This document shows positions 1 to 64,000 of a stretch of 64,000 nt of DNA, one piece after another. Numbering within the stretch: the stretch's first letter is position 1; the number at the start of each line of letters is the position of its first letter. The DNA is taken from the NCBI GenBank assembly GCA_946965045.2, contig OX337235.1, positions 3,658,001-3,722,000 on the forward strand, given 5' to 3'. Below the pieces are notes generated by a model that saw only the letters and a program-made list of their open reading frames with translations, was not told where the DNA came from and did no database searches. Source of the stretch: Epithemia pelagica (Eukaryota > Protista > Bacillariophyta). A program made the translations under genes and the position numbers.

Positions 1-228
1 TACAAGAACGGAATTGGTAGTAGTACAATCGTTGTCGTATCCTCCCATTGCCACGACCGTCTGTCGCTTGGTGTTGTTGTTGTTGTTATCATCCGGATGA
101 TCAAGTACGACCGTAGCATGACGCTCTCGCCATCCACCCTCAAGAAGAGGCCATTCGGTTTCATTCCATCCTGGTTCTTGGTCGAAAAGGATAATGCCCG
201 ACTGCCAAGCTTGCTCTTTCAGTGTCAT
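1..228 (-). CDS. Kelch-propeller protein K0, 5' part (runs off the window start)
   Basis: Manual translation from the ATG at 228: MTLKEQAWQSGIILFDQEPGWNETEWPLLEGGWRERHATVVLDHPDDNNNNNTKRQTVVAMGGYDNDCTTTNSVLV, open to position 1 and colinear with K6. Its upstream region (230-360) resembles that of K6. Confidence 0.9.
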   Translation of the reverse strand, partial: MTLKEQAWQSGIILFDQEPGWNETEWPLLEGGWRERHATVVLDHPDDNNNNNTKRQTVVAMGGYDNDCTTTNSVLV

Positions 229-416
229 GGTTATGGCGCATTCACTCTCTTCAATCTTTAATAAATAGCTGGGAGAAAAAAGGAGCGCGTGGAAGCTTGA
301 GAGCCAAAAAAACTATCTGTCATGTGTACGGATCGCACATAGACTTCGTGACACAAATGACAACCAGCGATACAGCAATTATGGATGCAAGGTCTTCACA
401 TCTATAACCATACAGA

Positions 417-453
417 GGTCCATGGTCCATGGTCCATGGTCCATGGTCCATGG
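417..453. repeat. 7-bp tandem repeat (GGTCCAT)x5
   Basis: Five exact units read directly from the sequence. Confidence 0.95.
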
Positions 454-985
454 CGGATGGATGGAGCGCTCATTCGGATTTTCCCGTGAAGGACCGCACA
501 ATCCGGACTTGGTCGCGTTTCAGTCATTGACCATTGCGTTAGGAATGACACGTAGCAAGGGTAAAATATTATTGTCAAGATTGTCAAGGAATCGCGTACT
601 CATTACGGAACAAAACACCTCTATCGAAGCCAGGAAAGTCCTAGAATTGTCAACTAGCGTGCCTCCCAGTCCTTAATGGATGGGAGGTGTTTTCGTTTTC
701 TGCAGACTATCATGAAGGACTCTCGCATCATTGGTCAGATCGCTAGGAGTACGTGAAAATACAGACTGGCAAGTGTTTGATTTCGTATCACACAATAGAA
801 GATACATCGAACACTTCGCCAGGAGCTTCCGTTATGACAATCAGTACATCTCAAAGGATCGACAGCACCACTAACCAGCATATCTGTACTTTAATTGTAT
901 ATCATTTTTCTACGAAACGATCATTTCACACGGTCGGTCGATGGGTGTCTAGTGAAGTCGTTTTGAAACAGACTCGCTGCTCGAA

Positions 986-1477
986 TCACAATTCCTTCTC
1001 CTCGGCTTGGGCCGCAAAATAGGCTCCGACACAGCCGAGTACTTCACTGGCATCGTTGGAAATGGCCACATGCCGAATGATTTTGCCCTCTTGATTGTAC
1101 GTATCATGAACCAAGGCCGAGTACAAACCACCACATCCCAACTTGGTTTCAAAGTATCCATGAAACTGTGCCATGGATTCTGTATCGTCATTGCTCACAT
1201 AATCAAACTTCGGTACAAATTTGCCCACGGACGTGACAAAGGGACCAAAGGCTTCATCATAGGCACCCTAGAGGCAGGGAGTATCGGGAGCAAAGCACAA
1301 GGTAAAGGTAGCATCGTCGGCAAAGCGATCGCGAAGGGCTTGTGGATCGGTCGCGACATTGGCAAACGCTTGCGCCGTGGCATCTTCGTGAGGACGGCGA
1401 CTCCATGCCGGTGTGGACGAAAAAACAAGGAAAGAGAAAAGGGCAAACAAGACAGAAGTTGTTGGAGTCATCATCAT
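986..1477 (-). pseudogene. Secreted SnoaL/NTF2-like fold protein interrupted by one in-frame TAG (1268-1270)
   Basis: ORFs 1268-1477 and 986-1228 are in the same frame. Joined: signal-peptide-like MMMTPTTSVLFALFSFLVFSSTPAWS, then DPQALRDRFADDATF...PCL*GAYDEAF...TYNQEGKIIRH, which resembles SnoaL-like domains (recognised by eye). Confidence 0.6.
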
Positions 1478-2069
1478 GGTGGTCTGGTATTCGCGTCAAT
1501 GTCGTTGGATTGGGTGTTGTTTCTACGGTGTGCTTGGATCTTTTTTTGATCCTTTTGATTTTTATGGATCGGTGATTGGGGCAACGCCATGGCTCAGCAA
1601 GCGCGAGTACGGTGTATCCCAAAAAGTGGCCTGCGCAATTTTCCGATTTCGTGCTCACGCCGTTTGCAGAGGGATGCAGGATTACTCAGTCGCTTTTGTT
1701 CGCATAGTTGGTGAATATTTGACTGTACAATAAGAAGTAAGAGTAAAAAGTAGTAAGTACGACCACGGGAGTGCGCTTTGTATTCGCCGACGTGCGCGCA
1801 CAATCTTTCTCGTGGGTATAGCAGCCTATTACCCTAGCACAGAAATGACAACGGAAACTTTTTTTCCTCTTTCCTATGGATGGTACAATGGATAGCCATG
1901 GTGCAAACTGATGAGCGAGATCCCTACCGTCACATTCATTGTTTTAAACCTGAAGTAATATGCCGTTCCCTGATACGCTTGGTATGTGTGTTCGAGTGCA
2001 TGTGTGCTTGTGATGTGAACATAATTCGTTCTTGTGTATAAACTCTTTCTCATGTTTGAGATATTTCGA

Positions 2070-5000
2070 CTACGAGTTATTAGATGTAGCTCCTCGGTAA
2101 CTTGCCTTGCCCTGCGAGGACGACGACGACGGTCCAAATCGTAGCGATTGGGAGGATGTGGGCATGGGTCGTTGTTGTTTCTGAGCATGGCTGTTATTAT
2201 TGCTGGCGGATTGGCTGGCTGGATGTGCCCCGCCACCCAGCAAGGGACGATTCTTGACAGGCGACTGCGACGTCGTATTGCGGCCGACCGAGCGAAACAT
2301 GCGACGATGGGGAGATGGTGGGGCCGCGGCGGACGACGTCCCAGACGAATTGGTCGCAGTAGCAGCATCCTCTGGTCTTGTACTCTTCCCATTCGAGGAT
2401 GACGATAATACTGCTGACGCCGATCGGTCGGACCCTTTTTCGTTCAAAAGTCCTGCAAAGGCACTTCCCTCTAACCGTTTCTTCAGTGGAGAAGATGTGG
2501 AGCTGTTTTGTTGATGAATTGCCGAAAGCGATGTGGCGCGATCAACCGTTGGTCGTAGCCGTTCATCAGGCATTGATACTGCAACTGGTACCTTGCTTTG
2601 TGATGACACAGAACTACGCATTGGTGCGTCGGCTTTTCTTGCATCGGCTTTTCCATACACAGGCGCGACAGGATCAGGTCCAGAAGGTTTTGCCGCAGTT
2701 GATGACGAGGACGAATGCGGTAAACCAGTAGAGGATGTACTGCCACGCTTGTTTTGGCCAGGTGGATCGCTCTTGTTCTTGTTGCTGGTGGCATCCGGAT
2801 TTTGCTGCGAAGACGACGAAGTAGAGGTACCACTGGGTCGCTTAGGTTCTGATCCAGAGTTTCGAACAATTACTCGACGATTTCGCACGGGCGAAGTGGG
2901 GACTTTGGGCGGACCCTCTGGAGGTTCTTCAGCCGTAACAGGAGAACCAGGATCCTTGTCATTATTTTGTGGTTGTTGAGAGGAACCTTGCGTAGGGATG
3001 TGTTGAACACGCTGCTGGTTCACAAGGGAAGAAGGGTCCACAGATCGTCGACTTCTCTGCGGAGACGTTGTTCGCGCAATGGATGAACCCTCTCCCATCA
3101 TTCCGCCGTTTCGAGTCAAAGATGATGAATCGGATGACGAGGAGGCCAAAGGAGGGGGTGGTGGAGGAGTTGGTCGGACGATTGTACGGACCAAGGGTTT
3201 TTCAATTACTGGTTCGCCTTTTCCTTCCGAGTTGCTAGGGGTCTTGCCGCTGCTTGATGACCGCTTGACGCTGCGCGTGCTGTCTTCGTTGGAGACTGAA
3301 GCGGGTGGCTTGGGATCGGGCTGTGCCTGGGAAGTCTTTGCAGCACTCATATCAATGGGTGGGGGTCGTCTCCGGCTCGGGGATGTTGGTCCTCCAGATG
3401 GTAACATCGACGATGGTTTCGTAGCAGCGGGGGGCTTGTAGATGTCACCCAGACGATTTCGTGGTGGAGAGGTATAGCTTCGTGGTATAGCCGCCGAAGA
3501 CCTGTTGCTCGCATTGACAAATTTGGATGCCATGGCAGCTGTATTGTTTGAGCGATACAAGGACGACTCAACGCCTTTTGTCTCCTTACTATCCTGGGTA
3601 TGATCCAATTTTCCACCGGTCGCTAAAGTATCTGGTTTGGGCTGTTCCTCTTCTTCCTTGCTCTTGCCTTGCTCGTCGTTGTCATCTAATTCCCCTGCAT
3701 ACTCCAGGGCTATGGCACGTACGTCGCAGTACCATCCTCCACTCACAAAGACCAATTGCTCACCAGGGAGACATCGGATTTTTAACGCACTCTCTCCTTC
3801 CATGGTCACTTTGACAAAGGTTTGCCAATCTTGCGTCGGAGTAAACGAGAGAGCAGGGATCATTTTGCGCAACTGATTGGCACTGTACTTGAAGTTGGAA
3901 GGAATCACAGAGTCATCATCACCGTCATTGCTACTTCCATCACTGCTGCTACTATCGCTGTCACTGCTATGACTGCTATCATCGTCCCTCGTCTTTTTAC
4001 CACTGCTACCATCGCCTGAGTTTCGTAAAACGCCTTTGGGGACAATACCGATATGACATGTGGCTCCTCCGTCATCTCCACGACTCAGTGGTACAATGAC
4101 ACGATACTTCCCCGGAACCAAGGCTTGTTTCAAATCCCACACAACAATGTTGTCGTCGGATCGAATTTCAATACACGATTGTGTCGTGGAGGACAAGGGT
4201 CCCAACAAATTGGCCATGGCCTTGTTGACAGAATGGACCGTACATCCTGTCCCTGTGACTGCCACGGCACTTTCGGGGGACAAGGTAGTCTTGTTCTTCT
4301 TGAACAAGAAGGAGGGTGATGAGAGAGAAGAAGAAGAGGACGACGTTTCAGGCCTGGGGGCACAAAAGGAGGAAGACCGCAACGGCGATGAAGATGATTC
4401 GGGTTCCTTGCTGTCACTTGTCTTGTCGTTCTCCTTGTTGTTGTTGCTGCTGCTGCTGCCACTCGCAATGGGTGGTGGAGCAGAAAGGCTGCTCGCCGCC
4501 GTGTTCTTTTTGGCATCGGCATAAATCGATGCCATGGAATACGATCGCGTTGGTGAAGCTCCAATCTTGTTGCTTCCCGACGAATATCGAGTAGAAGGAG
4601 GACCTCGAGGCTTGTCCGTCGACGATGGCGTCAATGTCTCGTTGGTGGGGGGAGACGAGGATGCAGAGGCCGAGGATGGAGACATGGGGACACCCGGAGA
4701 CGAAGAGCCTTTTGCTTGTTGTTGTTGCAGAAACTGCTGCCGCTGCTGTTGCAACTGTTGGCGCACCTGTTCATGCTGTTGATCTTGTCGGTATTGTTGA
4801 GACTGGGATTGCTGTTTGAGGTTCCCCAAGGAACTTTCCATTTGTTTCATGCGATTGATAAAGTTCATGACAAGTTCGTTGATTTGAGACTTTTGACGTG
4901 ACACGGCCAATTCCAGATCCTTCACCTTGTCGTTCTGCTTGGATTGTGCAGCCTCCATGAGCAATTGTTGACGCACCAATTGGGATTGATCTTGCTGCAT

Positions 5001-7843
5001 TTTGGCCTGTTTCTGAGCGACCACGACCATAGCTGCCGCAGTCGGACCACTACTACTCGGACTGTGATGGGACGAAGAATCGTCCTCATCGTCGTGATCG
5101 GTATCATCGTCATCGTCGTCGTGATCGGTGTCTTCCAGTGCCTTGTTCTTGTTGGTGGCCGCGTTGGCCGCCGCCAATGCAGCACTATGATTGGAATCTT
5201 GCTGTCGTTGCAATTCGTCTTGTTGCAATTGTTGTTCTTCAATTTGTTGTTTGAGTTCTTGTTGTTGCTGGTCTTGAACTTGCAATTGTTGTTGCAATTC
5301 TTGCAGCAAGGCATGTGTTTCGGGCGATGGCGGTGCCGAAGCGGACGGCTTATTGGACACGGCCGCCTGTTGCTGCTGTTGCTGTTTCTGTACTTGACGC
5401 ATTTGCTCCAATTCCTTGGCTTGCTGTTGGACTTGTTGTTGCACTTGACTTTGCCATTGCTGGAATTGTTGGGCCTGCTGTTGGACTTGCTGTTGCAATT
5501 CTTGCTGTTTGCCTTGTTGTTGTTGCAACAAGATGGTTTGTGATTCGACTGTTTTGGTTTGTTGTTGCAAGTGGACATGAAGTTCATGCATATCTTGTTC
5601 TTGTTCCTGGACTTGTTCGAGCAATTGATCAACCTGTTCTTGTTGTTGCTGAATGATCACGGATTGCAAATGTTCCAATTGTTGTCGAAATTGTGTTTCA
5701 TGTCGTTGTCCCTGTTTTTGCAAGGTGGACAAGGTCAAGCCCTGCGATTCCACCGTCCCTCCCATGAGTTCGACTCGTTCTTCCAACACTTCATGAGCGG
5801 CAATCCGAGCCGAATCGTGCATGGACATGACACCCATGCCGCCACCACCGTCATTGGTGTCGCTGATGCCTCCTTGTTTCTCCTCATGATCTTGCAAATG
5901 CGACTGGAATTGAGTGTGCAAAAAGTTGAGTTTGTCGTCGTGTTTGGACATTTGTTCTTGGACTTGCTGAATTCGTTCCATGAGAAGGACATTGTTGTTG
6001 TTATGGGTATTGTTGCTGTTGTTGGCTTTGTGGTTGGACGACAAGAGTGGCTGAAGGGGTTGAATGCTGCCACTGCTCGTGGTGGGCCCAATCATGCCGC
6101 GCGGTCCATGATGACTGGTCCCACCGCCACCGCCACCCGTCGTGGTTGTGAGCAAGGTGTCATCGTCAATGTCATCGTCTTCGTCGTACTCACTGTCCCC
6201 GTCATTGGTCGTTGTTGTACTCCGGTGCGGTCCACCACCATTCGTATTCGTACAAGTCGTACCCGGAATGCGAATGACGGGATCCAAACTACTGCCTCGT
6301 CGCGAAACGGTATGTTGCGGTGCTAGCAAACTGGACAATTGCAAACTGGTGCCACTGTTTTGCAAATTGGAATTGCTCGTATTGCCCCGCGACAAGGAAT
6401 ACAGCGACGACGACGATGTTTGACGATGCTTGGCCAACGTCTTGTTGTTGTGGTTGTGCTGGGCCGACCCTGGTTGCTGCGAATGATGGGACTGCGACTG
6501 TCGTGTGTGTTGTTGTTGTTGATGGTGTTGCTGCAACAAGTGTTGCAATTGTGCTTCGTTTTCCACGGCTTGTAGGGACACTTCATTGTGGCCCGTTTTT
6601 TGGACGGCCAGTAACACATCTTGCAAATCGGAATCATTGGCAATCCAAAAGGGCACGGTTGCGGCTTCTGTGGTGGTGTTTGGGGTCGCCTGAGGACTGT
6701 TGCGCCAATAGACAAATTGAAAGGAGGAAGCATCATTGGTGGTGGTGTCCACGGTTCGAAACGAGTGCGTACTCCAGTCTCCACTAGCAGGTTTGGTGGT
6801 GCTGCCCTGCTGCTGGAGGACGACTTGACTGGCCACGTGTTGCAGCTTGTGCAATTGCGCTTGTCCCGTTTCCCGTGACACGATGCGTTCCACTTGAATC
6901 AGTCGGACCATGGTGGTCGTCGTAGACGCAGGAGTCGCAGCATGGTCCTCCTCAGTGCTGTGGGAGGAGGATGGTGGAGCCGCTACGGCGGCGGTAAAGG
7001 CAATGCGCAAAAAGGTGGGATGGCTACTGGTCACATGGACGGTAATATCCAAGGCAGCCCCGCCTTGAAACAAGAGGGCATCGGCCAAATCATCGGGGCC
7101 GACAATCAAACTGGTTTCGTGTTCGGAAATGGGATAGGACAAGCGCAGGCCGTGTCGCGACACACCAAAGGTTTCACTGGCCAAGGTGACGAGCTTGTCA
7201 AAGGAATACAAGGCGGCAGTAGATTTGGTTCCTCCTCCATTCGCCGACGAGGAGGCGTCCTCGCGCAAGCGATCGACCCGAATCCGACGACATTGCGACT
7301 TGTCTATAGAGTGTCAAGACCGAGCAACCAGTGAAATAGATTGTTTCAGAACGAATGTTCCATACGTACAAACGGCAAGATATGGATTGGAAATGAAAAA
7401 AAAATAACAAGAAAAAGAAAAGACAACACAACAAGAACAAGAAACGTCCAGGAAGAAAAGCAACAAGAGAAACCGTGTGAGCATGAGACACCAAGAAATG
7501 GATCCCCTTGGCCGAGAGGAATGAAAGTGCCGTTTCGTCCTCTCGACCTTTTTTATCTGCATGTTGGGTACCTACCATCTTGTCCGGCCAAGAACAATTT
7601 GACCACGGACGGCAATCGAACGACCGTTTGCGGAGGGGGCGACATGGGTACGGGCGCCGGTCCAGCACCACCACCACTTGTCGTTGTCGTAGTAGAAGTG
7701 GGAAGTTTGAGGGGACCATTGCTACTGGCATTCCAGTGATCCAACGTGGTGGGCCGATGCGTGGGAGTTTTGGGATGCGGTTGTTGATTGGGACTCGAGG
7801 GTCGGGGTGTGTGATGATGATTGTGCACATGAGGATTCATCAT
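2070..7843 (-). CDS. ~1833-aa protein: N-terminal PB1-like domain(s), Q-rich coiled coil, CBM6/galactose-binding-like beta-sandwich, long S/P-rich disordered tail; 2 exons (7843-7576, 7303-2070)
   Basis: 1732-aa ORF plus an upstream exon joined through a GTAGGT...CTATAG intron (7575-7304) that keeps frame (5502 nt). The splice yields VVKLFLAGQDDKSQCRRIRV...LRLSYPISEHETSLIVGPDDLADAL, a PB1-like pattern. Confidence 0.8.
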
Positions 7844-8142
7844 GGTTGTAATGATACTGATGAAATGACACTGTGCCAAGGAGTCAATCTGATTTATTCC
7901 TTCACCACGGTTGTGGTTTTTGCTTCCAATCTAGGAACTCGTGACACGCCTTGTTTCTCGCACTCTCCTTCTCACACACTTGCCCGTTGTTACTGGTTTC
8001 TTCTTCCTTTGCAAAGTGGATCTAAACACCCAACACCACCAACCAACAATCGAAGCAATCACCACACTAGTCAGATATGAATCTCTCGGTGCAATGGCTC
8101 CGCTCTCTCGGCCAAAAGAAAAAGCGTCATTCTTCCAATACT

Positions 8143-8187
8143 CCCAAAGGGTCTTTTGTGCGCGCCTGTCGGCAACTTCAAATCGAC
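8143..8187 (+). promoter_or_regulatory. Conserved kelch upstream motif, copy 1 (CCCAAAGGGTCTTTTGTGCGCGCCYGTCGGCAACTTCAAATCGAC)
   Basis: Near-identical 45-mer about 205-250 bp upstream of the K1 ATG; seven copies in the window. Regulatory function is inferred from position only. Confidence 0.6.
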
Positions 8188-8392
8188 ATGCCCAACCAAT
8201 TGTTGGGGGGCGTTGGGGTTTTACGAACAAAAAACTCTCGAAAGAAGGGTTCCCCCCCAAACTCCCCCATTTGGGACAACCGTCGGATTCAATCGCAGCG
8301 TGTATCAGTCATCATCTGTCATTCTCTCTCTCTCGATCTAGCAAACAGACAACACCGTCATAAAAGAATGCTTACCAAAGTGAATAGACACC

Positions 8393-9601
8393 ATGAGCAT
8401 GGTACTACAAGAACAAGCACGACAATCGGGGCTTTTCGTATCGGACGAGACAGCCGAATGGAATGAAGCCGACTGGCCTCGTCTTGAGTGTGATGGATGG
8501 CAACAATATCATGCTACGGTCGATCTGAATCATCCCGATATGGACGACACTGACAACACCAGGGGACAAACCGTCGTCCTGTTGGGCGGACATCAAAACC
8601 CAGGTACAACCAATTCCGTTCTTGTATTGAACTTGGCAGAGTCCAACAAGCAGTGGCGAAGAGGTCCACCCATGAACCAGAAACGTCAGAACCATGCCGC
8701 CGTTGTTTGCAATGGTGGAGTTTATGTAATGGGAGGACACTATGGAGCAGATTTGGATTGTATGGAACGAATTGACATCAATGATCTGCTGCAATCATCT
8801 TCGACACCGAGCAGCACACATGAGAGCCATTGGACGACATTAAACTGTCGATTGTTAACGAGGCGATGTGGATGCAGTGCTGTTGCGGTTCAAAATCGAT
8901 ATATTGTTGCAATGGGTGGATGGAACAGGTTGGAAGCCTTATCGTCGGTGGATATTATTGATACCAACCATCACACTGTAGTTGCAGGACCACCCATGAC
9001 TGTTCCCCGATCATATTGTGGCAGTGCGGTCATTGGCCACCGTATCTTTGTCGCTGGAGGCTGCACAACCAATACTTCGGTCGAATATTTGGACTTTACA
9101 ACGGCTAGTGAGAATGAGGAGAGTAACGACGACAGTTTGTCTACAGTCATTTCATTCTCGTCCGCTTGGAAGACAACTCATTCTGATTTGGTGCTTTCCC
9201 ATCCACGACATTCTTGTACAATGGTAGCCGTTGGATATTGCCTCGTGGTGGCGAGAGGAGAAAGTCCAACCGTACAAGTCTTGAATACGCACCGCTACCG
9301 TATGTGGAATCTCCCACCATTCGGAACTTACCGCCATTGCTCCAGTATGGTGACGTTTGCCAATCAAGTTGCCGTGATTGGTGAAAATCCGGATCCTACC
9401 TGTGCGACATTACCTCTAATGGACAAGAATACATGGTGCTTTTGTCGACTTTGTGAACAGCAATGCAACGAACGGTATCATTCTCTGGAAGGATCAGGTG
9501 CCCAAGATGTTCATGTAACGGGTAGTATGCGAAATGCCAATGTACGGCCCTGCTTGACCTCGACATTGCCTCGTAAACGAGCATGCCCAAATACTCCCTA
9601 G
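8393..9601 (+). CDS. Kelch-propeller-only protein K1 (402 aa, six blades)
   Basis: Six repeats with hydrophobic-GG motifs and R-x-x-H/C...W spacing (VVLLGG, VYVMGG, IVAMGG, IFVAGG, LVVARG, VAVIGE). No BTB or F-box domain visible. Confidence 0.92.
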   Translation: MSMVLQEQARQSGLFVSDETAEWNEADWPRLECDGWQQYHATVDLNHPDMDDTDNTRGQTVVLLGGHQNPGTTNSVLVLNLAESNKQWRRGPPMNQKRQNHAAVVCNGGVYVMGGHYGADLDCMERIDINDLLQSSSTPSSTHESHWTTLNCRLLTRRCGCSAVAVQNRYIVAMGGWNRLEALSSVDIIDTNHHTVVAGPPMTVPRSYCGSAVIGHRIFVAGGCTTNTSVEYLDFTTASENEESNDDSLSTVISFSSAWKTTHSDLVLSHPRHSCTMVAVGYCLVVARGESPTVQVLNTHRYRMWNLPPFGTYRHCSSMVTFANQVAVIGENPDPTCATLPLMDKNTWCFCRLCEQQCNERYHSLEGSGAQDVHVTGSMRNANVRPCLTSTLPRKRACPNTP

Positions 9602-10039
9602 AGGACATGCTGATCAAAGGAAGAATGAAACTGAGACATGTTGTTCTTTATCGAGTGACTTGTTTCCTACATTCAGTTGCAATCCTATAGTATAGATAAT
9701 GGTACCTGAAAAGTAGAATCAAAATGTTGCAAGATATGATCTGTGCTCTTTGTTGTCCGAGGATCGTTGAGGATTGCGAATTCTCCTGCTATAAAGACAA
9801 CATACAATTCTCTGACGAACCATCCTACAAAACATATTGAATGATCGCAAAAGAATAAGAAACGAATAGCAATACTTGTTATATGGAATCGCCGATCTAT
9901 ATCGTTGATTTTCCTTTGCTTGTTTTACGTTGTCTCGCAATGGGATGCGGTTCTGGCACCAAGGGCTTTCTTGAATCCGATACATGCGTTCATGGGCTGT
10001 TGGGTGTGCCTTGAAGGCACATGCTATGATCCTGCTTCC

Positions 10040-10490
10040 TCAGTCCGCACATGTTACTGGACGACGAGACCAAGCGGATAAGAAAGAGTAATGGTTAGTG
10101 AGCATATCTTGTGCAATGCTAGTATCATTGGAATTGTCAAGGGCGTGTTGTTTCTCGTGCTGATTGCGTCGGATGCCCCTGCTATTACGGTATAGTTGCT
10201 GGAAATGAACCTTTAATGAGGGCAATGTCACGACAAGTATGGGTCGTTATGGAACACTGTTTCTTTTACCCTCCTCCGGATGGGACAAACCTGTACATTC
10301 CTCCGTCGTTGAGGGTGATAAGGACTCGACGAGCAGGACCGAAGAATGGTTTGAAGTGGTAGGACTTGGATTCGGTGCGGTAAGGTCACAGGCCTTGGTC
10401 CAAGGATCGGTCGCAGTGTCCAGTGGCGATACTACTAATAGGAACCGACGGTGGTGTATTCCGAGCAGGAGAGGTTTCCAATCATGGAGA
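10040..10490 (-). pseudogene. Internally collapsed relic of the 21186-25265 gene
   Basis: The reverse complement matches separated pieces of that gene (about 23270-23475, 23835-23880, 24150-24170). Translation TATDPWTKAC..TAPNPSPT..NH compares with TATDPWTRACTAPNPSPTMLNH. Confidence 0.8.
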
Positions 10491-10643
10491 AGGAACAAGT
10501 TTCTTTTAGTGATGTCTTCTTCTTGCCAATTGACAAACAATCAAAGCAATCACATCACCCGAATCGCACACACAAGACGTAAATATATACCAATCTCTCT
10601 TGCAATGATGGCAGAGACATCATCCTTCCAGTACACGAGTATT

Positions 10644-10688
10644 CCCAAAGGGTCTTTTGTGCGCGCCCGTCGGGAACTTCAGAGTCGC
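10644..10688 (+). promoter_or_regulatory. Conserved kelch upstream motif, copy 2
   Basis: CCCAAAGGGTCTTTTGTGCGCGCCCGTCGGGAACTTCAGAGTCGC upstream of K2, followed by an 18-G tract at 10729-10746. Confidence 0.6.
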
Positions 10689-10918
10689 AGATCGTCTCAC
10701 GTCTTCTCCCCAACCAATTTTTTTTCCTGGGGGGGGGGGGGGGGGGCTTTGGGTTTTTACAAACGAACAAACGGAGACCCGAGAACGAGGACGAGACTGA
10801 CAACAGTCGGATTCAATCACACTGCGTATCTGTCACTTCTCTCTCGATCTCGAAAAACAGCAAACGCAGACAACACCGCCATAAAAGAATGTTCGTACCA
10901 AAATGAATAATAGACACC

Positions 10919-12121
10919 ATGAGCATAACATCACTGCAAGAACAAGCATGGCAGTCGGGCCTTGTTCTCTTGGACGAGACTGGAGAATGGAATGAAACCG
11001 ACTGGCCTCCTCTTGAGGGTGATGGATGGCGTTCGTATCATGCATCGGTCGTACTGAATCATGCTGATCAGGACAACACCAGGGGACAAACCGTCGTTCT
11101 GTTGGGTGGATATCACCAAGACGGACGTGTCACCAATTCCGTTCTTGTATTGAACTTTACAGAATCCAACAAGAAATGGCGAGAAGGGACACCCATGAAT
11201 AAGACACGTGTAGGACATGCCGCTGTTGTGTGCAACGGAGACGTCTACGTGATGGGAGGATACAATGGGTTTTATTTGGATTGTATCGAACGAATTGACG
11301 TCAACGATCTGCTGCAATCATCTTCGACAGAGAGCAGCACACATGAGAGCAATTGGACGACATTGAATTGTCGCTTATCCACGGCACGAAGCGCATGTTC
11401 TGCTGTTGCGGTTCACAATCGATATATTGTGGTAATGGGTGGATGGAACTGGCGGCAACACTGCTTATCGTCTGTTGATATTGTTGACACCCGCAATCAC
11501 ACTGTCATTGCAGGACCATCCCTTAATCATCCTCGACAAGTTTTTGCCAGTGCCGTCATTGGTCACCGTATCTTTGTCGTTGGAGGCTGCAGAACAAATA
11601 CTTCGGTGGAGTATTTGGAATTTACAAAGCCTTGCGACAATGAGGAGAGAAACGACGACACTTTGTCCACAGTCATTTCCTTCTCGTCCGCTTGGAGGAT
11701 TCATTCTGATTTGGTGCTTTCTGAGCCACGAACTGTTTGTGCAGCTGTCGCTGTGGGATCCTGTCTGGTTGTGGTGGGAGCATTCGGTCGAACCGAGCTA
11801 GTCTTGGATACACACCGCAACCGCGTGTGGAATCTCCCTAAGTTCCGAGATCGCCGCAGACCCGACAACATGGTGGCTCTTGCAGATCAAATTGTTGGGA
11901 TTGTTGGAGGGAAGATTACTGACTCTGGGACATTACCACTCATGGACAAGACTACATGGTGTTTTCGTAAGCTCTGTGATAAACCACTTAACGGATGGTA
12001 TCACTTTTTGGGAAGGATTCGGGAAGGATCGAGTAACCCCACTTTGACAGTAGCCTCTGAAAGTGCGACAGCCAATATCCGCCATGGTGACGAGAACGGC
12101 GGGAAGAAGGATCATAGTTAA
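10919..12121 (+). CDS. Kelch-propeller-only protein K2 (400 aa)
   Basis: Intact ORF paralogous to K1, six kelch blades, divergent C-terminal tail. Confidence 0.92.
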   Translation: MSITSLQEQAWQSGLVLLDETGEWNETDWPPLEGDGWRSYHASVVLNHADQDNTRGQTVVLLGGYHQDGRVTNSVLVLNFTESNKKWREGTPMNKTRVGHAAVVCNGDVYVMGGYNGFYLDCIERIDVNDLLQSSSTESSTHESNWTTLNCRLSTARSACSAVAVHNRYIVVMGGWNWRQHCLSSVDIVDTRNHTVIAGPSLNHPRQVFASAVIGHRIFVVGGCRTNTSVEYLEFTKPCDNEERNDDTLSTVISFSSAWRIHSDLVLSEPRTVCAAVAVGSCLVVVGAFGRTELVLDTHRNRVWNLPKFRDRRRPDNMVALADQIVGIVGGKITDSGTLPLMDKTTWCFRKLCDKPLNGWYHFLGRIREGSSNPTLTVASESATANIRHGDENGGKKDHS

Positions 12122-13978
12122 GAAAGTGGACTACACATTTGCCCTTGAACGCTTGCGTTGGTTTTGTCGTGAAATCGTGAATCAATGGAGAGATCCTGTG
12201 AATCCAATTAGTTTCTAATCAAATAAAATGTTGCAACACGCTGTACCGGAGGACTTGTTTGTGGTCCAAAGGAATATAGAACAGTTAGGGACTTGGATGT
12301 ATTCACTACTGACATACAGCACGTAATAAGCATACACTGTATGTTTATACTCCGGTTGATTGTTTGTTGTCGACTCAATCGATTGGGAGGCATGTCCTCC
12401 AAACCCTATCAGTGCAAGCCGGTGGCATTCCCCACCGATACAATGTATCTATATACTCAGGTTGCTAGTTTGTGGTGGACTCAATCGATCGGTGGGGCAC
12501 TGACAGTTTAAAAAAAAGAGCAGCATTCAATCTCACGCCGTTCTAGCAGGTGGTGTCGATTTCATCCAAGTAATGCGTCTTTGAACGTTTTGGACAACCC
12601 CTCCACTTGTTGCTCTGGCTCTGGTAATCCAATCTCCTGTTCAAAGTACCAGACATTGTTGGTCTCATGGAAAGAGTCTTCGTGACATCGCTAAAAGACA
12701 GTCCTTCTCGTGGACTTGCTCTTGTTGCTGTTCTGTAGCAACCCTCGGTGTCGGTTTTTGTTGCAACTCTCAACGACAGGGACAACTTGAGTCACCGACT
12801 CGGCATCATCTGCAACATCCTAGAAGAGTGATCGTTCGTCTGGTGGTCACTTTCTTTTTTGTTTTTGAAATTTGTGGATTGTCACCGAGACCGCGCCATT
12901 GGAAGAATGCTGTTTGCCGATTCTTGCAAAGGGTGACAGTAACGTTCTTTTGCCTCCAGCACAAAATACCCATTTGAATTGGTCACTGTCTTGGTGCGTT
13001 GGCCTCTTAGGACATCACTACTTAGTTGTCGTTGTTAGTGTTGTGTGTGGTCTTGTTCGCACGTGCGGGTGTCCAGAAGTGTCGTTGTTGGGAGCATGGT
13101 GGTGTCGTCGATTGTCCTGGTTCTTTTGTCGTGATTGTTCGAGGGTGGATCGTTCTGTCGTAATAGGATGAGTCTTTGGGAAGAGTGGTGGCTTGCTCAC
13201 AAAGAGCACTCTTGGATGTTTCTTCCTTTCTCCTGTCATCCACCATGACCGCGTCAACAGACTCCCTGCTTCAAATCATTCCACAAAACTCTTCATTCCA
13301 AAACCCATGGAACTTTTCAACGGAGAACACCAGGGGGCGGTCGGAATGCATCTCCACACCAAACAGTAAGGGACAAGTTCCCATTCATTCTCAAGCTGCC
13401 GAGCCATTTCTGGGAACGGAGGACAAGCAATAAAAGTGGCTTCCTTGTTGCTAGAGTTGTATCCAGAGGGAATTCGACAAAGGGGCAACAAATAGAAAAG
13501 GTCTTCGTAGGACCAAGTAGTGGTGGTGGTGTTTGGTTCCTTGGCATTCGTGCTGTGGGCATTGCCCATGTCTTTGTGGTTTCCTTGTGGTGGCGGGTGT
13601 TATCATGGAACGATGGTAAGGCTGTCTTTCATCGTCATGGCATCTTGGTGCTGCTTCCGGTATGCTGTGACGAGGCCATTGCTGCCGTGAACACTCTTAC
13701 TATGACACTGGTCCCCTTTCGCCGCACATTATCCATGGTACTACCAGGACAAGGACGCGTATATTCGAGAGTCCTTCCCATATCCTTCTCTGATTCACAT
13801 GCTGTGAAATCCTGCGACGAGCCACTGTGGTTTGAGAGCGACTTTTGCGCCGTAAGAAGGATGTGGTTCGTCCTTTGATCCTACAGGTCTTTTACATGGT
13901 TTGTATATTACAAACAAAATCTCTCGGCTCTCGGCCAATGGCTCCGCTCTCGAAGCGTCATCCCTCTACAATAATACT

Positions 13979-14023
13979 CCCAAAGGGTCTTTTGTGCGAG
14001 CCCGTCGGCAACTTCAAATCGAC
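13979..14023 (+). promoter_or_regulatory. Conserved kelch upstream motif, copy 3
   Basis: CCCAAAGGGTCTTTTGTGCGAGCCCGTCGGCAACTTCAAATCGAC upstream of K3. Confidence 0.6.
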
Positions 14024-14251
14024 TCACCCAACCACAATTGTTGGGGGCTTTGGGGGTCTTACGAACGAGAAACGCAAAGGGGGAAATTCCGCCCCCCCAA
14101 AACTCTCACGCTCCACCTTCTGAGAAAAAAAATCGGATTCTATCATAAATATATCAGTCATCATCTGTCACCTCTCACGAACAACCAATAGCAAAACAAC
14201 AAGCAGACAACACCCCCATAAAAGAATGCTTGCCAAAAGTGAAAAGTCACC

Positions 14252-15481
14252 ATGAGCATGGCACTGAAAGAAAAAGCAGGTCAATCGGGCCTTGTCCTTT
14301 CGGACGAGAAATGGAATAATAACGACTTGCCGTCTCTTGAGGGTGGATGGCGTTGGCGCCATGCTTCTGTGGTACTGAATCATCCCGCTAAGGACAAGGA
14401 CATCAATAACATCAATAACAGCAAACAAACGGTCGTCGTGTTGGGAGGAATCAAACAAGGTTGGATTTTTACCAATTCCGTTCTTGTATTGAACTTAACA
14501 GAATCCAACAAGAAATGGCGAGAAGGGACACCCATGAATAAGGGTCGTGAAGGACCTACCGCTGTTGTGTGTAACGGAGGCGTCTACGTGATGGGAGGAG
14601 ACAATGGAGCACATTTGGATTGTATGGAACGAATTGACGTCAATGATCTGCTGCAATCATCTTCGACAGCGAGCAGCACACATGAGAGCAATTGGACGAC
14701 ATTGAATTGTCGCTTATCCACGGCACGAGGAGCATGTTCTGCTGTTGCGGTTCACAATCGATATATTGTGGTAATGGGTGGGTATCACAGGTCGTTAGAC
14801 TCGTCTCTTTCGTCAGTTGAGATTGTAGATACCAACCATCACACTGTCATTCCGGGACCATCCATGGCTGTTCCACGGGTATGGTTTGCCAGTGCCGTCA
14901 TTGGTCACCGTATCTTTGTCGTTGGAGGCAAAAACGGGTACGACGAACTTGACTCGGTAGAGTATTTGGAACTAACAACACATTGCGACAATGACGAGAC
15001 AACGAAGGAGACTACTTCTGCAGTCAGTTCCTTCTCGTCTACTTGGATAATTCATTCTGATTTGGTGCTTTCCAACCCACAAGCATATTGTGCAGCGGTT
15101 GCCCTGGGATCATGTCTTATTATTGCATCGGGAGGACTTTTCAGAGGAACCGTGCAAGTCTTGGATACACACCGCAACTGTGTATGGAATCTCCCAGCAT
15201 TCGGAAAGGGCCGTGAAGTGCGCAGTATGGTGACGTTTGCCAATCAAGTTGCCGTGATTGGTGGAAATCCAGATCCTACCTGTGCGACATTGCCACTAAT
15301 GGACAAGAATACATGGTGCTTTTGTCGACTTTGTGAACAGCCATGGAACGAACGGTATCATTCTCTGGAAGGATCAGGTTCCCAAGATGTTATTGTAACG
15401 GGTAGTATGCGAACTGACAATGAACGACCCTGCATGACCTCGACATTGCCTCGTAAACGAGCATTGCCAAATACTCCCTAG
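14252..15481 (+). CDS. Kelch-propeller-only protein K3 (409 aa)
   Basis: Intact paralogous ORF with six kelch blades. Confidence 0.92.
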   Translation: MSMALKEKAGQSGLVLSDEKWNNNDLPSLEGGWRWRHASVVLNHPAKDKDINNINNSKQTVVVLGGIKQGWIFTNSVLVLNLTESNKKWREGTPMNKGREGPTAVVCNGGVYVMGGDNGAHLDCMERIDVNDLLQSSSTASSTHESNWTTLNCRLSTARGACSAVAVHNRYIVVMGGYHRSLDSSLSSVEIVDTNHHTVIPGPSMAVPRVWFASAVIGHRIFVVGGKNGYDELDSVEYLELTTHCDNDETTKETTSAVSSFSSTWIIHSDLVLSNPQAYCAAVALGSCLIIASGGLFRGTVQVLDTHRNCVWNLPAFGKGREVRSMVTFANQVAVIGGNPDPTCATLPLMDKNTWCFCRLCEQPWNERYHSLEGSGSQDVIVTGSMRTDNERPCMTSTLPRKRALPNTP

Positions 15482-16176
15482 ATGTCATGATGATAAAAAA
15501 AGAATAAAAGCTAGACATGTTGTTCTCAATCGAGTGGCTTATTTTCTACAGTCACAGTTGCAATCCTAGTATAGATAATGGTAACTGAAAAGTAGAGCGA
15601 AAATGTTGCAAGATAGGATCTGTTTGTTTGTTTGTTGTCAGAGGATCATTGAGGATCGCGAATGAATGGGAGGGGCTGTCCCATTCTCCCGCTATCCAGC
15701 CAGGATACGGTTCTCCTTCCGGTTGATTGCCAATTTTCACATGCCCGGTTAAGCTCCTGACGAACTGTCAAAACTTACAAGTGACTATTCAACTGCGCGT
15801 CTCATCTTGATCCTGTTCCAAAAGAGAGTTCAAACTAACAGCAAGAGGATCGCTTTGTACGTTCATTTTAACTCGTCAGCGATGTACTTTGCTCCGGTGC
15901 TTGTGCTTGAACACTTATGATAGACAGTGTGGTTGCGTCGCCATGATGTTCGTGTCTGAGCCAGCTTCCATGACACTAATTTTCTTTTTGGAGGAGAGAA
16001 AGGTGCAATACACCAGTAGTTCATGGTGTGGATTCAATTCCGACAAACTCTTTATTCGCACAGGTGGACTTTGAAAAGAAAGTCAAGTCAAGGTAACGCT
16101 ACCAGGTACTGTCGGTTCCATACTGTTTGTCGTTAGCGGTTAATAAAAGATATACTGTGTAGATTCCGCCACTACA

Positions 16177-19100
16177 TTATATGATGGTTGTTTCCTCCAG
16201 CAGGTCGGCTTCGTCACTTGGTTGCACTGACTCGTCATTGAAAATCATGGTGGTCGTACCAGCTAGCAGCGACATGAGCTCGCCAGTTTCATGGACAATG
16301 ATAGTCTCGTCGATTGACTCCTCGTACCATCGATAAGACTTGATTGCTGTCACCATATCCTGTGGTGACATGTTAGTCATCATGTCTGCATACTTTGAAT
16401 ACTCAGCCATGGCACGATCCACGCAAGTGTTGGAATCCGCACAGAGGAAACCTGTAACGGACGCCAATAGCAACACAACCATGAAGTGTTTCATGACCCA
16501 GCGACTACGAGAAATAGTGTTTACCTTGCTGCATGGAGGTTCCGAGCCACCCACCATGATGTTCATGATCCGAGATCGAGCTTCTTTCATTGATGTCGGC
16601 TTGTCACAGGTGTCGTCATTGTTCGCTCGGGTAGCCAACGTCGAGCGGTTACCGAGTGCTTTCTCATCGCCCATTGAGGTCTTACATGATTTCATGTCCC
16701 AGCTCGAATCTTCGTCGGGTAGACTCGGAAGGGCGATGCGACTCTTTTCCATGATCAATTCTTCACTACTCCAATCGGACGCGCAGGGAGTGGAACTGCG
16801 TTCCGTACTTCGATCCGTACTACTGCGGTCCTCGCCATCGGCTCGATTATCCTCCTGTTCCAACTTGGAGCATTCGTTGCGAACATGACGTTCCCATTCA
16901 TCGGAAATACTGTCGCTGTCGTCAGATCCGCCAGTCATGGTCATATTCGATGTCAGTAATTGGGCACTGGAATGCTCCTCCACTCCTTTCTCTTGCATGT
17001 TGATCATGCTAGGTGCAAGTTGCGTGCGATTCGCTGAAACGCTAGGAACTCGATTCGAGCCTCCAAACTTTTTCATGTACCTCCAGTGGGGTGACTTTGC
17101 TGTCGATTCAGGGCCAGCTTCATCGTTGCTGCTGCTGGAACAATACTGCAGCTGATGGTTGTCCAATAAGGACGCTGTTCCGGCCATTTGAAATCTTCTG
17201 CGGAGAATTGACGAGGGACCAAATTTGGAAGCTTTCTTCAAAAAGCTATTCGTCTTGGTATCTTGTTTGGTAACATCGTTAGCATCCTTGGTACTTTCCG
17301 GCTCTAGGACGTATTCTGATTTTTGAACCAAGACTGGGTTGAAGGAGACGGACTTTTTGACCTTTGGTTTGTCTTCGGTGCTTCGCAGAAAGAGAGGCTC
17401 CCAGAACGTTGTCGTTGTGTTGGGTTTTTGTAAAATTGGTTTCAGCATGACATTGGGAGTACTATCCGCAATGACTGGGGTGGATGGTGTGTTATTGCCT
17501 GCAATGGCCCCATTGTGCCACAAGGGAGAGCAAGTGGGCATTTGATCGAGCAGAGATGGAATGGAACCGTCATTGAGAAGCAATGGGAAGGAAACAGTCT
17601 CTGGACTACCGCAACCGGGTCGACAGTCGTTCAATTGAACTTGCTGTTGTTGCCCCTTGTTGTCTATGGTTGGCTCAAAAAGGGATGGCGGTACCCTAAT
17701 CTCGCCTTCGGAGGAACCACAAGCAACCACTGCAAGAAGCGTCGGAAAAGTTCCTGCAATTTGACTCTCAATCTTGTTCATTTGTTCATCAGAGCTACTA
17801 CTATCTTCATCTTCGTCAGTCTCATTCTCTTCGTCCTGTTTGCCGTGCTCCGACTGGTGAGCAAGCTTGCGACGGTACTCGGCTTCCAAAGGGGAAAAAA
17901 CCATGCCTTGTTGGCTGTCCCCGACTGGGGGTTGGGGAAGGAACACGTCGGATCCCCGTTTCGTAGTGGAAATGGATAGGCATGGCATTGTCGGCACAGG
18001 CGACGCTTGGGCCGGGTCGCCTCCACTGGTGGAACTTGCACCAACGCATACAGGAGTGGAAGCGGATGAGTCCATGACCTTGTTCCAGGAGGTTTCGACC
18101 GAATTCATGTACTGCTGTAGTGTATCCAACACTTGAAGAACATCGTCCCCACGAGGGCTTTGTTTCTCAATCGTTCTGCTGTTTTCTTCACTGTTCGTGG
18201 ATAGAGTAACTTTACTACTCTCGGCAGGACTCTTGTTCAAATTCTTTTCCTCATCCGATGTCGTTCGTTCCTTGTCATTGTTCTCGTCCTGTCTGTCGGA
18301 TTCCGTTTTCTCGTCCTGTTGGCCGTCCTTGACACAGTCTTGTTGCGGGTCTGGTAGTTGCCGCTCTTGGTTGGTCTCCTCGTCCACCACCACTGGCGTC
18401 GTCGTTTGTGGTGGTTGCACCAGGGACAAGGAGGGTCCGACATAGTGGTGTATCATTTCGAAAATGGTATGAATGCCATCTTCCGTCTTGGGTGGTTCGT
18501 TGGTGGTACTGATGTTGTCGGACGTTGTCGTATTACTCTCCGTTGCTGGATCCGCACCACGGGAAGGGAATGGCATTTGGCACGATTCCGCGTTGGAACT
18601 CGGGATGGTGCGGATTCCTTCATTACCCAAATGTCGATCGGAATGGACGACAGTGGGTTGGTCGTGGAGGAGTGTGTGACTGTCTTGTTGTTGTTGGGGG
18701 TCCGGATCCGTCGCGTTGTTGCTGGAAGCGTCCATCTGGTCGTGGTTGCCGTCCTCGTTGTTGTTGTGAGTGGCGGTGTGATCGTTGCAGTGGTTGGAAT
18801 CCTCTTCTTGGCTGGGTGTTGCTGCCACACGTGTTGTCGTCATTGTCGTTGTCGTTGTCGTTGTGGTGGTGTTGGAATCCGGTGTCGTTTTGTCGTGTCG
18901 TCGTAGTGGTGGGCATGGCGGTTTCCCAAAACTTGTCGTCGTCCTTGTCGCTGTTCCTGTCGTTGTCGTCGTGGGAGACGAGTTGGTGGTGGTCCGCACT
19001 CGTGTCCAGGACCGTTCCATCATGGTATCCATGTACTGTTGAATGGTTTCCAACATGGGATGAACGCCGTCCAACGACGACACTGTCGCCGAAGAAGAAG

Positions 19101-20394
19101 AAGAAGAAGAAGAAGAAGAATGGGTGGTGGTGGTGGTGGCTGAGGACATGGTATTCTTCTGGCCACGGGGTTCCTGGGTCGTTGTCCTTGTGGCATGCTC
19201 CTGCGACTGCGACTGCTGTTGGTCGTGTGGTGCTTTTTGTGGCAGAACTGGTGTCGTTGCTGGTGCTCGTCCGGCCGGTTCTTGTGGCAACGAGGAGCTA
19301 TTACTGGCTGAACTGTTGCGTGTGGGAGGTGGATTCTTGGGATGGTGGTTGGTATGGCTATTACTACCACAGCTCAAAAGTGGTGCCGGACGACGACCAA
19401 ACGAGGCTTGTTCGAATCCGCCACACTTGCGATCCATGGTCCGAATCCTGCGTGGGACGGTCGTGGCGGTCAGTTGGACCCATAGGGGTTCCTCGTTGGT
19501 TTCTTCTTGTGCTGCTGCTGCCTGTGGTTGTGGTGAAGAATGGGGTTGGGATTGTGAATTGGTCCCGTGTGTGCCATTCCTGGTAGACGGACGATTGGGA
19601 GGTGGGACGGTGGCTGTTGCGGCGGCTCCTGGAGGTTCTTGTTCTTGTGGTTGCTGTTCTTGTTCTTCGACATTGGAAAAGGAGGACACCAAGGACGGAG
19701 AGAGGGGCAAGGTTACCATGCCAATCATGGTGGGAGACTGTCGTGGACGACGGCCAGGAGGAGACGATGATTTGGCACGAGTACGAGACATTTGGTTGGG
19801 ACCGTAATGGCCCTGGCCATGACGACGACGCTGACGACTCGTGTGGGACTGTCGTCGATGGGGAGGCTGTGAACGACGACGACGACGACGACGCGCCGAA
19901 GCATCATGTGCCGTCGTCGAACGAGACGAACCAATGCGAGAAGCAGTTGTCGTTGTCGTTCCAGGATCCACCACCGGAGAAGGACGGTTGCCATGAGGAG
20001 TAGGAGGAGGATCCTTGCCACCCGGAGGATCCTGGTGGTGGTTGTGGTTGTTGTTGTTGTTGGTGGTAGTGGGCAAGGAAGGTTGTGGAGAGGCTCCCGC
20101 AATCATGCGTTGAATGGAAGCCGCCATGTCGTGGGGATCCATGCGTTCTTCGGGTTCGTCGTCCTCGTCCTCGTCGTCACTGCTACTGCTACTGGAAGAC
20201 GACGACGAGGGTGGAGGATCTCGGGGTGCTGGTGCTTCATAACGGGGAAAGGCCGACGGTGCATCGGGCAGTTGTGACGATTCGTCGTCGTTGTCGTCGC
20301 GTTGTTGTTGTTGTTGTTGCTGCTGACGTTGTTCAATGAATTGCTGTTGATACCGTCGAATGCTGAATCGTTCCAAGGAATGGGACGACGACAT
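16177..20394 (-). CDS. ~1405-aa low-complexity (S/T/Q/P/D-rich) protein with one C-terminal hydrophobic helix
   Basis: 4.2-kb uninterrupted ORF. First ATG at 20394 (the track starts at an upstream GTG). TM-like segment WVMKHFMVVLLLASVTGFLCA near the C-terminus. Confidence 0.8.
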   Translation of the reverse strand: MSSSHSLERFSIRRYQQQFIEQRQQQQQQQQRDDNDDESSQLPDAPSAFPRYEAPAPRDPPPSSSSSSSSSSDDEDEDDEPEERMDPHDMAASIQRMIAGASPQPSLPTTTNNNNNHNHHQDPPGGKDPPPTPHGNRPSPVVDPGTTTTTASRIGSSRSTTAHDASARRRRRRRSQPPHRRQSHTSRQRRRHGQGHYGPNQMSRTRAKSSSPPGRRPRQSPTMIGMVTLPLSPSLVSSFSNVEEQEQQPQEQEPPGAAATATVPPPNRPSTRNGTHGTNSQSQPHSSPQPQAAAAQEETNEEPLWVQLTATTVPRRIRTMDRKCGGFEQASFGRRPAPLLSCGSNSHTNHHPKNPPPTRNSSASNSSSLPQEPAGRAPATTPVLPQKAPHDQQQSQSQEHATRTTTQEPRGQKNTMSSATTTTTHSSSSSSSSSSATVSSLDGVHPMLETIQQYMDTMMERSWTRVRTTTNSSPTTTTTGTATRTTTSFGKPPCPPLRRHDKTTPDSNTTTTTTTTTMTTTRVAATPSQEEDSNHCNDHTATHNNNEDGNHDQMDASSNNATDPDPQQQQDSHTLLHDQPTVVHSDRHLGNEGIRTIPSSNAESCQMPFPSRGADPATESNTTTSDNISTTNEPPKTEDGIHTIFEMIHHYVGPSLSLVQPPQTTTPVVVDEETNQERQLPDPQQDCVKDGQQDEKTESDRQDENNDKERTTSDEEKNLNKSPAESSKVTLSTNSEENSRTIEKQSPRGDDVLQVLDTLQQYMNSVETSWNKVMDSSASTPVCVGASSTSGGDPAQASPVPTMPCLSISTTKRGSDVFLPQPPVGDSQQGMVFSPLEAEYRRKLAHQSEHGKQDEENETDEDEDSSSSDEQMNKIESQIAGTFPTLLAVVACGSSEGEIRVPPSLFEPTIDNKGQQQQVQLNDCRPGCGSPETVSFPLLLNDGSIPSLLDQMPTCSPLWHNGAIAGNNTPSTPVIADSTPNVMLKPILQKPNTTTTFWEPLFLRSTEDKPKVKKSVSFNPVLVQKSEYVLEPESTKDANDVTKQDTKTNSFLKKASKFGPSSILRRRFQMAGTASLLDNHQLQYCSSSSNDEAGPESTAKSPHWRYMKKFGGSNRVPSVSANRTQLAPSMINMQEKGVEEHSSAQLLTSNMTMTGGSDDSDSISDEWERHVRNECSKLEQEDNRADGEDRSSTDRSTERSSTPCASDWSSEELIMEKSRIALPSLPDEDSSWDMKSCKTSMGDEKALGNRSTLATRANNDDTCDKPTSMKEARSRIMNIMVGGSEPPCSKVNTISRSRWVMKHFMVVLLLASVTGFLCADSNTCVDRAMAEYSKYADMMTNMSPQDMVTAIKSYRWYEESIDETIIVHETGELMSLLAGTTTMIFNDESVQPSDEADLLEETTII

Positions 20395-21185
20395 GATGAT
20401 GATATTGACGATTCCCAAAAACAAAAACAAAAGAAAGCGCTTCACGTTGTGTACCACAAAACTACCTTGTCATGAATGTCGGTACACTTTTTGGAATATC
20501 GTCCTTGTGTTGGGAGGATTTCCAAACTACACACACAGTAATAGATGGAACCGCTCGACATTGACACTGCACGGGATGGGTGATGGACCGAGCCCTGTAC
20601 AATCCATCGCATTCTAGAGTTGTTGTTTGTGTGTGCTGGACAGAGACCAGGGACAAGCGGATGGTTCGCCCGGCGTGTGTGGTCCTTATGGGGACATAAG
20701 TACCTGACAAGTCTTGGTCGGGACCCACTCAAATACCTACACTAAGTATTTGGTTTCGAATGGAGTACATAGAGGACCAGCGACCGTCGGTGATTCGTAT
20801 ATAAAAAGGGGACAATGTGCGACTGCGACAGTCGCACGCCGTTCTTTAACAGTACTTCGGTCCAAACTCCTCGACAACCGTTATTCGCATGACAACGGAT
20901 GGGATTTTTTGTAGATAGAATTGAGTATCTACAAATACCTACCATAGGCTTGACACGCTCGCGTCGAACATTTCGTAAGTACCTCAATCGGACATTCGGT
21001 ACAACGGATGGGATTTCTTCTAAGTATCCAAGGAAACGATCCGCACCTCTTGCATCGTCTCATCTTTTCGAGAGGTGCTGCCACACGCTGTGGCCAGAAA
21101 CACGCCACGAAAGCATCCACAAGAGGAACAAACAAACGACAACAAAAGAACAAGAACAACAACAACAACCACCACCATCCGTACC

Positions 21186-24100
21186 ATGATGAAAGAATCT
21201 AGTGAGGCCATTCCGCCGCAACAGCCGACAGAGGAAAAGGAGGACTGTACCTTGTCCTCTCCTCTGCCAGAGGAAACGCCGGATCCTGTTCCTCGACTAC
21301 CTCACGATCCGCATTATCAAGCCACGTGTACGTCGCAAACCATTCCTGGTACCTCCGTATTGTCGTCCACTCTATTGACGACGCCCACACGAACAATGGT
21401 CGATTCCGAACAAGAAGAACAAGAACAAAAGGAGCAGTCGGCTCAACGACAATGTGTGGGACCACCCGTGTTGTTCAAGGAAGATCCACCCGTCTCGTCC
21501 CTGTCCGATTCCTCCTCCTCGGCCTCGTCATCCTCCTCCTCAGCATCGTTATCCTCTGGCTCGGGTGCTGCCATGTCGTCGTCCTTGTCGACGTTGGATC
21601 GTCCGATCCAGCCGCCGCCGCGTCGTCCGGGTCGTGGTCGGAGTCGTTTGGGCCGTCGTTCGACCAAGCCATTCCGGGTACTGCGGTCCAGTAGTGTCTG
21701 GCATGCCACCACCACAACGACCAGAACAAGGACCAGAACCACAACGATCAAGGCACCGCAACCAGCACAACCAGCACAACAATCCCAACGACTCGTGTCA
21801 CGTGCCGCTACCGCCGAAGCACGACAAGATGTCGAATCCCAAACGACGGGGCGACCACAGGGTAGTACCAGTAGTACCGTCCAGCGGTTCCACGACAAGC
21901 ACAACCACAACAAGAGCCAGAACCAACCAAACAACAACAACGACCCCACCAACCCGAAACGAGGCAACGACGAGGAAAAGGATGACACGAGTGAGGAATT
22001 GGTGCCTCTCATGCTTCCCGATCCGCCCGCCACGGGCAATCCAGTAGCACAAGCAGCAGCAGCACCATCATCCTCATCCGTTTGGAGACTGTCCTCTTCC
22101 TCCTGGACCGCCGCCGCCGCCACCATTTCAAACTGGGTTCCACAACACATGGTGGACCAACGGACAACTAGTACGGCTGCCACAGATTCCCTGTGGCACG
22201 ACTGGACCCGTTGGACGCGCAGTGAACCCTTTCCGAATGACACCACCACCACCAACAACCACAACAACAACAACAACACTGGCAAACCAACAACCACAAC
22301 ATCCACAACGACGACGACGACGACGATCCAGCCAATGGTGGGTGGCCATGAAACCAGCACCACCAACAACAACTGGTCGTGGCCTCGCGTACCATTCGTT
22401 CGGTCGACCGACGCGGTTCCTTCAAGGGATGGTAGAATGTGCTCTCAACAACAGCAAGAGGAACAAAACCCCAACGAAACGAAACAAGAACCAGAACACG
22501 CAGCCACAGCTACAACAAGCCAACCATTGGTGATGGTTGACCCGAATGCCTCCTCTTCGTACAGGACGATGGAATTTCAGGCTCCCATCCGATTACAGGA
22601 TCCGGGTGCGACACGAATGACAGCCGTCGCCCAAGCCGTTTCGTCGTGTTCCTCCTTCCATTCGTGCCCACCCATGAATGAGGATTGGAACAATCCGGTA
22701 CCCATTCCAGAAGAAAACGACAAGGACAAGGACGATTGGGAGAAGAGTAGCAACTTGGGACCACGCTTTCAATTCCTGCACGATTTGGTCTTGAATCATA
22801 CGTGCACCAGTTGGGCCAAAGATACCACGGCCACGACCCTTCCAGCCGCCACCACAACCGTTCGGGAACCGTCATTGTTGTCACCCGCACAGTCCGATAA
22901 TACGGACCGGACGAGGACAGGGGCGCCGCCGACCGCCTCACCAAGAACTCAGCCAGCTGCTGATCCATCTACACCGCTGTCGTCATCGGCCTTGGAATAC
23001 TGGATGGGTGGTTCGTATTATCGTCGATTGCTCAGCTCTGGCAATACGGCAGCAGCAGCAGTAGATCCGTCCCTGGGTCACATTCACAACAACCAGAGTA
23101 TTCCAGCAGTGCCACAAGTCCAGAAAAACCAACACGCGATGGAACCGGATGGTGATAAGGACAAGCACAACGACACTGATGGCAATCAGAGCAGTTTGCA
23201 CTGCTGCAATCGGAATGGACTGGACGACGACGACGACTTGTTGGCGTCCCCTGCACGCCCTCGCCCACGATTGGAAACCGCTCCTGCTCGGGATGTACAA
23301 GCGTCGGTTCCTAGTATCACCACCACAGCGACGGACCCTTGGACTAGAGCCTGTACTGCACCAAACCCAAGCCCCACCATGTTGAACCATACTGCTGCTG
23401 TCGAGTCCTCATCACCTGCACAGATGGAGGAGGAATCCACTGGTTTGTTGTTGTCCCATTCCGAGGGTAAACCAAACCGTTGTTCCACAACGACCCATTC
23501 CTCCAAATGTGTCGTTGTGACATTGGCTTCTACGACACCACCATTGTCTCCGCGTGTACGACGCATTGATCCCATTCCGGGAACCCCGTCCTCCACGGTG
23601 AGACGAGGACACGTGACGGATGCCAGCCACGTCTCATCACCACAACCAGCACCACAAAACACGGTCCACTCATCCCCCAAGACGCTACTGGAAGATGCCG
23701 AGACGGAAAGTATTTCCGACATGGTACAAGTCCTGCATCAATACTTGAGCCTGATTGAACGACAACCATCTCATTCCGATGATGCAGTCTCGATCTCGTC
23801 GTGTTCTTCCTCCAAGCCCTTGTCTCCAGCATCTCTCGGTTCATTTCCAGCAACGAATACAGGAGGGGCATCCGACGCAGTCATGCGCACGACCAACGAC
23901 ACTCCTCATGTTCCTCCTCTTGACACAGTGCCTCTCAATCAAGCATTGTCCTATCTGCAATCCAATCAACGTCCCATTCTCTTTGACAGTGAAATGGAGG
24001 AAGACGAAAGTGGAGAAGGTATTACTACCGACAATGGCAATGAGGCCGACGATGAAGCCAATGGTGACGACCGCGATGGTACCACGCCCATTACTACTGG

Positions 24101-25265
24101 AAATCCCGTCAGTATTCCCCCTCTTTCGGATGCTATGGTTCCAGCTATGGATCTTGACAATTCCAATGACGACGACAACGACAGTGAGGATCATGTCACT
24201 GCCGCCTCCATGGCACTCTTGCGAGCCACCTTGATGGAGCAGCAACTACAAGAACAAAAACTCGAGTACCACAATTATCATGGTAGCCCGACCACACTGA
24301 TGATGGATCAAATGTTGTCCGTGTCGTCCTTGATTCACCCGACGTCGTCCAGTGACAGCAATGGCAACACGAGCGATACGGATACGACAAGCAATGCAGC
24401 CGAGGATACCTCATCGTGTGGTGGTAGCGTGCAACCAATGGGACTGGTCTTTTTCCAACAGCCGCAGCAGCAAAAGCAAGTACCATTCAAATCGCTCCTG
24501 TCCACGAAACCAAGCGCGGCGGAATCAACACCGGACAAACAACAAGACCATGAGTCGAGTGCCATTGTCAAACCACAAACGACAAAAGACGCCACAGCAA
24601 CGGAAGAGGACATTGGCAATTCCAATGATAGTAGCATTCTTTCAGATGAGACTGACAGTTTCAAGAGTTGCCTTCTCGCTCTATCCACCAGTGAGGCCTC
24701 CTGTCCAAACACTGATGACACGTCGAATTCAGAACTTTCTGAGACAGAGACAGTGGCACAAGCCCAAAACCGTGAACGAGACAATGATATCCCACCGATG
24801 CACTGTCCCCAAGAAGCTTTGCTCGATGACTCCATGTCCAATAGCGTGCCATCGAACCAGAGCAAGGATATCGAAAACGTATCCGAATCTGGTACCAGCG
24901 GCAACCTTGCAGAAATGTGTTTGAGTGTGGCTCGATATATTCTGTGGTGTATGTTGGCCTTGAGCCTGGCACTTAGTTTGGCTGGACCCGACAAGCTCCA
25001 AGCATTGTCCTTGTCCATGCAACGACGGCAACAAGAATACTTTTCTTCAGTCAACGTGACGCAAGTGTACCTTCAGCTTCAGGATTTCACCAAGCCTTGG
25101 ACCGAATCGGCGCACTCTTTTTCGGAAATGAGTCTTGTCCGTCCCACGTTGGGCGTTGTACTTCGCAACACCGTTCGATTGACATGGAGAACCGCGGCCA
25201 TGAACACGAAACTTTGGAATCCACAAAGCACTTTCTACGAGTACTGTTCCAGTACTTTAAGGTAG
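21186..25265 (+). CDS. ~1359-aa low-complexity protein with one C-terminal hydrophobic helix
   Basis: 4.1-kb uninterrupted ORF, ACCATGATG start at 21186, TM-like ARYILWCMLALSLALSLAG. Divergently transcribed from the previous gene. Confidence 0.8.
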   Translation: MMKESSEAIPPQQPTEEKEDCTLSSPLPEETPDPVPRLPHDPHYQATCTSQTIPGTSVLSSTLLTTPTRTMVDSEQEEQEQKEQSAQRQCVGPPVLFKEDPPVSSLSDSSSSASSSSSSASLSSGSGAAMSSSLSTLDRPIQPPPRRPGRGRSRLGRRSTKPFRVLRSSSVWHATTTTTRTRTRTTTIKAPQPAQPAQQSQRLVSRAATAEARQDVESQTTGRPQGSTSSTVQRFHDKHNHNKSQNQPNNNNDPTNPKRGNDEEKDDTSEELVPLMLPDPPATGNPVAQAAAAPSSSSVWRLSSSSWTAAAATISNWVPQHMVDQRTTSTAATDSLWHDWTRWTRSEPFPNDTTTTNNHNNNNNTGKPTTTTSTTTTTTTIQPMVGGHETSTTNNNWSWPRVPFVRSTDAVPSRDGRMCSQQQQEEQNPNETKQEPEHAATATTSQPLVMVDPNASSSYRTMEFQAPIRLQDPGATRMTAVAQAVSSCSSFHSCPPMNEDWNNPVPIPEENDKDKDDWEKSSNLGPRFQFLHDLVLNHTCTSWAKDTTATTLPAATTTVREPSLLSPAQSDNTDRTRTGAPPTASPRTQPAADPSTPLSSSALEYWMGGSYYRRLLSSGNTAAAAVDPSLGHIHNNQSIPAVPQVQKNQHAMEPDGDKDKHNDTDGNQSSLHCCNRNGLDDDDDLLASPARPRPRLETAPARDVQASVPSITTTATDPWTRACTAPNPSPTMLNHTAAVESSSPAQMEEESTGLLLSHSEGKPNRCSTTTHSSKCVVVTLASTTPPLSPRVRRIDPIPGTPSSTVRRGHVTDASHVSSPQPAPQNTVHSSPKTLLEDAETESISDMVQVLHQYLSLIERQPSHSDDAVSISSCSSSKPLSPASLGSFPATNTGGASDAVMRTTNDTPHVPPLDTVPLNQALSYLQSNQRPILFDSEMEEDESGEGITTDNGNEADDEANGDDRDGTTPITTGNPVSIPPLSDAMVPAMDLDNSNDDDNDSEDHVTAASMALLRATLMEQQLQEQKLEYHNYHGSPTTLMMDQMLSVSSLIHPTSSSDSNGNTSDTDTTSNAAEDTSSCGGSVQPMGLVFFQQPQQQKQVPFKSLLSTKPSAAESTPDKQQDHESSAIVKPQTTKDATATEEDIGNSNDSSILSDETDSFKSCLLALSTSEASCPNTDDTSNSELSETETVAQAQNRERDNDIPPMHCPQEALLDDSMSNSVPSNQSKDIENVSESGTSGNLAEMCLSVARYILWCMLALSLALSLAGPDKLQALSLSMQRRQQEYFSSVNVTQVYLQLQDFTKPWTESAHSFSEMSLVRPTLGVVLRNTVRLTWRTAAMNTKLWNPQSTFYEYCSSTLR

Positions 25266-25895
25266 GTTTCGAGTGCGCTCAACCCAAGGCCTGTGCACTA
25301 GATGCTCACCAACCATTACTCTTTTCTTGCCTCTTGTTCACTCTTTGTCCAGGAACATGTGGCGTGAACTCTCTCAGCCTTACGAAAGCCATGGTCCACA
25401 GACTGAGGAAGCCGCATCATAGCATGCCCCTTCAAGGCATACCCTAAAGCCCATGAACGCATATCTCTGATTCAACAAAGCCCTTGGTGACAAAACCGCA
25501 TCCCATTGCGAGACAAAGTAAAACAAGCAAAGGAAATTCAACGAGGACATGGGCCGGTGATTCCATATAACAAGTATTGCTATTCGTTTCTCATTCTTTT
25601 GAGATCACCCAATTTTGTTGTGTAGGATGGTTCGTCAGAGAATTGTATGTTGTCTTTGTAGCAGGAAAGTAGGATGGTTCGTCAGAGAATTGAATTTTGT
25701 CTTTATAGCAGGAGAACTCGCGATCCTCAACGATCCTCTGACAACAAACAACACAGATCATATCTTGCAACATTTTCGTTCTACTTTTCAGTTACCATTC
25801 TCTATACTAGGATTGCTACTGTGAACGTAGAAAACAAGCCACTCGATTGAGAACAACACGTCTAGGTTTGATCCTTCCCTTCGTCACCATGGCAT

Positions 25896-27122
25896 CTAGG
25901 GAGAATTTGGCCATGCTCGTTTACGAGGCAATGTTGAGGTCAAGCAGGGCCGTACATAGTCATTCCCCATACTACCCGTTACATTAACATCTTGGGAACC
26001 TGATCCTTCTAGAGAATGATACCGTTCGTTCCATGGCTGTCCACAAAGTCGACAAAAGCACCATGTATTCTTGTCCATTAATGGCAATGTCGCACAGGTA
26101 GGATCCGGATCTCCACCAATCACGGCAATTTGATTGGCAAACGTCACCATACTGCAGACTTCACGGAAATTTCCGAATGATGGGAGATTCCACACGCGGT
26201 TGCGAAGCGTATCCAAGACTTGCACGGTTCGACTGTGTGGTTCTGCCACCACCAGACAAGATCCTACGGAAGCCACTAAACAAAAACCTGGGTCGGAAAG
26301 CACCAAATCAGATAGAGTCGTCTTCCAAGCGGCCGAGAAGGAAATGACTGTAGACAAAGTGTCGTCGTTTCTCTCCTCATTGTCACAGCGCTTTGTAAAG
26401 TCCAAATACTCGACCAACGTATTGGTTGTGGAGCCTCCAATGACAAAGATGCGGTGGCCGACGACCGCACTGGCACACCATGATCGTGAAACAGTCATAC
26501 TTGGTCCAGCCGTGACAGTGTGGGTACTGGTATCAACAACATCCACATCCACCGACGATAAGTTGTCGTGCCCCCTGGTCGATCCGCCCATTACAACAAT
26601 GTATCTATTGTACACCGCAACAGCACGGCATCCACGTCGCCCCGTTGACAATCGACAGTCCAGTGTCGTCCACTTGGTCTCATGTGTGCTGTTGGATGTT
26701 GAAGAAAATGATTGTAGCAAATCATTCGCATCAATTCGTTCCATGCAATCTAACATTGGGCCAAAAAAGCCTCCACCGCCACCCATTACATAAACTCCAC
26801 CATTGCACACAACAGCGGCATGTGATTGACGACTCTGATTCATGGGCGGTCCTTCGCACCACAGCTTGTTTGGGTCTGCTAAATTCAATCCATGAACAGA
26901 TTTGGTCATATTGTACCGGTTGTCGTATCCACCCACGACGACGACCGTTTGTCCGTTGTTGCTGTTATTGATGTCCTTGTCCTTAGCGGGATGATTCAGT
27001 ACCACCGAAGCATGACGCCAACGCCATCCACCCTCAAGAGGAGGCAAGTCGGTTTCATTCCATTTCTCGTCCGAAAGGACAAGGCCCGATTGACGTGCTT
27101 TTTCTTTCAGTGCCATGCTCAT
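25896..27122 (-). CDS. Kelch-propeller-only protein K4 (408 aa)
   Basis: Intact paralogous ORF; N-terminus nearly identical to K3. Confidence 0.92.
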   Translation of the reverse strand: MSMALKEKARQSGLVLSDEKWNETDLPPLEGGWRWRHASVVLNHPAKDKDINNSNNGQTVVVVGGYDNRYNMTKSVHGLNLADPNKLWCEGPPMNQSRQSHAAVVCNGGVYVMGGGGGFFGPMLDCMERIDANDLLQSFSSTSNSTHETKWTTLDCRLSTGRRGCRAVAVYNRYIVVMGGSTRGHDNLSSVDVDVVDTSTHTVTAGPSMTVSRSWCASAVVGHRIFVIGGSTTNTLVEYLDFTKRCDNEERNDDTLSTVISFSAAWKTTLSDLVLSDPGFCLVASVGSCLVVAEPHSRTVQVLDTLRNRVWNLPSFGNFREVCSMVTFANQIAVIGGDPDPTCATLPLMDKNTWCFCRLCGQPWNERYHSLEGSGSQDVNVTGSMGNDYVRPCLTSTLPRKRAWPNSP

Positions 27123-27325
27123 GGTGACTTTTCACTTTTGGTAAGCATTCTGTTATGACGGTGTTGTCTGCTTGCTGTTTTGCTATTGGTATAGTTCGTG
27201 AGAGGTGACAGATGATGACTGATATGTGTGCGGATTGCGGATGTATGATGATGATAGAATCCGACTTTTTGTCCCACAAAAGCGTGAGTTTTTTTGGGGG
27301 GGGGGGTCGGAATTTGGTTGGGTGA

Positions 27326-27370
27326 GTCTATTTGAAGTTGCCGCCGGGCGCGCACAAAAGACCCTATGGG
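27326..27370 (-). promoter_or_regulatory. Conserved kelch upstream motif, copy 4
   Basis: Reverse complement CCCATAGGGTCTTTTGTGCGCGCCCGGCGGCAACTTCAAATAGAC upstream of K4. Confidence 0.6.
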
Positions 27371-29344
27371 AGTATTATTGGAAGGATGACGAAGCCATTG
27401 CACCGAGAGATTCTGTTTTGTAATATACAAACCCCATATAAAAGAACTGTAGGATCAAGACGAACGACATTCTTTCGGCGCAAAGTCGCTCACAAACCAC
27501 AGTGACTCGTCGCAGGAGTTCGCAGCATGTGGACCAGAGAGGGATATGGGAAGGACGTCGTTTGGTAGTACAATGGGTAATGTGCGGCATAAAGGGACCA
27601 GTGCCATACTAGTAAGAGTGACCACGGCAGCAATGGCCTCGTCACAGAATACCGGAAGCATCACCACAAGATGCAATGACGACGAAAGACAGTCTTACCA
27701 TTGTTCCATGATGATACCCATCACAACAAGCAAACCAGAAAGACATGGGCAATACCCACGGCACGAATGCCAAGGAACCAAACACCACCACTTTGTCCTA
27801 CGAAGGTGTTTACCAAATGTCGAATGTCATTTCCCAATACCTGGATACAAAGAGAAGAAGAGAAACAGAAGAAGGAGCAAGCCACCACTCTTCCCGCAGA
27901 CTCATCCTTCATGAGCACCACACAGAAATAGCCAGAAACGAGGGGCGTTGCATCACGGCACCCAATAATGAGGATTCGAAAAAAGAAAACCAACTCCACC
28001 GCAAAGCAGATTTGATTTTACCAAGGATTCGTTCACCTCTGTTATATAGTATTACGACAAAGCGATCCACCCTCGAACCACCACGACAAAAGAACCGGAC
28101 AATCGACGCCACCACCATGTGCTCCCAACCACGAAACTTCTGGACACCCGCACGAAACAGAAAAATGACCCATACGACCGAAGAAGACCACACACGACAA
28201 TAACAACGACAACTAGGCAGTGATGTCCCTAGAGGCCAATATCAGACACTGCACCAAGGCCACAGACAGTGACCAATTCAAATGGGCGTTTTTGTTCTGG
28301 AGGCAAAAGAACGTTACTGTCACCGGTTCCAAGAATCTAGTCTGCCCGCAACAGCATTCTTCCAATGGCGCGGTTTCAGTGACAATCCACAAATTTCAAA
28401 AACAAAAAGAATCTGACGACCAGATTGTTTTTATAAGATGTTGCAAATGATGCACCACCGACTTGCAACAAGAACCTACACCGAGGGTTGCTACAGAACA
28501 ACAACAAGTGCAAGTCCACGAGAAGGACTGTCTTGTAGTAATGGCACGAAGACTCCATCCATGAGACCAACAATGTCCGTGAAATAGGTGAGATAATATT
28601 GCTGGCACCTGGGACTTTGACTAGGAAATTGGATGACCAGAGCAACAAGTAGACAAAACAAACTGGATGGACAGCGCAACCAATTTATAGGGGTTATCGA
28701 GACGCATTACTAGGATAAAATCGACACCACCTGGTAGCGGCGTGAGATTGCATTGCTGTTCTTTTTCAAACTGTCAGTGCCCACCGATCGATTGAGTCCA
28801 CCACACACTATAGCAACCTGAGTATATAGAAACATGGGGCATTCCACCGGCTTGCACTCAGAGGGATTGGAGGACATGCCTCCCGCTGTAGATAGCAATG
28901 GCCTAGAGACTGAGGAGTCCGGATCATAGCACGTCCCTTCAAGGCATACCCTAAAACCCCCGAACGCATGTATCTGATTCAAGAAAGCCCTTGGTGCGAA
29001 AGCTGAATCTCATGACGAGACAACGAAACACTACAAGCAAAGGAAAATTAATCATATGGATCGGCGATTCCATATAAACAATTATCGCTACATTTCGTTC
29101 ATTCTTTTGAGATCATCCAATATTATTTTGTAGGCTGGCTCGACAGAGGATTTTACGAATGTCTTTGTAGCGGGAGAATGGGACAGGCCCCTTTCATTCA
29201 TTCCCGATTCTCAATGATCCTCTGACAACAAGCAAACACATCCTATCTTGTAACATCTTCGTTCTACTTTTCAGGTCCCATTATATCTACAAGGATTGCA
29301 TTTGAATGTATAAAACAAAAGTCACTCGATCGAGAACATGACGT

Positions 29345-30562
29345 CTAGATTTCATCGTTCCCTTTATCACCATGGCATCTATTTGGCCATGCTCGTTTAC
29401 GAGCCAATGGCGGGGTCAAGCAGGGTCGTACATGAACATTTCGGATACCCGATCCATTGGCATCTCGGGCACACGATCCTTCCCGAAATTGATATCGGTC
29501 GCTCCATGGTTGCTCACAGAGTCGACGAAAACACCATGTCTCCTTGTCTATTAGTGACAATGTCGCAAAGGTAGGATTCCGATGTCCACCAATCACAGCC
29601 ACTTGATTGGCACAAGTCACCATACTGCAGTCTTCATGGTGCCTCCGCAATGGCGTGAGATTCCACACGCAGTTGCGGTGCGTATCCAAGACTTCTACGG
29701 TTGGATTGTTTTCTCCTCCCGCCACAACCAGACAAGACCCAACGGCAACCACTGCACAACAATCTCGTGGGTTGGAAAGCACCAAACTAGAATGAGTCCT
29801 CCAAGTGGACGAGAAGGAAATGACTGGAGACAAAGTGTCGTCGTTTCTCTCCTCATTGTCACAAGGCTTTGTAAAGTCCAAATACTTTACTGAAGTATTG
29901 GTTGTGGAGCCTCCAACGACAAAGATGCGGTGGCCAATAACGGCACTGGCACAACATTCTCGAGGAAAATTCAAGGATGGCCCTTCAATGACAGTGTGGT
30001 TGCAGGTATCCATAATTTCAACCAACGACAATTTCCTCCAGTTCCATCCGCCCATTACAACAATGTATCGATTGTGCACCGAAACAGCACAACATCCAGA
30101 TCGTCCCCTTGATAATCGACAGTTTAATGTTGTCCAATGGCCATCATGTGTGCTGCTTGGTGTAAAGGATGACTGCAGCAAATCATTGGCATCGATCCGT
30201 TCGATAGATCGATAAAGTTCGGAATGGTCTCGTCCTCCCATTACATAGACACTTCCATTGCACACGACAGCGGCATGTTCTTCACGACCCTTATTCATTG
30301 ATGGCCCTTCTCGCCAGTGCTTGTTTAGGTCTGCCAAGTTCAATACAAGAACGGAATTGGTGACACGTCCGTCTTCGTGATAACCACCCAACAGGACGAC
30401 GGTTTGTCCCCTGGTGTTGTCCTGCTCAGCATGATTCAGTACGACCGATGCAGGAAACTCACGCCATCCACCCTTGAGAGGAGGCCAGTCGGTTTCATTC
30501 CATTTCTCGTCCGAAAGGACAAGCCCCGACTGCCATGCGTGTTCTTTCAGTGTCATGCTCAT
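29345..30562 (-). CDS. Kelch-propeller-only protein K5 (~405 aa)
   Basis: Intact ORF. The ATG at 30562 (MSMTLKEHAWQSG) aligns with the starts of the paralogs. Confidence 0.92.
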   Translation of the reverse strand: MSMTLKEHAWQSGLVLSDEKWNETDWPPLKGGWREFPASVVLNHAEQDNTRGQTVVLLGGYHEDGRVTNSVLVLNLADLNKHWREGPSMNKGREEHAAVVCNGSVYVMGGRDHSELYRSIERIDANDLLQSSFTPSSTHDGHWTTLNCRLSRGRSGCCAVSVHNRYIVVMGGWNWRKLSLVEIMDTCNHTVIEGPSLNFPRECCASAVIGHRIFVVGGSTTNTSVKYLDFTKPCDNEERNDDTLSPVISFSSTWRTHSSLVLSNPRDCCAVVAVGSCLVVAGGENNPTVEVLDTHRNCVWNLTPLRRHHEDCSMVTCANQVAVIGGHRNPTFATLSLIDKETWCFRRLCEQPWSDRYQFREGSCARDANGSGIRNVHVRPCLTPPLARKRAWPNRCHGDKGNDEI

Positions 30563-30832
30563 GGTGTATTTTTCACTTTGGTACAAGCATTGTGTAATGG
30601 CGGTGTTGTTGGTTTGCTATTTTGCGAGATTGCGAGAGACAGAAGTGACAGATGATGACTGATACACGCTCAATGCTCAATAATACTTGTGATTGAATCC
30701 GACTGATGCTGTTCGTTGTTGTTGCAGAGAGTTTTGGGGGAAGATTTCACTTTTTCTCGGGTCCCCCCTTTTCGTTTTTTGTTGTTCGTAAACCCCCCAA
30801 GGCCCCCCAACACACCTGGTTGGGGTTGGCTC

Positions 30833-30868
30833 AAGATGCCGACGGGCGCGCACAAAAGACCCTTTGGG
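30833..30868 (-). promoter_or_regulatory. Conserved kelch upstream motif, copy 5
   Basis: Reverse complement CCCAAAGGGTCTTTTGTGCGCGCCCGTCGGCATCTT upstream of K5. Confidence 0.6.
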
Positions 30869-32201
30869 TGTCTTGGAACGGATAACGCTTTTTTCGTTGC
30901 ACATGTGGTGCATAGTCATGGTTGCCTCTTGTGTGTGTTTGATTAGGGTGGTAAGTGCAATCAAAGAAGCAAGATGCCAGGCTTGTGTGAGATGCAGGAG
31001 AAAGGGTTGATGGACACAGTACAGAAACGTCTTGGACGGATTCTCCATGATGATTCATCAGCAACAAGAAAGTGTGGATTGGCCGCCACTTGACGGACAC
31101 CACCAACAGCAACACAAACTCCAGCGTCACCTACTGCGGTTACCAAGCACAATGCCACTGCCACAAAACGCAATAATCCAACGAACAAATAGAGAAATCA
31201 AGCAAAAGACCAATAAGGACAACCACGGGTATTGCATTTCATGCTGAAAATCCCAATACCACGTAGATGGAACAGTGAATCAATCCATTTCAAGCACAAG
31301 AGGATACCTTATAAAGACGACCGAGACGATGATGAGGACATGGACACTGCTAGTCACGTTGGACCTTGCTTTCAATTTCTTCGCGGATGAGATCTCAATG
31401 AGTCTGTAGGTGGGTGGAGGATTCCACAACACTTTTATCAGCAGCCGCCATTCTGGAGACTTTTCCTATTCGAAAAAGGAGGACATCAAGGTGCTTCTTT
31501 TTTCAACCCAAGCATGAGTTCCATCGAGACTTTTCCTATTCGAAAAAAACGAGGACATCAAGGTGCTTCGTTGTCAACCCAGGCAAGAGTTCCATCTTTG
31601 CCGCTGACGACCACGACGGAGAGTCTCCCTCTTCCCTCTGCAAGTATGTTGGATGGGTGGTAACAGGTGATTCGCGCAAATGGTCATGGTCTACAGCAAA
31701 AGGGTAATGGCAAAGGATCACAAAAACAAGTTGGATCGAGTGGATTGGATCGGTTCCGTCACCATGGCTCTCTAGTTTGTTACGGATACGAGGAGGAAGA
31801 ACGAACCATCTCCCAGCAATCATAGGTACTTGTTGTGAAAGGATTCTCGGTTCGGTTGCGTAGACGACCTACGCAACCACGCCGAACCTCGAACGATACC
31901 AAGCTCGGGCATTTCCTTGTACTTTTTCGTACTGGAGGATGGCACTCGACGGTTCTCAATCGTTACAAGTCAGAGACAGCTTTTGACTGTCGTCATTCTT
32001 TCGAGGCTCGTAGATGTTCCATTACCCAACAGGAAAAATGTTACGGATGTCGCCTCTCGAAAACGTCCCTCTCGTTTCCATGATGCACGAGGCACATCCG
32101 CCCAAATTCGAACAGCAGGTCTCGGGTCGAGGATTGTGAGAGATGGAGCTTGGAGACGTTACATTGCAAATTATGGGAGTCTGTGTCTGGTGGACCTCGA
32201 T

Positions 32202-32376
32202 TGTGAAAACTCTCCTACGGCCCAAGTAGATGAGTTGGACTCAGGTGGCAAAAGAGATTATGGTTAAGATCTAGAATGTTTGGATCTTTTAGGGATCGTG
32301 TAAACGTCCCCAAAATTGTGTCGCGTATACGTTGTGACCGTTGAGCACGCGAGGCGAGAATGCTATTATTTTAACA
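32202..32376 (-). repeat. 3' LTR (175 bp)
   Basis: No difference from 38331-38505 by visual comparison. On the element strand it reads TGTTAAAA...TTTTCACA. PPT GAGAGGGAG at 32385-32377. Confidence 0.97.
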
Positions 32377-35300
32377 CTCCCTCTCGCGCACAATTGTGGT
32401 CGTCCATCCCATGACTTGTGTCCTCAATGGGTCGAGCATCGCTTTGGACAGGGGTTTCGTCAAGTAATCGCTCAGTTGCTCCGTTGTAGGGATCGCGTAG
32501 ATAGTGATGTCCCCTCGCTCCACATAACTCCGGAAGTGATGCAGCTTTACGTTGAGGTGTATCGTTCGTGGGCGGAACTTATGGACTCGAGCCATCTCGA
32601 GCGCTCCGCTATTGTCCTCGAATACCTTGCAATGTAACTTAGCCCTTGTGTCCGCTATGTCGATTCCATGCGCCTTCATTTCTTTCAGTATTTCCATGAG
32701 TGGGATAGCTTCTCGTAGTGCATATGACAATCCAGTGTATTTGCTCTCGGTCGAGCTAAGGGCGATCTCTGTCTGTAGTTGTGATTTCCACACGACTGGG
32801 CACCCTTTGTATCGGATGATGTACCCGTGACGCGAGTTCGTTCTGGTCCCAATTTCCCGCAAAATCGGCGTCTACGAATACTTCCAAGCCTGCACTCTGG
32901 TCTGGCTTAAACGTCATCCCCTTTTGTCGCGTCCCCAACAGGTACCGACCCAACCACTTGACTGCTTCGCCATGTTCCTTGCGCGGGTCCGAGCAAAAGC
33001 GTGCGCATTGATGAGTCGCGTAGGCTATGTCGCTTCGTGATCCCGCTTCCAAGTAATTTAGCATTCCCACCACTGAGCGATAGTTGAAGTGGTTGTCAAA
33101 TGGTGCCGAGTCGGTGTGGCGCTTTAGGAGCTTTGATGACGCCGCTGGAACGTCCTTTGGTTTCACCGTTCTTCCATCCAATCGCAGTGCGGATAGCACC
33201 TTGTCAATTAGGTGCGGTTGTGTGAATTCGATGGTCCCATCCTTTTGCTTTTCGATGTTGACTCCCAAGAAATCTTTGATTGTTCCTTCGACCGTGATGT
33301 TTAACCCGGCGTCTTGGATTTCCTTGATCACTTGGTTGATCTCCTCTTGGTCTGGTCCAGTGATTATGGAATCATCCGTATAAAGCACGTAGACGGTGTT
33401 CCCTTTGTAGAAGACACACTCATCGATGCGCGACTTGGTGAATCCCACATCTTCGACCAATCGTTTAGATAGGTATTGATACCATACTCGTCCTGCTTGC
33501 TTCTGGCCATATAGGTTGGCGTGGAGTTTGAACGCATAGTCGCGCTTATCCTTCCCATCCGCGAGCTCGTATCCTCGCGGGATTTCCATGTAGACTTCGC
33601 GTTCGACAGGCGCTTGAGGGTACGCCAGGACGTAGTCTATTTGTGTTGTATGCCAGTTGTTGGCGGCTACCAGCGCCAAGACGAGTCGGATGGATGCCCA
33701 TGATGCGACTGGCGCATACGTTTGGTCGTAGTGCTTCCCTTTTTCCATTCGGGATCCATCGAAGTTGAGACGTGCTTTGTGCTTCTTAATCTCCCTCGTT
33801 TTGATGTCTCTCTTCCTTCGCATCTGCCATACTCCTGGGAATATCTTTTCTCCCTTTGGTATTTTGCTGCGGTGGATGAGTGAGAAATTGCCGTCAGTGA
33901 ATTGTCGGTCCATTTCCTGTTGCATCCCATCCATGAAGCGTTCCGCGTCGGGTTCCTTCATTGCTTCATGATGGTACATGGTATCGGGATCCGATGCCGC
34001 TGCTTTGAATGCATGGAATGGGTCGCCAAGCAGATCGGAATCGTCCGTTGGGAACATCGTCTCCAGACAGAACAATTCACCGTCTACTGTATGATTGTTG
34101 TTCTTGGTGTTGGTCGTCGTTTCGGCCATCATGATTTTCTATGAGCCTCTGTACGGGCTTGACGATCCTGCCGAATCTTGATCTTTGTGGTGGAGTTGAC
34201 TCAGTGGGAGTACTACCGCCGTGCTCCCTCTGGCCCTCATTTCCACTTGTTTCTCGTTGTTGTTGTCGGCTAGCCGAGCCCTCACCCTGTGCGTACGGCG
34301 TCCCGGTTTCCTCGCTGGGTTCTTGGCCGTCCTCTGTTGGGACCGTTGGCGGGTCATCACTTGTTTGCGCATTGGTGCGATCCTCCCTTTGGGGATCATT
34401 GGCTGGATCGTTAATTGGTTCGTGGATCCTGACTCTCTTGTTCCTTTGTTTTGGTGGACCCTTCGTCTCTCCCTCTGGCTCTGGTGTACGGTGGACGCTC
34501 GCTTTACTTGGTGCACTGGTAAAGTGCGTCTTGTACTGCCAGTGGGACTCCAGATTCTCCTGTCTGGTGGAATCGAATGCCTTGTCAAATTTCACGTGGA
34601 ACTGCGGGCTGACATGCCCCGTGAATCTGCTGAGGACCAAGGCGACGTTCCGGTTGTGAATCGGTGATTGGCCAAGATAAATCCCGACCTTGGCCCTATG
34701 CTTCCATTTGTGGAAGGGCTTATTCCCTTGTAATGCCTCGTCCAGGACGTAGACTGGGCAGCCGAATGGCTTCCAGTGCTTCCTGTTGATGTTCACTGGT
34801 GTTTTGCTAAACAACTGCAGTGGAGACATTTTGTTGGGTTGTTGCATATTCGGTGATGCATTGATACAGTCATTGGCGTGACGTATTGCGTACGGCCATA
34901 AATTAGCAGTGATAGCGTTTGGCCATCTCCTGTTGGCGCGTATTAGCATGGTTCTCGCCATGTCCTGTAGTTCTCTGATTCGTCGTTCTGCCTTGCCGTT
35001 GGTGTGATGTGCGCCAACTCCTGCAAAGGTCAGTGGTTGGTTTTGATTGTTGCAGGCTTCTACCCATGCTTTGGCCTTAAAAATGCCATTGTCCGCATGG
35101 TATGCCGCTATCGTTACTCCTCTAGCCATCGCGTACCTCTCGAATGCTCTTTTTCCTTCGAGTGTTTCCTTCGCGTTGGATGATTTCTGGAGGTAGACGA
35201 ATCCCAGTCCCGTCGCTTGGTCGACATAGACTGTCGCATACTTGTACCGTTCTCTAGTTATGAATCCGGTCATCTGTGCTACCAGACCGGGTGTCGGTGA

Positions 35301-36626
35301 TTCCATTTGGTCAACTGACACCACTGCTCCTGGTCTGTTGTTTGGTCGCTCCGCTTCGCGGTCGCGTACATTGCGTGAGCGCCATGGGCGTTTGGTCGCT
35401 CTAGCGTACTGACATGCGGAGCACACTGGCACCTTGCATTTTGCCAGCTTTGAGGGAAGGACACCATCCCTCGCCATTCTCTGGAGTTTGGTAAAAGGTA
35501 AGTGGCCAAAATCGTAATGGCATTGAAGCAATTCCGCTATTGGTGTTGGCAACCTTTCCTCTTCATCTATGATGATGTTGGGAGCCGGTTCCTCCAACTC
35601 GGTTGTTTGTTTTCCGTTCAGATTGAACTCACGGGGTTTGTTGTTTTGCTCGTTTTCTTCTGGCCATTCGTTTGGCTCATCCGAGCGTTCCTTTCCCATG
35701 TCATCGTTGATTGATGCCTCGTCGTCCGATATGACCGCTGTCGTATCGACTTGAAGCTCGTCTATGATGATTGGGTCCCGATCGTCTTCCTGGTTCCCAG
35801 TGTTCGTCTCTTGGCAGTATCGATGGTACGATTCGTAACCATTTGTGAGCGCGAACGTGGCGACGTTGGTTTGGCTGCGGTTCAATGGGACTGTGCGTTT
35901 GCACTCCCTCTTGTTCCAGAACAGGGTGACATGTTGGGCAGTTGTTGTTGAACCTGCTCCTCCACGTTTGTCCTCACCTTGCCTTGATTGCGCCCAATGT
36001 TGTGGACTCAGCAGTCTCACGTTGCCATCGGGAACGTAGTATGCTTTTGGTATGACCATTCTGTGTGGGACTCCTTGGTCGTCATCCCAGTCCCACTGCA
36101 AGGTTCCTTGCCATACGTTATACGTCCTTGAGCCTCCAAATCCCTTGATGGCTCTCTTACATTCCAACAATTCACCCGGGAAATCGGATCGTTTGTGGCT
36201 GATGCATCCCGAGCATCGATTATCGATCCCGACCAGCCGTGAGTCAGTATCGAAGGTTCCAACTTGTCGTGCTCCATTGGACATTCCTGCTGACATGGCG
36301 ATGACGGCTGCCATGATTCTGAAGCTCACCCTGTATCTTCGTCTTGTGTTGAAATGGTGTTGGATTCTGTGCGTTCTGCCACTCCGATTTGATTTGATTC
36401 GGGCGTGTAATCTGCCTGCTATTTGTTCTATTCCTTTGTTGGTGACGTGGAGTGCACGTGACAACCAATCTTTTGGGTCCTGTTCCTCCTCGGGATCGTC
36501 GTCCACTATGAATGTGACGAGTTCCGTCATTATCAGGATTCCCTTGATTACTTGGTGCGCTATCCCAACAATCAACCATTCTATGGCGTGCCTAAGGGAG
36601 AAAGTGGTGAACATATATACCATCAT
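32371..36626 (-). pseudogene. pol: pol (protease, integrase, RT, RNase H) broken by two frameshifts
   Basis: Protease VGIDNRCS; HHCC zinc finger HYDFGH...CSACQY; integrase VSVDQM, HADNG, AERRIR; RT QIDYVLAY, YTDD; RNase H DADFAG, SRHGY, FEDNSGA. Frameshifts near 34136 (one extra A) and near 32840. Confidence 0.93.
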
Positions 36627-36662
36627 GGTTAGTATGTTTATCTTCCACTTTCTCCAGGTTCG

Positions 36663-38247
36663 TCAGGTGCTGTATTCGGAGTCCTCCGCGTCCGAATGGT
36701 TCTTGTCCTCGTCATCGGACATAATGGTCTCGTTGGCTACCGCTAGCTTTGATGGCATCTTGCTTGCGTTTCTTTCCAGAGAAATTGGACGACTTCTTTC
36801 GTCCGCCTCCATCTTCCTTCTTCTTGCCTGCGGACGGACTAGCTTCGCGCTTCTTGGATCGGCACTCGGACGGTTGATGGGTCCTCCATCCGCCGCCACA
36901 GTTTCCTCCCGTTTCCGGACCACACCACCACCATTTGGCATTATTCCAAGTCCGGAAGCGTCGTTCGGATCCCTCTTTTGGTGGGACATTGTTACGGAGC
37001 CAATTCGGACGGGGTGGTTTGCTCGAGGATCCGCTTTCTTGGTTTCCTTGGCGTTTCCCATCGGTCGTCGTCTTCTTGGATCGGTTCTGTTGCTTTTTCA
37101 GGGACTCTACTTGGGTTTGCAGCGCTAACACTTCTTTCTGTTGTTTCGTCGGCTGTTCCCATTCGTTCCTGGTTAGTCGCGTCTTGTAGAAGTTAACTGC
37201 CCGCAACATGAGTGTTGGGGCATCAACCTCGACTGATCCGTCCTCATGGCTGTTCTCGATGCCTTGGAGATAGACCTTGAATTTGTCATCTTCCACGGCT
37301 CTGTAACCTTTGAACAGGTTGACTACTAGATCGCTTGTGTTATGGCCTCTTGCTTTTAGACCATCGACTTGACTCTGGACGTAGGCGTTGAAAGCGACTA
37401 GGTCGCTTCCGTTCTCCCTGATCTACTCGTCCAAGTTCGTCAAATTGAGTCTGATTGTTGATACTGTCGCGTTTGAGTCGAGATAACTCTCGCGGACAAT
37501 AATCTTAAACAAGCAGGCTCCCGCATCCATCCCATCTACCGTGTATTGGGATCGCCAGATTTGGATGCGTTGTGCTCCCTTCGCTGTCAGGGAGTTCATC
37601 AGGAGGTCAAAGAGGATCTTGGAGTTTTGACTCATCCTGGATTCTTGGTTCAGGATCTCCTTCTCCCACTTGGTGATGTCTTCCAGATGAGCTATTCCAT
37701 AGTCCTTGATAATGTTGATGGCTCCATCGTCCGTGGGATTCCTTGGGTCCTTTGGTAGCATGGCATTTCCATGCGTAGTTGGTGAGTCGAGCATGCCTAG
37801 GTCCTTAGCTCGGTTTAGCAGTAGTGTGATGAACAGCTGGAACTTGCTCGGCTCGACGTCAAATTTGTCTTCGCTACTGGAGAACAGGGATCGAGTCGCA
37901 TTCTCGTAGTACTTGCGTCCTTCCTTCTGATGGAAGTCCAGCGTTTGATCCGTCCTTGCTTGCAACGGTGTGCGAATGAACGGATTTCCTCCCGGAGGTG
38001 CTGCTCCCCCAGGAGCTCCCATGGCTGCGACTGCGCGGTCGATCGCCATCACGATTCGTTGTGTGGCGCTACCTAGCGCGTCGACAAGGTCTTGATTCAT
38101 CACTTGACGTGCCTCGAGGTAATCGTCTTCCTCTTCCTCCTCCTCTTGCTCGTTGGGGTTTCCTTGATTGCCCGCAACTGCTTCTTCTTCGTCTTCCGGC
38201 GCTCCGACGCCGCGTCGTGGTTCTTCGCCGCGAGTGCGACGTGCCAT
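36663..38247 (-). pseudogene. gag: gag with an in-frame TAG (37423-37425) and a probable frameshift near 36760
   Basis: ORFs 37423-38247 and 36712-37296 are in frame across LDE*IRENGSDLVAFNAYV. CCHC-type knuckle CGPETGGNCGGGWRTHQPSEC. Confidence 0.88.
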
Positions 38248-38308
38248 TGTTGTGCTTGCGGGTACTTCGGAAGGTCGAAGGCGATTGATCGAGACTGTCG
38301 AGTGAACT

Positions 38309-38330
38309 GCACTTTAGCGCAGAGGAAGCG
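38309..38330 (-). other. Putative primer-binding site complementary to the 5' end/D-arm of initiator tRNA-Met
   Basis: Directly abuts the 5' LTR. Plus-strand GCACTTTAGCGCAGAGGAAGCG(TG) resembles nt 2-25 of eukaryotic tRNAi-Met as I recall it (human GCAGAGTGGCGCAGCGGAAGCGTG, 19/24). Confidence 0.65.
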
Positions 38331-38505
38331 TGTGAAAACTCTCCTACGGCCCAAGTAGATGAGTTGGACTCAGGTGGCAAAAGAGATTATGGTTAAGATC
38401 TAGAATGTTTGGATCTTTTAGGGATCGTGTAAACGTCCCCAAAATTGTGTCGCGTATACGTTGTGACCGTTGAGCACGCGAGGCGAGAATGCTATTATTT
38501 TAACA
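38331..38505 (-). repeat. 5' LTR (175 bp)
   Basis: No difference from 32202-32376 by visual comparison; followed by the TSD CTCGAT at 38506-38511. Confidence 0.97.
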
Positions 38506-39290
38506 CTCGATCAACTCTTGTTTAGTTACTCTCCCAAGTTCTTTGACGGACGGAACCATGCTGCCGCCGGACTGGGATTGGGCATGTCCATGACGTCGGG
38601 TTTGGTGGGTGCCGCATCGGCGGTAGCGTCCTCATCTGGTTCGGGTACTACCAGTGGCGACCGTTTGCTCCATCCCGTAATGTGGACGAGTTCGACCGTG
38701 GCCTTGGGTATGGCCGTGACCGCCATGGGATTGGGCTATGACAAGATTCCCCGTTTATGTCCATTGTCACGTGCCACCATTTGGTTCCAGTATCATCCCG
38801 AGCAGGGACAATGGGTTTGGTCTCCCTACCGTTCGGGTGATGTGAACGAAGGCGAACGATGGATTTCCGTACACACACACCAAGTACCGCATCGTCCAGG
38901 AGCCACGAATCATCATCATTGGGCGACGAGCAGCAGTCGTTCGTTGCGCTCCATGGTGTCATCGTCGTCGTCCTCGGATCACGGTCAGGAACTGGACCCC
39001 CAATGGCCCAATGGATCAGTGAAAAGATTATTCGTCACTTGGCTCTACACAATCCATATCCTCTGGCGGACTTTGCCTTAGAATGTCCTCTGTGTTTGCA
39101 AACCTGGCACAATCCCGCAACCATTCGGCGCGGTCGTACCTGCGGACATGGCATTTGCACTCAATGCTACTCGGGATATGTGACAATGATCCAGAAACGA
39201 AACCAACACAAGGGGAAGACGACAGCGACGACAACAAAGACAGTGGGATCCAGGTCTGTACCGTGTCCTTTATGTGAAACACCGTTTTGA
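38506..39290 (+). pseudogene. C3HC4 RING-finger gene, copy 1 (5' part at about 31917-32201), split by the copia element and frameshifted
   Basis: Colinear with 43007-43783. An 8-bp tandem duplication CCCAATGG at 38999-39014 shifts the frame before the RING. Confidence 0.85.
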
Positions 39291-39805
39291 AAAGAGGCGT
39301 GATCCATATACCACTGTGGATAGTTCTTTCGACTTCAAAGAAACGAACCACACAGAGCAAGATCGGTGAGTTCTCCGTATGACCTCTCTCTTTTCGAGAG
39401 GTCATTATTTTTTAGAGTCTTTAGAGTATCCTATTCGTATAATGACATCGAGAGAAGTTTCGAGAGTATGTTGTGGACAAAACAAACTACTCCTAGAAGA
39501 TGTCACTCGCCTCGAAAATTTTCTTTCGGATAGATTTGTGGTGGGACCCCTAGTTTTTTGAGCGACTGCCTATTTCATGAGCGACCACACACACGAGATA
39601 TAGTACGCGCGACTCGGCGACGTATTGTGGATTCTCGGAAGCAACAAAAGGACAACGAGATAAAAGGCCTATATGGAACCTTGGAACAACGACGAAGCCA
39701 AGAACCTTTTGTTCGCTGCAACGTGTTGATTTGGACGATCCTTGTGGAGAAACCAAACGGCCGCCGGATTTTCATTGGCAAGAGACCTCCCAGCATCCAA
39801 CGACA

Positions 39806-40697
39806 ATGGCGACAATGGCAACAAGAAATACACCGGAAGAGGATGGTACGGACTTGGCAGAGCCGCTCTTGGCCAATCCTCGTGGCAGCCGAAACGATGA
39901 CGCTGCACCGGTCGTGTCAACGAGTGGGGAGCAAGCAAGTAGTGTGCCGACAACAACACCCCCTTCTTCGTCCTCCTCATCATCATCATCATCCGTTTCG
40001 TCGTGGTCGCTCTTGTGCCGGTTAATTCTATTGAGTCGACCGGAATGGCTTCTCTTGGCTATATCGACCCTTTTCATGACGATCAATCAAGGCACGCAAT
40101 TGTGGTTGCCCAAACTTGTGGGTCGGGCCTACGATGATTTAATGGATCCAACCTTGGACTATAAAATGCCACGGATTCATGGCCTCATGGCCACCGTCTT
40201 GATCTTGCATTGCGGTGGATCCAAGGCGGGATCGATCCGGACCGCACTCATGGGCATTGCCGGAGAACGAATTGTCGCACGCTTGCGAACAACCTTGTAT
40301 GGCCAACTCTTGCAACAAGAAATTGGTTTTTTTTGATGCGACGCAATCGGGAGAATTAATTTCTCGATTGGGATCCGATACCACGGTTGTCAAACAAGCC
40401 ATTGCCACTTCGTGGGCCGAAGTCGTGTTGGGCATGGTCAAGTTGTCCATTGCCATTGGTCTCATGGTGAGTATTTCGCCATCTCTGGCCAGTCTCACCG
40501 TGACAAGTACCGTGGTGATTTTTGTGCTGTGCATCCCCTTTGGACGACTCCTGGGGAAATTGAGCAAGGAATTTCAAGACAAGCTGGGACAAGCCCAAAG
40601 TTGGCCGACCGAAATTTTGGGTGCCATGCGAACCGTTCAAAGCTTTGTGGCCGAAGAAAAGGAAGCACATCGCTATGCCTCCTTGATTGGAACCAAC
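39806..40697 (+). pseudogene. ABCB/TAP-like half-transporter 5' fragment, copy 1 (frameshifted, truncated)
   Basis: Same sequence as 44298-45190 but with one extra T in the IGFFD T-run (about 40327-40334). No nucleotide-binding domain follows. Confidence 0.85.
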
Positions 40698-40762
40698 CTT
40701 GTGATGCTGTTCGTTGTTGTTCCAAACGGGGTACAGAGAGTTTTGGGGGGAAAGTTTCCCTC

Positions 40763-41648
40763 CGATTGCGGGGGTACCTCCCGTCTGCTGTCCATACGGT
40801 TATTCCCAAAATTTTCTAAAAATGTAAAAATTATTTCTTTCAAATTTCTTTTGATTTAGCACATTATTGTAACGTCCAAGCCAACTGTAATAACTGGCTT
40901 CGCCCTATTGTGTAGCCGCTTGCGCTCATGAATGGGAAACAGGAACCGTGAGCCGTGAGACTCGACGAGACATGCACAGAGAAATCTACAAGCCCATTTT
41001 ATACTCTAAAGTCTATACTGTTTCAAAAGCGAGTACTCTTTACGTAGTAGTGGATCAAGCTTCACGGAATCATCACACACACACACACACACCAAACCAT
41101 GAAATACACACACATGCACCTCTAGGAGTATCAACACAAGCTCCTGGCACTTTGTATATGGGAAAGATAAAAGCATAGTCCACTACTAGTTTAGGCTTCC
41201 TGCTTCCTGGGCTTACATACCCCATGATGACGCTGTCCTGCTTCCTGGGCTTACATACCCCATGATGACGCTGTCAAACCTTTGCTTCATCATTGTAGTG
41301 GTTGATTGTTCATTGCAGTGGTTGATTGTCATGTTTCATGTTGTCATCCTTCCTTTGATTCATTCCGCCTTCACTTGTGATCAAGGTGGATGGTTTTGGC
41401 CATAAAGTTGTCACTGTGGTCGTTCGTACGGCTGGATGGTTTTCTTTTGGTTTTTGGTGTGCTCATGGTCGTCTTTTGTGGTGTTGCTCGAAAAGTGAGA
41501 CGATTCCTGGCCCCAGCAATACAAGGCGTGACCGGCGCGAACGATCGAAGGGAGGCTGGCGATATCACCCGGCTGGCGCTTTGGGAAAAAATACGAGACA
41601 ATTTTTTTCCTTTCGGATGACGGACGAACAAAGGTACCCCCCCAATCG
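40763..41648. mobile_element. Possible non-autonomous TIR (MITE-like) insertion, ~0.89 kb
   Basis: Present between C1 and A2 but absent at the equivalent C2/A3 junction. Ends are CGATTGCGGGGGTACC and GGTACCCCCCCAATCG (15/16 inverted match). No clean TSD. Contains a 38-bp direct repeat x2 (41198-41273). Confidence 0.45.
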
Positions 41649-41707
41649 CACCCTTCCTCGGGTAAACCCCCCAAGGCCCCCCAACACACCTGGTTGGGTT
41701 TGGCTCA

Positions 41708-41752
41708 GTCGATTTGAAGATGCCGACGGGCGCGCACAAAAGACCCTTTGGG
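41708..41752 (-). promoter_or_regulatory. Orphan copy 6 of the kelch upstream motif (no kelch gene downstream)
   Basis: Reverse complement CCCAAAGGGTCTTTTGTGCGCGCCCGTCGGCATCTTCAAATCGAC, carried in duplicated segment A2. Confidence 0.55.
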
Positions 41753-42946
41753 TGTCTTGGAACGGATGACGCTTTTTTCGTTGCACATGTGGTGCATAGT
41801 CATGGTTGCCTCTTGTGTGTGTTTGATTAGGGTGGTAAGTGCAATCAAAGAAGCAAGATGCCAGGCTTGTGTGAGATGCAGGAGAAAGGGTTGATGGACA
41901 CAGTACACAAACGTCTTGGACGGATTCTGCAATATGATTCATAAGCAACAAGAAAGTGTGGATTGGCCGCCACTGGACGGACACCACCAACAGCAACACA
42001 AACTCCAGCGTCACCTACTGCGGTTACCAAGCACAATGCCACTGCCACAAAACGCAATAATCCAACGAACAAATAGAGAAATCAAGCAAAAGGCCAAAAA
42101 GGACAACCACGGCTATTACATTTCATGCTGCAAATCCCAATACCACGTAGATGTAGCAGTGAATCAATCCATTTCAAGCACAAGAGGATACCTTATAAAG
42201 ACGACCGAGACGCTGATGAGGACATGGACACTGCTAGTCACGTTGGACCTTGCTTTCAATTCCTTCGCAGATGAGATCTCAATGAGTCTGTAGTTGGGTG
42301 GAGGATTCCACAACACTTTTATCAGCAGTCGCCATTCTAGAGACTTTTCCTATTCGAAAAAGGAGGACATCAAGGTGCTTCTTTTTTCAACCCAAGCATG
42401 AGTTCCATCTTTGTCGCTGACGACCACAACGGAGAGTCTCCCTCTTCGATCTTAAAGTATGTTGGATGGGTGGTAACAGGTGATTCGCCGATGGTCATGG
42501 TCTACAGCAAAAGGGTAATGGCAAAGGATCACAAACAAGTTGGATCGAGTGGATCGGATCGGTTCCGTCACCATGGCTCTCTAGTTTGTTACGGATACGA
42601 GGAGGAAGAACGAACCAACTCCCAGCAATCATACGTACTTGTTGTGAAAGGATTCTCGGTTCGGTTGCGTAGACGACCACGAACTTGGACCACGCAACCA
42701 CGCCGAACCTCGAACGATACCAAGGTCGGGCATTTCCTTGTACTTTTTCGTACTGGAGGATGGTTCTCAATCGTTACAAGTCAGAGATAGCTTTTGACTG
42801 TCGTCATTCTTTCGAGGCTCGTAGATGTTCCATGACCCAACAGGAAAAATGTAACGGATGTCGCCTCTCGAAAACGTCCCTCTCGTTTCCATGATGCGCG
42901 AGGGACATCCGCCCAAATTCGAACAGCAGGCCTCGGGTCGAGGATT

Positions 42947-43783
42947 GTGAGAGATGGAGCTTGGAGACGTTACATTGCGAATTATGGGAGTCTGTGTCTG
43001 GTGGACCTCGATCAACTCTTGTTTAGTTACTCTCCCAAGTTCTTTGACGAACGGAACCATGCTGCCGCCGGACTGGGATTGGGCATGTCCATGACGTCGG
43101 GTTTGGTGGGTGCCGCATCGGCGGTAGCGTCCTCATCTGGTTCGGGTACTACCAGTGGCGACCGTTTGCTCCATCCCGTAATGTGGACGAGTTCGACCGT
43201 GGCCTTGGGTATGGCCGTGACCGCCATGGGATTGGGCTATGACAAGATTCCCCGTTTATGTCCCTTGTCACGTGCCACCATTTGGTTCCAGTATCATCCC
43301 GAGCAGGGACAATGGGTTTGGTCTCCCTACCGTTCGGGTGATGTGAACGAAGGCGAACGATGGATTTCCGTACACACACACCAAGTACCGCGCCGTCCAG
43401 GAGCCACGAATCATCATCATTGGGCGACGAGCAGCAGTCGTTCGTTGCGCTCCATGGTGTCATCGTCGTCGTCCTCGGATCACGGTCAGGAACTGGACCC
43501 CCAATGGATCAGTGCCAAGATTATTCGTCACTTGGCTCTACACAATCCATATCCTCTGGCGGACTTTGCCTTAGAATGTCCTCTGTGTTTGCAAACCTGG
43601 CACAATCCCGCAACCATTCGGCGCGGTCGTACCTGCGGACATGGCATTTGCACTCAATGCTACTCGGGATATGTGACAATGATCCAGAAACGAAACCAAC
43701 ACAAGGGGAAGACGACAGCGACGACAACAAAGACAGTGGGATCCAGGTCTGTACCGTGTCCTTTATGTGAAACACCGTTTTGA
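42947..43783 (+). CDS. C3HC4 RING-finger protein, copy 2 (true start uncertain, possibly 5'-damaged)
   Basis: C-terminal CPLC...CGHGICTQC...CPLC RING. The track start is a GTG, and the upstream frame contains a TAG that is CAG in copy 1. Confidence 0.65.
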   Translation: MRDGAWRRYIANYGSLCLVDLDQLLFSYSPKFFDERNHAAAGLGLGMSMTSGLVGAASAVASSSGSGTTSGDRLLHPVMWTSSTVALGMAVTAMGLGYDKIPRLCPLSRATIWFQYHPEQGQWVWSPYRSGDVNEGERWISVHTHQVPRRPGATNHHHWATSSSRSLRSMVSSSSSSDHGQELDPQWISAKIIRHLALHNPYPLADFALECPLCLQTWHNPATIRRGRTCGHGICTQCYSGYVTMIQKRNQHKGKTTATTTKTVGSRSVPCPLCETPF

Positions 43784-44297
43784 AAAGAGGCGTGATCCAT
43801 ATACCACTGTGGATAGTTCTTTCGACTTCAAAGAAACGAACCACACAGAGCAAGATCGGTGAGTTCTCCGTATGACCTCTCTCTTTTCGAGAGGTCATTA
43901 TTTTTTAGAGTCTTTAGAGTATCCTATTCGTATAATGACATCGAGAGAAGTTTCGAGAGTATGTTGTAGACAAAACAAACTACTCCTAGAAGATGTCACT
44001 CGCCTCGAAAATTTTCTTTCGGATAGATTTGTGGTGGGACCCCTAGTTTTTTGAGCGACTGCCTATTTCATGAGCGACCACACACACGAGATATAGTACG
44101 CGCGACTCGGCGACGTATTGTGGATTCTCGGAAGCAACAAAACGACAACGAGATAAAAGGCCTATATGGAACCTTGGAACAACGACGAAGCCAAGAACCT
44201 TTTGTTCGCTGCAACGTGTTGATTTGGACGATCCTTGTGGAGAAACCAAACGGCCGCCGGATTTTCATTGGCAAGAGACTCCCAGCATCCAACGACG

Positions 44298-45320
44298 ATG
44301 GCGACAATGGCAACAAGAAATACACCGGAAGAGGATGGTACGGACTTGGCAGAGCCGCTCTTGGCCAATCCTCGTGGCAGCCGAAACGATGACGCTGCAC
44401 CGGTCGTGTCAACGAGTGGGGAGCAAGCAAGTAGTGTGCCGACAACAACACCCCCTTCTTCGTCCTCCTCCTCATCATCATCATCCGTTTCGTCGTGGTC
44501 GCTCTTGTGCCGGTTAATTCTATTGAGTCGACCGGAATGGCTTCTCTTGGCTATATCGACCCTTTTCATGACGATCAATCAAGGCACGCAATTGTGGTTG
44601 CCCAAACTTGTGGGTCGGGCCTACGATGATTTAATGGATCCAACCTTGGACTATAAAATGCCACGGATTCATGGCCTCATGGCCACCGTCTTGATCTTGC
44701 ATTGCGGTGGATCCAAGGCGGGATCGATCCGGACCGCACTCATGGGCATTGCCGGAGAGCGAATTGTCGCACGCTTGCGAACCACCTTGTATGGCCAACT
44801 CTTGCAACAAGAAATTGGTTTTTTTGATGCGACGCAATCGGGAGAATTAATTTCTCGATTGGGATCCGATACCACGGTTGTCAAACAAGCCATTGCCACT
44901 TCGTGGGCCGAAGTCGTGTTGGGCATGGTCAAGTTGTCCATTGCCATTGGTCTCATGGTGAGTATTTCGCCATCTCTGGCCAGTCTAACCGTGACAAGTA
45001 CCGTGGTGATTTTTGTGCTGTGCATCCCCTTTGGACGACTCTTGGGGAAATTGAGCAAGGAATTTCAAGACAAGCTGGGACAAGCCCAAAGTTGGCCGAC
45101 CGAAATTTTGGGTGCCATGCGAACCGTTCAAAGCTTTGTGGCCGAAGAAAAGGAAGCACATCGCTATGCCTCCTTGATTGGAACCAACCTTGTGATGCTG
45201 TTCGTTGTTGTTCCAAACGGGGTGCAGAGAGTTTTGGGGGGAAAGTTTTTACTTTTTTCCTCGGGTAAACCCCCCAAGGCCCCCCAACACGCCTGGTTGG
45301 GTTTGGCTCAGTCGATTTGA
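44298..45320 (+). CDS. Truncated ABCB/TAP-like transmembrane-domain-only ORF fused to antisense kelch-promoter sequence (~340 aa)
   Basis: ABC-membrane motifs ERIVARLRTTLYGQLLQQEIGFFDATQSGELISRLGSDT and EILGAMRTVQSF. Homology ends at about 45190; the tail is derived from segment A. Confidence 0.7.
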   Translation: MATMATRNTPEEDGTDLAEPLLANPRGSRNDDAAPVVSTSGEQASSVPTTTPPSSSSSSSSSSVSSWSLLCRLILLSRPEWLLLAISTLFMTINQGTQLWLPKLVGRAYDDLMDPTLDYKMPRIHGLMATVLILHCGGSKAGSIRTALMGIAGERIVARLRTTLYGQLLQQEIGFFDATQSGELISRLGSDTTVVKQAIATSWAEVVLGMVKLSIAIGLMVSISPSLASLTVTSTVVIFVLCIPFGRLLGKLSKEFQDKLGQAQSWPTEILGAMRTVQSFVAEEKEAHRYASLIGTNLVMLFVVVPNGVQRVLGGKFLLFSSGKPPKAPQHAWLGLAQSI

Positions 45321-45355
45321 AGATGCCGACGGGCGCGCACAAAAGACCCTTTGGG
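45311..45355 (-). promoter_or_regulatory. Orphan copy 7 of the kelch upstream motif
   Basis: Same 45-mer in duplicated segment A3, pointing antisense into the ABC fragment. Confidence 0.55.
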
Positions 45356-46295
45356 TGTCTTGGAACGGATGACGCTTTTTTCGTTGCACATGTGGTGCAT
45401 AGTCATGGTTGCCTCTTGTGTGTGTTTGATTAGGGTGGTAAGTGCAATCAAAGAAGCAAGATGCCAGGCTTGTGTGAGATGCAGGAGAAAGGGTTCATGG
45501 ACACAGTACACAAACGTCTTGGACGGATTCTCCATGATGATTCATCAGCAACAAGAAAGTGTGGATTGGCCGCCACTTGACGGACACCACCAACAGCAAC
45601 ACAAACTTCAGCGTCACCTACTGCGGTTACCAAGAAGCACAATGCCACTGCCACAAAACGCAATAATCCAACGAACAAATAGAGAAATCAAGCAAAAGGC
45701 CAATAAGGACAACCACGGCTATTACATTTCATGCTGCAAATCCCAATACCACGTAGATGGAACAGTGAATCAATCCATTTCAAGGACAAGGCGATACCGT
45801 ATAAAGACGACCGAGACGCTGATGAGGACATGGACACTGCTAGTCACGTTGGACCTTGCTTTCAATTCCCTCGCGGATGAGATCTCAATGAGTCTGTAGT
45901 TGGGTGGTCAGCAGCCGCCATTCTAGAGACTTTTCCTATTCGAAAAAACGAGGACATCAAGGTGCTTCGTTGTCAACCCAGGCAAGAATTCCACCTTTGC
46001 CGCTGACGACCACGACGGAGAGTCTCCCTCTTCCCTCTGCAAGTATGTTGGATGGGTGGTAACAGGTGATTCGCCGATGGTCATGGTCTACAGCAAAAGG
46101 GTAATGGCAAAGGATCACAAACAAGTTGGATCGAGTGGATCCGATCGGTTCCGTCACCATGGCTCTCCAGTTTGTTACGGATACGAGGAGGAAGAACGAA
46201 CCAACTCCCAGTAATCATACGTACTTGTTGTGAATTGTGAAAGGATTCTCGGTTCGGTTGCGTAGACGACCACGAACTTGGACCACGCCGAACCT

Positions 46296-46375
46296 CAACT
46301 TCAAACGGAAGTGGTAGGTCTTTCGAAAAAGCAACCGAACTTTTTCGAAAGACCTACCACTTCCGTTTGAAGTTG
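46296..46375. repeat. Perfect 36-bp inverted repeat with an 8-nt loop
   Basis: CAACTTCAAACGGAAGTGGTAGGTCTTTCGAAAAAG-CAACCGAA-CTTTTTCGAAAGACCTACCACTTCCGTTTGAAGTTG. Confidence 0.97.
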
Positions 46376-46608
46376 GAAATCCAGCATAGCCAATGGGGAG
46401 CCACACCAGTGAGAACTCAAGCATCGAGATTGGATCGAGGTTCGTTGACCATTGACCACATCATGTCGGTATCCACGTGAATGGTACAAAGGAGGATGAC
46501 CCCCCCCCCCCCCACCCCCCCACCCCAAGTAACATTGGATTTCGAACGATTGAGAGAGAGAGAGAGCGGTCACAAAATCCAAAACCAGCAAAGTCGAACC
46601 GGCCACAC

Positions 46609-47301
46609 ATGAAGCTTGACATGACCTCCTCGCAACCTGCTCTTCGACAATTGGAACTTTCCGACAAGGATGTTTTGTGTACCAAGGACAAGACCTTGCG
46701 CCATCATCCGTGTAATTGCTTCTTTCGAGCTCACATTGACAAAATGCTTCCAACCTACAAGAGTGTCACGGGCAAATTGAACAAGATGAACTTGACCAAA
46801 CAAATTGTCGATAAACTGGAAATGTTTCATGGCATGAGGTTTGTCAAATTCAACGACGAGACTGCCTCCTGGGAACAAGTCGACAGCTCTGTGGCTCGAG
46901 AAAAGGTCGGACATGCCATTCGGTTTGCCATTCGACGAGAACAAAAGCAAGCACTCAAGAAAGAGACCACCAAAACAGCACTCAAAGCAAGAACGGTGTA
47001 CAAGGTTCGCTCGACCATGGAAGCGTGCCATGTCGTTTCGGATTGCAGCAGTTCCGATGAAGAGAGCACGGGTGTCATGGACCAACAAGATCAAGAGACA
47101 ATGCAACCCACAGCATCGTCTGTATCTCCTGATTACACAAGAAGCAGCTTGGACAACATCATGTCGTCCGTGAATATTTCTCATGACTGCATCATGGACA
47201 GTGAACTGACTCCCATGAGCCAGTCCGAATCCACATCGTTGGTCTGGACCCAAGAAGACTTTCAGTTCTTGATGAATGAAACGGTTTTGTTTCAAGAATA
47301 A
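46609..47301 (+). CDS. DUF6824-like domain protein (~230 aa)
   Basis: DVLCTKDKTLRHHPCNCFFRAHI...KMNLTKQIVDKL...MRFVKF...WEQVDSSVAREKVGHAIR fits the diatom-expanded DUF6824 pattern. ATG 46609 is preferred over 46477, which would read through C and GA tracts. Confidence 0.8.
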   Translation: MKLDMTSSQPALRQLELSDKDVLCTKDKTLRHHPCNCFFRAHIDKMLPTYKSVTGKLNKMNLTKQIVDKLEMFHGMRFVKFNDETASWEQVDSSVAREKVGHAIRFAIRREQKQALKKETTKTALKARTVYKVRSTMEACHVVSDCSSSDEESTGVMDQQDQETMQPTASSVSPDYTRSSLDNIMSSVNISHDCIMDSELTPMSQSESTSLVWTQEDFQFLMNETVLFQE

Positions 47302-48293
47302 ACCGACGGCATGAACTGCTTTTCTTGATTTTGCGTTTTGGGGGACTGGTGACCATAATCGTTGCCTCAACATCTTTTGTACCATACTGAATAAATTTTG
47401 ATAACTGATAGATCAATTTTCATCATGCGTTGTAAGGACAACTGTCTACTGCTAGGACGCTCTTGGGTTCCTACTCCTATTTCTATGCTATCTTTCAGCT
47501 ATCGATGCTACCCCTATCCAACATTCCCCCTTTTTTCTCAAGGACGTTGAGTTCAAGGTCAGGGGGCAATCATTTTGGGGACACGGCGGGAATACTTACT
47601 TTGATCAATGATAGCCAATCAGCCAATCACAGCAGCCTGATAATTTACGACCTAAGAAGACTCGGTCTATTCCACCAATGGTATCAAGGAGCCGGAACCT
47701 CTGACGAGCATGGGGATGGACGACCCTCTTCTTGCTGGGAGCCTACAGTTGTTTGTGTCGACTCGTAGAGTCTAGACGACGCAATGCTATAATACCTAAA
47801 CAACCAATCAAAACCAGGGGGAAAATACCAGGACACAAGGTCCAGCAAGCAAGACAAAGCCTCAGCCGGTTTCAAGTCGTTGTCCTAAGTACGACGAACT
47901 CCTAAACAGCTAATCAGTTCTCAATGACGTAACGACTACTAGAGAAAACGTTCCAATGAGATTCTTCCATTCGCCAAGTATGCTAAACAAATTGGGATGC
48001 ATGCCCATAGGTCAAATCTCGTGACCGAAAGACATACACTGCAAAATGCGAAGCTAAACAATAAACAAAGCACTATACTGGGCCCCTTGTCCCAAGGTGT
48101 TTTCTTTTCTAATCCCATAGACGCGACACGTGGCCGGACGGATCTGTTCCGATCGAGTCTCTGTCTCCTCCCTCCTCAAAACTCCCTCTCTCACTTTGCT
48201 CACAATTTTCCAAACGGCAAAACCAAAAAGCCTCAATCGCACCATAACGCTCTGTCTGTGCTCCGATTTCCAAGAACAAGTGCATTCACCACC

Positions 48294-49319
48294 ATGAAGC
48301 TTTCCCTAGCCTTTCTCACCATGCTCTTCACTTCGTCTGCTGCCGCCGACTTTAGTTTGCGTGCTGCCTTTCAAGAAATGGTTGCCAGTGCCTCCACGGA
48401 ATCGTACAATGCCCGCATTGTTGTCGGTGGTCTTTCGGACATGGTCTCGGACGAGGAAGCCAACTTTATTTCCAAGCAAGCTCAAGCCGCGTACAACCAG
48501 GCCTTTAGTTTTGACAAGGCGGGCCAAAAGTTGGGCGATACCAAGACTCAAGGATTCTCCACCATTCCTTCCGACTCTTTCTGGTGGACACCCAGCACTT
48601 CCCTTGTCAAGAACAGCCAAGAAGCCGCCTTTATCAATGCTCAAGTCGATGTCTTTTATTACAAGGACAGTGTTTTGGGAGCCACGGCCGATCTTGGTCT
48701 TCTTCATGAACAGTTTCAACACGACTTGTGCGATCGTCTTCAAAAGTCCTCCTATGTCAATTTGGCTCATGCCAAGGACTGTACCTTTTCTTTCTTGGAA
48801 CACACTGGCTTGAACACCATTGGACCCGTCGAAACGGCCTACGGACATGGAGAAATCACCGAAGCCCAGCTAACCTTGATTGGTTTGCCCCACGAATTGT
48901 CGGATCGTGACAATGAAATTCTCAACCAAGTTGTTCTCAAAGCGCACAATCAAGCCTTTAGCAATTCCGCCTTGTCTCTTGGTTTGTTCCAAACTGTGGC
49001 TGACATTGCTGTTGGTGGTCACCAAGGGTGGTTGGACCGTTCGTGTGGATTGTGCTGCCCCTACGATGACGATGATCCACGATGCTGCTGCAATGCCAAG
49101 GCCGATGAGGCCACCATTGTCGTGGCTCGAGTGGCTGCTGCGGCTGGTCCCATTGAACAAGTGAGTTACCGTCATGCCAAGATTTCTCACGGTGACTTTG
49201 AAGACTTTGTCTGCTTTGAACTTCGTCAAAGTGGCAGTGCCACCTTTGAACATGTGCACGACTGTACCTTTAACTTTGTGTACAACCCCGTCGGCAAGGC
49301 CTTGACCAAGGTCAATTAA
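48294..49319 (+). CDS. Secreted protein (~341 aa) with a two-fold internal repeat
   Basis: Signal peptide MKLSLAFLTMLFTSSAAA after ACCACCATG. Repeated halves (..AAYNQAF / ..KAHNQAF; ..CDRLQKS..KDCTFSF / ..CFELRQS..HDCTFNF). Confidence 0.8.
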   Translation: MKLSLAFLTMLFTSSAAADFSLRAAFQEMVASASTESYNARIVVGGLSDMVSDEEANFISKQAQAAYNQAFSFDKAGQKLGDTKTQGFSTIPSDSFWWTPSTSLVKNSQEAAFINAQVDVFYYKDSVLGATADLGLLHEQFQHDLCDRLQKSSYVNLAHAKDCTFSFLEHTGLNTIGPVETAYGHGEITEAQLTLIGLPHELSDRDNEILNQVVLKAHNQAFSNSALSLGLFQTVADIAVGGHQGWLDRSCGLCCPYDDDDPRCCCNAKADEATIVVARVAAAAGPIEQVSYRHAKISHGDFEDFVCFELRQSGSATFEHVHDCTFNFVYNPVGKALTKVN

Positions 49320-49771
49320 GTTTGGGGGATTGTCGTATATATCTGTCATCTGTTCAATGCAAAGACGTTCTGAGCTCCGCTCCGTCTCTCCATGCACCAT
49401 GATTCTGGGGAGTTAAAAAGTATTCAGTAGAAAAGAATCACGTTATCGCACATGATCTTCTTTTGCAAAGTGTAGGCGCACAGAATGGAATCCCATGACG
49501 ATCACAACAGTCGTCACTGTACCGGTGCAATAGTATTGACAAGATGGCAAGGATTTACAATAAATCTCAATAGGTTGCATTGTCACGCAGAAAACAATGC
49601 AAAAAGTCCGAACAAAAGACTTTTCTATAGTTTCGCCATTGTAGGACATGCATGCAGTACTCGTATGTTGCCCATTTCAAGTTTCATCCTTCCCTTTGAT
49701 CACCACGTTGTGCATTCGCTGTTGCGAAACAAAAAGCCAACGTTGAAGTGACAGTAATTCAAATCATCATC

Positions 49772-50881
49772 TTACAAACCCATCTTCTCCCGAAAATGGT
49801 ACCATCCATTGGGCTGCTGTTCACAAAGTCGACGAAAACACCACGAATTCTTGTCCATTAGTGGGAATGTCGCACAGGTAGGATTGCCACTGCCACCAAT
49901 CACAGCAACTTGATTGACAACAGTCACCAAAGTGCAGCAAAGAGTGAGATTTCTGAAGGGTGGGAGATTCCATACACGGTTTCGGTGCGTATCCAGTACT
50001 TCCACGGTTGAATTGCGACGTCCTCCCGCCACCACCAGACTGGATCCCACGGCAACCACTGCACAAGAATTTCGTGGGTTGGAAAGCACCAAATCAGAAT
50101 GAGTGATCCAAGTGGACCGGCAGGAAATGACTGTAGACAAACTGTCGTCGTTTCTCTCCTCATTGTGACAAGGCTTTGTAAAGTCCCAATACTCCACTGA
50201 AGTATTTGTTGTGGAGCCTCCAACGACAAAGATGCGGTGACCAATGACCGCACTGGCACACCATGATCGTGGACCGGCCAAAGAGGGTCCCGGAATGAAA
50301 GTGTGGTTGATGGTATCAATAATATCAACCGACCTGTTGTCCCTGTTGCATCCACCCATTACCACAATGTATCGATTGTGCACCGCAACAGCACAACATC
50401 CATATGTTCCTGTTGATAATCGACAATTCAACATCGTCCAAGGGCTCGCGTATGTACTGGTGCTTGTCGCTAACGATGATTGCAGTAAATCATTGGCATC
50501 AATTCGTTCCATGCAATCCAACCTTGAAGGTCCATTGCGTCCTCCCATCGTGTAGACGCCTCCATTGCACACAACAGCGGCATGTCCCCGACGACAGTTA
50601 TTCATGGGTGGCCCTTCTCGCCACTGCTTGTCTGTTTGTGCTAAATTCAATACAAGAACGGAATTGGTAGTATTCCAATCGTTGTCGTATCCTCCCAGCA
50701 CGACCACGGTTTGTCCTTTGTTGTTGTTGTTGTTGTTGCTATCAATAGGATGATCAAGAACGACCGATGCATGAGCGCAACGCCATCCCCCCTCAAGAGA
50801 AGGCCACTCGGTTTCATTCCATCCTGGTTCTTCGTCGGAAAGGACAAGGCCTGACTGCCATGCTTGCTCTTTCAGTGTCAT
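49772..50881 (-). CDS. Kelch-propeller-only protein K6 (~369 aa)
   Basis: ATG at 50881 (MTLKEQAWQSG) aligns with the paralogs; six blades; short C-terminal tail. Confidence 0.9.
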   Translation of the reverse strand: MTLKEQAWQSGLVLSDEEPGWNETEWPSLEGGWRCAHASVVLDHPIDSNNNNNNKGQTVVVLGGYDNDWNTTNSVLVLNLAQTDKQWREGPPMNNCRRGHAAVVCNGGVYTMGGRNGPSRLDCMERIDANDLLQSSLATSTSTYASPWTMLNCRLSTGTYGCCAVAVHNRYIVVMGGCNRDNRSVDIIDTINHTFIPGPSLAGPRSWCASAVIGHRIFVVGGSTTNTSVEYWDFTKPCHNEERNDDSLSTVISCRSTWITHSDLVLSNPRNSCAVVAVGSSLVVAGGRRNSTVEVLDTHRNRVWNLPPFRNLTLCCTLVTVVNQVAVIGGSGNPTCATFPLMDKNSWCFRRLCEQQPNGWYHFREKMGL

Positions 50882-51009
50882 GGTTATGGCACTCTCTTCG
50901 TGTGGTGCGAAGTGTGCCAAGACGCAAAAACGTGTTGGGAGATTTGTGGAAGGCTTTAGAGTCAAAGTGTCTGTCGTGTGTGCGGATCGCACAAAGAATT
51001 CGTGACACA

Positions 51010-52270
51010 AATGGCAAGTTTCTGGTCGACGAATTATTATCATCGACGAGACCTGACACCTGACCAACACGAGCAAATTGAACAACACTTGTCTCTTCCG
51101 CGAAAGACGACGATGGAGGTAAGCGTCCATGAAATAATGGACGACTGCAATCAATCGGGAATGAGCCCCAACGTATGGTGGTTGCCGTTACCAAGATTGA
51201 ACAACACAAAAGTCACGGATCGAGGAGCGCAAGCACTTTTGGATATCGATAGAGACGTCAGGAAGAGAAGAGGAACTGGTGTGGATTGGTCGGAACTCAA
51301 GATCTCCCATACGAATATTGCTGACGTGGGTACTGAAGCGCTCGCCCGAACCTTTGTCAAAACGAACACCAGAGGCCCCAATCCCTTGCTGTGGTATTGC
51401 GAGGCGTAAAGGCCCTGGACGACCAGAGAACAGCAGTTCTGTTGAAATATGCTCTGCAACAGAATCTGTCCTGGCAGACCTTTAAGGTTGAGGATTGCAA
51501 TTTTGAATCTCGTGGATTGATCAGGTCGAACCTGTCATCTCAGGGCCTCAAGTATGTTGAAGTATCTACACAGACAGATGCACAATCCAACACTGTTGGT
51601 TGTTGCTACAGTGAATAATACTATTCGGGACCTTTTCTTTGGATCGAGGCGCTCTACAACATCAACCACAGCAACGAAACGAGAAAGATGAATTGCAACG
51701 ACGCACCCAAAGCTGAGGAACCACGAGATCCTCCACCCTCCTCCTCTTTGTTCAATCCTTTCCTTGTTCGTGACAAGAATAAAACGAGAACCAAGAGAGC
51801 GCGAATCGTGTTGATTTATACCGGCAATCACTGACACACAAACGAACGAATGGAACTACAAAAAGCTTGGTCTGGTTGGGGACTGTGGACGTCCCTTGGT
51901 ACCAATTTTTCCAACGACAGTGTTCCATCCGTCCATGATGTAGATGTGAAAATGAAGTTCCATCGGGTGACAGTCAAGAAAGGATCGGTCGCAATGGTGG
52001 GGAAAGTCGTCATATTCCTTTGTGCTTCTTGTGGTCGCCGCCGCACTGCTCAGTTCAAGGTCCGCTTGTTGCTGAATGACCAGAAAGATATAGACGATGA
52101 CGGAGCCATGGCCATTGCGGACATGTTGCAAAGTGACACGAACTGGCAAATAGTGGACCAGGCCGGGATCTTGATGATACTGTGGTGTAGATGAGCTGTG
52201 GTCAATGGGATGAAGAGCAATTGCGATTGGCGTTGCATGAATCTGTCTCATATCAAAATTGGTCAACTGG
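51010..52270 (+). pseudogene. Degenerate RNI-like leucine-rich-repeat gene
   Basis: Fragments LNNTKVTDRGAQAL, LKISHTNIADVGTEALA and IDDDGAMAIADMLQSDTNWQ lie in broken reading frames. Confidence 0.55.
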
Positions 52271-52647
52271 ACTCCGTCATTCGAGACATGCCGACCTTGA
52301 CGTGTGGAACCTGCCCTAATGTATTATATCGTCCATAATATGGCTCGGATTCGTCCTCGTGTTCGTGCTCGTCGTACTCTCGCCGTTGTCTGTCGCATCA
52401 CTGGATCAAACTCTCAAGTGTACACACACGACCGGATCTACCAAGAATAAGCCACATTCATTGTCGCTGTGGCTCTGGACGAAACAAGAACAATAACAGC
52501 ATCACATTCGACAATACTACAACACGAAACATAAACATACAAAATATGGAACGGCAAGCACGACGAAGCAACCAAGGTTGCAACCCGCGTAGGTAGCTCT
52601 GTCACTCCGAGAATTTGCAGAGGACAGTAGTGCCATGGCGGACGCTA

Positions 52648-55187
52648 TCATGGCTTTAGAAGGAAATTCATGTGCGGTCATATGCAATGTAACATGCAAG
52701 GAGTTGCTCTTTGATCTCCGTCTACTGCAATGTCTTTTGGCAGAGCAAGCCACTCTAGTCTAGGTATAGTGATTGAAAAGCATTTCATTAACTTACATGA
52801 TTCACAACGTAATTAAGTATTGGCACGATTCCCTCTTTGGCACGAGAGTATAATGGCCACCTGAGATAGTTTCCGGGCTCATGGTCATGCAACCTGTTGT
52901 ACATTTCAATTGATATCCTCCCCTCTGTCAAAATCACAATAATCTAAGTCCTCAATCGTTTAAGAGTCGACGACGAGATGGTGCAGGATGTAGCATTGAC
53001 GTCTCCGTTCCCCAATCTTTCATGACACTGATACCGTACATTCCGAGGCTGCTCACAGAGTCGACGGAAACACCACGTATTCCTGTCCACTAATGATAAT
53101 GTCGCACAGGAAGGATTGTCCATCCCCCCTATCAGGGCAACTTGATTGCCAACAGTCACCATACTGCCGTCTTCAAGCCGATTTTCTAATGGTGGGAGAT
53201 TCCACATGTGGTTGCGCTTCGTATCCAAGACTTCCATGGTTCGATTGTTTTCCGCCACCACCAGACAAGATCCAACGGCAACCACTGCACAAAAATATCG
53301 TGGGTTGGAAAGTACCAGATCAGAGTGAGTCGTCCAGCCAGACAAGAAGGAAATGGATGTAGACAGAGTGTCCTTTCTTTCCTTATTGTAACTGTGCTTT
53401 GCAAAGTCCAAATACTCCACCGAGTCAAGATTGCCGTCATCGTTGCAGCCTCCAACAACAAAGATGCGGTGACCAATGACCGCACTGGCACACCATACTC
53501 GTGGAACAGTCATGCCTGGTCCCGCAATCACAGTATGGTTGCTGGTGTCAATAATATCCACCGAAGACAATCTCTGCCGGTTGCGTCCACTCATTACCAC
53601 GATATACCGATTGTGAACCGCAACAGCACAACATCCCCATCGTTCCGTGGATAACCTAGTAGTCAATGTCGTCCAATGATTCTTTTTTGAGGTGCTTGAT
53701 GTTGTTAAAGATGATTGTACCAAATCAATAACATCAATCCGCTCGATACAATCCAACAACGAACAGTAGTTATTGCGTCCTCCCATCACGTAGATGCCTC
53801 CATTACACACAACAGCAGCATGTCTTTCACGTTTCTGGTTCATAGGCGGTCCTTCTCGCCACTGCTTGTATGATTCTGCCAAATTCAATAACAAAACAGA
53901 CTTGACAAAGCCTTTGTGGTGTTGGTTTCCTCCCAACACAACGACCGTCTGTCCATTGTTGTTGTTGTCCTGATCGGGATGATCCAGTACGACTGACGCA
54001 TGATCGTCACGCCATCCTCCCAGAAGCGGAGGCCAATCGGTTTCATTCCATTCTGCTCTCTCGTCCAAAAGGACAAGGCCCGACTGCCATGCTTGCTCTT
54101 TCAGTGTCAAGCTCATGGTTCCAAACGGTGAATGCAGAATTTATGAGGATCAAGACACACTGTATTGTGACAGGTTCGTGATTTGGGTGCTCCTGTGATG
54201 CGGATGGATGCGGACTGGAAGCACGACTGACTTGACGAAATGGATGGATCGAAACACGAGCGATCGTCGCGAGACAGATATGGACCGCAATAGTCCCACA
54301 AAATGAAGAAAGCCACATATATTCTTGAATTCGGAATACCACCGTGGAGGTGTTTGGATATCGAACACAAACTCCTCACGGCGAGACTGACCACCGCGTT
54401 CTGGTATCCTCACACGAGACTCTCGCAGAACAAAAGAATGTTCGAATGTGATGCGATTCGGTTCCGTCATCAGTTTTTGTGGTGGTTGCGCATGCGACTT
54501 GTCGAGTACTGTAGTAGTGTCGTGTTCGAACCATGCCATACAGGCTCCACAGTCTGTCAGTCTGTCTGGTTGTTGGTTCCCAACCAAAATACCAAGCGAC
54601 AACACTGCACAGGTCGGGGGAGAGGAAGTTGGTGGATTTGGACAGGACACGTGTGTCGGTCGTAGTTGGGAGATTCTCGACGTGCGTTTGTTCCATGTAC
54701 TCGTGTGCAATGCCTCGGAGTCCAGCTGGACGGGTGTGCCGGTCGTTCTCTCGTGGTACTGTCGCCCACGTCCGTCGTTTCCTTGCCCGGAACGTTTCGT
54801 CATGGGTCATGTTCGATTCGTACGGTCCGTCGTGGTGCCTCCCAGCGAACATGCAATGCACATGACAAAGAAGCACCGACAGGTAGCGACGGAGAAGCGT
54901 CCAACGTCCGGGAAGAATCACGGATGCGGTTGTACGATTGTGCTGCTGCAGTTGCGCCATTGGCATGCCATGTGATGATGATAATGGGTGGTGGTGGATC
55001 CGATTGGAACTGGAGAGATGTCGAGAGGGGGACGACCACATTCGATGAGACTGTCCATTTCGTCACGGAACGTCCACAGTGTCCATTGGTCGAACCACAC
55101 AATGTGGGAGAAGGCACCCGACGAGGAGCATGCCAAGGATGACAATGACGAAGAAGATGAATTTCGGAGTACGGTGTCAACCTCAAA
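52648..55187 (-). repeat. Left arm of a second inverted duplication (K7 plus flanks), partner 60271-62784
   Basis: High reverse-complement identity across K7/K8, their 3' flanks and about 1 kb of upstream sequence. Confidence 0.9.
52944..54116 (-). CDS. Kelch-propeller-only protein K7 (390 aa)
   Basis: Close paralog of K8. A 1-bp difference after KRLRT gives an early TAG and removes about 22 C-terminal residues. Confidence 0.9.
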   Translation of the reverse strand: MSLTLKEQAWQSGLVLLDERAEWNETDWPPLLGGWRDDHASVVLDHPDQDNNNNGQTVVVLGGNQHHKGFVKSVLLLNLAESYKQWREGPPMNQKRERHAAVVCNGGIYVMGGRNNYCSLLDCIERIDVIDLVQSSLTTSSTSKKNHWTTLTTRLSTERWGCCAVAVHNRYIVVMSGRNRQRLSSVDIIDTSNHTVIAGPGMTVPRVWCASAVIGHRIFVVGGCNDDGNLDSVEYLDFAKHSYNKERKDTLSTSISFLSGWTTHSDLVLSNPRYFCAVVAVGSCLVVAENNRTMEVLDTKRNHMWNLPPLENRLEDGSMVTVGNQVALIGGMDNPSCATLSLVDRNTWCFRRLCEQPRNVRYQCHERLGNGDVNATSCTISSSTLKRLRT

Positions 55188-56178
55188 GGAAGGAGCAATA
55201 AGGGTGGACGTTCCCCGACATGCGAGTCCAGCAGAGCTGACATGGAATTGGAATCCATCCGTTGCATACCATCCTTCCACACTCGTCGAGATTTCGACCG
55301 GATGGAATCCTCACTCCCCTACCGTCCATGGACCCAACCGCAGGCAAATCTCCTGGACCAGAACGGAATGGGGTACCGTATATACCTTGGTGGTCGAGTA
55401 GTTGGTTCTTCCCACACAAGGACCACCGTCAGTCCCTTGTCCTGATTCCGTACGAACACAACGCATGAGAGTCTCGCCTTTTCCCCCTCATGAAGAGGAG
55501 GTCCCAGTCGTTGGGGCCATTTCAATCTCGTCGTTCTTGGTGGACAAGGACCAGGTCCGCTTGTTTTTCCTCCTCACGCGATTGCAATTCGTATCGGCTG
55601 TCTCTCTCTCTGTCTGATCTCTATATCTTTTTATGAATGAGGATGATCCTCGGATTGCAAGAGAGCAGAGAGAAATGGCTACGAGACTGTCTGATGGAAA
55701 CAAAGATTGAAGATACCTTCAACAGGCCGTGTCTGTCTCACAGTGCCGTGTCTGTCGCAGAACAAAACAGAGCTGGGTAGCGGATCGCACATAGACTACA
55801 TGACAAAAACCCTCAGTATCATTTTCGTGCCAAACACTTATATATGAGTGTATATATAGATATATATGCAAAAGTTTTTCCTCTCCTCTCTGGTATTTGC
55901 TGCCCTGTTATAGGACATGGGTCGGTCCAGCAATGGGTCGTCTCGGATGAGAGGTCTAACGCGATATAGTAGTGGTTGACGGAATGGCTCTCTCTCTCTC
56001 TCTCTATACGCGACACACACACACACGGTTCTACTACATCCTATTCGGAACTACTTTATATATATACTTCAAACTATACTACTACTGTTGAGCAATCCCA
56101 CCATTCCATACACACGTTCTCGTTTGGTTCTTTCTGGAGGTGTGGAGAGAGAGACGGGAGATCCTTGGTATTTGTTAC

Positions 56179-59100
56179 TTACTTACTGTACGCCGGAGCT
56201 CGTTCTTGGACGGGAGGACTTTGCCGCGCGGCATGGTGCTCTTCGGCCGTCACGAGACGTCGAATGTCACTCAATTCAATCTTGTCCAAGACTTCCCCAT
56301 CGTCAAATTTTACGGTATACAACCATGTTCCTCGACGGTAATAGTACTGTTTCGTGTCGGGATGAGTCCGATCGAACTGGGCGGCAATCACGACACACTC
56401 TTCAAACTCCCACTCCTCTTGCTGCTCGTCATTTTCAATCCGCACTTGAATGGTTTGTCCCACCAAGGAGTGTGGAACAAAGCGTTGCACCTGGCCCACT
56501 TTGTATTCCTCAAAATCGTTTTGCACGTCCATGCGGTAATAGGCATCGGCATAGGCATCGGTAACGACCCCCATGTACCAATACTTGCCTTGTCGCACTT
56601 GGGCCAGCGAACCAGAGACCAACCAGGCATTTCTCGACGGTTCTCGAATGGGTGTTTGGAAGGGGTTGGACATGCGAGCCACCATGGAAACTGGAGAGGG
56701 GGATATGGCATGACGACGAAGGTCCAAGGCAATCTCCTCTTGTTCCGGAAGCATGGGCATAACAAACCGCCGTTGTCCAACCGTCCAGGTGGTTTTCTGG
56801 GACGACGCCAAGGTTTCTTCCCACGTTTTATCCAAGGCGGAACCATCGGGGGTTGCCTGCAACAGATCCGGCACTGGACGAGCCAGGGATGCCGACGATT
56901 TTGACGGCGATTTGGCCGACACTAATACCGATGGTTTGGTGACGAGATGTTGCGTCGAGGCTTGATCCGCGGTTTCCAGGGCGGTTGTCCAGAGCCGTTC
57001 TTGCAGTTGCAACAAGGTGGGCACCGCATGGCGATAGGCCAGGGCCGTGGTGCGATAAATGCCAAACCGCCATTCCGACAACAGGGGTTCCATGGTTTCG
57101 CGCATCAACCGATGCAAAATGGGATACACGGCACGACTCACAAGTCGATGCGACAAGAATTCCAAGGCTTGAGTGTGACTCTGCAACATCCATCGACCAC
57201 CCCGTCCTTGTTGCAAAAAGCGTGCCGGTTCGCCCGTGTCTTGGCCATGACGCAGTGTCTGATAGATCCAATGCGCCACGGCATCCCGGGCCATCCACAC
57301 CATGGCCGAAGGATTCTTCTGTTCCACGCTACCACGGTTGGCCACAAAGGCTTGGACGTGTCGATTCAATTGCCGATTGCCATAATGTCCCTGATCAATC
57401 AAATCCTTGACAATGCCCAAATAGTGCGAGCCACCCAAGCGATACTCGAGCAAGACATCGGAGCGGGTGGGATAGGTGGACCATCCCTGGCTGACAATAT
57501 CGGGAAAGTTGGCCTCATCGTTCAAGACAGATGTGTACAAGCGGTGTTGACGAATGTTGCGAGCCCAGAGGGTACCATCCACATGATGCCGTGCCGCGGA
57601 CCAACCGGCATAGACCACCCCAGCCATGGCGCTGGCCTGAAGCATACCGCGTTGCCATCCACGCAGTGGTTTCGGGTTGTTGTTGGTGGTGGTGTTCGTA
57701 TTGCCACTTCCTCCCACGAGCGTATAGACGAGGACATGGAGGACCAGGGCACTGGCGGCGCACATACTGGTGAATTGATGCACTCGTTTCAGCGTGGCTT
57801 GAAAGTAAAACATCCAAGCCAAGTCATGGTCCAATTCCTCCTCGGTCAAGTGGTGGGGATGCAACCATGACGGGACAAAGGGCAAGAGTTTGCCCTCTTC
57901 TTGCTTTTCTTCCAAATAATCGGCATCGTAATAATTGGCATCGTTGGTAATGCGAAAGGCCAAATTGGCCAAATAATCGTACCCCCATTCGGCCGGGTTG
58001 GGTTTGGCATTGTACAAGCCGTAGGATCGCAACCAATTCCACGGAAATTGCATATAGGTCGAGGCCTGTTGCAAATCCTTCCACGTGTGGCCCTGTCATT
58101 ACGGTAGAGAAACGACCACACAATATGGACATTCAAGACACGGGTCAGGGCACGGGGTGACACAATGAGAGAGAGTCCACGTCGAACCACTCCTACTACT
58201 ACTTACCCACGAATCATGTCGCAACGACATGGTGGCACCTTGAGAAATTTGTCGCGATTCGGCGTGATGGTGTCGGGGTTGCGGTCCAAGGGTCAAAATG
58301 AGCATGACGCGATCCAAACCATCGGGATCCTGGTGGGCCGATCCGCGATGAAAGGAATTCATATTCATGAGCAGGGCATCGCCGGCATTCCAATAGCCCG
58401 TGGCCGGATCCACCATTGGGTAGCCATGGGTTTCGCACACGCTGCCCGTATCGCCGCGACTGCAATAGTGCAATCCGGGACAAATGCCCGTGGCACCCAT
58501 GCGGGCCGTCGTATTTTGCAATTGGACAAACAAGCTCCACAAGGGATCAAAGGAGCGTCCATATTGCAAGGCCGACGTATGGGGGATGATATCGTCGTGA
58601 TAATGTTGATCCGTCGCCCCGTACGTGGCCGTAATGGCTGTCAATTCCACCAAGGCGGGATCCGGTCCCATGACTTGTGTCACCAATTCGCTGTCATGAT
58701 ATAATAGAATCATACAAACGAACCATGGAATGATCGAGGACGACGACGACGACAAAAGAGAACAAACCAAGAAAGCCATGCACGTAGTAGCCATGACCAA
58801 ACAAGACACGCCAGCAAGCAAAAGCAAGAGAGAGAGCCACGCGAAAGTGAGAGACGATTGTCAATCTCCGAGGCACCACACGAATCCGCAAATACGACAC
58901 ACGATCGTCTCCACACAAGGACGACAACGACCACAGGCATGCACGCCGACACACACACACAGGAACGCGACACGTTCTGGATACTACGATACGTACGTGA
59001 CTTGGGGATGATTGGTCAATTCCATGACAGCTTGGGCGACAATGGGCACGGTCGTGTCCAATCCAAAACTGTACCGGTGATCATTTTCCAAGACAAAGTA

Positions 59101-59622
59101 GGTTTTGCCAATTTCGGCATTGCGTTGTCGAATATACTGCCGCAAGCCTTGCATGGTGTTTGGTGACAGCGTGGATCGGACCACACTAAAGCCGTGCTGG
59201 ATATGATGGTGATAATAGGACTGGTCCGGATCCATGCTGCTGGAACGGTCGTTCGTCGTTGTTGGCATTGGCATTGGTGTGGGCGGCGGCGGCAAGTACA
59301 AGTCGGCCGGATTGTGGGTGGACAGTTCGTCGGCGGTACAGGTGCGAGCATAATAGGTACATTCGTCCGCTTGTCGATCTTCGGTCCACCAGGCATCCCG
59401 CACTTGGGGTTCCCAATACTGTGTGGCGACATGATGCATCCACGCCGTGACGGCCACTGCCACCAAACTGCCCCACACAACGACAGTGAAAACTCGCCAG
59501 GCCAACCAGGTAGCGGTAGTCGTAGTGGTGGTGGTGGTGGTTTTGTGACTGTTGTGGTTGGAAGGAGACGCAGTCGTCGTTGTGGCCGTGGCGGCGGTTG
59601 GAGCCGACGGTTCGACCAACAT
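56179..59622 (-). CDS. ~1007-aa PhyH-like 2OG-Fe(II) dioxygenase with TM helices, DUF6824-like and tandem Tudor-like domains; exons 59622-58997, 58690-58207, 58092-56179
   Basis: Two GT-AG introns (GTACGT..ACAG, GTAAGT..ACAG) join three ORFs in frame (3024 nt). Metal-ligand motifs QHYHDD and FHRG; SLFVQLQNTTARMGATGICPG. Additional 5' exons cannot be excluded. Confidence 0.78.
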
Positions 59623-60270
59623 ATGCTCTTGTTCTGCTTCGTTTTGGAACGACTTGTCAGTGTGGTTCTCGCGTTCACGTTACAAGGCTCGTCGTTGTCG
59701 TCGTCGTCGTCTCTCTCTCTCTTCTCTTGGTTGGTGGAGGAACGATCCAATATTCGGATTGGACAAATCACACAATGGCTCTCCTTCTTCACACAGACCG
59801 ACCTTCCAACACAACAGTCAAAAATTGACGAGACACACACACACCCAAAAAAACATATTGGGGCCCGCCCCACAAAAAGGGCCACTCCGTCGTCGTATCT
59901 GTATTCTATATGGACGCGCGTGCGCTCTACATTCCAACGCTCGGCGCAAAGAATCTCGAGCGTCTCAATCACGACATTTTTAAGACCATACACTACTCCG
60001 TATCCAGTTCGATACCGCTCCATTGTGGTTCGCGTTGTGGTGCGGAGAGTTCGCATTGTGTTTGGCAAGAGCCGACCACACAAGACTCTGTTGCGGGACT
60101 CATGTCGGTCGAGATTCTTCGGGTTTTCGGTTTTTCGGCCAGGTTGGATACTCATCTCGTACTCGTCCTCTATTATTCGAGATTGGAGATGCGGTCCATT
60201 TCTCATCAGCTCTTGACTCTCGCTCTCTCCTGTCGGGGGACGGCCACCCTTGTTCCTTCGAATGGCGCCT

Positions 60271-62784
60271 TTTGAGGTTGACACCTTTTACTCTGGAATT
60301 CTTCTTCCTTGTCGTCGTCATTGTCGTCATCCTTGTCATGCTCCTCGTCGAATGCCTCCTCCCCGCATTGTGTGGTTCGACCAATGGACACTGTGGACGT
60401 TCCGTGACAATAGGGACTGTCTCTCTCATGTGTGGTCGTCCCCCTCTAGAGAGATCTCTCCAGTTCCAATCGGATCCACCACCCATTGTCATTATCAAAT
60501 GCATTGCGAAACTACAACAGCACAATCGTACAACCGCATCCGGGATTCTTCCATGACGTTGGACGCTTGTTCGTCGCTAAATGTCGGTGCTTCTTGTCAC
60601 AAAACGACACTTGCGCGCGCGCAAGGGTCCAGTGTGTCCTGTGCATTGCATGTTCGCTGGGGGGCACCACGACGGACCGTACGAATCGGACATAAACGTT
60701 CCGGGCAAGGAAACGGACGTGAGCGACAGTACCACGAGAGAACGACCGTCCAGCTGGACTCCGAGGCATGGCACACGAGTACATGGAACGTCGAGAATCT
60801 CCCAACTACGACCGACACACGTGTCCTGTCCAAATCCACTCCCCCGACCTGTGCCGTGTTGTCGCTTGGTAGTTTCGTTGGGAAACTCAACAACAAGACA
60901 GACTGTGAGGCCTTTCTGGCATGGTTCGAACACGACACTACTACAGTACTCGACAAGTCGCATGCGCAACCACCACAAACGGATGACGGAACCGAATCGC
61001 ATCAATTCGAACATTCTTTTGGTTTGGGAGTCGTGTGAGGCTACCAGAACGTGGTTGTCAGTCTCGCCGTGAGGAGTTTGTTTTCGATATCCAAACACCT
61101 CCACGGTGGTATTCCGAATTCATAGAATATAAGTGGTTTTGTGGGACTGTTGCGGTCCATATCTGTCTCGCGACGATCGCTCGTGTTTCGATCCATCCAT
61201 TTCGTCAAGTCAGTCGTGCTTCCAGTCCGCATCACAGGAGCAAACAAATCACGAACCTGTCACAAAACTACAGTGTCGATCCTCATAAATTCTGCAGTCA
61301 CCGTTTGGAACCATGAGCTTGACACTGAAAGAGCAAGCATGGCAGTCGGGCCTTGTCCTTTTGGACGAGAGAGCAGAATGGAATGAAACCGATTGGCCTC
61401 CGCTTCTGGGAGGATGGCGTGGCGATCATGCGTCAGTCGTACTGGATCATCCCGATCAGGACAACAACAACAATGGACAGACGGTCGTGGTGTTGGGAGG
61501 AAGACAACCACACAAAGGCTTTGTCAACTCTGTTTTGTTATTGAACTTGGCAGAATCATACAAGCAGTGGCGAGAAGGACCGCCTTTGAACCAGGAACGT
61601 GAAAGACATGCGGCTGTTGTGTGTAATGGAGGCATCTACGTGATGGGAGGACTCAATAACTTCTGTTCGTTGTTGGATTGTATCGAGCGGATTGATGTTA
61701 TTGATTTGGCACAATCATCTTTAACAACATCAAGCACCTCAAAAAAGAATCATTGGACGACATTGACTACTAGGTTATCAACGGAACAATGGGGATGTTG
61801 TGCCGTTGCGGTTCACAATCGGTATATCGTGGTAATGGGTGGACGCAACCGGCAGAGATTGTCTTCAGTGGATATTATTGACACCAGCAACCATACTGTG
61901 ATTGCGGGACCAGGCATGACTGTTCCACGAGTATGGTGTGCCAGTGCGGTCATTGGTCACCGCATCTTTGTTGTTGGAGGCTTCAACGAGGACGGCAAAC
62001 TTGACTCGGTGGAGTATTTGGACTTTGCAAAGCCCTGCTACAATGAGGAGAGAAACGGCTCTCTGTCTACATTCATTTCCTCCTTGTCTGGCTGGACGAC
62101 TCACTCTGATCTGGTACTTTCCAACCCACGATATTCTTGTGCAGTGGTTGCCGTTGGATCTTGTCTGGTGGTGACGGAAAACAATCGAACCGTGCAAGTC
62201 CTGGATACGAAGCGCAACCGCGTGTGGAATCTCCCACCATTAGAAAATCGCCATGACGACGGCAGTATGGTGACTGTTGGCAATCAAGTTGCCCTGATAG
62301 GGGGAATGGACAATCCTTCCTGTGCGACATATTCATTAGTCGACAGGAATACGTGGTGTTTTCGTCGACTCTGTGAGCAGCCTCGGAATGTACGGTATCA
62401 GTGTCATGAAAGATTGGGGAACGGAGACGTCAATACTACATCCTGCACCATCTCGTCGTCGACTCTTAAACGATTGAGGACCCTAGATTATCCTGATTGT
62501 GACCAAGGGGAGGATGACACTGGAAATGTACAACAGGTTGCACGACCATGAGCCCGGAAACTATCTCAGGTGGTCATTATACTCTCGTACAAAAGAGGGG
62601 ATCGTGCCAATACTTAATTACGTTGTGAATCATGTAAGTTAATGAAATACTTTTCAATCTCTATACCTAGACTGGAGTGGCTTGCTCTGCCGGAAAAGAC
62701 ATTACAGTAGACGGAGATCAAAGAGCAACTCCTTGCATGTTACATTGCATATGACCGCACATGAATAACCTTCTAAAGCCATGA
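60271..62784 (+). repeat. Right arm of the second inverted duplication (K8 plus flanks)
   Basis: Reverse-complement match to 52648-55187. Confidence 0.9.
61313..62551 (+). CDS. Kelch-propeller-only protein K8 (412 aa)
   Basis: Intact ORF with six kelch blades. Confidence 0.92.
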   Translation: MSLTLKEQAWQSGLVLLDERAEWNETDWPPLLGGWRGDHASVVLDHPDQDNNNNGQTVVVLGGRQPHKGFVNSVLLLNLAESYKQWREGPPLNQERERHAAVVCNGGIYVMGGLNNFCSLLDCIERIDVIDLAQSSLTTSSTSKKNHWTTLTTRLSTEQWGCCAVAVHNRYIVVMGGRNRQRLSSVDIIDTSNHTVIAGPGMTVPRVWCASAVIGHRIFVVGGFNEDGKLDSVEYLDFAKPCYNEERNGSLSTFISSLSGWTTHSDLVLSNPRYSCAVVAVGSCLVVTENNRTVQVLDTKRNRVWNLPPLENRHDDGSMVTVGNQVALIGGMDNPSCATYSLVDRNTWCFRRLCEQPRNVRYQCHERLGNGDVNTTSCTISSSTLKRLRTLDYPDCDQGEDDTGNVQQVARP

Positions 62785-63469
62785 CGTTTGTGACAGTCGG
62801 ACCCATGCGACATGGTCAGCTATCCTTGTAGTTGATAATGAGCGACCCACTAGACAAAACGGTTAGATCAACATGTTCTCTAGCAGAGCAGGAGGAACAG
62901 GACAAGAAGGTGAAGCCATGATGATCTTTGTGGACTGTGTGCCATGATTGAGAGCCATGAAGGACAATACTAAAAGGCAGGTTCCACACGTCGAGGTCGA
63001 CAAGTCCCCAATGACAGAGTCTGTATTGGAACTATTTTGTGGTGGTTGGTGGAGAAGAACGAGTCATGTTGCCCTCGTGATTGAGGACATTGCTTGTTCG
63101 TGGCTGAAACCACACAGTCTGTTACCAACAAGAGGTTGGGGCCATGTTGCAAGGGGGAAGAGGAACATGGTTCAATCTATTCCCACGTGGGATACGCGTA
63201 TATCAGTTGAGCGATACTCTTCGCGCCGAGCTGTCCTTGGCCGTTGTTCAATTAATCGAACGTATGCCAAACGTCATTTGTCGCCATTGTTTTTGCAATC
63301 TGTTTCAAGTCATGGTCAATGTTCCGCTATTCGGAATTGCACTGCAGTCTCGTAACCAATGAATCATCCCATTGCCCCCCACATCGCAATTCGCGACTCG
63401 AAAGTGTCGCTATGGCGTTGACGCTCCGTTCACCAAAGCCAGAGATACCGCTTTGAGACCATTTTCGGA

Positions 63470-63720
63470 TCTTGACAGCCTCCCAAGGGAACTTGTTCGT
63501 CTTCCTCTTGGTGTTGCTGCCTTGTCGTTGTCCGATCATTTTCACATGAACATCATGGACGGATGGAACATCATGTGAACAAAGAAGAGGAAGGTGCAGA
63601 ATCTGACGGTTCCTCAGCTTTGCTGTGCGTCGTTGCAATTCATCTTTCTCGTTTCGTTGCTGGTTGATGCTGTAGAGCGCCTCGATCCAAAGAAAAGGCC
63701 CGAATAGTAGTATTAGTCAT
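63470..63720 (-). repeat. Inverted, internally deleted copy of about 51610-52030 (LRR-relic region)
   Basis: 63630-63718 is the reverse complement of about 51610-51710, and about 63535-63570 of about 51920-51955. Confidence 0.75.
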
Positions 63721-64000
63721 CTGTCTGTGTATATATACTTCACCATTCACCACACTTGAGATGACAGCTTCGACAGTATCTGCTCTCATCGTCTCGTCTC
63801 ATTTTTGTTCGAAAAAGAGGCAACAACCAACAGTTTTGGATTGTTCATCTGCGAGTGTTGATACTTCGTCGCTTTTGAGATGACAGCAAACAGAGCATCG
63901 CGACAATGTGCTCCCCGTCATCACATCAGTTTTGTTTTTTGTGTCATGAAGTCTATGTGCGAGCCGTACGCACTACAGACATCCTTTCACCTCCACACAT

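Follow-up and report, generated by a model that had tools for sequence, protein, structure and literature searches.

Why would a single stretch of diatom DNA (64,000 nucleotides from Epithemia pelagica, hereafter the window) carry copy after copy of a Kelch-only gene that retains one scaffold and changes its loops almost every time? A first-pass annotation had proposed a birth-and-death receptor family under diversifying selection. The molecular basis on which diatoms recognize viruses, parasites, bacteria and mates is poorly understood, although such interactions probably affect bloom dynamics. A family of hundreds of intact genes, adaptively diversified on a predicted binding face, would constitute a concrete candidate recognition system.

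Organization and turnover of the Kelch genes

We find nine Kelch-only copies in the window, eight complete (K1–K8) and one partial (K0) that crosses the left edge, the latter recognized by a tblastn match and by a translation in which the N-terminal motif, RERH and GG-YDNDCTT can be read (Table 1). All eight complete copies are intronless, uninterrupted open reading frames of 369–412 residues and score 49–100 bits against the Pfam Kelch_1 model, relative to a gathering cut-off of 20.1; residue numbers and the structure model refer to K8. The blade-1 strings preceding H/P that had been read from the sequence (RERH, QQYH, RSYH, RWRH, RWRH, REFP, RCAH, RDDH and RGDH) are all present in the translations in the same order, as is every one of the reported post-GG loop strings of blades 1 and 2. 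The description as a nine-member array holds for the number of copies but not for their arrangement, as the window contains an interspersed cluster in both orientations that belongs to a far larger family. Protein identity among the window copies is 59–70%, with pairwise dS of 0.33–0.79 among the complete ones; the exception is the K7/K8 pair (92% identity, dS 0.056), whose top-face loops hold 14 of the 32 amino-acid differences and 3 of the 12 synonymous differences.

Table 1 Kelch genes and shared flanks in the window (positions from the first nucleotide of the window)
Feature	Coordinates	Strand	Remarks
K0, partial Kelch copy	1..228	-	N-terminal 76 codons; ATG at 228; extends past the left window edge
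K1, six-blade stand-alone Kelch gene, intact	8393..9601	+	402 aa; ORF; Pfam Kelch_1 84 bits
K2, Kelch gene, intact	10919..12121	+	400 aa; ORF and Pfam Kelch_1
K3, Kelch gene, intact	14252..15481	+	409 aa; ORF and Pfam Kelch_1
K4, Kelch gene, intact	25896..27122	-	408 aa; ORF and Pfam Kelch_1
K5, Kelch gene, intact	29345..30562	-	405 aa from ATG at 30562 (homologous to the start of other copies)
K6, Kelch gene, intact	49772..50881	-	369 aa from homologous ATG at 50881; C-terminal tail short
K7, Kelch gene, intact	52944..54116	-	390 aa; inverted partner of K8
K8, Kelch gene, intact	61313..62551	+	412 aa
Shared 5' flank of local subfamily (K1 as example)	8083..8392	+	blastn of gene units; upstream sequences
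Shared 3' flank (K1 as example)	9602..10045	+	blastn of gene units

Upstream of K1–K5, some 100–300 bp remain recognizable, including a conserved block ~250–210 bp before the ATG, and this shared 5' flank is probably the promoter and 5' UTR; downstream of K1, K4 and K5, blastn reveals ~450–500 bp of conserved sequence. These shared flanks around the coding sequence define a duplicated unit of ~2.0–2.2 kb. The flanks of distant copies are unalignable, with similarity confined to the coding sequence, and the frame is open in 36 of 38 near-full-length copies sampled. Because all eight complete copies are open despite the dS among them, the β-strands evolve at an ω of 0.41 (see below) and distant copies resemble one another in the coding sequence only, the sequences indicate that K1–K8 are real, probably functional genes and not decaying repeats.

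The copies also show turnover. A single clade with 99% support unites K1–K6 with two copies located immediately left of the window, and broken and truncated copies are present in the sampled loci; local birth, death and exchange between copies thus bear out the proposed birth-and-death mode. K2 is mosaic, 96% identical in nucleotide sequence to K3 at residues 122–162 and 95% identical to K5 at residues 41–80, while K3 and K4 are 94–96% identical at both ends and 65–70% identical in the middle, and segment-specific trees raise lnL by ~1520. These patterns indicate that gene conversion or unequal recombination has made the copies mosaics of each other, and that new copies stem from local and segmental duplication in chromosome-end regions.

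The proposed genome-wide collection of the family gave 943 first-look candidates in the 60.5-Mb genome, of which 101 were scored, all at E < 1e-149; at ~1.2 kb each, the first-look candidates would occupy an estimated ~2% of the genome. Most lie near contig ends, and the window itself is 90–154 kb from the end of its contig (C8), which ends 90 kb beyond the window. All relatives found derive from one ENA assembly, and pattern scans of JGI metagenomes and IMG/VR returned none, giving a very large family so far found in this organism only, within the databases searched. We found no published description of this Kelch family in open-access text, diatoms included, in line with the earlier statement that such a system was not known from diatoms.

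The neighboring genes had been described as broken, which is correct for two families: the window holds two partial ABC_membrane pieces, one split across two frames, and a copia element with gag/integrase and RT in separate overlapping reading frames. The RING reading frame is open, however, and neither a SnoaL nor an LRR domain is found in any ORF of at least 110 residues outside the Kelch genes of the window. Chromosome-end regions here gather families and fragments, among them ABC pieces, copia and an unannotated 631-residue family. In the four sequencing runs that contain this stretch, none on record as RNA, genes and spacers are covered alike.

Fold and conserved features of the proteins

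The Pfam KLHDC2/KLHL20/DRC7 and FKB95 Kelch models likewise match above their own cut-offs, and an AlphaFold2 model of K8 (mean pLDDT 77) contains six four-stranded blades with 23 strands, the propeller spanning residues 24–345 and the tail (345–412) being disordered; six blades and open frames had been noted in the first reading. Foldseek matches this model to the Kelch domains of KLHL proteins, KEAP1 and NS1-BP (TM 0.75–0.81, target-normalised; probability 1.00), with CUL3 adaptor Kelch domains as the nearest solved folds, 15–21% sequence identity to solved KEAP1/KLHL-type domains, and the SAKe designs, which are engineered Kelch scaffolds, among the closest structural matches. The Pfam scores, the closed propeller, and a GG doublet and Arg/Trp in each blade all place the copies in the Kelch-repeat β-propeller superfamily. 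Residues G62, G63, G112, G113, G177, G223, W86 and W148 are invariant, as are D344, W348, C349, F350 and L353 after blade 6, and the N-terminal motif EQAxLSGL...WPPLxGG is retained even in members at 31–52% identity.

Only ~35 residues precede blade 1, and Pfam gives no BTB or BACK match in any copy, no F-box family among matches at E up to 0.01, and no NACHT/NB-ARC nucleotide-binding domain in the Kelch proteins. We therefore rejected identification as BTB-BACK-Kelch (KLHL) CUL3 adaptors or as F-box-Kelch proteins, which carry these domains N-terminally, and membership among NLR-type (fungal NWD) proteins, the resemblance to which lies in the mode of evolution. A KLHDC2/3/10-type CRL2 receptor identity was rejected as well, by a motif test for the C-terminal BC-box/Cul2-box: of 36 copies, a single one carries the BC-box pattern [STP]LxxxCxxx[AILV], and not at its C-terminus, and of 120 family proteins one has it within the final 80 residues. 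The copies lack a signal peptide or hydrophobic N-terminus, and the propellers are predicted to be cytosolic or nuclear.

Selection on the top-face loops

Codon models, proposed earlier as site tests, give a global ω of 0.61 and gene-wide pairwise values of 0.35–0.7. The β-strand scaffold is under purifying selection (ω = 0.41, p = 1.7e-47), and the D-A and B-C loops reach an ω of 1.0–1.2, each taken as a whole class, vs. 0.5–0.58 in bottom-face loops of similar exposure. A mixture model requires a class of sites with β > α, with a 2ΔlnL of 83.8 compared with 0.4–7.7 in four null simulations, and this dN/dS > 1 class is confined to the D-A and B-C loops, as expected from the earlier claim of diversifying selection. 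Site-wise likelihood-ratio tests identify 13 positive sites at q < 0.1. Ranked by posterior rate (K8 numbering), sites 38, 66, 98, 119, 120, 207, 290, 292 and 333 come out strongest, and site 315 also falls at q < 0.1. Site tests are prone to inflation by recombination and by indels in loops; alignment columns with >30% gaps were removed, and five segment-specific trees return the same core of positive sites. Individual weaker sites are uncertain, because one of the four null simulations gave unstable empirical-Bayes calls.

In a cross-validation, sites were chosen solely in 25 copies from outside the window and tested in the eight window copies. We find that β is 2.6 and α 0.2 at these sites (p = 1e-9), and that β is again 2.6 with α fixed at 1 (p = 7.5e-11). 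A tree-free check gives a dN of 1.04 at the cross-validated sites vs. a dS of 0.53 in the rest of the gene, with the same sense in 28 of 28 pairs. The synonymous rate is not elevated, with α of 1.0 in both top-loop classes vs. 0.85–1.2 elsewhere, and the cross-validated hot codons have a pS of 0.157, below the 0.38 found elsewhere in the gene.

Every blade contributes to the 26 propeller positions with the greatest variability; all of them fall within D-A or B-C loops (blades 1–6), and they are not spread evenly over the structure. Positive sites are enriched in top vs. bottom loops (Fisher p = 0.015) and in top loops vs. all else (p = 6e-5). The top face was assigned by combining Kelch blade topology with the DSSP string from the AlphaFold model. 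A dN/dS > 1 site class concentrated on this topology-assigned interaction surface is a feature that the copies share with diversifying recognition repertoires. The hot positions directly follow either the conserved Arg that precedes strand A or the GG doublet, and we take these to be the peptide-contacting positions of the KEAP1-Nrf2 and KLHL3-WNK4 complexes, and their combination is distinct in 76 of 78 proteins. Sequence and model together indicate that one to three residues per D-A loop and per B-C loop, in every blade, have diverged by positive selection, and that the scaffold and reading frame, like the N-terminal closing segment, are kept by purifying selection; binding proteins that together serve many different targets would be expected to show this pattern.

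Candidate functions and known parallels

These intronless, six-blade stand-alone Kelch genes probably encode a varied repertoire of ligand-binding modules that most likely recognize proteins or peptides. Copies arise by local and segmental duplication at chromosome ends and swap patches, with purifying selection holding the scaffold and positive selection driving the D-A and B-C residues apart. The variable ring would form the binding site for diverse or fast-changing molecules, e.g., proteins of pathogens, symbionts or mating partners, or shifting cellular substrates, and the conserved N-terminal motif and basic C-terminal tail may connect all propellers with one shared downstream partner or compartment. 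The roles named in the first-pass annotation (receptor; pathogen, self/non-self or substrate recognition) are conjectural.

One special case of such a binding repertoire, compatible with it and in itself rather unlikely, is a set of ubiquitin-ligase substrate receptors, in which the variable face picks substrates and the N-terminal motif or the helix after blade 6 docks on a ligase core. A ~400-residue six-blade Kelch protein with a short conserved helix and tail does resemble Kelch-only CRL receptors, the above-cut-off Pfam models and the CUL3 adaptor folds nearest to K8 fit, as do the N-terminal motif and the invariant residues past blade 6, and large fast-turnover ligase-adaptor families exist in plants and nematodes (PMC3719486, PMC8665587); against this, no F-box, BTB/BACK or SOCS/BC-box was found, apart from the rare BC-box pattern given above, and the post-propeller helix has a pLDDT <50.

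Neutral drift, in which unconstrained loops vary without adaptive diversification or distinct specificities and genomic drift at recombination-prone chromosome ends balloons the family, as argued for plant F-box genes (PMC3030570), we consider improbable. It would account for the high gene-wide ω, for loop classes that as a whole reach only 1.0–1.2, for the many families and fragments at these chromosome ends and for occasional false posterior-based site calls, but not for a likelihood gain more than tenfold the largest null value, for the β at independently chosen window sites with α fixed at 1, for a dN there twice the gene-wide dS in every pair, or for the constraint on similarly exposed bottom loops. 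Hundreds of intronless copies in both orientations, with copia elements nearby and a PiggyBac-type transposase close by in the other haplotype, might instead suggest mobile-element cargo or a selfish family multiplied by transposition and not by host function. This is very unlikely, as the conserved unit comprises only the coding sequence with flanks of ~0.3 kb (5') and ~0.5 kb (3') in close relatives and the coding sequence alone in distant ones, gene-unit comparisons showed no shared terminal repeat or accompanying transposase gene, the nearest relatives are neighboring copies, as tandem duplication predicts, and the scaffold is under strong purifying selection. Targeted hypermutation of loop codons, a mutational hot spot in place of selection, would explain the sharp focus on a few codons per blade; it is hardly credible given that synonymous change is not raised in the top loops and is low at the hot codons; within the window, moreover, the copies are linked to neither a deaminase nor a reverse transcriptase/template pair.

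A diversified binding repertoire has a close parallel in the fungal HNWD/NWD genes (Podospora het-d, het-e and het-r), likewise a lineage-specific intracellular multigene repertoire with a conserved β-propeller scaffold, positive diversifying selection on few interaction-face positions per repeat, and paralogues that exchange sequence (PMC1805685, PMC2873952). Those propellers, however, are built of WD40 repeats and joined to NACHT and HET effector domains in NLR-like proteins; a genome has about ten of them, and they vary largely by repeat-unit shuffling within genes (PMC1805685, PMC2873952), whereas the present propellers are Kelch, stand alone without a signalling domain, number in the hundreds and vary from one whole gene to another. 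Kelch propellers also serve as target-recognition modules in plant F-box-Kelch (FBK) proteins, which, like other expanded ligase adaptors, form large lineage-specific families with fast turnover via tandem duplication (PMC3719486, PMC3030570). The Pfam FKB95 Kelch model matches here as well, but the present family has no detectable F-box or ligase-docking domain, several-fold more copies and a concentration at chromosome ends. KEAP1/KLHL-type Kelch domains (2FLU, 4CH9, 6TTK) share the six-blade fold (target-normalised TM 0.74–0.81) but are single-copy, conserved and attached to BTB-BACK. In Cyanidiales, unicellular red algae, Kelch-trefoil and Kelch-hint genes have also multiplied in subtelomeres; unlike here, they number 12–24 copies, join a galactose-oxidase-type Kelch to trefoil or hint by Thr/Pro/Ala linkers, carry signal peptides, are >80% identical with low variation, and have no reported diversifying selection on a binding face (PMC9812998).

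More tentatively, and by analogy with NLRs, VLRs and fungal NWD proteins, the hundreds of stand-alone Kelch propellers might form an undescribed germline-encoded recognition system of innate immunity or allorecognition, in diatoms or at least in this lineage, that senses viral, parasitic, bacterial or mating-partner molecules and signals via separate partners. A binding repertoire of either kind would be a rare natural case of a Kelch propeller as a variable binding scaffold, of interest to protein engineering given the SAKe designs among the closest structures. Chromosome ends nurture variable gene families in Plasmodium, trypanosomes and yeasts, and here they act as such nurseries in a photosynthetic protist. 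Within this window the copies have neither a TIR nor an LRR gene next to them; genome-wide, 6 of 23 TIR_2 matches lie within 15 kb of a scored Kelch copy (p ~9e-4), and this proximity to arrays above chance elsewhere in the genome suggests TIR-domain genes as candidate signalling partners.

Six-blade Kelch propellers under positive selection in their D-A and B-C loops

All eight proteins encoded by the complete stand-alone Kelch genes of the window (K1–K8) pass the Pfam Kelch_1 threshold, and no second domain type is matched. An AlphaFold2 model of K8, our reference for residue numbering, was built from a 78-sequence family alignment (mean pLDDT 77) and predicts a six-blade propeller (residues 24–345, mostly pLDDT >85) whose closing strand is contributed by the N-terminal segment, with two C-D loop insertions, namely the low-confidence residues 140–144 and helices at 243–256, and a disordered C-terminal tail (345–412). 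Foldseek matches this model to the six-blade Kelch domains of NS1-BP, KLHL3, KLHL12, KLHL20 and KEAP1 and to the designed SAKe proteins (probability 1.00, TM normalised to the target 0.74–0.81, identity 15–22%); features of the ESM Atlas place the family in generic Kelch clusters and yield nothing more specific. The Kelch proteins lack a hydrophobic N-terminus, their longest hydrophobic run being 3–4 residues, and 26 of 36 copies carry a basic cluster within the last 45 residues, which together point to a probable cytosolic or nuclear location.

We find that positive selection in this family is focused on the D-A and B-C loops of the propeller, referred to here as the top loops. The codon alignment comprises 35 distinct intact copies (eight in the window, two just left of it and 25 elsewhere), with gene-wide omega (dN/dS) of 0.35–0.7 and a median pairwise dS of 0.52, from which it follows that synonymous change is not saturated. 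A custom GY94-F3x4 likelihood engine, in which each site is scored along a maximum-likelihood tree over a 15 x 21 rate grid (synonymous rate alpha, nonsynonymous rate beta), gives a global omega of 0.61. When sites are divided into structural classes set beforehand from the DSSP string of the K8 model, omega is 0.41 for strands (p = 1.7e-47), 0.50 for A-B loops and 0.58 for C-D loops, and reaches 1.00 for D-A loops and 1.20 for B-C loops.

Allowing the mixture to give weight to beta > alpha improves the fit over its restricted form (beta ≤ alpha), with 2dlnL = 83.8, compared to 0.4, 1.3, 4.1 and 7.7 in four null simulations of the restricted model on the same tree. One null set returned 21 false sites at posterior ≥0.9, and posterior site lists were downgraded for this reason; our conclusions on selection are drawn instead from likelihood-ratio tests, from cross-validation and from a comparison that needs no tree. 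Site-wise likelihood-ratio tests identify 82 sites as negative and 13 as positive at q < 0.1 (K8 residues 26, 38, 66, 76, 98, 119, 120, 207, 290, 292, 315, 333 and 371), and the use of five segment trees keeps the same positive core (38, 66, 98, 114, 120, 207, 290, 292, 315, 316, 333 and 336).

For cross-validation, 13 positively selected sites (p < 0.05) were taken from the 25 copies outside the window and its immediate surroundings. In the eight window copies these sites evolve with alpha 0.2 and beta 2.6 (p = 1e-9), and beta is again 2.6 with alpha fixed at 1 (p = 7.5e-11); 25 sites chosen by posterior from the same non-window copies give alpha 0.35 and beta 2.1 (p = 1.1e-9), and sites outside that set have omega 0.5 in the window copies. 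Nei-Gojobori dN at the 13 sites is 1.04, versus a dS of 0.53 in the rest of the gene, and, independent of any tree, pN at these sites exceeds pS of the rest in 28/28 window pairs. In the inverted pair K7/K8, which is recent (dS 0.056), the top loops make up 24% of residues and hold 14 of the 32 amino-acid versus 3 of the 12 synonymous differences. Pure neutrality is rejected by the likelihood ratio and the cross-validated beta alike. A mutational hot spot in the loops is rejected as well, since synonymous rates there are not raised: alpha is 1.0 in the top loops, and pS is 0.157 at hot codons versus 0.38 elsewhere.

Variability among the 78 aligned proteins follows the same pattern. Within the propeller, the 26 positions that vary most (37/38; 64/70; 95/97; 114/116/117/118/120; 158/160; 180/182; 207; 224/229; 274; 290/292; 311/313/315; 332/333) are the 1–3 residues right before strand A, past a conserved Arg, and those right after the GG doublet, in all six blades, and the A-B and C-D loops hold none of the 26. 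Residues favoured at the hot positions are Ser, Gly, Gln, Arg, Asp and Glu, and 76 of the 78 proteins carry a distinct ten-residue hot combination. The loop strings quoted for each copy in the first-pass annotation were all recovered, copy by copy, from the translations. By Kelch topology, the D-A and B-C loops would form one face of the propeller with the variable positions ringing it. In the published KEAP1-Nrf2 and KLHL3-WNK4 complexes, peptide ligands are held by this face, at these positions.

Window content, duplication and exchange among copies

The window (G000:C8:3658001–3722000) lies 90–154 kb from the right end of a contig of 3,812,027 bp. ORF listing and translation give eight complete, uninterrupted Kelch genes of 369–412 aa, and the nine copies including the partial K0 follow the strand order - + + + - - - - +, interspersed with other ORFs and a copia element (table below). 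The SnoaL and LRR neighbours proposed earlier are not borne out, as Pfam finds neither in any window ORF of ≥110 aa.

Features in and around the array (window coordinates unless a contig is named)
Feature	Position	Strand	Remarks
K0	1–228	-	first 76 codons of a ninth Kelch gene, crossing the left window edge
5' flank of K1	8083–8392		conserved block and motifs described in the text
1,426-aa ORF	16177–20457	-	unannotated; divergently oriented to the next
1,396-aa ORF	21075–25265	+	unannotated
ABC-transporter membrane domain, first piece	39731–40859	+	partial; split over two reading frames
ABC-transporter membrane domain, second piece	44235–45320	+	partial
631-aa ORF	56179–58074	-	between K7 and K8
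1,732-aa Gln-rich ORF			among the Kelch copies (ORF listing)
copia element			interspersed with Kelch copies
RING ORF			interspersed with Kelch copies
DUF6824 ORF			interspersed with Kelch copies
Kelch-near TIR_2 matches (six)	C6:227 kb; C13:3.077 Mb; C17:3.058 Mb; C17:3.160 Mb; C11:3.401 Mb; C20:39 kb		other contigs of this genome

The 1,426-aa and 1,396-aa ORFs are low-complexity, acidic and Ser/Thr-rich, with a strong strand compositional skew; neither matches a Pfam family, and they show no similarity to each other. The two ABC pieces look like gene fragments duplicated inside the chromosome-end region, and the single ORF scanned downstream of the second piece (45351–45899) shows no ABC ATPase domain. 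The 631-aa ORF has no Pfam family, with just faint hints of similarity to Tudor-like domains and membrane segments. Paralogous DNA is present on C10 (84%) and C16 (81%), and short pieces resembling the ORF (70–80% identity) occur at dozens of sites in the Kelch-rich ends of C6, C9, C13 and C17. The ORF represents either a second family or the relic of a mobile element, co-distributed with the Kelch arrays.

K1–K6 form one clade with the two copies immediately to the left of the window (99% support) and K7/K8 group with copies on C20 and C17, so that local tandem birth occurs together with exchange between chromosome ends. Copies on C13 (L012, C13:500862) and on C8 outside the window (L038, C8:3788373) are identical throughout the coding sequence except for one nucleotide, which indicates that a copy was transferred or duplicated between chromosome regions very recently. 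Gene conversion among the copies is evident: K3 and K4 are 94–96% identical in DNA at both ends and 65–70% in the middle, K2 and K3 match at 96% over residues 122–162 and K2 and K5 at 95% over residues 41–80, and five segment trees raise the M0 log-likelihood by ~1,520 units relative to one tree.

Close relatives share flanks of ~0.3 kb 5' and ~0.5 kb 3', and in distant copies similarity is limited to the coding sequence, from the start codon to about residue 367. Comparisons of the gene units reveal no common terminal repeats or transposase, and carriage of the genes as mobile-element cargo is rejected on these grounds. Upstream of K1–K5 lies a conserved block ~250–210 bp 5' of the ATG, after which come G/C-rich runs, a CAGTCATC-type motif and a short upstream ATG; a different 5' flank, ending TTGGAACC before the ATG, is common to K7/K8 and 12–14 of 36 sampled copies on other chromosomes. 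Because these flanks differ, the family is predicted to use two or more types of promoter.

For window positions 49–64 kb, a 21-kb piece of an ENA assembly (L040; ERZ21939226 ctg1194l:78463–99635) is both the best counterpart and the only close one; it is 90–97% identical to 49000–64000 and has no better match anywhere in this genome. In this piece a central 5-kb segment is inverted, and one more Kelch copy is present together with a PiggyBac-type transposase gene (DDE_Tnp_1_7). Its K7/K8-like gene has 25 residue differences from K7, of which 13 fall in top loops, and the Kelch gene next after the K8 position is just ~80% identical to its counterpart in this genome. This piece is probably a strongly divergent (6–7%) second haplotype of the K6–K8 region; it may instead be an unassembled paralogous segment.

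Extent of the family and its relatives

The family is a massive chromosome-end expansion of real, constrained Kelch-fold genes, found in Epithemia pelagica only among the databases searched. A six-frame search of the 60.5-Mb genome returns 943 first-look Kelch candidates; all 101 of those scored have E < 1e-149, most of them near contig ends of C6, C8, C9, C11, C13, C17, C18 and C20. In the DNA sampled for copy status (30 loci and nine 10-kb stretches, with the C8 cluster sampled rather than complete), 36 of 38 near-full-length copies are open and two are broken, besides several short fragments.

Relatives were sought in 5.8 billion protein clusters and by exhaustive profile search of 1.84 billion representatives. 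Family members were returned from one ENA assembly only (ERZ21939226), mostly in pairs of near-identical sequences from two contigs, which we read as haplotypes; beyond these, the protein searches gave only generic giant Kelch-repeat proteins. A pattern scan of JGI metagenomes and IMG/VR with 2–3 family-specific peptides found no relative, which is weak evidence of absence. The profile search also reveals >50 deeper lineages, 31–52% identical to K8, with a common N-terminal 'EQAxLSGL...WPPLxGG' motif. Two divergent members, P0135 and P0140 (~44–47% identical to K8; L041, ctg1320l, and L042, ctg1330l), each occur as an isolated copy with ordinary genes around it: PAE and ABC genes at one locus; GH72, VWA and a pantothenate-kinase-type gene at the other. 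These are possible ancestral, non-array lineages, and since both deeper lineages examined lie singly in this way, the arrays seem to represent a single hyper-expanded branch within an older family.

Putative function and comparison with known systems

The variable residues form a putative binding site, and the family would constitute a repertoire of binding specificities. The proteins may act as ubiquitin adaptors, but a search for docking domains in them was negative, with no F-box, BTB or BACK domain and no BC-box found. Contigs from four sequencing runs of one study, none recorded as RNA, span Kelch genes and spacers alike, with uneven depth in two of the four (X3 and X4); contigs cannot show RNA.

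In mode of working, the closest analogues are the fungal HNWD WD40 propeller genes (PMC1805685, PMC2873952) and the expanded F-box-Kelch adaptors of plants (PMC3719486). The closest algal case is the subtelomeric Kelch-trefoil/hint genes of Cyanidiales, which are few, secreted, fused and little varied (PMC9812998). The principle of a repeat scaffold with a variable face and exchange between paralogues is already known; what is new is its Kelch version in a protist, with propellers that stand alone and number in the hundreds. Full-text searches of open-access papers and preprints turned up no such Kelch family in diatoms.

An immune-type role for the putative binding repertoire is suggested indirectly. 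Of the 23 TIR_2 matches genome-wide, six have one of the 101 scored Kelch copies within 15 kb (expected ~1.2; p ~9e-4), none of them in the window or on its end of C8, and this proximity could arise from a common subtelomeric location alone. A separate seven-member TIR_2 cluster is found at C10:2.84–2.89 Mb.
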